The notes under the pieces: generated by a model
Databases searched by the model: none
What the model was told of the DNA's origin: nothing
What the model saw: the letters and a program-made list of their open reading frames with translations, nothing else
From: Hemiscyllium ocellatum
Taxonomy: Eukaryota
NCBI RefSeq assembly: GCF_020745735.1
Contig: NW_026867489.1
Coordinates: 486,015 to 550,014, forward strand
Reading direction: 5' to 3'
DNA: 64,000 nt
Position numbers and translations under genes: made by a program
In this document: positions 1 to 64,000 of the stretch, piece by piece
Layout: each line of letters opens with the position of its first letter
How positions within the stretch are numbered: position 1 is the first letter of the stretch

Positions 1-597
1 TTCAAGTTAATTGATTTTGATTAATCTTCTTGCGTTATTAATCTTTCATTCGCAATAAGGAAGCTGGCGGTCGTTGAGAAGATAATAATATTCTACCTTG
101 AGTAAAATCACATTTATTTCTTTGATTTAATTTGCAAAGACTGATAGCAATATTTTCAATGTAATTAAATGGAGAAATCCAGAATTGTGTTGGTTTCTTA
201 GATTTATGCGCTTGGAACTGCTTTTTATTCTGATTAAAAGGGAAACAGCTTGTGCTTATTTAATTGTCCCAGAAAACATGATTTGAGAGAACAACTGTAG
301 CATTAGGAGGGTAGGAGGGTAAAGGAATCGTAAGTGTAATCCATTTTTTCATAAAACAATGTCAAGGAATGCGTGGAGAGTTGATATAATGACATTAAGC
401 CACGAAGGAGATAGTTTAGCATTTCAGCCAATAGACAAAACTTTCATAGATCGGCAGTCCTTCAGCTCTGCTTGGTAAGGAAATATTCAGAGATGGAAAA
501 TAGGTCATGCTTCCCTCGAGGAAGGATCTACATCTTTCTGCGTCAAAAATGGGGAAGAGTCCTACAAGTCGCATAATTAACGTTCATTGGTTCTGTT

Positions 598-1499
598 TCA
601 CGTTCTAAAACAACTCACGAGTGTAACACAGGGACACATTAACATTTTCTTTAGTTCTTTTCGGACTTTGTTCTGCGATATTGCATAAATGAAGACGTTA
701 TTACAAGAACTAAGTAACGTGAGAAAAATGGCCATCTCTTGTAGGATGTATTGCGGGTCACTGAAATTCAGACCCGTGAAGTAACCTTCACCTGAAACAC
801 GCACATAGAGAAAACGCCCAACGTAAGTGGCCCACATGAGTAGGAAACTAAGCGAAATAGTGAAAAGTAGAATAATAGACCTCTTGCGGTTGATCATTTC
901 CTGATCTCCATGAGGTTTGGTGCATCGGAGCCTCCTCCGGGCTCTGCTGACTGCCAAGATGTGTCCTGCAGTCATGGCATTGAGTAGCAGAATGAGGAAA
1001 AACGGGAGAAATGGGGTTAAAATCTGTTCTAGCATGTCAAAGGCCTGCCAGAATGGATCAGTGTAATACGTGGACTTGACATCACAGAACCAGGACATCC
1101 CATCCAGGATGTACAAGGGTTGTGTGTTGATGTAGAGAGGGACATTCTTGATACAGCAGAGTGCGCAAACTGTTCCAATGACCAGCGATGCAGTTTTCTC
1201 TGTGCAATATTTGGTCTTCAGGCTCTGGCAGCAGATGGCCACGGAACGGTCTATTGTGAAGGCAACTGTCAACCAAACAGAGGCGTCCCGGATGGCAAAG
1301 GCCATCGTGATAATTAAACTACAGGCGGGGGTCGTGGATAGGACACTAAATCGAAAATAAATGCCACTTATCCTGTTGATAATGACTGCAACAGTTATTA
1401 CAAGGAAATCAGTCACTGCTATTGCAACAAGGTAGGAGGTAATGCAACGAGACAGTCCACACCTTCTTCGTGATAAGATTACCATCGCAACCAAGTTGG
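598..1499 (-). CDS. GPR139/GPR142-like class A GPCR #1, exon 2 (TM1-end to C-terminus; full CDS = exon 1 2929-2998 + exon 2, 323 aa)
   Basis: 298-aa ORF with seven hydrophobic segments and rhodopsin-family motifs: TM2 LVAIAVTD, TM3 FTIDRSVAICC, TM5 PFLPFFLILLLN, TM7 SSCNNVFIY. Acceptor ...ttttacag precedes 1499 on the minus strand; the phase-1 junction gives G|CC AAC TTG (A-N-L, the TM1 Asn). Confidence 0.92.
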
Positions 1500-2928
1500 C
1501 TGTAAAAAGTAAAAATAAAGATGGAATTGGTATGATGCACTGTCCAAGTCGCAGCTAATACTGCGGCAAACAATCGTGTTTCCACGTTCAGATTTTGAAC
1601 TTTGAAAGACTTTGTTAATTGTCAGCAGCACAAATTCCATTCATTGTTTCCTAATTTATTTTCTGTGCCAAAGCGTTATGCTTAAGGCAAATTAGACCAC
1701 TGGCTGAGCATGTTGTTAGCATTCAAAGCCCAATCAAATCATCAACGTTATCAAACCAGATTTGTCTGGCATTCCCAGTTGAACAATGTCGCATGAGCCG
1801 AATTTTCAAAACAAAACCATATTGTGATGATATTTTCATCCCTCTAAAATCTTGCAACCATTTCAGCTTGCAGAGTATCTCTAACTTATCATGGTATTTC
1901 TCGGGATAATGAGAGGGCACACAATCGCTTTCTCACTCTTACGAATGCCTTCCTTTGCTAAAACAAAACCTTCACATTTCGAACCCTCTTCTTCAATATT
2001 GCTGACGTTCTGTCCTGCTTTAAGATGTTCAATAAAATCTGAATCTTTAATTAAGCTATAGGCCAATTATGGACTTAGGTTGTTCTTTTTTTTTCTGTTT
2101 AAGGCTTCTGTAACATATCACATTGCACATACTACACTGGCTAAACGCTACATTCTCAGGTGTTAATTAGCAATGTTAAGAAAAGTTAACGCTATCGTTT
2201 GCACGACATTGTAATTAATATGAAATGGCAAAATCATACAAAGCTGATAAACTCTTACAGCAGAAAGGCGAAACGCAGAAAAACTAAAACATCTTACTTC
2301 TTCACCCATTTCTTACACTCAATTCCACATTGAATAAGCAAGACCATTTTAATACTGGGACTGGTGGACCGGAACTCATTCCTTAGTAACCAAGGCAGGC
2401 TCCCAAATCTCACACCATATACTGTTTCATCACTGTAATTGATTCTCTACTACAACTCATCAAATTCAATGATTGCATGTAATCATTCCAATTCTCTGCC
2501 AATAACCGGGCTGAAATGCATTCATTTTTTCCATAATATTATGCGTTCTTACTAGATGACACCAAAACTTCGAACTTGCATTCTGCAAAGTTAAAATGAA
2601 ACTTAAACTTCCATAATTTCCAGATGATTGAGCAGATAGTGGACAGGGAAGTTCTGAAATTTTGTAACTGCTATTCCATCAATGCGAGTCTTAATGAAGT
2701 GATTATTACCGTGTAATGCTCAAAACTGCAAGCGCAAGTGATGCACGATAATACACTTCATAGAGTTAGAATATCGCACAATCTATTTATATATTTTTCA
2801 ATGCAATTCAGGTTATTTACATTCAGGCAAAGCTGAATATTCAATAAATTCCGGCCGATCATGGAAGGGAGTAGATAGGTCTTGTCGAGATTTACAAAAC
2901 AAACATTACATTGTTAATTATTACTTAC

Positions 2929-2998
2929 CGGGAACCCCAATAAGAGCTATAATGGGATAAAAGATTGCAAAGAAGAGTCCATTTGGTGGCCCATGCAT
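2929..2998 (-). CDS. GPCR #1 exon 1 (MHGPPNGLFFAIFYPIIALIGVP+G)
   Basis: ATG at 2998, 23 codons + 1 nt, then GTAAGT donor (2928-2923). Phase matches exon 2. Clearly paralogous to 53233-53302. Confidence 0.88.
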
Positions 2999-3061
2999 CG
3001 TGGTCAACAAAGTAAACCAATTCTTAAGTTGTCGTAGCCTTTTCTTCCAGACGCTTGGATA

Positions 3062-3115
3062 ATCCCTCATTTATACAGAGTGAGAGTCTCCAGAGGAACA
3101 ATTAAGTTCCAACAT
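3062..3115 (-). promoter_or_regulatory. Conserved proximal upstream motif of GPCR #1 (TATA-like TATAAATGAGGGA)
   Basis: The block tgcatgttggaacttaattgttcc..gagactct..tataaatgaggga is shared with 24654-24705 and 53110-53167, about 65-120 nt upstream of each ATG. Confidence 0.5.
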
Positions 3116-3495
3116 GCACATGAGTTACATTTCAATGACAGAACAGATTATCTCAAATTATAATGTCGACAATGTGAGTAATTCCTCTGTCTGAGTACCA
3201 TACAGCTGGCTGGAAATTCTGTACTTTTCTGGTCTCATAAGCCATGACTTTATATTGCTCAATCTCTATCATGTATCATCGATGATGAGAGAGACTTTAC
3301 TTGGCCCCTATTTCAGAGCTAAAATAAATTGTCCTTTTCTTCCACATTCCAAATTATTACATGCTTTTATGTGTTTGATTGGTATATGCATTTCTTTCAT
3401 CGGTCAGGTTTTTAGCATTCATTGTTTTAATGATATGTAAACATAATCTACCAGCCTCGGAGAAAGTGAGCACTGCAGATGCTGAATATTAGAGT

Positions 3496-3656
3496 CGAAA
3501 AGTGCAGCACTGGAAAAGCACAGCAAGCCAGGCACCATCCGACAAGTAGCAGAAGCGATGTTTTGGACATTCCTGATGAAGGGCTTATGTCCGAAAAGTC
3601 GATTTTCCTGCTCCTCGGATGCTGCCTGACCTGCTGTGCTTTTCCAGTACCACTCT
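3496..3656. mobile_element. Palindromic Penelope-like terminal-repeat element (two inverted arms around a degenerate hammerhead core)
   Basis: Arm ~3506-3569 (gcactggaaaagcacagc...ttttggaca) is the reverse complement of ~3587-3651 (tgtccgaaaa...tgctgtgcttttccagtac). CTGATGA-A-GGGC-TTAT-GTCC-GAAA lies at 3573-3596. Confidence 0.7.
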
Positions 3657-3714
3657 GATATAAATACAATTCCTCGAGCATGAGTCGCTGACAGTTGCAC
3701 ACAGATTGAATAGG

Positions 3715-4272
3715 TGAGAATGAAGATAATTGGAAAGGTGACCTTTATTGCAAAAGGTATATAATTAAAAATTGGGAAATGTTGCTGCAGTTATACAAAG
3801 CATTATTGAGAGTGGGAGTATTCTTCGAATTTTGGTTCCCTCATCTGAAGAAGGATGTAGTCTTAGTAGAGGCAGTTAGATGACGTTAACTGGATTGATT
3901 CCAAAGATGATTGATTTGATTTATGCATGGAGATAACTCATGAATTGAAGCGTAATGGAATATTTAATAATTTCCTAGATGAAGTAGTTACAAAAGCATC
4001 CACGAAGCTTGGCACAATTCACTATAAAGCAGAGCACTTGACTGGCATCACGTCCACAAGCACCCAATCCCCACTGCCGAGAACTTCTACCAGCAGTGTG
4101 TGCACCTTACAAAATGCACTGCAGAAATTCATTGTTGATAATTATCCAGCAACTTTCAATCTTAACACCATTTACTTTCAGGAGGGCAAGTGCAGATATA
4201 TGAAAATGCCATCAGCAGCAAGTTCGGTTTGACGTCACTCGCCATCCAGTCTTGGAAATATATTACCATTCT
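3715..4272 (+). mobile_element. CR1/L2 LINE 3' fragments
   Basis: Degenerate RT C-terminal coding remnants (ttggttccctcatctgaagaaggatg) and the shark LINE tail cagcagtgtgtgcacc..aaatgcactgcagaaattc, which recurs at ~15000-15205 and ~23005-23130. Confidence 0.6.
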
Positions 4273-4274
4273 CC

Positions 4275-4412
4275 CAGTCCCTCCTCCCTACCTTTTATCT
4301 TAGCCTGCCTGGCACACTCTCCTCATTCCTGATGAAGGGGTCTGGCCCGAAACGTCGAATTTCCTGTGCCTGGGATGCTGCCTGACCTGCTGAGCTTTAA
4401 CCAGCAACACAT
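4275..4412 (+). mobile_element. Penelope-like terminal repeat with minimal hammerhead ribozyme motif (4325-4360)
   Basis: ATTC-CTGATGA-A-GGGGTCTGGCCC-GAAA-CGTC-GAAT, followed by the tail gatgctgcctgacctgctg. Confidence 0.7.
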
Positions 4413-4603
4413 CACATGTACTCGACAGTCTCAGGGGGATGTCGATAGTTATCAATATGATTCATTCCATAACCCTGTAGACAAGTTGAAATATTGAAAT
4501 TCCCATTCAATCAGGGATTCTTTCCAGCTTTTATTCGAAATGTGTAATCCAGAAATCATTCCATCTATTTCAGGATTCCTCGATTAATCTCAATGAATTC
4601 ACG

Positions 4604-4940
4604 TAGCATTGTGGCCCAATAGGTGGCATTGTAGACTCAGAGTGGCAGGACCGGGGTTCAGTTCCAGTCTTGCTTGAAAGTTTTCACATTCTTTCAGTTC
4701 TGCCTTTGGTTTCTTCCTGACCTCAAGTTTCCTAGCACTGGCCAAAGATGTGCAGGTTAGATGGAATTGTCATCCTAATTTGCCCAAGTGTCGAGGGATG
4801 TGCAGGTTAAGTGAATATCCATGGGATAATGCTTCCGTAAAAGTAAGGCGAAAGGGGATGAGCCTGGCCAGGATGCTTTTCAGACAGTCTGTGTGAATTT
4901 ATTTGCCTAATGAGCAGTTTCTGCACTGTAGGAATTCTAG
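4604..4940 (+). mobile_element. Degenerate HE1-like tRNA-derived SINE
   Basis: Aligns by eye to 62422-62722 (B-box-like ggttcagttcc, ccaaagatgtgcaggttag, tail tttctgcactgtagg). Confidence 0.65.
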
Positions 4941-7046
4941 GATTGACGCAACGTTGCAGATTCTGGTAATATTAAATGAGAACATAAAAATAGTGTTGAA
5001 TCAATAACAGATCTGACAGCATCTTTACAAAGAGAAAGATTTCTTTTTCATTCCAACTACTCCCCTATGGTATGCTCACTTTCCGTTTGTATTGCAGAAC
5101 CGAGTTGTCACCAGATGGTGACAATGTATCATTTTGATCAGAAGAGCGAGAAACAGATAAAGAGGCATCGACACCTTTCAAAATTAACTGACTCACCTTG
5201 GCAAAAATCCTCTAATAAGGTGATTACAACTGCATATGCGGATTCTCACAATGGAATGCATATGTCCGGACAAATGTTTATACACACATGCAACGATGTT
5301 GACACAGTAAACCACATGCACGCCGACACAGAGATAAACGTGCAAATTCACAAACATTTTTACACACGAGAGACAATATTGTGCAGGTGAAAGCCACAAA
5401 CCAATCAACACATACGTGCATACACAGGGAGGCAAAGAACACGTTACCAATTTTATAAGCACACATCGAGTCACACATATACAAACACAGATACACATTC
5501 TATACAATTTCCTCTCAAAGGCATTGTTACAAACACCACATCAAAGCAAATTAGCAGTGTTTCCAAACCTTAATAAATATAATCCCTTAAGTTTTGTATA
5601 AATTGTTAAGTACATCAATTATTGGTATTAATGTATTTCAGGATCTCAATTGCCTTGTCATTCTTTCTGAATGTGGTTCCCTGGATTTTCAAAGGTGATT
5701 TATTAAAGCTTGCAATTTACTTGCGATTAAAATTAAGATTGAGTCGAACAGTTATCACAAAGATTGCAGGAGAGATCGAATAGAAGTCTTTTTTTCAGTT
5801 GTAAGCTAGCAAATTCTAACAACAGCTAACCCTCACCTAGTCCCATTCTAACTTGATTGAATACAGTCCTCCAGTTGACGGAGCATTAACACTTTCATTT
5901 TTTTTGTCCCACTCCCGCCCAGCCACCCACCAACATTCGCTTGCAGATAGGAGTGACATCTGTTTGAGCAACAGAATTCGATTAGAATCTTTAGAAAGCC
6001 AAAAGCAAACAGACACACAAAAACACTGTACGAGATTCCGTCGGATAAACGTAAAGCAATCATTCCTTCACGTGTGTTAACATATGAAACAGCAGTTCAG
6101 TGGCATAAACGCCATAACTCAGATTTCACACGTTCAAAATGGAAAATGATCAGATTAGTTGGTGTTTGAAAATCAGTCTGAGACAAGTATTTGGAAACGA
6201 GAAGCATTTTTTTCACAATTCTCACTTCTGAAATTAATCTCTCCCATCCCTCACTTCATTCTTTTACAATATGAATCAAGTGCTAGAGGGCTGCAGTGAT
6301 ACTGGTGTTCTGTACAAGATATGAGATTGGAAGAAACTCATTTAAGCCACAGCCTAACGAATATTCTGCAGTATTGCAAGATGTGTAAGTTAACATTGCT
6401 ATGTGCCAGGTGGTGTTTTAAGACCCGTCTGTGGGGGACCTGCTCCCAGTGGACTGGACGAATCTCAAGTGCCACTAATATCCATACAATGGAAATACTT
6501 ACATTGTCAGGAAGCAAGGTGGATTTGAAACAATTGGACCACCATTTAAGAATTAACATGAATAATGAGTTAATGAATATCATCAGAAAACAATGAACAG
6601 CAATACCAATCAGAATTGAGAAAATTTGTGTTCAAGACTGAATAGTTTCTATTTTGTTATATTTCAGATGTGTTCATGCTCTATACATGCTCCTGATCGA
6701 AAAGTATTCTGATGAAACATATCTGGATAAAAGCCGCAACCAAAGGGAATATAAATAGACAGTAGAAGTCGATAAAGAGGTCGACAATCCGTTTCATAGA
6801 CAAATAACGATGACAAAATGACCAAATATAGATTGATATACAACAGGTTGATGCATGAAATGTATTTTAAGTATAGCTTCATGTTAAATTAAAATAAACA
6901 GATTTTTTGGTTTCTCCTTCCATGTTCCTGTTGAGATTTGTGCTTTGTTTTCGCGTTTCATGAACGAGAGTGTCACTCACGTGATGAAAGCGGGATTATT
7001 CCTTCTGTTTTCTGGCCTGGGCGCTTTCTCAACTAGAACTCAGCTA

Positions 7047-7420
7047 GGTTTTTGTACGGGGACTACTGTGCCGTACAGCAGTGTGTGTCCCATGGCACAA
7101 AAGTACACAGCACAGTTTGAGAGAAGAACCTGAGCAACATTTAAACAAAGTGTTTTCTTTCCATTGTACAAAACGGCAAACAAACTGTCTTGAAAATCTC
7201 CTGACATACCTCTTTTCCCCGTGCTGAATACTTTCACTAAATATCTCGGATTGTCTCAAGTATATGAATGTACTAGATTACAGTTCGACCAGATGCTGTG
7301 GAAAAACGACTGCTCTGCCATTCCACGACAATTAATTTGCGAATATTCTGGAATACTGCATCTTCGCCGTTTGTCTCTGCAACAAAGCACAATCTACCGA
7401 GTGTCTGGGAAACTTTATAA
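7047..7420 (-). pseudogene. TCR alpha/delta-type V pseudogene with near-consensus 23-RSS
   Basis: Minus-strand frame reads *DNPRYLVKVFSTGKRGMSGDFQDSLFAVLYNGKKTLCLNVAQVLLSNCAVYFCAMG, then CACACTG (7085-7079) / 23 nt / ACAAAAACC (7055-7047). The 5' part (KVSQT...) is frameshifted and has stops; the 5' boundary is approximate. Confidence 0.85.
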
Positions 7421-9519
7421 CTCGTGGTGCTAACGGTGAACATTTCAACAGAGACTGACCACGCAGCATGATGAATATTATCATTTAGGAGCATGGGGAA
7501 CACATGCCGCTTTTTCCAGTTTTGCACAATAACAACAGGATCAATAAAATATTTTGGGAGCTCCAACCCGACGGGGAAGAGTAAACCCAGATTTGGGGGA
7601 CACTTTGCTTCGAGGAAAACCATGGGGCGTTTCCTAAGAAACAGGATTGGTTGATACCTCCGAGTGGACAAAGTTTGTAACCAATCACTGTTTCTTCAGA
7701 CAAATTATGTTCTCTGGCTGTTTGCCTTTCTCTCCGTATCTGCTTCCCTATCTTTCTCTGTATCTGCAGCCTCCCCTTCTTTTCAGTGACGGTCTGACTC
7801 TCTCAATCCAATGTGCTTTCTGCATCTCAAATTACACATTCACTATGAATATACATTTCTTCTACTGTATCGCTGGAAACGCAAAGCGCTGAAATCAATA
7901 TTTTCCAACTGTTCCATTTTGATCAGTACACCAAAACTCTCCATGACTAACAACATTTACAAGAAGCTGAATATGATCATCTCACCTCTGACTAAAGATG
8001 ACCGTGAAAGCTACTGCACCAAAAATTCCCAGATTATAAAAAGAGTGTGAATCAGTTTCATTTCTGCATATTTTCTTTCTGCAGACAATGAAGTTCCAAA
8101 TATTATCGGGAATTGGGTGTTTTAATTTAAATAAAACCAACAGATATTGACAGATATGACAGGGTGATTAAGTGAAAAGAAGGCGAAATTAAGGTTTCAA
8201 TTTGGAGTCGATATTATTTCTGCCTTTATGTTTGTCTGGACTGACAGGAATATTAACAAAAATAATGACGCACATTTATTCAAGAGAAAATTGCATCAAC
8301 TTGCGATTTTATATATTTAGCAGGCAAGGGCGATTTCCCTCATATTATGAGAAGAGGGATCTATATCCTCAAGATTTTATATTCACTCCAGATGATCCAG
8401 CGACGTTAACGTCAAGGATACGTTGCCAGGCCAGAAAAAAAAACACACGAGATGGACTAATAATCTGGTTGACTGATCTGGATTCTAATCATGGAATGCA
8501 GGTATTTGCATTTACTTATTCAAAAAAAAAGCAATTGCAATTAGCGCTAGTATTTGACCGGAGTACCAAATTGTAATAAAACATGTTGTGTTGGAAAAGA
8601 AACCTGTTACTTTCTTTTATTTAGTTTGGGTTTAAGTTTTTTTGCGTACAAAGTTAAATATGAATTTCCCTCGAAATTTACCTTATTCTTTATGTAGCGA
8701 TGCAGATCTTTAATTGAAACAGAACAGTGCGGATGAAAGCAGATTGACATTTTCAGAATGTCATTTTGACAGTTTGTTTCATGCATTCATTCGCATAATA
8801 TAAGTATTATTTAACCTTTACTCTTTTAACAACTGAAATAGTATTACTTAGCAACGGCATTGGTTAAAAATACAACGGTTTTATTTCACAGAAGATTCAT
8901 TTGTCGTATTGTACTGTGCAAGGAATCCCTGCTGTTGAAGTATGTGACACAATGTTACACACATCAGAAGGTCAGCAGTAAAGCAGGGAGCGAAACAAAC
9001 TCTTCATGCGGCTACACAGAGCAGAATGTGGAATGGAAGACAAAATCAAGTCTGAGAACCATAATGATTTGGAAGAGCAGATGGATTGGGGCTCACATAA
9101 TGTGGAGAATAAAGAAGCAAAAGGGATAAGTTGAGCGACAGAGGCACGGTCATAAATTTGTCATCCGAAACACAAGATCGCAAAACGGGAGGCCATCAGG
9201 AAGGATGGGGCAGATTCAGAAAAATCGGGCAGTAAACGAAATTGAAGGAGTTTTCATACAATCATGAATAGGGAGACCGTGAATGCAATGAAGCAATCTG
9301 CAAACTGAGAGAAATGCAACTGAAATAACACAACGGTTTGGAGGGAAAGGAGATTATATGGTGAAGGATCGAGAGAAACAAACAATAGACGTGGCGACGA
9401 AGCAAGAAGCTGATTGGATCCATGTCTCGAGATGGAAGGCAGATAAACCAAAGACAAAAAAAAACTAGGCAAAATTTCCCAATGTTTCGAAAGGGGCAAT
9501 ATGTATTAAAACAAAATGA

Positions 9520-10070
9520 CCTGAAATTTCTGTACCTCAATGCGAGTTATATTTTAATAATTTGGAAGACCTAGCCGTCTAAATATGCAATGATGCATAT
9601 GATGTCATTGGGATCACAGAAACCGGGCTCCAGGTTGACGAAGGATGTGAACTCAACATCAAAGGTTATATATATTTTAAAGAAAATACAGACAGAGAGG
9701 AATGGAAGCCCAGGTAGAGCTGCTGTTTAAGGATTCGACTAACACAATACTAAAACAGGACATTAGCCTGAACAATGTGGAGGATGAATGGGTGGAGATG
9801 CGGAACAACAAAGTGAAACTGCGTTTTGTGCAGACCGCCAAGTAAGAGTTGTGACGTTGGGAACGGTACCAAATAGGAAATTGGAGATGAATGTGTATGT
9901 CTACGAAGGAACGAACTAGACTGCAAGTCATCTTACACTGTGTATTGTGTAGCGAGACAGGATTATTTGGCAACATTGCTGAGCGAGATCCTTTGGAGAA
10001 TTGTATCCATAAGAAAGTAGAAGTCTTTATTAAGACAACTGGGATTCTGGATTTCATTTTGACTTCACCA
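9520..10070 (+). mobile_element. CR1 LINE ORF2 AP-endonuclease remnant
   Basis: LKFLYLNA...YDVIGITETGLQ...ELNIKGY, with stops and frameshifts. Confidence 0.7.
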
Positions 10071-10229
10071 CGTTCACAATGTGAACCAAACCCGTTTCGT
10101 TTAGCTTTATTTGTTAAATTCTCTGTCACAATATTCTCACAACTTCCCTCCTCCACTGGCACTGCCTTCCATTTCATGTCTGACAGTTGGATAGGCAATT
10201 CTACGGCCATTATCAAATTGTAATTACTT

Positions 10230-10430
10230 CATCAGGACTTCCAATATCCTTTCTCCCAGGTAGTCGACAACCCATACCCCTACTTTCCCAGATTAACATA
10301 GATCTTTCCCCCTCTACACTTCATTTCAGCTCTAATGAAGAGTCATCTAGATTCGAAATCTCAGCTTGCTCTCTCTGTCAGTAGATGCTGTCTGACTCGC
10401 TGTGATTTCGAAAATTCATTGTTTTCCGTA
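10230..10430 (+). mobile_element. Penelope-like terminal repeat (hammerhead core mutated: CTAATGA..GAAA)
   Basis: cagCTAATGA-A-GAGTC-atcta-GATTC-GAAA...gatgctgtctgactcgctgtg. Confidence 0.55.
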
Positions 10431-10922
10431 TCAATTTCTATGTCGCTTTTCAGTGGAGATGTTAAAAAGATCCCCTTTTGCCTTTCTAAATCTCGCAAAC
10501 AAATCAGATGATCATTTGCATTAATTTGGATCTCGTCTGAAGATCGATTTCTATCACAATTTTTACGACACAACTGGAACCACGAATCAACTGCTTTCAC
10601 TGATGTTGAAACTGTCATGATGACCAACGTCGCTGCCCCTGATTCTTACGAAAATATGTGCACGAATCAACATCGTAGGCTTACTCAGGTGACCAGTATT
10701 GTTATTTTAGTTGTTGTAATTATTGTAACTAAATAGTTTGTATAGCTGTTTCATTCTTGTCTGTTACCCGCTGGCAATGTACATTCTCATTGACAAAATG
10801 TAGGAGTCAACTTTCCCATTAATATTTAACACTAACCCGAAGGGAAACGTGGATTAAAAGTAATTTGGAAAGCTTTGAATGCTGCTGTTGAAGTGGATAC
10901 TTTGTTGAAAAAATTGAATAAC

Positions 10923-11809
10923 TCATTTAATTTGCCTAAATGGGCAAAGCAGCATACTCTTGAACTGCTCTCTGAATTTAGCTTGAGATACAACATAAAT
11001 ACAAGTATTTGTGCAACAACTCAGCATCTGGAGCATAAATCCAATTTCCTGTACGAAGTATGGTAATAATATAGCCTCATAACCCAACCAATACATTCGG
11101 TACCAAATAAAATACAGCATGAAAGTTGTCCATAACAGGATAAAATTCCCTGAGATAAAAAATAGTAAAACTATCGATTTTCTTCGCATCTCCATCTCTG
11201 GGTCATTTGCATTGTTCTCACCGCTCTGACGACGCAGTCTCCTCCTGGCTTTGCTTGTCACCAAAATATGCCTGATGGTTAAAGAATTAAACAGGAGAAT
11301 GAGGGAAAATGGAATTGCAGGTGTTAGAATGTGATGAACGAACTCTATTGAAGCCCAAATAAGAGATTCAAGAACTTCCATTGTTCCACCACAAAACCAG
11401 GGGATGTTCTCAAGCCAGTACTCATCCATTAGCACGAAAAACCAGAAAATGTTTTTGATGCAGCTCAATAAAGTCACTATCCCTAGAACAACTAGCGCTG
11501 TCTTCTTGGTGCAGTATTTATATTTCAGCTTCTGGCAACAAATGGCCACAAATCTATCAAATGTGAAAGTGATAGTGAACCAGACGGAACAATCAGTGAC
11601 TACGTAAACCAGGAAAGCATGGATATTGCACACGCGGACGGAATACAGGAAAGTAAACTGTGATTCGTAAGCAATAGGAATATGCCTCAATATTAGGTCA
11701 AGAACTACGACCAGTAGATCTGTTGATGCCATCGCTAAAAGGTATTGGGTGATACATTTGGAGAGGCCGCACTTGCCACGGGACAATATCAAAATTGTCA
11801 GTATGTTAA
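10923..11809 (-). CDS. GPR139/GPR142-like GPCR #2, exon 2 (divergent subtype; full CDS 327 aa with exon 1 15417-15513)
   Basis: 289-aa ORF with LLAMASTD, TFDRFVAICC, PAIPFSLILLFN and SCCTNTCIY. Acceptor tttctttgcag precedes 11809, giving G|TT AAC ATA (V-N-I). Confidence 0.92.
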
Positions 11810-12679
11810 CTGCAAAGAAAAGTAAAGAAAAACAAGCTATAAATCAACTTGGAAGCTCACTTACCAGTTTCACCGAGTACTTGTTAAGATTTGTTCTGCA
11901 TTAATGTGAACAGCAAAGGATTAACATGCCTACACGTTTTACAACACTTTTTGTCGGCAAAATAATTCATCTTTTAACAAAACCTATCATATTATGCAAA
12001 GCATTATCAACACGATCTCGCACAGAATTAATAGCACTTCAGGTAATCACGTAAAATGCATAATTACAGCCTCCAGTAGTAGGAAAAGGAGAGGTAAGAC
12101 TTTCAGAAACGATCTGCAACAAATGAGAGGAACCACAGCATAAGAAGTTGCAATGAACTCAGTGAAAACGTTCAGAACGTGTTGCGTAGCTACAATGTGA
12201 CATCCAAAAAGTTCACACATGTGATCATTACTCATTGATTACCAGAGAGTTAAGAAGATTTATTACGCAATGCATTGACACTGGACTATTGTGAGAAACC
12301 AATGCAAATCCTGCTTCACATCATTATTCATCACTTCTGGATTAATGAGGGAAAATAATGTCATGTAATTATTTTAGTTTCCCCTGTTAATTTCTTAGAA
12401 ACTCTCGGTTTATTATGTGATATTAATCCTAATTCCAGTTCTAATATCTCGCCATTGAGCATGACTTGGAATGGCAGAAGCAAGCAGGATTCCTGCTGTT
12501 GAACACTGTCCAGTCATAGCGACTTATTGGGCAAATCAACGTAATCTCTTCTCTTAATCATTCCGCAAAGTCTGTAGGTTATTGTTCGAAAATCATCTTA
12601 TGTTTGCAAAGTTGGACAGTGACTTGGTTTTGTTTCCAGTGAATCAACCCAGATTTATGTTCAGGATAATTAGACTGTG

Positions 12680-12682
<3 letters not shown>

Positions 12683-12756
<74 letters not shown>
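12683..12756 (+). repeat. (GT)~37 microsatellite
   Basis: Perfect dinucleotide run inside the GPCR #2 intron. Confidence 0.98.
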
Positions 12757-12758
<2 letters not shown>

Positions 12759-24840: not shown

Positions 24841-26377
24841 TTAAGTCATTGATGTTCGATAAAATCGTGCAGCTAATCATAGTTTTTTCCAGAAGTTTAT
24901 ACATTTTCCTTCCCAGACTTGTCAGAATTATTCTAACATGCAAGACTTTGATATTAAGGGTCTTCAACAGGTCTTCAGTGTTTGTAATACATTATAAAAT
25001 AATACCTGCACTATGGAAGATCATCGTGCATTACTTTCTTTTTCATTACAACGAAGAGCACTTTTGCATGCAGTGTAATTATAGACAAATAGTCCAGGAG
25101 ACACTGACTTATGGTGAATGACAATGCACGCACATTAAACGAGAATATTGTTACAGATTAGGATCCATTGTAATTCAATAAAATGCAATCTAGCGTTTTC
25201 GACCATTGTAGGATAGATTGTTTATGATGTTGTCGTAAAATGCCTTTCTGCACGCGTCTCAGAGCAGTGTCTGTATATGAATTATCTTGTCATAATTCAT
25301 TCAGCAATTTTTTTCATGCAAACCTACATTCAGTGATTAAACGAATTTACATTGAAATCGTAGAACGATGTAATGCGGTGTAGAGTTCACAGTGGACGGC
25401 ACCATTGTTAATCAGGTTTTGGAATTAATTAAAGTTTAGGCGAAAAGACATCAGTCGTCATGCAAAACTTTGAAGCTGTTGTTAGTTTGATGCTCTGCCG
25501 TGAATTTTCGCAGATTTTGGATGATTGTATTGCATAATAATTTGTCAGAAAATCTTTTTTTCACTGTTATCAAAACATGCAGTTGAACGTTGTCTCGGAC
25601 CACCTCGCTGCATAAAGGAAACACCGGTACAATTTAGCAATCCAATTTAGTTTTGAATTATATGAGATGGTATCAAATGATTTGATCAAACGAACGTCTG
25701 ACTGAATGGCAGAGAAGCAGAGCTGTTCAGGTGAAAATTTCAGTGATTTCGGTTTTAATCATTAAATCAATAACTGACATTGTTAGATGCATTAATTTGA
25801 CGAATACAGAGGAGATAGGATCAAAGTTAACAATTGTGTTATGTCATAGGAACGAATGTGGCGAGATGCTGGATCTTCTGAAAATTTGAAGGATGAGATT
25901 GTAAAGCGTGAGGCATTGTCAAGGAGCCAACGTTGGTTAACGGTTATGGGTGCAAGGATGTCTGCTGTTTGGTACGTGTACACTCAGGCAGCCATCTTAA
26001 TCCAGTTGTCCTGCATTGGACAAGTAGTCACTGACATTAACTCAGTGATTGGAGACTGATGCCTTTTTTACCGAGATTGATTGCATTGTCAGATGAAGTA
26101 GATGTGTGGTTTTAGACTTCGCAGTAGAAAGTCAGAAGTGAGAGACGTCAAAAGGTTATACTTGAAAAGACAAAATTTCAGAATGTTGGTACTTCATCAT
26201 TTCAATTGACAGATATTTGATGCTGTATGGTTGCCAAACATTTGTCAATGATTTTGGAACAGGAAAAGTTTGAAAGATGCAAGGTGATAGTTAAAGATTG
26301 TTTTGTAAAAGATTGTGTAAGTCAGAAGGCAGTGTTTGTATTGTGCTCAGCAATGTCTATCTCTTGATCTCTCACAA

Positions 26378-27190
26378 CTAACTTGCTGGCGATCATAATC
26401 GTATTGTGAGGACACTGCGGTGTCTCATGAAGCATCACGCTATTACCTGGGGAATGCTTGCAGTGTCCGATTTTCTTGTCATCACAACCGCGGTCATCCT
26501 CAACTAAATCAGCCACATCTACTTTGGCAAAGTGTTATGTCCAACATTCCTGTGTGCACTCTCAGCATCGTCCTGGTCTATGGCACCTGCAATTGCTCAG
26601 TCTGGCTGACAGTCGCCTTAACCATCAACTCTTTTGCTGCAATTTGCTGTCAGAATCTGAAGATCAGATACTGCACTGAGAAACCTGCATCACTGGTCTT
26701 TGGAATGATCTGTGTCCTGAGTTGAATCAAAAACGTCCCTTTTCGTTTTGCATTACATCCATTGTTCATTTTGGACGATGTACCCTAGGTCTTCAGTGTC
26801 AATGCCAACTTCTATACCTGGCCAGATTGGCAAATCTATGATTGGCTCTTTCATATATTTACGCCCTTTCTCCAGTTCTTGCTCATTCTTTTGCTCAACG
26901 TCCTGACCATAAGACACACCATAGCATCAAGAGAGCTCGCAGAAGGCTCTGGGGCGCTGAGAAGCGACAAGACACAGAGATGGCCAACGGCAAAGGACCA
27001 TAGCACTCCTGTTTGCCATCGCTCTAAGCTTTCTCCTCCTAAGGTCCCCTCTTGTCAGACGTTTTATCTACGTGCGATGCAAAGCTGTGGGTTACTTCGA
27101 TGGACTGGGTTTCACTGACCCACGATATACCTTTGAGGAGACAACCAACAAACTCGAGTTAATTAGTTTTGGCAACAAAAAGAATTTATT
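26378..27190 (+). pseudogene. GPR139-like GPCR pseudogene #3 exon 2 (paralog of #1/#4)
   Basis: Fragments CSVWLTVALTINSFAAICCQNLKIRYCTEK, IFTPFLQFLLILLLNVLTIRH and GYFDGLGFTDPRY align to #1/#4. There are multiple in-frame stops (TGA, TAA, TAG) and frameshifts, and the acceptor reads ...cacAA instead of AG. Confidence 0.9.
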
Positions 27191-27899
27191 TCGGTAGCAG
27201 GTGAAAGAGTACAGTATACCCGTTCGTCACCCTTGCAGATCCTTCTGAATAATGAGGGGTTAGGAAATCCTGTCATGTTTTTCGTTTCCTGTCAGAGTGG
27301 TCCATTGTGGTCTGTTCCCATACACGCCTGATGCATAAATCTGATGAAAAGAAGCAATGGTTGAAAGCAATTTTAAAAATTCTCCTGCTTTAAATATACA
27401 TAAAATAGAGTTTGAGAGATATCAGATTATTGGAAATTATTTGCCCCGGTTTAACTGTTTCACTCTGCACATTCTTTTCAGCACCTTGAAATACGTTAGA
27501 AGGCGATGGAAATTGAGGTTAAAGGCGCCTGTAGCTGAGTTTTGTTAAATTATGATCTCTCAAATCAAAGTGAGGCAGACTCCACCAATACAGAGAGAAC
27601 GCGACAGAATGAGGAACTGAAAGAGTTACATGCACGTAGAGATGTTGGGATTAGGAACAGATAGCATATGGTTATTTAGGGTAACACCTGACTGATGATC
27701 TTGTTTGAAGTTTTCAAATATGTGACGAGGAATGCAGATGAGGACAATGCATTTGACACATAATAATTGCACATCAGAAAGGTATTTGATAAGTTCCCTT
27801 ATCAGACGTGGATGACAAGAATACGAGTACACTGGTCGCTAGGATACCCGTTCATGGAATTTAAGCAATTCGTTTGTTTGAATCGTGGAAACGGTGAAA

Positions 27900-28740
27900 A
27901 GCCAAAAGAAGACGGTAAGGGTCCTATTTTCACCTGGAAACCTGTTTTCAGTGGAATTCTGCAAGAATCGTTTTTAATGTTAGGAGCGTTAGCCAGTAAG
28001 TTTGTGGATAATATGAAGATTTATGAATGGATAAATAGTGAGGAGGTTCATCTCAAATTAGAGGAGGTGGTCGAATGATACGTCAGGTCGGCTGGTCAGG
28101 TACAAATTCAAATTGATCCGCTTTGGTGTGAGGTAATCCACGTAGCTGGACAAACAGGGTAAAGGACAAAATGCTGAAATAAACGATTTTGCAAAGCTCT
28201 GAGGACGAGTGGAACTTTTGAGCGCATGTCCACTAGTCCTGTAAAGTAGTAGGGTAGGATGCAGAAACACCTAGGATGCTTATCTTTATGAGCTGAATCA
28301 TAAGTCCATTGCAGGGAAGTCATGGTGGAACTGTGAAAAATAGACTGCAACTTGGGTATTTTGTCCAGGACTGCAATCTACATTATAAGAGCGATTTTAG
28401 CGCACTAACGGATGCCGAGATGTTCAGTTTGTTAATTGAGCTGGAGTGATAAAGTTATGAAGACCGTATGGAAAGACTGATGTTCTTTTCCTTGGAGCAA
28501 AGCAGACTGAAGGCGAGGAATAATTGAGATGTATAAAAATTGATGGGCATAGATAGAACGGACAGAATTTAATGTGTTTAGTCGCCGCAGAGCTCAGGGG
28601 TTGCTGCAAAGATGAGGGGAACAAGGTTGAGAAGAGATTTGACGAATATTTAATCAGACAAAGGGTTATGGGAATCTGGAATTCATTGTCTTGAAGGGTC
28701 GTACCGGGAAAGAAAAAGTATCCTGACAAAATTTCAGACT
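27900..28740 (+). mobile_element. CR1 LINE RT C-terminal fragment
   Basis: KFVDNMKI and SYEDRMERLMFFSLEQSRLK remnants (CR1 motif SYxERLxRLGLFSLExRRL). Confidence 0.7.
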
Positions 28741-30442
28741 ATTTTGATGTAAAATTCTTTCACTCTACTACATGATGGTTCAACATCCATGTGTCTATGG
28801 CTGAATATCTGTTGTGCAAGCTTTTATGTTTGCCTGTTTGCATTTTAAGGTATGCATGTTTCTGTGTGTGTGTGTTTGGGGTGTGGTGGTATGGTGTCTC
28901 CTCCTTTCGTACCAGTCATGTTTTTGGTGTCCTTTGAGTATCTGTCCATGTGTGTATTTCGTTTGCATTATTATTCTGTCTGCCTCTGTGTTCAGATACA
29001 TACAAGTATAAACAACTGCAAATGCTCGTCTGGAGCATCTTTGGATATGTCTAAAACCGTTTCAGAAAGTTTTGGCAGCAACAGTGGAGACAAATTGTGT
29101 GGAGTGCTGACAATGAATTAAGAAGGTCAACATTTCTTTCCTGGTTGATTCATCTTATTTGATTGTGGCATAATGTCACCCTCTGCTGGCGTATATTCGC
29201 TACTAAGTCCAAAACAATCAAATTTTCCAGAAGGCAGCTGCACGGCAGCAGCATCAACTCATCTGCAGGGTCATATTGCAGGAGGTGGCACTGATGTAGC
29301 TCCTACTTTATCACTCACAAATAGGTACAGTGTGTACAGATGAGCGCAGTAGGTAACTTGAACATGAAGTAAAATGTTGGCCGACATTTCGCTGTTTGAA
29401 CCGAGATTAATTTAATTTCCTCACGGTCTGTGTTTGAGTGCATGGTAGCACACTGCTTGTGGTTCTGGAAAGACCACATCATGCAGCACCTCCAATCTAT
29501 TGTACTTGCACGATGCTGGCAGTAAATTCGCATGCCTTAATTCCAAACGCTCACTAACGCAATGCTACACCGTTCAATGCAGCCCAGAGACAGTTAAATG
29601 GGTTAATTTATTCTGCTTCTGAAACTCCACAGAGAAATGAATTTCATTTGAACCAACACAAGAAACTGATTCGTTTAAATATCTCTGTGTTTAGTGTCTC
29701 TGACTCTGTGGAATCACTGTGCGCTTGGCATACAGGCACAGTCAGAGTGTAGAGCAGGAATTCTCAGCTTTTTTTCATTGCATCACATCTAAGATCCGAA
29801 TTGCTAACTGTGAACACAAACAAAGGGGCATGTTAAATACCATCTTGCCTAATTGATCACTTGCACTGGGACTTTATGTGTGTCATTCTGTAACAAGTCA
29901 CTCCTGAAACTAATATTCTTCAAGGTCATTGAGCAGCATTTGCAAGTGATAATCTTTGGCATCATCAGTAGCGCAAATTTAAATATTCGAAATCACTGAC
30001 CTATCTGAAACATTGACTGTTAAAAGATGAGAAACCGGTTTCATTCATGTCTTAGTGATGTTGTCTACCTCAGACAGTCGTCGTTCCTCGGCACTTGATT
30101 TATGCAAAACCACTCGTGACGTACGATTGGATAATAAGATAAATTGGGACAGTTCGGAGAAACTGTATTATGCGCAGTTCACTGGAAAGAGAACAAACAT
30201 ATGTCGTTTCCCGCTCCTTGCTCAGACCGTTTGGATTGTGGGACAAAGAGCCAAACGTGGATTGGATCTATCTGGTTATTCTGCCAGCCGTGAGCCAGGA
30301 GCAGATGTAACTCCTCATCTCAAATCTCAGATGAAACATTTCACTTTCACCTCCCTACATTCAAATGCACAATCAATTCTGCACTAAAATAACTTAGCTT
30401 CAGTTCTCTCTGTTCAAATCCACCATCAGCCCTGAAAGCACA

Positions 30443-30995
30443 TCAGTTATTATTACTTAGTCATTCCTCACTGCTTTAGCTCTCTTAACAGGTAAGTTCT
30501 CACTCTAACAATTCTCACTTGTCGATGACACGGACAACTTGCTCTTTAATTGTACTCTACCTCCATTTGCAATAAGTTCCTTTGCATTGATTGCAGAATG
30601 TAACGCTAAAATCTTCTTTTTTTCAAATCTATATTTCTGCAGCTGTTCGTCGTGCGTGTTAGTTCTCACAGGAACCAATTCCAGTAACTGAGATTGAAGG
30701 AGACTCAGTAACAGTTTACTTCAGTTATTTGATTTCGGCTGCCTTCTATTTCTCCTAACTGTACCGTCTGTACCATCAGGACGGTGGAGAGTCCCTTACC
30801 TCCTTGAGCTGCAAGTCATCACATTAAAATGTTTTCAAAGCACAGTGTTGGCGGTCGTTTTTCTGCATTTCTGGATATTTCGAAACACGAGGGGAATTTC
30901 ACTATCAGCGGACTGCGGCTGTCAGACAGTGTAGTATATTACTGCGGGCTGAGAGACACAGTGACAGGAAACAGGTGGAATTTCGAGCAAAAACT
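30443..30995 (+). pseudogene. TCR alpha/delta V pseudogene (leader remnant to 30491, V exon 30643-30956) with intact 23-RSS
   Basis: Leader remnant SFLTALALLT + GTAAGT, no ATG seen. Acceptor tttctgcag. V reads SQEPIPVTEIEGDSVTV...HSVGGRFSAFLDISKHEGNFTISGLRLSDSVVYYCGLRD with stops and a frameshift. CACAGTG 30957-30963 / 23 nt / GCAAAAACT 30987-30995. Confidence 0.9.
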
Positions 30996-31079
30996 CTGCT
31001 GTCGTGGGGAACGGTGAATGGGCTCGGAGCACATTGAAAAGAAGCCTATACTTACTAAACTTAAACTTTAAAATAGACA

Positions 31080-32115
31080 TGACTTGGAGACGCCAGTGTT
31101 ATACTGGGGTGCACAAAATTGAAACATCACCCAACACCAGGTTATAATTAAACAGGTTGATTTGGAAGCACTAGTTTTCAGAGTGCTGATCCTTCATCAG
31201 GTGATTGTGGAGAACAAATTTCTAAGGCACAGAATTTATAGCAAAAACTCTTCAGTGCGATGGACCTGAGATTATATTTTGAAAATGACCTGGATTATTT
31301 GTTAAGTCTCTCATCTTTTTGAATGACCATCTTGGTTTCAGTTCTTTCCTATGTAAATCGAAAAACCATTTTTTAAAAGTTACATTTTCAAGTGCACTTT
31401 AACAATTGGTGTCATGTCGGCCCAGATAAGGCATTGAAGGTGTTAACTCCCTGTGAGGCTGTCTATACCACAATGGTCAGAGTGATTCTAATCTAACCTA
31501 CGGATTTACAGAATCTTACATGGATTTGTGCAGTTTTTGCGCAATGTAAAATGTAATTCTGCAAGTAGAATTCACGCCTCAAAATTATATGTGCATATGC
31601 GCATGTTGGGGCGTGTGTGTTTTGGGGTGTGGGGGATTATGTGTGTCTGTGAGAGAGTGTGTGTGAGGGTGAGTATAAATGGAGTTTAATCTGTGAGATG
31701 GAGTGTATGTTTGAGTGTATGATAGAGAGTCTGAGTATGTGTGTGTATTTCTGTATGTCTATGTGTGTGCACGCGCGCGTGTGCACATGTGTGTGTCTGT
31801 CTATCTGCAGCTGTGTATAGGACAAACACTAATTGTTAAAGTGCACTTGAGAACGTAACTTGTAAAAAAAAATAGGTTTTGCGATTTACATATGCAAGAA
31901 CCTAAAATCATTTTAAAAGATGAGAGACGTAACAAACACTCCGGATATTTTTCAATATATAATTTCAGTTACATCACATTGTAAGTTTTTGCTATAAATT
32001 GTGTGCCTTACAATCTTATTCTCCACAACTACCTAAAAAGGAGCAGCACACCGAAAGCTAATGATTCTAAATAAACCTGTTTAATTATAACCTGGCGTTG
32101 TGTGATTTTTAACTT
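31080..32115. mobile_element. ~1-kb fold-back Penelope-derived element: ~290-bp inverted arms around a (GT/GA)-rich core
   Basis: ~31125-31420 is the reverse complement of ~31820-32110. Each arm ends in a degenerate hammerhead (31169-31203 minus; ~32029-32065 plus). Confidence 0.7.
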
Positions 32116-32129
32116 TAAAATACAAACAT

Positions 32130-32560
32130 AGAAATTAAGTGTCGGAGTTAGGCCATTTAGCCCTTCATATCAAAAGCCCCATTCAATATGCTCATGGCTG
32201 ATCATGCAATTTTAATATCCCACTTTCGCCGTCTCTCTATGCCTCTTGATCACTGTCATAACAAGGGCCATGTCCAGCTATTCCATAAATACAGCTAATT
32301 AACAGACTCCATCAGCTGTCAGTTGCACAGAATTCCAAAGGTTCATATCTCTCTCAGGTAAGAGATGCTTCCTCTTCTCAGTCACGATTAGATTACCTTT
32401 TATTCTGAGACTGTGACCCTAATTCTGGACTTCCCCAATATCGTAAGCATTCTCTCACCATCTAAACTGTCAAATCCCTTCATTATTTTATCTGTTTCTC
32501 TGAGATCCTGCCACGCCCGTTCGTCTAAACTCAGGCGAATACAAGCCAGGTGAAACGATT
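32130..32560 (-). mobile_element. CR1 LINE 3' fragment
   Basis: Reverse-complement CR1 tail (taggccatttagccc...tcatggctgatc, ttattctgagactgtgaccct). Confidence 0.6.
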
Positions 32561-32984
32561 TAAAATACAAGTGTGACAGAATAGAAAGATTTTACCTGCA
32601 CCTTTTGCATCGAATTCTTTCTGAACGTAATGCAGCAGTACGTTCACGAAAGCTGACCATAGCTGATCTTGTTCTGGCGAAGTAAAAAATTGACAATATT
32701 AAAAACAAAAGAACTAATTCGAAAAACGCCAGTTAACAACAAGAAGAATCAACGCTTTGAATTAGATTAAAAATAATGCAAGTGCAGAGTCGACATTAAT
32801 TTTCACTTGGTGCCAGGCATAGTTATGAATCTTATACTGCGTGACTGTACATGCATGCATCTCTGCATCTGAATTTACATGGTTTGCCTACAGTCCGTAA
32901 CTTATTGTATTTCGCAGCCACTGACTCACAGAATCGCAACAGTATGGAAGCAGGTCATTCAGTCAATGAATCCACACCGTCCTG

Positions 32985-33237
32985 CCAAACAGCATCACAC
33001 CTGGAAGACCTAAACTATCCATGTAACTCTGGATTTCCTCATGACAAAGCCACTTAATTTGCAGACTTTTGAATTATCGGAGAAAACCAGGGAACCTGAG
33101 GAAATTCATACAGACACGATGCGGGGTGAGGGGTGATGTTGGAATTTTGCAAATTCCACACCGACAGTCACCTGGGGGTGGAAGCAAACATTACTCGCTG
33201 GTCGTGAGAGGCAGCAGCATTAACCACTGAGCTCCTT
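32985..33237 (-). mobile_element. Degenerate HE1-like SINE
   Basis: ggagaaaaccagggaacctgaggaaattcatacagacac ... tgagaggcagcagcattaaccactg is the reverse complement of the HE1 head. Confidence 0.6.
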
Positions 33238-35099
33238 GCAGATTTTTTGCGCCATTCTGATCTGCCCAATAAACAGAAAACCATAAAAGTTGTTCACAGC
33301 CATTCATTTTAATTTCATTTCAGTTTAACTGATGCCAGTGATCTATTTGCAGTCACCCAACCTTGTCCGTGAGCTTCCCTCCCACGTTTTCTTACAAATA
33401 TAGAAGTTTGCCCTTCATTTGTTCTTTGTTCACGGTGATAAATCTGCTTGCATACGTGGCTAACTGAAAAAGTAGAAATGCAAAATTGCATCTGAATTCA
33501 CTTCTACGCAATGCAATTAATAGAAAACTGAATGCATGAGAAGATGACGAATTATGGGGTTAATCGTGACTTGCCACTGATAAACCGTCTGTAAATACCT
33601 CAACTCGTTCATTCGCTGACACGTTGCTCGGCAGTCTAACAGTTCTTGTAAGGTTCACTCAAATTCTATGTCTCTGTTGGTCTCAGTGTGCAATAATACA
33701 CAGTGCAGTCCGTCAGATGTGCTTTCACAGGTTTTAGCAGAACAGTTCGGTTCGATTCAGTGAGTTTCACTGAGAAACGATCTGTGGAGATTCTTCTGCA
33801 TTGCCTCTAATCCTATTCTTATGTACCAAACACTGAATGGATCCACTTCAATATTGAAGATAACAGAACAGGTAATGCAAGCTCCTGCTTGCAATTGTGT
33901 AATTACAGAATAATTGAACGTCATGGCCTACATTTACTGTTTCAGTTCGTGTCTGTGGAAACCAGTCTCTTCACACATTGCCCTGTTAAAGCATATAGAA
34001 ATATTAAGTTAAATGATGATATATCACTATGAAATTCTCCCCTGAAACATTCAAATAAATGACTCTTTTTTGAGCATTAATTTACAAACATATATCGAAG
34101 TGTATTAAGGACGACATGTTCTACAACGAGTAATTTCGTATGTTTTGATGTAAGTTTAGTGTCTTCTTTGATTTCCATTTCTCCACTGTGTTATAAAGCA
34201 ATGTTAATATGCATCTGGCGTTTAACATGCCAAACATTAAATGCCGTTGATGGACTCGGTTCATGAACCATTCAGCAAAAACGTTCAGCTGATGTATACC
34301 ATTTAATTTAGGGACGAGTTCAGGAAGGTTCCAACTCTTTCCTTTCCAGATCAAAATATGGCAATTGCTGTGCTCGGATTAAATGTAATAAATGCGACAT
34401 TTGTGAACTGAAGTGGTGAATAAATTCTCAACTTGCAAACTTCGAGAGCTGCAGCAGCAACAATAAAATAAAAAATAAACTTCCAACATGTTTCGAGAGG
34501 TATGATGATAGATTTGCACAGAAATTTGTTCTGGTTGAAATGATAATTCATCAAGAAATGGGATGGCATATTGATACTAGTCGCTGTACTGATTTCCTTC
34601 TTCTGGCGAGCGACAGAAGGTAACATCTAATCCAGTTGGAAATCCAATTTTTTATACAAAGCCCAATGAGCTCAATACTGTTCTGTTCTGCAATTCGTCA
34701 CGTCAGGAAAACGGGTGGTAAAAAGGAGTGATATTATATCAGCATTCTCCTATGGCATAAGTTAATCCTTTCTTTTCATTCTTGCATCTGTCCTGAAATG
34801 CGTGAGACATAAAGCTCCTCCAGCATAGAGGTTGTTTTCAAAAATGATTCCGAAATTATTCGGTCAAAGCAGAGGAGATGTTGAGTCATCCAAAATTTCG
34901 TCCTTGAAACAGATTGAATCTGCTTCTGATTTTAAATAAGTCTTCTGCTTGGTTAACTCGATCTTCCTCCATTTATTCGCTTTTCAGTCCTTGTCGTCAT
35001 TTTATTGCAAAAACTCTAAATTTGCTGATTGTTCCATTTAATTTACATGCTCCCAACTCATATTTCTTTGATTTCTGCATTCATTTTTTTTGCCTCTTT

Positions 35100-36040
35100 T
35101 TCCCAAAATGCTCTTCACCTTCACTACATTTTCATGGTCGTTTTTTCGCTTCCCTCTCTCTTGCTCACTAATGGCGTATTAATTCCACATGTGTATTAAC
35201 CATCTCTTTTGCCTCAATGTTGAGACATTGGACTGTTGTACTATCTCATTTATTGTCATTTAAAACTGCTCTCACTTTGGAGTTTTCTTCTGTCTTTCTC
35301 ACTGAAACTTTTTCTTTCTTTATACCTCTCTCTCTCTTCCTCTACCTATTGCTATATGCGTCTGCTTCTCTCAATGACTTTCTGTCAGTCACTCTCAGTC
35401 TCTTTGTTTCTCGATTTCTCTACCCTTGAATGCTACATTTTACTCCAACTCACAGGTGTCTATCTGTTTCTCCATGAGCCTCTTTTATTTTTCTTCCTAC
35501 ATTTTGTCGTCATTCCGTCCGTGTTTCCTTCCCTATCTCGCTTAAAATGAATACATTTATGTCTCGATCTCTCTCTCTCCGTCCACAACGTTCTGCGCCC
35601 TCATAATTCTGCTTCTGCTCTCTCTCTCTCTCTCACTCTCACCGTCTCTCTCTCTGTCTCTCTCCGTTGTCACTCTCTATCTCTCTCTCTCTTTATCTAT
35701 CTATCTCTCTTCCGATTGCTCTATCTCGGTTTTCTTTATCTCTGTATTTCTGTTTCAGAATGTGTTCCAATCTTTTTTAAGTCTTTCTTTGTGTCACGCT
35801 TCCATATCTGTATTTCTGATTATTCTTACACACCCTTACACTCTCCCTCGCTCCACTTCCCTTTCTGTTTGGTATCCCTTTTATATTTCCCACTGTTTCC
35901 TATTACAAATTTGTAGCGGTATATGTGTCCTTCTATTAATCGTCTTTGCCTTTACTTTCTATAGTTATTTGAGCCTTCATTTCTCTTCCACATCAAACCG
36001 TGATATTTCTGTGGCTGGTTCTTCTCTTTCTCTCCACATT
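35100..36040 (+). repeat. Pyrimidine-rich degenerate (CT)n low-complexity tract
   Basis: Purer (CT)n runs at ~35560-35710; this tract produces the spurious L/S/F-rich ORFs here. Confidence 0.8.
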
Positions 36041-37779
36041 TGGCTCTGTGAAGATGTGCAGAGTTTGTACAGCTCTTCTGTTTTACTGCTCCTTTTCTTT
36101 TGTGTGCAACATTGTGTCACGTGGTGCGGGAGCAGAACATTGCCTCGTCTACACAGAAAACATGACAGATGCATCTTCTGTCGACTGCAAAATCTTTTAT
36201 TTTTAATCAGAGTTATAGTTTAAGATATTAATTAATGCAAGTTGGAGGGTCAACGTAAACAGTCTTACTATACAAAGGGTTACATGGAATCATCTACCAA
36301 AAAGTGGTTTTTTTTGGAAATTTCAAACAGCATTGCTCAGCCGTGTTCTGTTTCCGTAACAGATCTTCGTCGCTGCATAAATAAAATGGCAAAAGTCGAA
36401 CGAAAATTACAGTTATGCTTTTACCTGAGACGTTGAGTTCCCAAGTAAATTACTGAGAACAACAGATTTATTTTCCAGCACAACATTCTGAATCAAGAAG
36501 AATTTATCCCGATATAGTCCTCCATTCAAAATACTAGCATCAATTTCAGAAGTTTATTCGATTATCTAAGTTCAGAATGATACATTTCCAAGCAAAATTC
36601 AGATCATGGAACCAGATTGTTAATCCAGAACGATTGGATTTGTGACCTAGTACACAGCATTGATGTTAACCAAGCGGGACCTGCTACAAAGTCGACTTTG
36701 GAGCTTCGGTTTCTCATAATATGAGTGAAATAGTCTTGCCTCCAAAATCTCTAAATTGAAGTTTTGCGGAATTGTGTTCTTAAATAATTAGGCCTCATTA
36801 TTATGATTTATTCCTGTATTTATAATATTCACTCCAGATAGACAGAAATGCGGAAGTAATATCGACTTCAAAATGAAACCTCATTTTCCTCCTTTGAACT
36901 TAAACTTTCGTCCATGTCTGTCATTTCATGTTATTTTAAGAAGTGAAATCAGGAAAACCGCGATGATATTCTGGTCTTAATTGGCTGCAAAAAGAAAAAT
37001 ATCTATGACTTTATGACTCTATGATACACATAAGAACCCTGCTCACACTCTTTCTGGATACTAAGAATTTGGGTGCAGAAGCTTCCATTTTCATTTTAAA
37101 TCAGAGATGGAATTGAATTCTTCCATTCAAGAAGCAATTACTCGTGTTTGGAATGGGAGAGTTGGATGAATTGGAATTTCCACACATTCTACTTAGAGCG
37201 ACATGATAAAATGAGATTTGTGTTCAGACACAGTACATAATTGTGAAGTGGAGAGCTTATGCGATTGAGAGATGAAGAAGAGTACTGAAGAGACTGCAAA
37301 TCCGTAGATACAGAGAAAGACAGAATATGGAGATAAGGAAACAACCAGAAAACGTCATTTGTCGGCGATCAACAGTGATTGGTGTTCAAACTTCGTCAGC
37401 ACTGAGCGTTCAACCAATCCTGTGTCGTAGGAAACACTTTTTTCCCCCTCTGAGTTGATGCGTGCGCCTGATCTGAGTTCACCATTTCACCCTCTAAACG
37501 GTTGTGTTATTTCAGTTGCATTTCTCTCAATTTGCAGATTGTTTCATTGCATTCGCGGTCTCCCTATTCATGATTGTATGAAAAATCCCTCAATTTCGTT
37601 TCCTGTCCATTTGTTCTGCATCTGCCCCAGTCCTATATTTCGATTTCATAAACTCCTTTTGGATTCCCTCTATCTTGTTATTCAATTTAATTCCAAATTC
37701 ACGTCTATCACGCCCTTTCATTAAATGGTTATCCATTGCGCTGTTGTACAATCTCCTTAAATCCGATTTAACATTTTTG

Positions 37780-38240
37780 ACAATTTCACATTTTAGTTTG
37801 ATTTTCTCTCTCACTTCACCTTTGTCTTTCTCTCTGTCTCTTTCCCTCGTTGTCTCTCTCTCTCTGTTTGTGCATCTCTCTATTCTTGTCTATCAATCGT
37901 GCTCAGTCTTCTTCAGTCGGTATATTTCTCCCATTATTTCTCCTTGAATGTTCACTTCACTTTTCACTCAATTTACGCTTTTCCCTCTGTTTCTCTATCA
38001 GCCTCTTCTTGTATTTTATTTTCGTTCTCGTTCTTTCGATATTTCATTCTCTACATCACATAATATCAATTTACTTATCACTCGGCACGACAAGGTTCGC
38101 TGACTCTATCCGTCTGTTTCTGTCCTTTTCTCTGCCTCTCCATATTACTGTCCCTTGATTTTCTATATCTCCCCATTTTTGTTCGAGAATGTGTCCCACT
38201 GTTTCTTTACCTCTTCTGTTTGTCCTCTCGTATCCATATC
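37780..38240 (+). repeat. Second CT-rich low-complexity tract
   Basis: Degenerate (CT)n/(TCTG)n. Confidence 0.7.
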
Positions 38241-38569
38241 TATATTTCTGATATTCATTTGTAAATGATGATACTGGCATACAAACATATACAGATGCAA
38301 AGGCATGCAGCATCAAGTTCATAACAATATCTGATCATGCAGAAGAAATGAACATCGCATTCGTGATCATATTAAACTTTCAGCCGCTCTGTTCACAATT
38401 CCCAAAACGCTGCCTGTGCTTGTTGTAAGCCTTTTGCTATTTTCCAGAGTTCTTTTGGTATTCAGTCAATTTTCTGATTGAATTGAAACACAATGCAAAA
38501 TATATTGCTAAGCTTTTTTCAATAAATTGTTCAATAAATTTTCAATAAATTATGTTCACAAAGAGTACG

Positions 38570-39030
38570 ATGTAAAAGGTACAGATGAATCATTTCCAAC
38601 CCGTCACCTTTGGATTTTAAATCGTTTCGATTGGGCTTGTGCTGTAAATTTATAAAACTGGGCAGGTTAGGAGTCGGTATCTTGAAGAAACACGTGAAAT
38701 CATGGTGGCATTGGACAGCTTCGATGTGGGAAGAATACTCGCAATGTTGGGAAAGTCCAAAATTAGGATCACAGTCTAAGAACAAGGGGTAAGCCGTTCA
38801 GTCATGTCAGTAGGAAAGAAAACTCTTCAAACACATAGTCGTGAGCTTGTAGAATTCTCTATCATAAAGTGCTGTTGGAGACCGTTCATTAGATATATTC
38901 AAGGGAGAGCAGGGCATGGCCGTTAAAGCTAAACTGATCAAGCAGCATGAAGAGGAAGCACAGAAGCCATGATCATTTTGGGCGATGTTGCAGACTCGAA
39001 AGTCCGAATGGCCTGCACCTACACCTACTT
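38570..39030 (+). mobile_element. CR1 LINE 3' fragment
   Basis: gggcaggttagga...ggaaagtccaaaattagg..cacagtctaagaacaagggg..aaactcttc..tgagcttgtagaattctct. Confidence 0.6.
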
Positions 39031-39143
39031 GCTATGTATTTAAATTTTCATTTCATATCAGTTCCGATTCGTGACTGTTTTATTTAAAGTAGGCTTAATT
39101 TCACTGTGCTTCGATTCCTGTTTACTGTTCCCCAGTACACCAG

Positions 39144-39483
39144 AGTTTCAGTGAGAGCATCCATTTGTATCCTGTCCCTGTGTCTATGACCATAATAATA
39201 AAGTGCACTGTCAGGCAAACACAGCTCGCTGATGGTGAAACTCCCCTCTCTTTTGAAATTACCCAGAAATGCAAAGAATTGTTTGCCAATACTTCCTGCT
39301 TTGAAACCCTCTCCATGAGATGGGATTAAATCATGGATGTGGAAATTCTCCACCGTACTTACTTTAGTTTTAACGAGTGGAAATTAGCTGAGATCAAATG
39401 CCTGAAGTGAAATATTACCGTAATTCCTTCTATCTGTGTCGCTGCAAGCGGCTCTTATTTGACCCAGTCTGTTCAACTGACAT
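39144..39483 (-). pseudogene. TCR alpha/delta V pseudogene, inverted paralog of 30643-30995
   Basis: GSIGKQFFAFLGNFKREGSFTISELCLPDSALYYYGHR (second Cys lost), with several stops in FR1/FR2. RSS is CACAGGG (39182-39176) / 23 nt / ACTGAAACT (39152-39144). The acceptor ctatatttctgcag is identical to that of its paralog. Confidence 0.85.
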
Positions 39484-42222
39484 CTGCAGAAATATAGATG
39501 TCAAAGTCGTTGTTTTTACTGTTACACTTTAACATCAATGGAATGGAGCAAATTGCAAATGCAGTGAGAGCACAACCAACAAGCAAGATGTCAGTGTCAC
39601 CAGGAAGTTAGAATGATCACAGTGAGAAGAACGTAACTGTTAAGCCATTTGCAGAAGTCGAACTGAGTAAATAGTAATAGCTGATGCTGGGTTTCACGGT
39701 TGGTAGTGAGTTTGAACAAATGCAGGTGAAGCTGAATTGTTTCTGCATTAAGTTGGTGGCCCGTTTAAATGTATGGAGCTGAAGCTGACTTCGTTTAGTG
39801 CAGGGCTGACGGTGCGTTTAAAAGAGGAATCTGAAGATGGAATGTTTTCTCTCAAAGCATAGATGTGGAGTCATAACCGGTCGAGGGTCAACAATAGCAG
39901 CGTCAATTGGGACACCCAATGAATGTCCAGTTTTTGACCCCCAATCCATGACCCTTGAGCAATGAACGGGGAGTGAGCTGAAATTATTCTCACTGTCGTG
40001 AACTTCACAGAATAACCCCAATGCAGTGTGATAGAAACAGAAAAATGTTGCTGATTTGGAAATTGACACAATTTGATCAGTCGTGACACAACAGTAAATA
40101 GGATCGTGTGCATTTATTAATTGTGTGCTCACTCTGTTTATCAAGAAGGCGTGAATTTGTCTATCAACAATCATGACCTGGTGAAACTGTAACAGGAACA
40201 GTGTGTACTTGAATGTATAGTGATTTAGATAAAGTACAACAATAATCTGGGCCCATTCAACATTCTAAAACTGGAATTAAATTTAACCTCAAAAAGGAAA
40301 CGTAACAAGAAGGCAAATGAGCGAGCAAAATAATCTTTCGTACCTGGAAAGATTCAGCACAACTGTAACAGTATTCCAAAGTGACCATAATGAGAAAAAT
40401 AAGAATGCATACTGATAATCATGAATTAAGACAGAGCAACATCTATCATTCAAATAATTTGCGTTTGATCCTGGGAAAATCAAATTCGGTTCGGACATTA
40501 GGAGACTCACCCTCGTGTTCAAATGCTGTACGTGTTTGCAGTGCTTTTTGTGGATGTTGCGTATTTCTCCAGTTGAGTGTCAGTGATGCAGGTAGTGAAC
40601 GCTTCTGCATACAGTACACATCAAAATGACTGTATTTTATGAGATGATATCGTTTTTCTTGAGTCCTATTGGAGCTTTACACATCCACGATATTTCATTA
40701 GCCATGACTGGAACAAAATGATCATATGAAATGGCAGAGCAGACTCGAGGTTAAAGTGTCATTCGATGTTGCTAAATTTAACGTTCATTTTTGATTTGAT
40801 ATTTGAATACGAAGGCACATTCTCCAGCTGAAAAAGACGCCATCAAAAATTAATATAATAACAGAGACTTGAAAAGATGGGATCTCGCTTCTCCAGAAAA
40901 CGTGGAACCAGGACATTACTGAAAAGAAATAGTTTAACTATTACACGGTTTAAGTGAAATACATTCGGAAATTCGAAATGGTGCATGACTCCACGACAAA
41001 GGCCTATCCATATCGAAGTCCACTAAAATAACAACTAGAGATATCAAGAAAGATGCACTCATACAAAAACACACTGGAACCGAATAGAACCGTTGACATC
41101 TGAAATGGGTAAAATTTGGAAAACACAGAATGGAGAAAGTCATAAGTGGGCTTATGACTCCAACTGTTAACATATGCTAATGTTACCAGAGCGAAGGCCA
41201 TGTGAGGGCACTTCAGGCCCTATTAAGTTAGTCACATATGTAGTAACTTCTTCGAAGCTCGTGTACAACATGAAATTCAGAGAATGAGGTCCAGAAAATA
41301 TTGGACAGAATCAAACAATAGTTTCGAGGAAATTTAAGTTGTCAGAGACGCTGAAGAGACAATTCCTCAGAGTAACAGGAAAGCCACAGTGAACCTGCAT
41401 AAAGTGAAACCAACTGACAACTGAGAGACTTTGGGACAACCTCTCTGTACAAGCAACAGAAATGTAAGTGTGGAAATAAAATGAAACCGATTGTGATAAT
41501 TCTAATTAATTTGAAAACGATAAAGTCGAGCTCTGCAATGGCCAAATATAAACAAAAAGTGGAAAACGACAGAACATTTTTGCTCTTTCGGTATTATTGG
41601 TCTCTGACAGTCAATGTTCAGGTTTTAGTGACTCTGTGCTTTTGGATCGATTTTCCTGGGAGCAGTGATAGAAGGTATTTGGGTCATTCTTGGAATTATG
41701 GTTTCAGAGATTAAATTCTCACTGATGCAGGAAAGCTTACTTGGATTTTCCTTCTTTAAAAAAAGGAAAGTTAACATCATGAAAATACAAAACACACAGG
41801 AATATTATTCGATGATGCTTTCACCCCTCGCAACCCCTATATGATGAAAGTGGAAACCAATTCGTCCCGGAGTGCTTGCTGCCTCCCAAGAGTCCAACAC
41901 ACGTGTACTCCTCCACTGCTTATACACCGAGAATATGCAATGTATTGATGAATCTGCTAACACTATTCACCTCTTACGTTAAATATATGATGCTGCTTTA
42001 CTGATTGATTTTCCAATATCAATGTGTAAAATTTTTGCAAGTTACAAGTGCTGGTTGACATGAATGCCAGAACCTTTCCTACAAGTATGACGTTTTCTCT
42101 ATAAATAGTTCATTGCCAAACAATAGATGCCATTTAACCAAGGCAGTTATGTCAGCAAACTTTTCATCACACCCCATCCTAACACTGTTCTCCGAGTCCA
42201 GCTTTACAAACCACTGCAAACA

Positions 42223-42469
42223 TAATTTTGAACAGATCTTTCTGTGTCACTATTTCTGTCATTCCTACCATGCACAAGTTATTTTATTGTACGGCTCTTT
42301 TCGTGTTCTGTATCACTTTGTCAGTAATCGAACAATGTTCTGGTTTTTATACAGTTCCTTCCATGCCCTGTACGACTGTGCATTTGTTTTACCTCCATGT
42401 TTTCATACAACCCTACCAACCAAATATTCAGGATATTGTACAGCAGTATCCATGATATGTATCACTTTG
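42223..42469 (-). repeat. Tandem array of RSS-23-like units 3' of V-delta copy E
   Basis: RSS1 CAAAGTG/23/ACAATATCC; a heptamer-less remnant (nonamer-like ATGAAAACA); CACAGTC (42380-42374)/23/ATAAAAACC (42350-42342); a 21-nt linker; CAAAGTG (42320-42314)/23/ACAATAAAA (42290-42282); then a truncated unit AATAGTG (42254-42248)/16 nt/TCAAAATTA. Confidence 0.82.
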
Positions 42470-42766
42470 AGAACTGTGCACCCACGCCTTGCAGAATCTC
42501 TCAGTTATATTTAGGAGGTCATGAACCGACTGAATTTCACTCCTGTATGGATGGACGCAAAAATTCCTTCCCATGAAGCATTTTCTTTGTTCGCCTCTCC
42601 TCAAGTCTCTCTGTGAACGAAACATCTCGGGAGCCTGTTCTGTCAGCAGACGGCACCAGTAAACTTTCGACTGACAGAAGACCGAATATTCACACATCAG
42701 TGTAAAAATGTCAACACCCAACAAACTTTTGCAGAGGCGGACTTTGGGACACAAGCTAACTGGAAT
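42470..42766 (-). pseudogene. NAR-TCR 'supporting' V-delta-like pseudogene (copy E), retains extra CDR1 Cys
   Basis: After acceptor ttccacag: LVSQSPPLQKFVG / DIFTLMCEYSVFCQSKVYWCRLLTEQAPE / GEANKENASWEGIFASIHTGVKFSRFMTS*I*LRDSARRGCTV. Stops and frameshifts present; no leader seen upstream. RSS is CAAAGTG (42469-42463) / 23 nt / ACAATATCC (42439-42431). Confidence 0.82.
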
Positions 42767-45315
42767 CTGTGGAATAACATTGAGCATTATTAATAATTCT
42801 GCCACTGTTTACAAAGGAAAATTGTAAATCACCGAAATTAATCTGAGTTTTTTTTGTGACAGTTAACTTTGTTGGAATTCCATTGGACCTATTCTCTTTT
42901 GTTTTCAAAACATACATTGCTGAGATGACAAGATGACACTTTCTTATGTATGTCGACTTCCTATGTTGTCGAATGAGCTGCCAAAACGGATGATTGGAAC
43001 TGATTGAACAGCTGCTTTAAAAAGTGTAACGGACAGCAGCAGAATAAGGCAAAAAGCATGGTTAAGGGGGAAAAGCATCTTCAGTGGCAACAATTGTAAA
43101 AGACTCCAAAAAAGTCAGTAACCAGACGAGGGTCGAATGAAAACCTGTTTTATTCTCTGATGGATGTTATATTTTAGGTCCGATTTACTGTGATGAAAGG
43201 TAATCCCAAGGAAACCTCGTATGCTTACTGAGACAATTTCCAAAAATAGCTGCTCCAAAGCTATCCAATAGTTTTGTACCACAGTGCATGGCAAGACCGA
43301 GAAACAATGACGTGATTGATTAGTACTGAAAATTCAGTAATTTTCTGCAGTTGGCATCTGTCCAGGAAATTCCACCTGACCTTGTTGTTTTAAAATCAGT
43401 TTCTTTTCTTGTCTGTTTACCTGTACCATGAAAAATTTCACTTTATTTTTATTTATTCTCTGCATTTTCTTTATACCATTTGAATTTCTTCCAATCGTAG
43501 ATACCTGTCCCAACTTCTCTCAATCGACTGTTGTGGTGAATCTGCACTGCTGTTGCAGTAGTTTTGTTGTTACTTCGTAGAAATCCTCATTCAGCTCTTT
43601 CTCAGTTTAAATTATTTGCAGAGATTTATTGACTTCTGATTAATTCTAATGGAGAATCAGTTTTGTTTTGCCTTAATTCTAGAGATAGGGAATATACCGT
43701 TGGAACAAACTGATTTATGCCTGAGTGCATATACGCTAACGTCCATCCCAGTCAGAAATCTAATTGGCATTGCTTTAACAGAATGCGTTGTAGATGCACT
43801 CTGTTTGCCTACTAAGTGATTTTAAAATCTTCCATAAGTAACTCAATACAACGTGCTCCAAACTTTTTTTTTAGGTGGCGAGGTCCACATTCTCTGGATT
43901 ATTCATTTTGAATATTTCTCCATCGTCACGACTTGATTGTTCTGTTCGTGAACATAATGCATTAATGCCTAAATCCTCTTGGCTAAGTATCAAACACCCG
44001 GTCATGGCACATAACATTTCTCTGAAGTCTCACTGCGCCTCTGTGGTACTCTCGGAAAAGAGATTCAGTTAAAATGATCAAATTCTGGGACTGCACTGCT
44101 TTATGAGATACGGAATACACAGACTCAAGACAATCACTTCACTGAAATATAATGCCTCTCTGTAGTTGCAATATCCGATCCCTTACGCTCAAATTGTGAC
44201 TCTTTTCCAGACTTGTTTAGCCTGGAGTAAAAATCACTGAATATATTACCATTAAAACTTGGATCAGTTCAAAATAAAGCATTTTTCCTTCCTCTAACTG
44301 GTTAGCAACGTAGCGTCCACTTCACAATCGCTTCATACAGGACAATAACTTTATCTCAGGGGACTGTCTGATTAACCTTAGCTGCACTTGTTCCAAAACA
44401 AATCCAGGCGTACACAAGTATGCAGAGCAAACTTTGACCCACCATTCCAAGGTGGAACCCATTCAAGCACTTCTATCCACAGAGCTCAGCGAACCCTCTG
44501 GCGATGGAGTTGAACTTTGACGAATGCCCAAGGAGTTGTCAACATATTCGTTTTGATGAATTGTTTATTCTCGGTTGTAAATGAGCATTGTCCCGCTTTG
44601 GTTTCGTTCTCTTAAGCAGCTATATTACAGTCTAATGTCTCAAAACATCTACATTATGAAAAAAAAAGGTATTTTCAGTTTCACATTGGGACTGAGGCTG
44701 CAAAATTTGGAATGTGACTGCTTTTATGAAGTCATATATGAAAACAGTTGAAAATGGTAATTTGATCATTCGTTTAATGGATTCCCTAGTAAGGACAAGT
44801 CCTCGAGACATAAATTCATGGGTCCTATATGTGTTGCTCGCCTAGAAATGCTATCGATTTTCTAGTGGGACAAGTGTTTTAATTGAATCTTTGCAATCTA
44901 GGACCTCTTTGAGACTTCAATCTCTGCCTTGTTATGGGTCACTGTGATGCATGTTTTTTTTTAATCGAAGCAACAGACTGATTTCTGTCCAAGAATAGAG
45001 GGCAGAATTTCACTACTCTTTCCTCATTAAAACCAGATTATGTCACTGATAATAGTATCCGTGTCTTGACATGTGAAATTACTGATGATGCTGGTGCAGT
45101 GAAACTGCCGACACAAGGCTGGGTTCCATAAGAGACTTCTGCCTGAGCAATCCAGGATCCGACTCCCATATTGTCAGTAATTCGGATGCAGCAACGGTGA
45201 CTGTTCCTTCCAAAATGTGTGTTTTAACGTTCTTTTGCCATTGACGATCACAATAATACACGATCCATTCACTATAAAGATCGATAACACTTTGGAGTGT
45301 GGTGTCACTTCCAAA

Positions 45316-45400
45316 CTTCGACAGTCACCATTGTCCCAAATCCATAGACGACGTCGAATCTCACCATCTTGCTCCTCTCGATCTCCATTGTACAGGAACC
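45316..45400 (-). pseudogene. NAR-TCR/IgH-type J segment with 23-RSS (RFDVVYGFGTMVTVE)
   Basis: YGxGTMVTV motif on the minus strand. RSS read outward on the plus strand is CACCATC (45362-45368) / 23 nt / ACAGGAACC (45392-45400). The expected phase-1 donor reads TT. Lies between the VNAR-like V and the supporting V-delta. Confidence 0.65.
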
Positions 45401-45769
45401 AAATCTACCTCAAAGAGTCGAGAAATCATCAGCACGCAGTGGGAAAAGTTCTCTTATTCTGGAAATTTAGATTAATATCGAGTATTGTATGTGTCCATTT
45501 TTTTTTGGTTTGAGCTTATTTCCTGAACGTTTGACAAATGATAAAAATGAAGGAAGCTCGAAACTTCATACAAGCTCTGGGGAAGATTCTGAAAAAATGA
45601 TTGCTGAAGAGTGAAATTTGTTTTCCAACTGGAATGTGAGACATTCATGTGAGGCTGAAATACAGGGTCTTCCAGGCAGATTAATGCAGTTGTCAATTTG
45701 TTTTTGTGTGAATCTCTAGTGAGAGTTTTTGAGCAGCATGAAACCGAGGCCCATCAGGCTACGCAGTCT

Positions 45770-46046
45770 TAACTGTACTGAGCTCTGCCGAAATAGGTGG
45801 CGGTGCCTTCAAATCTGACAACCTGAATTTCTAATGAAAATGTATTTTGTGTTTTATTCATTATTATAATAATTCTACCGATGGTGCAGATCCGCTCCCC
45901 CTCTGTCGCTGACTGTGTTTGTATGAAGAAATGCCCATTATCAAAAAGGTAATTACAAAAAACAATGACCATTTTAAACACAGGTAATGGAGAGAGAATG
46001 ACGCTTCTTCCTTGTCATGGTTGTCGGATCCTGTGTAACTAACTGA
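45770..46046 (-). pseudogene. VNAR-like (NAR-TCR V) pseudogene
   Basis: QLVTQDPTTMTRKKRHSLSITCV* / NYLFDNGHFFIQTQSATEGERICTIGRIIIIMNKTQNTFSLEIQVVRFEGTATYFGRAQ. Matches VNAR architecture (short FR2-FR3 without CDR2, GR..TxNK..xFSLxI..V..EDTATY.C). Frameshifts, second Cys lost, RSS not recognisable. Confidence 0.72.
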
Positions 46047-47409
46047 CTGAAATAAGCTATAAATTAAACGGAGAGGTTGGTGAACATTAGAAGCGACCAA
46101 CACGATACAGTTAAATCCCCAGAGCGTTCCTGTAATTCGGACGATCTTGGGGAGCCATGTAGTATTGAATCCAGACAATGTTGTTTTTTTTGCAATCGGT
46201 ACTTAAAGGGCAAACAGACAGGATTAACGTGGGGGGAGGGGGGATCTCAGTGTTTCCGCAGCAAGAGCTGACGTTTTCGATGATGGGGTTCTGGAGACAA
46301 GTCTGGGAGACTGGATCGTTAGCTGGGTTGCATTGCCCCAGAGGGATGGAGTTGAATTGCAGGAGACTGAGTGGACTCAGTCTCTCTGGACATGCGTTGT
46401 CTGAGTAGGCAGCATATTTAAAGAGCGAATCGATAGTTTTATGTCACTTCACCAGCTCTGTGAGCGGGATATGTTATGTCCTCGACCATTCGCCCAGTAT
46501 ACAGAAGTTCTAAGGTTGAAGATGGGGATGTGTGCTGTCACCGATTGCTGCAGTCCTCCTTACCCAACAGTAAGGAGCTTCGTCAGTGTTTTCACTGGTT
46601 CCTAAATGTTGAGCCAAGATTGCGAAGCTGCGATCATGCAAGAACCCAGAAGCAAGTTTATTTCTCCCCCACACACAACAACAATTTCTCTTCCTCCCGT
46701 CCTCACCTTATCCTCGTTTTAATCCATCAGTTGGGGTGATTATTTAACACTGAGCAGTTGCGTGGGTCCACGGTCAAATATCTGATCAGGAAAATTGAAC
46801 CTGAACGTCGACATCTGCAATCAGCCTCGCAAGTGAGAGCCGGGCTGCAAGATCATATCAGGTGGGGTGGGGGAGGGGGGACACACATTTGTAAGACAAT
46901 TGTGATTCAGATACATGATTTACATCAAGAACAAATTCTCGCATATATTTAAGAAAATTATTTGTGATACACCTTTTTTCTGTCTGTTGCGTGTATAATG
47001 TTGCTTTTAGTCAATAGTGGAAAGGTGCACTAAGGTTAAGTGTGATCATACTGCATTCTTCTAAGTTGTAGAGAACACATTTCCAGAGTCCTCAGTTTTC
47101 GGTCTAAGAACAATTCAAACATTCCAACATTCAGTCTTGTGAAGCATTGTTGCTCTCCCTCTGTGACAAATTTATCTTTGACAGATATTTTAAAAAAGAC
47201 TAATCGTTTAATTTGAGCTATATAGAATATTCCAATCTCAACAGCACTTATACGTTTTTAGCATGTTGTCTTCTTGTGACAGAAGAACAAAGATTGAGGG
47301 ACTCTTCGGTCATGGAGAACTTCCAAATTTAGACAATTGAAGAAATATTCTAGTATTCTGTTTTACCTACCAAAGTGGCAGCATGAAAGTTCAAAGATGT
47401 GTAGACCAG

Positions 47410-47535
47410 ATGAATTCGCCATACTATGGATCACGCCATGGGTCTCGGTGGGTTACTCTTTGGAGTGACGATGTAGACTTGTTGGGCTGAAGGGCCTGTT
47501 TCTGCACTGTAGGGAATCATATCTAATCTAATCTT
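47410..47535 (+). mobile_element. HE1/HER1-type LINE-SINE 3' tail
   Basis: gtagacttgttgggctgaagggcctgtttctgcactgtaggg..atctaatctaatct. Confidence 0.65.
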
Positions 47536-47689
47536 CCGCATTATTTTATATATTCAGGATCCATCCCTTATTCTGTTTCATCTGATTTCAAATCGTAATG
47601 CTATTTCCTTTCTTCGGACGTTATCGGACCTGTTGAGTTTCTCGGTGTCATTCTCCCAGTTCATCTATCTCCATAATACGTGTCCGACG

Positions 47690-48470
47690 ATGCCAAGTAC
47701 GGCAATGGAGCCTCCATAATCTCCATATTATTTCACAACGGAAGATTCCCCAGAAAGTTGTTAACTGGTCCGAAATAACTCACGTACTTCAGTCCTCAAC
47801 TCTCTCTTCTATCCCACCACAGCGATCCAGTTCCCATTTTCCTGACTTGCTCTCCCACCTGTAACCATATCAAGATGATAATTAACTGCCATTTTTGCCA
47901 GTGACATGCCACCACCAGACACAAATCTCCGTCACCTCCCGTATCAGCCCTCCCCAGGGACACTTGCCTGAAGGACATGCTGACTTCACGCCCAACAAAT
48001 CTGCCACCAGCCGACAACTTCACGAATCTTTCCACTACAATTACGGAATCTCTAGGTTTACTTCTGCCCTCCTTCGTGTCTAACGGCACAAGCACACCTT
48101 CCAGGTGAAGCAACGCTTTATCTGAACTTCTCACAATGTAGTCCACTGCATTCCCTCTTCACAATTTTGTCTCGTCTATATTGGGACAGCGAAGCATCGC
48201 CTGAGTGAGCGATTTGCAGAAGATCCACGTTCTGTCTGCGAAAAAGACCGGGAGGTTCTCGTTGCCGACAACTTCAATATGTCACCTTGCTTCCTGGCCA
48301 ACATTTCTGTCTCAGGCTTGCTGAAAAGCTCCAGCAAAGTTCAGCGTAAACTGATAGAGCAGGACCTCATTTTCCACTTGGGAACACGACAGCCCTCTGG
48401 ACTCAACGTGAAGTTCAACAACTTTGGGTCTTGAGCTCTCCGATATCCTCACACAGACCCCTCACATCAG
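47690..48470 (+). mobile_element. Penelope-like retroelement ORF remnant including GIY-YIG endonuclease
   Basis: FQVKQRFI*TSHNVVHCIPSSQFCLVYIGTAKHRLSERFAED...RKLIEQDLIFHLGTRQPSGLNVKFNNF at ~48080-48430. Confidence 0.8.
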
Positions 48471-48695
48471 ACCTTCTTATCACATAGTTTGCTATTGTGT
48501 AAGGCACATTCGGAGCCACGAGCAGTATTAAATAATAGCTACCCATCCTCCAAGCAGGATCGTTATCGTCTAATTTGTCTGACTACATGTTCTTCTCTCC
48601 CTATGAGGTGTATCTCCAAATATTGTTTACACCTTATCCCATCCCTCACCCAATCGTCTGCATGAAAACCGAAATTTTCATAGCTACTCTCTGTT

Positions 48696-51600
48696 TTGAG
48701 GAACTGACAGATGCAGGTATATTTACAACACTTAAAATGCATTTCATTATGTGCAGGAATAGGAAAAATTTGAATGGATGCTATGCTAGCCAAAGCATGT
48801 GGGAGAGTTTAACTGGGGAATATCGTTGACTTGGACGAGTTGGATTTAGGGGTGCTGTATTACTTTCTGACTCTGGGATATTTAACGTTGGACAGAGGAT
48901 TGATTATGTCCCTATTGATAGTGCACTTGACACTGCATTTCTAAACAATGATCCGAAATTTTCATAGCTAGTGTCTGTTTTGAGGATGAATAATACCATC
49001 TGACAAGTTAACTCTGATTTCCCTCCACAGATTGCTGATAGTTCCGCTGAGCGTTTCGAGTAATTTCAGTCTTTTTATTTTGTTTCTGTTGACGTACTAC
49101 ATCAATTTCTCTGTTCGTTTCACTTTCCAGGATCCACAGAATTTTGCTTTGAAATTAGATTTTAACTAGTTTAACAAGCGCCAACCAGATCCAGGTAGAA
49201 AAATGCAGTCAATGGAAAGCATATTCAGACTATGAAGGGGCTAAAGACAATAGTTCAGTCTTCTTGACATTTAATGGGAGAAAATTTCTCTTTAGTCACT
49301 GCCTCAGGACGTTTGACATATTGGACTGCAGTTTGGAACTGAAGGAAATTTGTTTCTATCGTCCTTCAAGATGGTAGAATTCGAAGGAGGAAGAGATTTT
49401 GTCCTTACTTGGATCAAATTGAGATGTTCACCTCTCACTCACACCCCTCCGACAGAAGGCAGAGCCTGGTGTCATTTCAGATCAGATGACAAGTCACTGC
49501 TGGAGATGGTCTGTGTAAACCTGTTTGTTTTTTTGTAACAATCCATTGGGTTCGATGATCACTTTCTTTTGATGACAGCCCCAGATATTATCAGAATAAT
49601 TCAGCTTAATTTTGCGAGTTGCTTCTAGCTAACTATAGGTCCTCTCTCATTGGCTTTTGCTTTCTGTCTAATCAATAGAACAGATCATTAGAAGATGAGG
49701 ACTTGTAGCAGGGTAAGTCAAAGCAAACAAAACATTTGGATCTGACAGACGATTTCATTAATTATTTTGCAGATTTTGAACTTGGGACAAAGAAGTACCG
49801 TTCCCAACAAAGATTAACCGGACATGAGAACCTTCATTCATGGATTTCTTTAAATTCATCTTAAGTTGCGGTTGCATCAAGAAACAATTATATTCTCAGA
49901 GTCTGCATTTGATTACTGCATCTGACCAATTCATCGTTGATGTTTTAGGAAACTGACTTAATTGTTGCTGAAATGTCAAGTTTCATTTTTACTTCTATAC
50001 TCGGGTACTTTAATCTTGTCGCTGTCCCCATTCAATCATTTGTTGTGACTGACGGCTTCAGAAGCTTTTTCGCATGCTAATTGTTGGGAACTTTGGATGT
50101 AATAGTCGGGATGGCTTGTTGAGGTCATACAGAATGTTGATGCCTCTTCTGGAGAACTATGTGCAGTTTTAGTTGCCCTGTTGTCGGTAGGATATTCTTA
50201 AATTGTTGAAGGTTCTGAAAACGACGAGCTTGTCAATAATACCGGTAAAGGATGTGAGTTGAGTTAAACAAGTAAGCTGGACAGCTCGGACGTCCATTAA
50301 TTTAGCGAAGGAGTTTGAGGGTTGACATTGTAGAGGTTTCTTTTTTAAAATAACGAGGGGCATAGCAAGGCTTTTATTCCATCGGATGGGCGATTCCAAA
50401 AGTAGGGATATATTTTTAGGGGGAGAGGAATACATTTCAAAAACGAAATGAGGGTCAACCTTTTCAAATTAAGAGTGGTCCATATATGAAAAGAACTGCT
50501 GGAGGAAGTGACGGATGCAGGTATACTTACAACACTTAAAATGCATTTCTTTACGTGCAGGAATAGGGAACGTTTGGAGGGATGTGTTGCTAGCCAAAGC
50601 ATGTGGGAGAGTTTAACTGGGGAATATCGTTGACTTGGACGAGTTGGATTTAGGGGTGCTGTATTACTTTCTGACTCTGGATATTTAACGTTGGACAGAG
50701 GATTGATCATGTCCCTACTGATAGTGCACTTGACACTGTATTTCTTAACCATGATCCGAAATTTTCATAGCTACTGTCTGTTTTGTGGATGAATGATGCC
50801 ATTTGAAAAGTTAACTCTCATGGCCCCTCCACAGATTGCTGACAGGTCTGCTGAGCGTTTTGAGTAATTTCAGTATTTTTATTTTGTTTCAGTTGACGTC
50901 CGACATCATTTTCTCTGTTCGTTTCACTTTCCAGGATCCACAGAATTTTGCTTTGAAATTAGATTTTAACTAGTTTTAATAAGCGCAAAACAGATCCAGG
51001 TAGAAGAACGCAGTCAATGGAAAGCATATTCAGACTATGGAGGGGCTAAAGGCAATAGTTCAGTCTACTTGACATTTAATTGGAGAAAAATTCTCTTTAG
51101 TCACTGCCTCAGAACGTTTGACATATTGGACTGCAGTTTGGAACTGAAGGAAATTTGTTTCTATCGTCCTTCAAGATGGTAGAATTTGAAGGAGGAAGAG
51201 ATTTTGTCCTTACTTGGATCAAATTGAGATGTTCACCTCTCACTCACACCCCTCCGACAGAAGGCAGAGCCTGGTGTCATTTCAGATCAGATGACAAGTC
51301 ACTGTTGGAGATGGTCTTTGTAAACCTGTTTGTTTTTTTGTAACAATCCATTGGGTTCGATGATCACTTTCTTTTGATGACAGCCCCAGATATTATCAGA
51401 ATAATTCAGCTTAATTTTGCGAGTTGCTTCTAGCTAACTATAGGTCCTCTCTCATTGGCATTTGCTTTCTGTCTAATCAATAGAACAGATCATTAGAAGA
51501 TGAGGACTTGTAGCAGGGTAAGTCAAAGCAAACAAAACATTTGGATCTGACAGACGATTTCATTAATTATTTTGCAGATTTTGAACTTGGGACAAAGAAG

Positions 51601-52563
51601 TACCGTTCCCAACAAAGATTAACCGGACATGAGAACCTTCATTCATGGATTTCTTTAAATTCATCTTAAGTTGCGGTTGCATCAAGAAACAATTATATTC
51701 TCAGAGTCTGCATTTGATTACTGCATCTGACCAATTCATCGTTGATGTTTTAGGAAACTGACTTAATTGTTGCTGAAATGTCAAGTTTCATTTTTACTTC
51801 TATACTCGGGTACTTTAATCTTGTCGCTGTCCCCATTCAATCATTTGTTGTGACTGACGGCTTCAGAAGCTTTTTCGCATGCTAATTGTTGGGAACTTTG
51901 GATGTAATAGTCGGGATGGCTTGTTGAGGTCATACAGAATGTTGATGCCTCTTCTGGAGAACTATGTGCAGTTTTAGTTGCCCTGTTGTCGGTAGGATAT
52001 TCTTAAATTGTTGAAGGTTCTGAAAACGACGAGCTTGTCAATAATACCGGTAAAGGATGTGAGTTGAGTTAAACAAGTAAGCTGGACAGCTCGGACGTCC
52101 ATTAATTTAGCGAAGGAGTTTGAGGGTTGACATTGTAGAGGTTTCTTTTTTAAAATAACGAGGGGCATAGCAAGGCTTTTATTCCATCGGATGGGCGATT
52201 CCAAAAGTAGGGATATATTTTTAGGGGGAGAGGAATACATTTCAAAAACGAAATGAGGGTCAACCTTTTCAAATTAAGAGTGGTCCATATATGAAAAGAA
52301 CTGCTGGAGGAAGTGACGGATGCAGGTATATTTACAACACTTAAAATGCATTTCTTTACGTGCAGGAATAGGAAACGTTTGGAGGGATGTGTTGCTAGCC
52401 AAAGCATGTGGGAGAGGTTAACTGGGGATTATCGTTGACGTGGACGAGTTGGATTGAGGGGTACTGTATTACTTTCTGACTCTGGGACATATAACGTTGG
52501 ACAGAGGATTGATTATGTCCCTATTGACAGTGCATTTGACACTGCATTTCTAAACCATGATCC
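48696..52563 (+). repeat. Tandem duplication, ~1805-bp unit, 2 full copies + ~250-bp third
   Basis: Duplicate ORFs offset by exactly 1805 (49350/51155; 50169/51974). The unit holds CR1 and Penelope fragments plus unique sequence. Confidence 0.95.
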
Positions 52564-53109
52564 AGTTTTGTCACAGCTGAAAGTCTTCCTCACGATATTG
52601 CACGGGGCGCTGAACTCAAGCATTTGGAAACACTTTCCTCCATTCTTGTTCACCAGGTCAAACGATGTGTTTGTCAGAATACAACGTCACCAGAATTTGC
52701 ATGTGAATGTTTTCTTCTCAGGTTCTCTCCCTTGTTACCTAACAACGGTTTCAAATTATTCAGAGTTTAATCCTTAAAAATATTACATGGATCTATAATT
52801 TAAAGACTAAACTGCTTCCCAATCAACACATACATATAAATTATTCTAATACTAAAGGTGCATGGAACCGCTGAAGGCATTCAAGAGAAGCAAACACTTT
52901 GGTTTCCATAAAATACTGAACCCGAGTTCAGGTTCTGGGCCATCACTGACTGCACTTGATCGATACTAAAAGAAAAACAGAAAACGCTCATGGGGACAAC
53001 AGGACCACAGAATTTGCAAGGGAAATGGGAATATCCTCTTTGCTAAATTTGTCAACACAAAGGAAGAAACCGAAAGCCCGACCTTTTCGTTGATGTAAAT
53101 ATAACCAAA

Positions 53110-53167
53110 CGTGCAGTTTGTGACTTCATTGTCCCTGTAGACTCTGTCATTCGAAATAAATGTGGGA
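53110..53167 (+). promoter_or_regulatory. Same conserved motif upstream of GPCR #4
   Basis: cgtgcagtttgtgacttcattgtccctgtagactctgtcattcgaaataaatgtggga. Confidence 0.45.
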
Positions 53168-53232
53168 ACGCATAGTCGTTTCAAAGAGTAAGGCTGCACA
53201 ATTGCTGCAATTCCTTTAGTGTATGAAGGACA

Positions 53233-53302
53233 ATGCACGGACCAGCGAATGGCCCCATCTTTGCCATATGTTATCCTATTCTCGCTGCAATTGGTGCCCC
53301 TG
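53233..53302 (+). CDS. GPCR #4 exon 1 (MHGPANGPIFAICYPILAAIGAP+G)
   Basis: ATG at 53233, 23 codons + G, GTTAGT donor at 53303; paralogous to 2929-2998. Confidence 0.88.
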
Positions 53303-54724
53303 GTTAGTAATGGCTCCGATGCACCCTGTTTTTTTTAATATATATCTCCAGAAGTATTGTCTCTTTCCTTTCAGATTTGTACTGAATGTATTTAACATTC
53401 TGTGATTTCTGTGCAATAGGGGTTCAATCACGTCCTAATTTACTATTTGCATTACATGATATTTTGGGGTGTTATGTCTACTATTGAATACATTACTTCA
53501 TTGCACTTGTGTTCTGGGCATTAGCGTATGATAGTCAAATTATTGTGATGCATCCCTATATAAAGACCGCTTAATAATTTCGGGGGAACAATTGGTAATG
53601 TCTAACTTTGAATTAGTCTGAAGTTGTTGATCATTATATCCAATCCTAATGTAGCAAAGCCAAACCTTGTGTTTTCATATCTGCGGGAATATTGGTGTAT
53701 CACAGTGTAGGACATAATTTGCTTTTTTAATTATTGGTCCAGAAAATGAATAGTTAGAGTACCATCATTACATCATATAAAACGAAAAGATTTAAGTGAT
53801 TGTACGAGTGTACAGCACGTCATCTATTCACAGTTTAACGAAGCCACGATGCGAAATCCCAGTTGTGAACGTGGTTTTAGGCATTTTTAATAGCACCATT
53901 TGAAAGGTCCGAATGGTGATCCAAGATTCGCCATACTAAGCAATTGTCTTTTTATGATAATTTTTTGTATGCTTATATGTTTTTATGTTTAACAATTACG
54001 TGGGTATAACTGTTGGTGGTAACTGCAACAGTAATGTTTTACTTCACTTTGGAATGTAGTTTCACTTGTTCCTTCAGAGCTTCATTTGGTTTCATGCAGA
54101 CCTTTACATAAGGGGAAATACGATTATCAGGTTGAAAAATGGGAGATTTAAAGAATTGGCTGAAGAGCAAAAAAAATAGGCTCCCACCTGGGGACAGAAT
54201 TAGAAGTTTGGGCCTTGACACGACTGAAAGGACAAATGTGCTGGAGATGCCCAAGGCCAGAAAGTAGGCATCAGGCGATCTCAGATGGCTTTGGTTGTGG
54301 AGGGGATGCGGGTGACTATGGTATGTGTTTTTTTCAGTTTGAAGAGTAGGATTATCTTACGGTGATAATGCTGGAATTCAAGCCAATGTAGTTCAGCATG
54401 AATAGACGTTGATGGATGGATTTGATGCAATCAGTACACGGTTTTGCAAATGTATCCATTCAGGTTAAACTGGAAAGCCAGCTACACGGACTGATTGAGT
54501 CACTGTTCTGCATTGTTAGTGGTAGCGACAAATTGAAATGACTTTTGTCACCTCCAGTATTTAACCCACATTTGAATGGTGAACAAATGTGATTTGCTTT
54601 ACAATATTACAAGTCTGGGGGTATCTAGGGGAGAAATCTGAAAGTTTCTGCAGAAGATTGACTGGGAAAGTAGCTTGTGTTTATATTTCACTCGAAGATA
54701 TTTCGCTCTTTTGATGTCTTACAG

Positions 54725-55626
54725 CTAATTTGGCAACGATAGTGATCCTTTTCCAAAAAAGGTGCGGTCTGTCTCGTGGTATCACCTACTACTTACTGTC
54801 AATTGCAGTAACTGATTTCATTGTCATCATTGTTGCTGTCATAATCAATCGGATTGGGAGCATTTACTTTAGATACAGCCTTCTATCAACCACCCCTGGC
54901 TGCAGTATCAGCACTGTTTTGGTCTATATCAGCCGGGATAGCTCCGTTTGGTTGACTGTTACATTCACCCTCGACCGTTTTGTTGCCATCTGCTGCCAGA
55001 GCCTGAAGACCAGATACTGCACTGAGAAAATTGCGTCAGTCATCATAGGAATTGTCTGTCTACTGAGCTGTGTCAAGAACGCCCCTTTCTTCTTTGTCTA
55101 CCAGCCCTTATACATTCTGGACGGGAAGCCCTGGTTCTGTGACTTAAAGTCCAGTTATTATACCTTGCCGGCTTGGAAGTGTTATCAATGGATGGACCAC
55201 ATGCTGACCCCCTTCCTCCCTTTCCTCCTTATTCTCCTGTTCAACGCCCTGACTGTTAGACACATCATAGCAGCCAGCAGAGCACGGAAAAGACTTCGAG
55301 GTTCTGAGAATTCCAATGATGCTGAGTTGGCCAACCGCAACAAGTCCATTGTCTTGCTCTTCACAATTTCCCTCAGCTTTCTACTTCTCTGGGCCACCTA
55401 CGTCGGACGATTCCTCTACGTGCAGTTTACAGGAGAGGGTTATTTTGGCGGACTGGATTTTAATGATCCACAATTTATCCTTCAAGAAATGACCAACCTG
55501 CTTCAGTTATTCAGTTCTTGTAATAATGTATTCATCTATGCAGTGACCCAGACAAAGTTCCGACAGGAGCTAATGAAGTTGCTGCTCTATCCTTACACGT
55601 TCTTCAAACGTTTTATTAAACGATGA
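54725..55626 (+). CDS. GPR139/GPR142-like GPCR #4 exon 2 (full CDS 323 aa; close paralog of #1, opposite strand)
   Basis: 298-aa ORF with LLSIAVTD, TLDRFVAICC, PFLPFLLILLFN and SSCNNVFIY. Acceptor ttacag ends at 54724, giving G|CT AAT TTG (A-N-L). Colinear with #1 without gaps. Confidence 0.93.
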
Positions 55627-55676
55627 AAATAGCAACAAAAGCAATGAGAACCCATCCACGTTATATGTGTTCTAAG

Positions 55677-55830
55677 NNNNNNNNNNNNNNNNNNNNNNNN
55701 NNNNNNNNNNNNNNNNNNNNNNNNNNNNNNNNNNNNNNNNNNNNNNNNNNNNNNNNNNNNNNNNNNNNNNNNNNNNNNNNNNNNNNNNNNNNNNNNNNNN
55801 NNNNNNNNNNNNNNNNNNNNNNNNNNNNNN
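55677..55830. other. Assembly gap (154 N)
   Basis: Run of N 50 nt after the GPCR #4 stop codon. Confidence 1.
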
Positions 55831-58800
55831 GTTAGGTCAATTCCCAACCTGTGAAAGCTTATGTTAACAGAAAATAGATGAAAAACGTAGATCAAACATT
55901 GGATGTTCTGAGTGTTTCGTTTAGATGCCACACAACTATACGCTTTCATGGCCATTATTTCAGCTACCCTGTTCTCGGGACCGATATTTGTAGCTTCAAT
56001 CCCTTCCTTTCCCTCTTCCATTCCGCCGTCCAATCGTCTTACCTTTATTTCCTGTCTCTATTTGTCCGAAATTCCTAAACTCTCCTTGTCGTTTTCCTTC
56101 AACATGACCCAGAAGAAAACCCATTAACCTGGACGAAGCTTTAGATCTGTGCCTTCAATAATAAGAAGGGCGGTTTTATAATTTTTGTTACCCACTATAC
56201 AATCCACATGATGGCGATAAAGGTTAGAATTTCAACGCAAGCATGTCAGACAAACAGATGGAACGTCTCCAGTCCAAAATGACTGTTCTTTACGTTGCAT
56301 CATTTTATCTTTTTCGAAAGGAAGCAAGGGGTTATCCATGGACAAGAAATTTCCAGACAACCAGTGGGCCAACATTAGACCACAATAAGGAACTCAACTA
56401 ATACTGTGGGTACGGATAATGTTATTCCAGAAATTCAAGTAAACATTTCACTCCAAGGTTTGTGAGCATTTTCCCCACGACCTCCACATTTCTCCGAATA
56501 TGTATTGAAAAACAACTGGATATGAACAAGAACAAACAATTAAACTAAGCAGTTTCTTGTCACTCGGTGAGCGGCTCTCAGAAATCCTGTATTTGAGTTG
56601 ATACTACTGTCAGTTTGGAGAGTGCTGTGCTTTACCACCTTCTCCCTGTTTAAATCCCGAATGATAGTGCAGTGACACCAAGCCATCAGCGGATGGTAAC
56701 AGTGCATTACTTTGAAAGAAGAGAAACACGGGGAACGATTGCTTTTATTTAATCATTTTGATTCATTGAATCCCCAGACTGGTTATATTTCATTGCAGAC
56801 AGAAATGAATTCGCAGCCAACACCGACGTAGACACTTACACACGGATACTTGAAAGAGACATATCAATAGATAAACTTCTAGATGCACAACCATTGATAA
56901 AAAACAGCGATATACACAACAGGGAGACACTTATAGACATCTATTCAACGTTTTTCTTTTGGAATTTGATCCCCATTGCCACACAGTGATGCAATGTTAG
57001 CGGTTATCAAGATACAACAAACACTGGCGTTTTGCAGCGAACTCGGCCTTTATTGCAGCTTCTGTTCTTTTTTACTTCAGTTGTAAAGCCAGAGATGCAA
57101 AAACTGAACGACTGACTTCTGCTGCAATAGTCCTTAATATTCCCCGAAGAATCGGCATCTGCCAGTCACAGAAGGAGGCCTTTCAGTCTTCAGGAGCACT
57201 GCTTTCTCTGAACGGAATGATTCTTGTAATCGTCCTCTCCGAACCTTCCAGAAGCCTTCCATATATTCACATTTCGAAAACTCCCAAATCCTCTTTCGAA
57301 ATGATATTAAATATCTTCAAGCTCCTTATCAAGTAATTTGTTTCACTGCAGAATCACGCTCGTCAAAGCTGGGAAATCCGCAATCAGTTCCCAATTGTTT
57401 TGACAATTTGACACATATTTGGAAAGTGGCAATATGAAAGTTGCTCTTCCAGAGTGTGGGAGCAACGGTTTGGAACATTTGTGCCTCTAATTCTCCAACA
57501 CTATCATTGTGATGCTTATCGACAGCGAGTTTGACTGTGTGAGAATTTGACAATGTGATTGTGAGAGAATATATGTGAACCTGAGAGCTGGTCTGAGAAT
57601 TAATATTACAGTGTGAGAGTGAGTGTGAATCAAAGATAATTTGTGTTTGTGAGATAAAGAGAGTTTGTATTTCCTTGTGAGTGAGTCAGAGCTTTTCTGG
57701 GAGTAAATTTGATGAAAAGAATATGAGAGAGATACAGTGCACCTTAGTATGTGTGAGAGATTGAGAATGAATTTGGCAGTGTGAGAAGGAAGGTGTATGC
57801 TTTCTCCACAAGTACTTCTGAATCTCTGAATTCATACTGGTAGTGACTGCTCGCCTATTCCAATCAGGCGTTTTCACGATTATCTTGACTGTACACACAC
57901 TAACTGGCCAACAAAAATATTCGGTAGTTTATGTGAACTGATTGAAACAACAGCTTTTTAAAAATAAGCTTAAACTGGTGACAGAGCAAGAACATTTACC
58001 TGCTCCCACAGTGGGAGAGAGTTTACTCAGTCGTCAGATTTAGTGAGGCATTAGCGAGCTTACCAGTGATGGTTGGGTTATTATTGCATGCAGTTACGTT
58101 CAGAATTGAAACATTTTGAATCTGAGTGTACGGAAATTTACTTAAACCCACTGTCCTGTTCAGACAACTGGATTTCATATATTTTCTCTCAATGGGATTC
58201 TGTTTTTTTTTGATCCACTTCTTTTGACTGATTGATCTGTTTAAAGCAATTTCCGGTAAAGATATGAAACATGTTATGTTTCAATCAAAACATCTGCAGC
58301 CATAAAGAATATATTCAAAGTAGCAGGTGGCATATCAATACAGAGTTCACATTGGATTGAGCAGAACGCGTTCAAGGTGACATCATTTTCATTCAGAAGC
58401 AGAACATGCAAAACATCTCCGAAAGACTTTCTAGCGATTGACCGATTGATAAATGTCAACATGTATCATACAAACCCCTGAGAACTCCTTTCTTCTTCAA
58501 TCCATCCATCAGGTAAAATCCCCATTTATTTCCAATATAATCAATCCAGAATTTCTATCTGCTGGGAATTGAAATGTGAATGGCATTCGAGGACAAGAGA
58601 TCAGTCGTGATTTTATTGAGTGGAAGAGCAGTATGGTCTCATTCTGCTCCTACATCAATTGTATGCATATATATTAGTGAATTACACAATGGATAAACCC
58701 AATGTTATACCTCCAGAATCATACATTAGTAAGGATAAACAAGGAAATAAACAGCTAAAAGTGTCCTACCCAAGCCCTTAAAATTAAGGAGCTGTTGCAA

Positions 58801-59329
58801 AAGTAGGTATATCCATTAAGTTAATGCAAGTAGCTATTCGCCCCTGAAAAGCACGATTACAGTATACCCTTGCGCTAAATATTTGCTTGAGTCACACGTA
58901 AGCTGCTCGGGGCGTTAACGATTGTGTGTGGGAATGGATGTCTGATGGACTCCAGTAGAAATAGAATGAGAAGACATTGCATGAGTAAGTGATCATGGAA
59001 CACGTTGATCATTCTAATTAATTATCGCACTTATACATTCAAAATACACGTGATGGTAGAAGGTCATTTGTGTGATGATGCCGCTACCAATGTTCCCAAA
59101 CCAGCTTTCGGTTGTGGGTTCCTTATTGCTTGCTGCATGTACAATCTATGTAAATGAGAATGTGGGGGGTGGATGAGGGAATTGGTAGCTAAGTTTGCAA
59201 TGATTGAAAACTTGGCTGGTTGGTTGACAGCAAGCATTAAAGTCATAGTTTAAAGGCGGATATAAACAGATTGATCATGTAGTAGAACAGTAGCAGATGT
59301 GAATTGTCCCAAAATAATTATGAAAGGAT

Positions 59330-59990
59330 ACATTTCGAAAGAAGCAAATAAAGACAAGGAAATGTAAATGAATGTTAGGAAACTTGGAATCTCAGAGGAA
59401 CGAGGAATCTTGGTGTGTTTGTCGACAGATCGCTGAAGGCAACATGGAAGTTTCTTCAGGCAGTTTAGAAGGCAAAGGGGACTCTTGCCGTTATGATTGG
59501 AAGCATATATTACAACAGCAATGAGGTTATATTGAAGCTGTGCAGGACTTTGGTTGGGTCACAGCTGGAGTATTATGGGTATTTCACTTCTCTTTTGGAG
59601 TAATATGATCGCAGTCGAGGTAGACCAGAGTTAGTATAACTTCGTGGGAGTATGGATAGAATGGATACAAAGCAGCTATTCCCCTCAGTTGGACGATGAG
59701 TTAGAATGAGGCATCATTTTAAAATGAAAGACAGGTGGCTCAGAGGGGATTTCGGGTAAAAAGAAATCACCCAGAGAGTGGTTGCTTGAGTTGAGGTCGG
59801 GAAATTCAAAATTATCCAAACATAACTTGGAGGAGAGTTGAGTTTCGTGCTGCAAAGTATAGAATCAGCGTATTTTTTCGGGTATACTCCTGATGGGCTG
59901 AAAACCGTATTCTGAAATAGATGATTCAACGGTTTTGTTTTCTTGAAGTTATGATGGTAAGAGGAAATATAAAACGTGCTGATGCATGCT
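59330..59990 (+). mobile_element. CR1 LINE RT C-terminal/3' fragments
   Basis: gaggaatcttggtgtg..., ctgtgcaggactttggttgggtcacagctggagtatt, ttttaaaatgaaagacagg. Confidence 0.65.
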
Positions 59991-60229
59991 GGACGGGCGG
60001 TTTAACAGTATGATAGAATCGGTAATGTCTCTTTTAGGGTCTTGGATATTTCAGGCTCTTCTGCAAAAATATCTGTGACAGATTGATTCCAGGATACTTT
60101 GGTTTCGTGATAGCCCTACCACTGACCGCTAAATGCTGTGCTTTACTTTGTAGTTGAAGTTTTTTTGTGATTATGAACAAACCACACACCTCTATGAGGG
60201 AGAACCTCAGAAAGTTTTCAGCAATTTTG

Positions 60230-60648
60230 TAAAGAGTTCAGATATTTTTTCTATTATTTTGAGGATGAAAGCTCAGACATATACGGCATTGTCATCAGCT
60301 GACGCCCCAAAATGGTTAAACTGGTGAGTTTTATTCTGGTTCTGAGTTCTGCAGAGAAGCTCCTTATCTAGTTGTTGCCGGTACCAATACAGATAATAGA
60401 TGCTTTCTGTTGTACTGGAGGTGCATCTCAGAGTCATTGCTTCACGCTGTCTCCTACTCTCAGAAGGCTGAGACTGAGTTATGTAATTACCGTCATCCTG
60501 TTTTGTAACATGTTCAGAAGGAAGAAAACACTGTAATGAAAACTTCACTCGAATAATTATGCTCTTATATTTTGAGCACGAAAACAATGGACTATTTCTT
60601 ACCGACAATGAGAATTGTGAACAGAAGTCAGGTGCGGAATATCCGCGT
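60230..60648 (-). pseudogene. TCR alpha/delta V pseudogene with leader (60603-60648) and internally deleted V exon
   Basis: Leader (ACG)RIFRT*LLFTILIV+G, then GTAAGA. V exon reads DGNYITQSQPSESRRQREAMTLRCTSSTTESIYYLYWYRQQLDKEL, deletion, TSLTI..QL / DNAVYV*. RSS badly eroded (CAAAATA/24/ACAAAATTG). Confidence 0.85.
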
Positions 60649-62421
60649 GGCTGCTGCCGATTGACAGTTTCCACTAGAAGAGTCTCCTATGGGTTGAATG
60701 ACACTTCCTGATGTAATAGTTCGCTTCCAACTGTGTAATCCCAGGTGCAGACACCAAATATTGAATTGAGCTTCAGATTAGGACCTGGTCACCTGCAGTT
60801 TTGTCGCACTGTATAGTCTCTCTGATTGTCAAGTGTTCTGACAAGGAGTCTGCTAATCATCTCTGAAAGTAAAAGCAGCAGCACAAATATAACAGGCAGA
60901 TAACAATTCAATGGAAATGGAGATTGGAAATAAATAGTGGAGTGGAAACTTCGTTAAAATTTGGAATAACTGAGGGAGTGTTTCACGTCAATGTTTCCAG
61001 TCTTGGCTCCATAAACAAAATTCAGATAACTGCCTGGAGAAAACATGGATTAGTAGGAACTCGAAGAATGCAGTTATCTTCCGTTCGACTGGAATTCCCC
61101 TTCACATGTTTCACCAGAAAGTTTTGGCGGAGGAGGGGTGGGGGAGCAAAGGGTCATGCCTTCGATGTTAGCCTACACGAAAAAAAAAGCAACGTGCCTT
61201 AAAAATACAAAAATGCACAAGGAGGCAAACGCATATAAAACCACACATGCGCAACACTAAAATTCAGATGCAGACAACGTTGAGTTATGCTTCATGAACA
61301 TTGATACAAAAGGAATGAGACATCGATACTAAATGCTGTTCGAGTCATCAATAACCTCATCTCATGAGCGAATGAAGAAAATGTTATTGCATTACTTCAG
61401 AGGAAGAATCTTGGAGAAACGTTATGAAAACGCCTATGTGTTTAGCAGATACCTGGCATAACACTTTTTTTGAGAAAAGAAAATAATACACTTGACCTAA
61501 GACAGGCAGAAAAGGAAATTGACCACCGTGAACAAATATTGTCACCCATTCCCACGCACATATCGAGTTGGTTATTCATCAGAAACACTAAAATTACTGT
61601 GCACAAAAACACACGAACAAAGGAACGTGAACATTTATATAAAAAGTACTTAACACAAATGGACGCAGGCATACTATTCACACAGACACACAGGCAGAAC
61701 AATATCCTCAGGAACACACATTTATCACACGCAACGATGCACAAGCTACCCAATACAGCTAAACTGTGCAAACAAAACCCATAAATACACACAGACATAG
61801 CGCGAGACATTGTGTTGCATATGAGTTAAAATTAAAAAGTATTGAAAGTTAAGTTCACAGATGCACATAATTGCACGAAAGCGCAGACACACACACTATC
61901 AGTTACCCTTCTGCAGACTGATGCAATGTGAAAAAAAAGAAGCACAGGCACAGGTGCAGTCTTGCAAAAAGAAAAATGTAAAACATGTGCACGACTGCAC
62001 TTATCCATGATAAGATCATGAGGAAATTAAAAAAAAATAAGAGCAGACATAGGAAATTCGGCCAATGGAGTCTACTCCACCATTGAACATCATTTAATTT
62101 GACACAGCTTGTTGAATGCTTTGGAAGTGATAGAATTGGGGATAGTTCATCACAGAAATTGCTGATATCAAATTTCAGTTATTTATACGGAAGAAAAATG
62201 AAATGTTGATTTTTATTTCACTGGGAAGTAAATTGTAGCATCGTCAGATTTCGCTAAAACAATGCAAAGCATTAGTAACACACAATAGGGTAGAAGTGCT
62301 TTCTTGTGAGGAGTGTTTGAGTAATTTAGAGACTTAACTCATCAGATATTAGAAGATGAGCGGCGACTTCAATGGAATATTGAAGATTGTTTGTGAAGTG
62401 GAAAAGGTACTTACCGAAGTT

Positions 62422-62722
62422 GGGCAGCACGGTGGCACAGTGGTTAGCACTGCTGCCTCACAGCGCCAGGGACCTGGGTTCAATTCCCGCCTCAGGCGAC
62501 TGACTGTGTGGAGTTTGCACATTCTCCCCGTGTCTGTGTGGGTTTCCTCCGGGTGCTCCGGTTTCCTCCCACAGTCACAAAGATGTGCGGGTCAGGTGAA
62601 TTGGCCATGCTAAATTGCCCCTAGTGTTAGGTAAGGGGTATATGTAGGGGTGAGTTGCGCTTCGGCGGGTTGGTGTGGACTTGTTGGGCCGAAGGGCATG
62701 TTTCCACACTGTAAGTAATCTA
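62422..62722 (+). mobile_element. Young, near-intact HE1-type tRNA-derived SINE
   Basis: A-box ggtggcacagtggttagc, B-box gggttcaattccc, core gtgtggagtttgcacattctccccgtgtct, LINE-derived tail ttgttgggccgaagggc.tgtttccacactgtaagtaatctaa. Confidence 0.9.
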
Positions 62723-63689
62723 AGAGTTGTTTCTCCTTGTGCGAGAGTCAAGAACCAAAGGGCATGAATTTACAAATAAAGCATTACACATTTAAGACAG
62801 AGGTGAGGTCGATTTTTTTTTTCTAAAATAGTAGGGAGTCTGTGGAATTCTTGAATGCAAGCGTTTCAGAGGCTTATGTACATTCAAAACTGTGAAGGTG
62901 GAGTTGAGGATTATGAATACAGACATGGTTTCACTTAGGGTCGGGGCAGACTCGATTGGCCTACCTCTATCCTTTTGTTCCGACTGACTGTGATATTACC
63001 AACTATTAAGTTGCCTTTGAGGCCACGACTTCCTTCGTGAATATTTATTCTCAAAAGGTGCCGAGAATAATTTGCAAACAATAAGAATCAAAACAGTTTG
63101 ACGTCTTATTTTGATAATTTGTATTAGTTTAGGGATTGATGTACACAATTAGATGCTAAAAATTGACACCTTGCAAAACAGGCATAGATCTGAATAGGTA
63201 GCCTCCTGATTTCAATGACCGTTTTGCACACAAAAGATGATAGTTGCATTCTCAATGCGTGGTTATAATTTGAAATCAATTCGTAATTTGTCTGAAAACA
63301 ATGAAACTCAATTTGCAATTCCCTTTCAGGAGGTTGTCATTTCTTGTGATATAGAGCATGGATGCTACGTGTCTCGAAGCCACAAGCTCCTTCACGTTTC
63401 GAGTACGTCCAGGTACTTTCCAACATATGATTGGAAATAATGGGGGCGCAAAGTATGCAGTAAAGTATAGAAAGCTGCACATTCAGTCGTGGATATTGTT
63501 TCCTCTGCAGTTGGCATGAATGCATGGTGAAAAAGCATCCATGGATTCGTTTGCATAGATAATTGGCGAAAACAAAAACGAAAAGGGGGGATGGGCTCAG
63601 CAGAGATGACCAAAGTATCCATATACTGCAATAGAGCAGAGAGATTGTGAAAACTATCAGGAATATAACTACAATAGACAAGGGGACAA

Positions 63690-64000
63690 TGCTAAGATGG
63701 TGCACTTAATGCAGGACTTAGGGCGCACAATATACAAAATAATCTAAGTGAGCTTGTAACGCAGGGGTTGAAATTGGCGAGTAGGATGTTATGGGCATCA
63801 CATACACTTGGTTATAAGGGGATCAGTGCTGAGCACGAAAGATCCAAAGATATTGGAAGGACAGACAAATGGGCAGAGTAGCAGGATTTTCTTCTTTATA
63901 AGAAATGAACTTAAATCAAGAACTATAATTGATTGTGGGTTCAGAAGCATTGAATGTGTTTGGGTAGATATGAGAAACAATAAAAGAAAAGACCCCCTGA
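63690..64000 (+). mobile_element. CR1 LINE ORF2 endonuclease remnant (runs off window)
   Basis: Homologous to 9520-10070 (gatgttatgggcatcacatacacttgg; gtgtttgggtagatatgagaaacaataaaag). Confidence 0.6.

Follow-up and report, generated by a model that had tools for sequence, protein, structure and literature searches.

The window analyzed here, a stretch of 64,000 nt from the genome of Hemiscyllium ocellatum, contains 4 GPCR genes interspersed with 8 V-type relics. Three of the GPCRs are intact and one is badly broken, and the relics include 5 V-alpha/delta-like segments, 2 supporting-V-delta-like segments, and 1 NAR-type V with a J-like element, with stops and/or frameshifts present in all 8. 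The order and state of these elements agree with those given in an earlier note on this DNA, with corrections to the gene structure, the V count, one open frame, and an assembly gap. Specifically, two-exon models give open frames for GPCR-A, GPCR-B, and GPCR-C, confirming the 3 of 4 receptors that had been called intact, while the 7 V-type segments that had been called dead are indeed dead but number 8, as V5 had been missed. The GPCR genes, and an assembly gap near one of them, are located as follows:

GPCR-A, minus strand: 2998-2929 (exon 1), 2928-1500 (intron, GT..AG), 1499-598 (exon 2); 323 aa, intact
GPCR-B, minus strand: 15471-15417 (putative exon 1), a 3.6-kb intron, 11809-10923 (exon 2); open over 313 aa
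GPCR pseudogene, plus strand: 24771-24839 (exon 1 relic), 26320-27209 (exon 2); at least 3 frameshifts and at least 5 stops
GPCR-C, plus strand: 53233-53302 (exon 1), 53303-54724 (intron), 54725-55626 (exon 2); 323 aa, intact
Assembly gap, no strand: 55677-55830; starts 51 nt beyond the GPCR-C stop codon, with no coding sequence interrupted

The GPCR genes consist of 2 exons separated by a GT..AG intron of 1.4-3.6 kb. The first exon (55-70 nt) codes for the N-terminus and one half of TM1, and the second has ~900 nt. The long GPCR open reading frames, which are exon 2 alone, have no start codon; the first exons of A, B, and C are found 1.4-3.6 kb farther upstream, with GT/AG splice sites that agree in phase. 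In all 3 genes exon 2 matches the Pfam profile 7tm_1 over positions 5-260 (53.6, 67.7, and 77.1 bits for A, B, and C, respectively; cut-off 30.5). A complete frame with canonical splice sites, as expected of a class-A member, is found in GPCR-A (323 aa), GPCR-B (313 aa, with its putative exon 1), and GPCR-C (323 aa), and the fourth copy has no complete frame. In this pseudogene the exon-1 donor is also damaged and the DRF motif has become NSF. GPCR-B is a divergent member, with 40-45% identity to A and C, and its exon 1 rests on one weak match and the splice sites. The flanks of the assembly gap are collinear in C. plagiosum, where the spacing is 151 nt compared with 154 N here.

Orthologs of GPCR-C are intact and share its structure in C. 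plagiosum (96% aa identity) and the whale shark (84% aa identity), with a clade support of 1.0 and dN/dS values of 0.16-0.18. The earlier note had proposed an estimate of dN/dS, and the resulting value for the GPCR-C orthologs (~0.17) indicates purifying selection, GPCR-C being the only gene of the window for which such selection is evident from the sequences compared. In 4 DNA runs, the indels listed for GPCR-C are confined to its intron; the search of RNA runs found neither GPCR-A nor GPCR-C. When a receptor is called alive here, what is meant is an open frame together with conservation.

One could therefore ask whether C is the only working gene, with A and B having recently died, or lacking expression, and still having open frames by chance. 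GPCR-A has DRS where the family as a whole has DRF, and its closest annotated relative is 76% identical, compared with 96% between GPCR-C and its ortholog; in addition, the protein search, made with GPCR-C only, returned nothing identical to the window's own gene. Nonetheless, we consider this explanation decidedly unlikely: 313-323 codons are open over 2 exons with canonical splice sites and a conserved phase, the adjacent pseudogene illustrates the speed at which stops accumulate, and the long-term dN/dS between A and C is 0.14, in a comparison where dS is saturated.

The search with the GPCR-C protein found 982 homologs, with E-values down to 1e-186, and the best 120 of these 982 are all from sharks and rays. 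In H. ocellatum, the family is present on contigs of at least 10 different sizes and is thus not restricted to one locus. Its members carry different automatic names (e.g. GPR139, GPR142, GPR15-like, galanin receptor-like, and FMRFamide receptor-like). The label "GPR139-like" given in the earlier note is weak, as GPR139 is the top PDB match at 35.4 bits (E 7e-8), barely above rhodopsin (31) and NMUR2 (28.6), with CCR5 and GPR15 also only just behind. Because this match reaches only 35 bits, is barely ahead of the others, and the names vary, we rejected the GPR139 ortholog group for this family. By sequence comparison, these class-A GPCRs form an expansion of their own in sharks and rays, with a distant similarity to GPR139. 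In humans, GPR139 is an orphan or aromatic-amino-acid/peptide receptor. It is also the best relative with a solved structure (PDB 7VUG), sharing with the shark family a DRY-type motif followed by "AxC" and an NxxxY without proline in TM7. We found no paper on this shark and ray family, which counts hundreds of copies.

Searches with 53 TCR-V probes recovered the following V-alpha/delta-like relics:

V1, 7082-7368, minus strand: V-alpha/delta-like; FR1 in another frame, stop in FR2, W41 lost, C104 kept
V3, 30663-30957, plus strand: C23 changed to F, stop, frameshift, FR2 deleted, C104 kept; 23-RSS at 30957
V4, 33678-33970, minus strand: C23 kept, W41 changed to C, stop in FR2, frameshift before FR3
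V5, 39183-39445, minus strand: inverted paralog of V3; stops, frameshift, C104 changed to Y
V8, 60276-60515, minus strand: best-preserved V-alpha/delta relic; C23 and W41 kept, FR1-CDR1-FR2 good

None of these 5 segments could be a functional V, as each carries stops and/or frameshifts and has lost at least 1 canonical residue. V8 is clearly of TCR type, matching TCR alpha/delta chains in PDB at 6e-9; about 25-30 codons of its CDR2/FR3 are deleted, a stop occupies the position of C104, and the segment lies within an 860-nt block (59939-60797) that has no counterpart in C. plagiosum. V1 matches a shark TCR-alpha chain (8e-5) and has weak PDB matches, while no PDB match was found for V4. The type of V3 is tentative, its FR1 being TCR-like and its FR3 alone best matching antibody VH/VL in PDB. 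The paralogy of V3 and V5 extends over 30346-31048 and 39783-39090, which are 67% alike.

Some recombination signals outlast the segments they served. V1 has a near-consensus 23-RSS at 7085-7047 (CACACTG-23-ACAAAAACC), and compared with CACAGTG-23-ACAAAAACC the sites 3' of the V exon score 15/16 for V1 and 14/16 for V3. No 23-RSS at 13/16 or more is found directly 3' of the V exon in V4, V5, or V8. In the window as a whole, 9 RSS-like sites reach at least 13/16, compared with 1.35 expected from shuffles.

The remaining relics are of the supporting-V-delta-like and NAR types:

20250-20513, plus strand: supporting-V-delta-like relic 1; in-frame stop, C23 and W41 lost
20533-20810, plus strand: tandem array behind relic 1; 60-nt units, four by repeat finder, each with an RSS-like heptamer
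42430-42775, minus strand: supporting-V-delta-like relic 2; FR1-FR2 and FR3 in different frames, 3 stops in the FR3 frame
42223-42469, minus strand: RSS-like tandem array of relic 2
45781-46042, minus strand: NAR-type V relic (FR1 46042-45977; FR2-FR3 45954-45781); TAA stop after C23, frameshift
45352-45317, minus strand: J-like element of the NAR V; "YGFGTMVTVE", FGxGT motif

Relic 1 best matches the leaderless second V of an elephant-shark gene model of NAR-TcR type (P0128, residues 467-529). The 126-aa open frame over relic 2 is partly accidental, given that the FR3 homology lies in another frame with 3 stops, and in the C. plagiosum ortholog an indel, a partly duplicated stretch, and a stop add to the damage. 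For the NAR-type V, the best 4 PDB matches of 45772-46014 are all VNAR domains (4e-4 to 2e-3), as expected of a V without CDR2, and its C. plagiosum ortholog is similar to the NAR-TcR V of P0128 (2e-4). The stop and the frameshift of this V are common to C. plagiosum, and its decay is therefore old, while the change of C104 to G is found in the H. ocellatum genome only.

Doubly rearranging NAR-TcR cassettes are known in sharks (Criscitiello, Saltis and Flajnik 2006, cited in PMC12227049). As in those cassettes, the window has a NAR V, a J-like element, and a supporting V that share one orientation (minus strand) and together span 3.6 kb (46.0-42.4 kb), and the supporting V has its closest similarity to the leaderless second V of the elephant-shark model of NAR-TcR type. 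By contrast, a working cassette is precluded by lesions in both V parts, a stop and a frameshift in the NAR V and a frameshift and stops in the supporting V. All parts are dead, the J has a degenerate RSS, and the supporting V lies 2.5 kb from the J; behind the supporting V segments come tandem 60-nt RSS-like units. No D was identified at the NAR V and J-like relic of the window.

The only block duplication in the window pairs 18.4-23.5 kb and 30.3-31.0 kb with 44.3-39.1 kb. It carries V-type elements and no GPCR pair, the GPCR pseudogene being present in only one copy of the block, and no flanking homology was found between the GPCR paralogs of the window. As such, the idea that V segments were co-duplicated with GPCRs, raised in the earlier note, is not borne out within the window.

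A comparison of synteny, also proposed at that stage, reveals the same GPCR/V neighborhood in both C. plagiosum and the whale shark. From 40.0 to 64.0 kb, the window aligns collinearly with CM012999.1 of C. plagiosum (~92% identity), and in the whale shark the NAR V relic and the GPCR-C ortholog are accompanied by a divergently oriented GPCR exon 1, so that the NAR V relic beside GPCR-C is kept in both species. The neighborhood has been conserved since before the split of bamboo shark and whale shark. The same chromosome of the whale shark carries a further family member at a distance of 2.3 Mb, with a near-complete V-alpha/delta and a gene annotated as double V-set as its neighbors; the GPCR/V pairs are located at 2.49 and 4.78 Mb of this 11.7-Mb chromosome. 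In Mustelus asterias, a gene model with a TCR-alpha C region and a GPCR relative are found on one contig of 20.4 Mb. The mosaic is real and old, with receptors (GPCR-C at least) under purifying selection and every V-type segment dead.

Where does this mosaic belong? The pairing on the Mustelus contig and the GPCR/V interleaving 2.3 Mb away in the whale shark lead us to lean toward a position within or next to the TCR alpha/delta V region, rather than in an unlinked orphon block. If the window were such a block, a V/GPCR cassette would have been copied away from TRA/TRD, its V segments would have died because they could not reach D, J, and C, and its GPCRs would be selected cargo. The death of all 8 V-type relics and the presence of the GPCR family on many contigs speak for this scenario. 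It is less easily reconciled with the near-consensus 23-RSSs that remain on 2 dead V segments, with a neighborhood older than the whale-shark split whose chromosome there has a near-complete V beside family members, and with the contig shared by the TCR-alpha C model and a GPCR relative in Mustelus, and we regard it as unlikely.

Altogether, the window is probably a stretch or flank of the V region in which two unrelated birth-and-death families share ground, with their interleaving due to location and not to coupling. Under this explanation, a class-A GPCR family would have expanded in sharks and rays, and purifying selection would retain GPCR-C because it has its own function. The V-alpha/delta, supporting V-delta, and NAR-type V segments with J would have lost their function long ago and would be decaying neutrally here, and block duplication, inversion, and insertion or deletion would have mixed the two families. 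We infer both the TRA/TRD placement and the absence of GPCR/V coupling. The function of the GPCRs is probably non-immune, putatively the detection of a chemical or peptide, and their interleaving with V segments would most likely be an accident of location, by analogy with the OR genes of the mammalian TRA locus.

The long evolutionary persistence of the interleaving, the good 23-RSSs beside the dead V1 and V3, and the tandem arrays of RSS-like units could also be taken as signs of functional coupling, i.e. GPCRs that are expressed in lymphocytes or regulated with them through shared chromatin control, monoallelic choice, or purposeful deletion or inversion by V(D)J recombination via the retained RSSs. 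However, the GPCRs occur in both orientations and have no flanks or promoter-like homology in common with the V segments. Moreover, rearrangement of an upstream V deletes the intervening DNA automatically, as for the mammalian OR genes, with no function needed (PMC4574546). We find it extremely improbable that such coupling exists.

Returning to the two families that share ground by location, if a different family of GPCRs, far larger than the mammalian set, runs through the TCR V arrays of sharks, V arrays may well be general permissive nurseries for families of tandem receptors. Sharks are known for a very small classical olfactory-receptor repertoire. Another view, which we rate as very unlikely, is that the GPCRs represent an undescribed chemosensory-type family that has grown largely inside TCR alpha/delta V arrays, and that may share with V genes some principle acting on the whole locus, e.g. 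open chromatin prone to duplication or a choice of one gene per cell. Were this true, it could mean a regulatory property shared by V arrays and this GPCR family, and sharks would join mammals as a second example, on a much larger scale, of "odorant-receptor-like genes in the TCR locus".

We found no description of GPCR/V interleaving in sharks in the literature. In elasmobranchs, V pseudogenes and Ig-like V segments (TAILV) are scattered in the TCR alpha/delta regions (PMC12227049). The window resembles this complex in that V segments of different types occur together and many of them are non-functional, the complex itself being large and prone to duplication (PMC12227049). The text of PMC12227049 never mentions GPCR, GPR139, or G protein in the TCR alpha/delta complex.

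The presence of OR genes among mammalian TRAV segments is a long-noted oddity that, to our knowledge, has no known meaning. In humans, OR10G2 and OR4E2 lie between TRAV1-1, TRAV1-2, and TRAV2, and 3 Olfr genes are present in mouse (PMC4574546). The comparison with these genes made in the earlier note is fair as a resemblance (PMC4574546). In both cases, class-A GPCRs without a known immune role are found between V segments, in a position that is conserved across species. By contrast with the mammalian OR genes, the receptors of the shark window belong to a shark and ray clade distant from GPR139, have 2 exons, and lie next to V segments that are all dead.

GPCR-A (598-2998, minus strand), GPCR-B (10923-15471, minus strand) and GPCR-C (53233-55626, plus strand) contain long open reading frames at 598-1494 (-), 10923-11792 (-) and 54730-55626 (+), all above the Pfam 7tm_1 threshold, and in all three a proper start is missing, with the stop-to-stop reading beginning in the middle of TM1. 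Full-length relatives have 323 aa and an N-terminus reading MHGPANGP..., and in tblastn their residues 1-24 match some 1.4 kb upstream of GPCR-A and GPCR-C. In both genes, exon 1 starts with an ATG, spans 70 nt and ends in phase 1 at a donor (GTAAGT or GTTAGT), while exon 2 is preceded by a pyrimidine tract with CAG at its end. When spliced, GPCR-A and GPCR-C each encode 323 aa, neither with any defect. For GPCR-B, the putative exon 1 (15471-15417, 3.6 kb upstream) is a weaker match than in the other two genes; its donor (CCTG followed by GTAAGT) and phase are the same, giving 313 aa. The intron of GPCR-B holds a (GT)n tract at 12683-12757.

The fourth receptor gene, on the plus strand (24771-24839 and 26320-27209), is a pseudogene with three or more frameshifts and five or more stops, in which the family motif DRF is gone and the exon-1 donor is damaged. 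A retrocopy origin is rejected, since the pseudogene has an exon-1 relic of its own at a distance of 1.5 kb upstream and a counterpart exists in the whale shark. The earlier note's count of three intact receptors out of four is correct only if the overlooked first exon is included. The best database match to GPCR-C, a Chiloscyllium plagiosum protein, is 96% identical, and none is identical to the gene in the window. The C. plagiosum gene model uses another start (MRTLQQ) in place of the true exon 1, which is intact in that species (L001, a C. plagiosum sequence, 11743-11812). Genes of this family seem to be overlooked or wrongly modelled by automatic annotation.

A search with the GPCR-C protein returned 982 proteins, and sharks and rays account for all of the top 120 (E < 1e-106). 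Automatic names vary among these homologues (GPR139, GPR142, GPR15-like, galanin-receptor-like, and FMRFamide-receptor-like), and ESM-Atlas look-alikes fall in chordate clusters of 82-190 members bearing the same automatic name. The label "GPR139-like" is weak: GPR139 is the best match among solved structures, but it scores only 35 bits, against 31 for rhodopsin and 29 for NMUR2. Together, the structure scores, homologues and look-alikes indicate that the family is a shark/ray expansion only distantly like GPR139. Literature searches found no publication on this shark/ray family.

Judged by its conservation, GPCR-C is alive. Its orthologues in C. plagiosum and the whale shark have the same two exons, the same splice sites and open frames, and the three form a clade with support of 1.0. 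The dN/dS check that the earlier note had proposed, run here on GPCR-C, gives 0.18, 0.17 and 0.16 in the three pairwise comparisons (dS to C. plagiosum 0.10). Four DNA runs from a close relative yield GPCR-C contigs whose listed indels are confined to the intron, and none of the ten coding differences shown creates a stop. For GPCR-A, present constraint is not established: its long-term dN/dS against GPCR-C is 0.14 but dS is saturated, it carries DRS in place of DRF, and identity to the closest annotated relative reaches only 76%. GPCR-A and GPCR-B are considered intact by their open frames and splice sites only. An age for the A/C split older than the galeomorph radiation, taken from percent identity, was withdrawn; the tree places both in one clade restricted to orectolobiforms, with weak support (0.62). 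A search of sequencing runs with GPCR-A and GPCR-C found no RNA run containing either, and runs X1-X4 were excluded as RNA, as the intron is covered and splice joints are absent, which identifies them as DNA.

The receptors are interleaved with V-type relics. The best V piece (V8) was the query of an exhaustive HMMER search, which yielded 53 V-bearing proteins that served as probes; the ones looked up are either TCR-alpha chains or multi-V gene models without a name. A word-indexed homologue search with the same piece gave no candidate. Relics were located by tblastn with these probes, by the window's own paralogy and by PDB searches. Pfam gave only two V-set matches on the V pieces, both sub-threshold.

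V-type relics and J-like element in the window
7082-7368, minus strand: V1; frameshift, FR2 stop, W41 lost
20250-20513, plus strand: supporting-V-delta-like relic 1; closest to residues 467-529 of P0128, an elephant-shark NAR-TcR-type gene model
30663-30957, plus strand: V3; C23 changed to F, stop, frameshift, FR2 deleted
33678-33970, minus strand: V4; W41 changed to C, stop, frameshift
39183-39445, minus strand: V5; inverted paralogue of V3, stops, frameshift, C104 changed to Y
42430-42775, minus strand: supporting-V-delta-like relic 2; 126 codons seem open, FR3 homology in another frame, three stops
46042-45781, minus strand: NAR-type V; matches VNAR domains at 4e-4
45352-45317, minus strand: J-like element (YGFGTMVTVE) downstream of the NAR-type V
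60276-60515, minus strand: V8; over FR1-FR2, similar to TCR alpha and delta chains (6e-9)

All the V segments are dead through stops and/or frameshifts, as had been claimed, but their number is eight rather than seven. Sequence similarity assigns V8 firmly to the TCR-alpha/delta type; the assignment of V1 is reasonable, and that of V3, V4 and V5 is tentative. The best match of V3 FR3 alone is an antibody VH. In V8, some 25-30 codons of CDR2/FR3 are missing, and the expected C104 is replaced by a stop. An exact RSS pattern search of the window found none; in a scored scan, RSS-like sites are about six-fold enriched relative to shuffles, and a 23-RSS is kept at the dead V1 (15/16) and V3 (14/16). 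The 860-nt block bearing V8 (59939-60797) is absent from C. plagiosum and is bounded in the window by a direct repeat, GTTTTGT; in the whale shark, the whole of 58.4-63.8 kb is missing. An insertion that duplicated its target site could account for this block, as could a deletion by microhomology in the other species.

The NAR-type V, the J-like element and supporting-V-delta-like relic 2 recall a NAR-type cassette. Residues 467-529 of P0128 are the leaderless V that follows a NAR-type V and J in that model. Supporting-V-delta-like relic 1 contains an in-frame stop and retains neither C23 nor W41, and no NAR V or J is detectable upstream of it; relic 2 is broken further in its C. plagiosum orthologue. 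The C. plagiosum orthologue of the NAR-type V matches the NAR-TcR V of P0128, and, because a TAA just past C23 and a subsequent frameshift are common to both species, this segment had died before they split. A second NAR-like V seen by eye at 44220-44472 (-), between the J-like element and relic 2, found no support in two PDB searches; by eye it has a leader-like stretch ('...AKVNQTVP', 'SGRYVANQ...'), and it is paralogous to 18423-18758 (+), upstream of relic 1. A tandem array of 60-nt units follows each supporting relic, at 20533-20810 (+; four copies by repeat finder) and 42223-42469 (-; three copies). Every unit combines an RSS-like heptamer with an A-rich nonamer-like stretch, and the one at 42380 reaches 14/16 as a 23-RSS.

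The two arrays are paralogues and belong to an old inverted duplication, pairing 18.4-23.5 kb and 30.3-31.0 kb with 44.3-39.1 kb (60-68% alike), that carries a supporting V-delta, the RSS-like unit array, and V3 or V5. The GPCR pseudogene is confined to one copy, and the flanks of the GPCR paralogues have nothing in common, and the window therefore does not reveal the co-duplication of V segments with receptors that the earlier note had suggested. An early co-duplication followed by loss may have occurred.

The NAR V relic and GPCR-C stay neighbours in both sharks compared, as the earlier note's proposed synteny check revealed. The window is collinear from 40.0 to 64.0 kb with C. plagiosum chromosome CM012999.1 (12.97-12.99 Mb; identity about 92%), a level of identity that points to a related hemiscylliid rather than to C. 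plagiosum itself as its source. In the whale shark, exon 1 of a divergently oriented GPCR, resembling that of the window's pseudogene, is followed by the NAR V relic and the GPCR-C orthologue, so GPCR and NAR V relic were already paired before the hemiscylliid-whale shark split. Directly upstream of GPCR-C exon 1 is a tandem duplication (48698-52563; 1.8 kb, 96.6% alike), single-copy in C. plagiosum and the whale shark, whose ORFs gave no protein domain. An assembly gap (55677-55830) starts 51 nt past the GPCR-C stop codon and touches no coding sequence; its flanks are collinear in C. plagiosum, 151 nt apart.

Elsewhere in the window, inverted similarity between 7629-9172 (+) and 37435-35894 (-) (1.5 kb, 63%, CT-rich low-complexity sequence) is probably a repeated element, and a (CT)n tract lies at 35618-35710. 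An ORF of 102 aa at 48126-48431 (+; '...CLVYIGTAKHRLSERFAED...') is reminiscent of the GIY-YIG endonuclease part of Penelope-like retroelements; it has no Pfam match, nor do ten other long ORFs in the window.

The earlier note's observation is upheld with these corrections, and its interpretation, the edge of a TCR alpha/delta locus or an orphon block, is supported in part. In Mustelus asterias, a TCR-alpha constant-region gene model and a 72%-identical GPCR relative share one 20.4-Mb contig. On an 11.7-Mb whale-shark chromosome, a second family member (P0008) lies 2.3 Mb from the GPCR-C orthologue, within L003 (NC_063373.1, 2,490,253-2,512,793). It is flanked by a near-complete V-alpha/delta (3874-4341, -; E 8e-27) and by an annotated gene of 313 aa with two V-set domains, from 18026 onward, which may be a NAR-TcR-type cassette; TCR-alpha-type probes on L003 did not detect this gene. 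NARTCR V segments map within the elasmobranch TCR alpha/delta complex, in a report that mentions no GPCR (PMC12227049). On such indirect evidence, a location inside or beside the TCR alpha/delta V region is rated clearly above an unlinked orphon block.

Nothing indicates a functional link between the GPCR and V families. What the window contributes is the two-exon structure of the receptors, a selection estimate for one of them, shared lesions that date V decay, and a dead NAR-type cassette as neighbor. The closest known parallel to this interleaving of GPCRs and V segments is that of mammalian olfactory-receptor genes among TRAV genes (PMC4574546).

Follow-up and report, generated by a model that had tools for sequence, protein, structure and literature searches.

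A tandem array of RSS-like units behind a supporting-type V-delta pseudogene of Hemiscyllium ocellatum and its inverted paralogous copy

The window analysed here is a 64-kb stretch of DNA from Hemiscyllium ocellatum. On its minus strand, at 42-46 kb, it contains a NAR-TCR-type cassette with the relics of an NAR-like V and of a J segment, followed by a leaderless V-delta exon of the 'supporting' type and, behind this exon, by an array of about four head-to-tail 60-nt units (42469-42222), which resemble 23-spacer RSSs. A related array, termed array A, lies on the plus strand behind another, broken V (20230-20519). The coordinates of these and of the other features are collected in Table 1.

Table 1. 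Positions of the gene relics, RSS-like units and other features in the window
Feature	Position	Strand	Remarks
NAR-like V relic	~45772-45981		upstream of the J relic; lacks the W of WYRK
J-segment relic of the NAR-type cassette	43229-43286	minus	read directly; aligns to the other J relic
Leaderless 'supporting'-type V-delta exon, pseudogene	42479-42766	minus	open frame, degraded core motifs (YWCR, FCKAW)
Heptamer-like CACAGTT abutting the V coding end	42472-42478	minus	no nonamer 12 or 23 nt away
Unit 1, the V's own 23-RSS	42431-42469	minus	CAAAGTG-23-ACAATATCC; heptamer position 3 mutated (CAA)
Remnant, 50 nt: linker and heptamer-less unit	42381-42430	minus	aligns to 20541-20592
Unit 2	42321-42380	minus	CACAGTC-23-ATAAAAACC (42380-42342) and linker agaacattgttcgattactga (42341-42321)
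Unit 3	42261-42320	minus	CAAAGTG-23-ACAATAAAA (42320-42282) and 21-nt linker; CAC of the heptamer lost
Truncated last unit	42222-42260	minus	7-nt deletion, heptamer lost, nonamer-like CAAAATTAT
Array A, five units	20541-20831	plus	heptamers at 20541, 20593, 20652, 20712 and 20772; behind the broken V 20230-20519
Arm of the inverted duplication with J, V, array and flanks	40099-44335	minus	paralogous to 18423-23546 (plus); from self-blastn
GPR139-like rhodopsin-type GPCR ORFs	598-1494; 10923-11792; 54730-55626; 26237-27178	minus; minus; plus; plus	26237-27178 broken

The J relic consists of a 12-type RSS heptamer (CACTGTG, 43286-43280), a coding part of about 51 nt (~43279-43229) and the donor GTAAGC (43228-43223), and about 460 nt separate it from the V exon. 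A more decayed J relic at ~19440-19500, upstream of the other V, aligns to it. Protein search found no homologue of the NAR-like V relic. The V exon opens at the splice acceptor ccacag/att, with the AG at 42768-42767, has no leader and contains a Cys in CDR1 (LMCEYSVFCQ); it reads LMCEYSVFCQSKVYW. In an elephant shark survey (PMC1845163) the absence of a leader and a Cys in CDR1 are given as hallmarks of the NAR-TcR-associated TcR-delta V, and the label 'supporting V-delta', which had been applied to the exon in the preliminary description, is therefore justified; it also agrees with the acceptor and with the upstream J relic, which has a donor and a 12-RSS. Degradation has affected the conserved W and the end of FR3, and the frame meets a stop codon at 42428-42430, 49 nt beyond the end of the V. 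The exon gave no Pfam V-set match at E 0.01, and its translation yielded no word-sharing candidate in a word-indexed protein search and no HMMER match (E 0.001) in a set of 1.84 billion representatives. Judged from its sequence, the exon is a pseudogene of the family and not a working supporting V-delta.

RSS-like elements were scored against the consensus heptamer CACAGTG and nonamer ACAAAAACC, with a spacer of 23 ± 1 nt. Each full unit of the array is made up of a heptamer (7 nt), a spacer (23 nt), a nonamer (9 nt) and a linker (21 nt), which add up to 60 nt. A repeat search recovered a single three-copy family with heptamers starting at 42469, 42380 and 42320, spaced by 89 nt (across the remnant) and 60 nt. 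The spacer is 23 nt long in all three full units, and their nonamers match the consensus in 7 (ACAATATCC), 8 (ATAAAAACC) and 6 (ACAATAAAA) of the nine positions. A full unit in place of the remnant would measure 81 nt, of which about 31 nt are missing. The truncated last unit, matched by nhmmer at 42247-42210 (E 0.12), corresponds in the alignment to the final unit of array A (20772-20831). The unit and linker sequences quoted in the preliminary description were found exactly, and the V's own RSS, the remnant, the 60-nt spaced units and the truncated unit are all present as it described them. In the array region an Rfam scan detected no family and an inverted-repeat scan no hairpin. At the border of the V (42478-42463, minus strand) two heptamer-like words stand 9 nt apart, CACAGTT ct CAAAGTG.

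Of the units in this array, only that at 42380 has a heptamer beginning with CAC (CACAGTC); those at 42469 and 42320 have CAAAGTG, and neither the remnant nor the truncated unit has such a heptamer. Position 3 of the heptamer is essential to cleavage by RAG, and the units at 42469 and 42320, with CAA, are thus presumably dead. The unit at 42380 agrees with the consensus in six of seven heptamer and eight of nine nonamer positions at a spacer of 23 nt, and it alone in this array still looks, by these motifs, like a competent RSS. In this copy, a V extended by a cut at 42380 would not be open, as the V frame stops at 42428-42430.

When the 39-nt RSS parts of the units were compared with each other, 19 to 28 of the 39 positions were shared, as against 10.2 ± 2.8 for random 39-mers from the window (99.9th percentile, 20); the best pair, 42469 and 42320, agreed at 28 of 39 positions in this ungapped count. 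The alignments indicate that the units are homologous across spacer and linker, beyond matches to the motifs. The clustering of motifs is in itself weak evidence for an array: random windows contain on average 0.33 clusters of at least three lax RSS matches within 200 nt. With units only about 60% alike, both arrays are too diverged for Tandem Repeats Finder, which detected neither. In a search of the 64 kb with an nhmmer profile of the unit, the two arrays were found, together with a marginal match at 29702 (E 0.8). The 21-nt linker was also considered as a copy of the 3' coding end of the V; this was not supported, the mean identities being 0.55 and 0.50 compared with 0.49 ± 0.05 in the null.

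Self-blastn of the window aligned 18423-23546 (plus strand) with 44335-40099 (minus strand) in three colinear HSPs of 59-62% identity (E 1e-57 to 1e-132). The match that spans the arrays (19805-21095 with 43212-41943) is colinear and has an E of 1e-57. Within the duplicated block lie the J relic, the intron, the V and the array, followed by about 2.7 kb of flank. Array A has one unit more than array 42469-42222; the spacings among its units are 59, 60 and 60 nt, and CAC is retained in all five of them. In the MAFFT alignment, 20593 is paired with 42380, 20652 with 42320, 20772 with the truncated unit and the shortened 20541 with the remnant, leaving 20712 partnerless. Between 20593-20651 and unit 2 (42380) the RSS parts are 72% and the linkers 76% identical. 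A profile built from array A only had its best outside match at 42317-42275, i.e. in unit 3 (E 1.2e-3), and a profile built from array 42469-42222 only had its best outside match at 20593-20649 (E 1.9e-3).

The colinear blastn match, the one-to-one MAFFT pairs and the reciprocal profile matches bear out the likeness to 20533-20810 that had been noticed earlier, and the one-to-one pairing of units inside a colinear paralogous block upholds the proposal that the array is older than the duplication of the V copies. What had to be given up is the view of array 42469-42222 as an independent second array: both arrays lie within one inverted segmental duplication, so that one origin is seen twice and the second occurrence is no independent evidence of function. 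By the alignment, the array comprised at least four or five units prior to the duplication of the block. It is the second full unit that has the best heptamer in either array (CACAGTG at 20593 and CACAGTC at 42380), which could mean that distal units are maintained.

The other V of the pair (20230-20519) contains stop codons and has lost the acceptor AG, and the two V copies (20230-20519 and 42766-42479) differ by indels of 1, 2, 4 and 7 nt, none divisible by three; all other V segments in the window are broken, too. Identity between the copies is 64% in the intron, 62% in the V exon, 64% in the array, 65% in the first 400 nt downstream and 67% farther downstream. By these values, V exon and array alike have been free of constraint since the duplication. 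A difference of about 36% between the copies corresponds to a Jukes-Cantor distance of about 0.5 substitutions per site, by which the duplication, and hence the array, is old.

In the preliminary description it was proposed that selection on RSS function should be detectable as better conservation of heptamer and nonamer than of spacer and linker. The seven full units were aligned with gaps; their mean pairwise identity was 0.65 in heptamer and nonamer taken together and 0.60 in spacer and linker alike (nulls 0.47-0.52). Extra conservation of the functional positions did not materialize, which by the proposed measure speaks against selection in the present two copies. In ungapped counts the RSS parts were seemingly better kept than the linkers, and this effect was gone once 1-nt indels were allowed. 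As both cassettes are pseudogenes, no extra conservation of heptamer and nonamer is expected regardless of function elsewhere, and the lack of constraint in these two copies says nothing either way about live cassettes. Non-paralogous units are 0.63 and paralogous units 0.64 alike, the latter value coming from two paralogous pairs only and both identities being near saturation (gapped 39-mer null, 0.52). Since non-paralogous pairs thus resemble each other no less than paralogous pairs do, the units were probably still little diverged among themselves at the time of copying. They had either been amplified recently or been kept alike, and the data fit both.

The preliminary description had stated that none of the conventional V segments carries such an array, and the other V relics of the window indeed do not carry the 60-nt repeat. 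Behind the V relic that ends at 7086 there is one canonical signal (CACACTG-23-ACAAAAACC) and nothing further on. The V 3'-end relic ending at 29722 (..CACMPS) has likewise a single signal, CACAGTG-23-AACACAGAG (29722-29660, minus strand); its spacer is faintly like the array spacer (nhmmer E 0.8). The V at 60273 is truncated. A paralogous pair of broken V segments, 30957 (plus) and 39182 (minus), has in both copies a second heptamer 73-74 nt on, at 31030 (plus) and 39108 (minus). The two heptamers are CACAGTG and CACATTG at 30957, and CACAGGG and CACAGTG at 39182, and the nonamer belonging to the second one is weak. By the unit profile, these second heptamers show no similarity to the 60-nt unit. 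In a 41.6-kb locus of Heptranchias perlo (L001), which holds a homologue of the GPCR neighbouring the array, there were GPCR copies only, with no V, no array and no match to the unit profile. In the literature searched, no shark V gene is described as having tandem, multiple or duplicated RSSs; the original NAR-TCR publication (Criscitiello et al. 2006) and a review of shark Ig and TCR loci from 2021 were outside this search, and an earlier description is thus possible.

Taking these results together, the array is probably a neutrally decaying relic of an ancient minisatellite-like amplification of the V's own RSS, situated in a dead NAR-TCR-like cassette. The V's own RSS would have been tandemly duplicated in an ancestral cassette, with slippage or unequal exchange as the putative mechanism. 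The whole block (J, intron, V, array and flank) would then have been copied in inverted orientation to yield arrays 20541-20831 and 42469-42222, at a time when the units were presumably still nearly identical to each other. Afterwards, neutral drift would have led to the loss of V frames or core motifs and to deletions of units, and most heptamers or nonamers would have been broken. For array 42469-42222, RAG1/2 binding and cutting are predicted at the unit at 42380 only. In a live cassette, each unit with a CAC and an A-rich nonamer at 23 bp would be expected to compete as a RAG target in the deletional orientation of a V signal, and after a cut at a distal unit the proximal signals would stay inside the coding joint. 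The anatomy of the array, its paralogy, the equal divergence of the partitions and the lack of extra heptamer and nonamer conservation are observed in the window, and what they document is the ancestry of the array, not function or use of the extra signals.

The array could also be viewed as part of a selected multi-RSS architecture of NAR-TCR cassettes, of which the two arrays of the window would be dead, neutral and decayed examples. A promoter-less supporting V-delta would gain by it several entry points for RAG, and the advantage might consist in a more efficient capture of the single V whose use is obligatory, in a stepwise, distal-to-proximal 'multi-shot' rearrangement or in an extended CDR3-delta. 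Such an architecture would be in keeping with an old array inherited through an ancient duplication and with the absence of the 60-nt repeat from the other V relics of the window; moreover, the near-identity of the units at the time of duplication, when by parsimony they were near-consensus, fits maintenance as well as recent origin. However, the window carries no sign of selection, heptamer and nonamer being kept no better and the array having diverged like its flanks, and a distal cut would add 60-240 nt of signal sequence to CDR3, with a stop in the V frame at 42428-42430 in the present copy. On balance, we consider a selected architecture rather unlikely.

Much less credit can be given to the idea that the proximal signal is itself a relic and the second unit the true RSS, in which case the V would be about 90 nt longer and would encode a long CDR3-delta stem. 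The proximal heptamer is indeed crippled here (CAA), the second unit is the best RSS, and the perfect CACAGTG of array A also sits in the second full unit, but the CAA could be explained by decay after the death of the gene, and the frame stops at 42428-42430, ahead of the second heptamer. The NAR-TCR cDNAs in print reportedly have ordinary V-D-J junctions, which counts against a longer V as well. An origin by chance clustering of RSS-like words, or from a piece of a dispersed repeat or transposon with ends like RSS heptamers, would be compatible with the rate at which lax clusters arise in random windows (0.33 per window) and with the negative result of Tandem Repeats Finder. Spacers and linkers are, however, homologous between units and in an exact 60-nt register, the same structure occupies the same place behind a paralogous V, and the unit profile has no other clear match in the 64 kb; an origin of this kind is highly improbable and close to refuted.

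The array shares with the canonical 23-RSS found 3' of TCR and Ig V segments the heptamer-23-nonamer layout, the V-type deletional orientation and the position of the first unit, which abuts the end of the V. A canonical V normally has one RSS, like the relic at 7085, whereas here the signal with its 21-nt linker is repeated four to five times head to tail, and, in contrast to canonical RSSs, most copies in array 42469-42222 have lost the CAC or the nonamer. With the supporting TCR-delta V of NAR-TCR the exon shares the absence of a leader, the CDR1 Cys, the place downstream of an NAR-type V and J, and the donor and acceptor; it differs in that the cassette here is a pseudogene, and the descriptions searched mention no second RSS behind a supporting V. 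Head-to-tail copies, the 60-nt period, gain or loss of units between paralogues and internal deletions are features in common with minisatellites (units of 10-100 bp). In contrast to these, the unit is a recognizable functional element, an RSS, and the identity of about 60% is too low for tandem-repeat finders.

RSSs that serve secondary rearrangements, such as delta-Rec/psi-J-alpha, the kappa-deleting element and the VH-replacement heptamer, are single elements that occupy defined places and whose use in vivo has been shown. Isolated or cryptic RSSs of this kind resemble the extra units in not being the primary signal of a coding segment and in being cuttable by RAG, and by analogy they may serve as a precedent for any function of such units. 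The difference is that here a tandem array stands directly behind a V and is known from its sequence alone. In the usual view of V(D)J recombination, each end of a gene segment has a single signal. If live members exist, a V family that inherits a whole ladder of signals would confront RAG with an unusual substrate, and the ladder may bear on how sharks ensure that it is the V behind a rearranged NAR domain which is joined to D-J-delta. The ladder is proved to be old by the locus, where it was present before a duplication that has since diverged at about 36% of sites, and the two dead copies provide a neutral baseline for judging selection on live arrays.

Further inverted pairs were observed in the window (30341-31059 with 39788-39079, 32233-32631 with 38954-38549, 7629-9345 with 37634-35894, and 596-1515 with 55628-54709). 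They outline a large, old inverted segmental duplication of about 60-70% identity across much of the window, both arms of which contain NAR-TCR-like cassettes, V relics and GPCR genes. None of ten ORFs of the window was present in the protein collection searched. The GPCR ORFs all begin at intracellular loop 1, the first helix being probably encoded by another exon. For the GPR139-like GPCR more than 2000 shark homologues were found, the best of them 65-69% identical, with no ortholog among them. The segments 48698-50772 and 50502-52578 form a duplication in direct orientation, its period being about 1.8 kb; they are 96% identical and contain identical 88-aa ORFs, and this duplication is much younger than the others in the window. 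Long dinucleotide microsatellites are located at 12683-12757, (GT)37, and at 35618-35710, an imperfect (CT)47.
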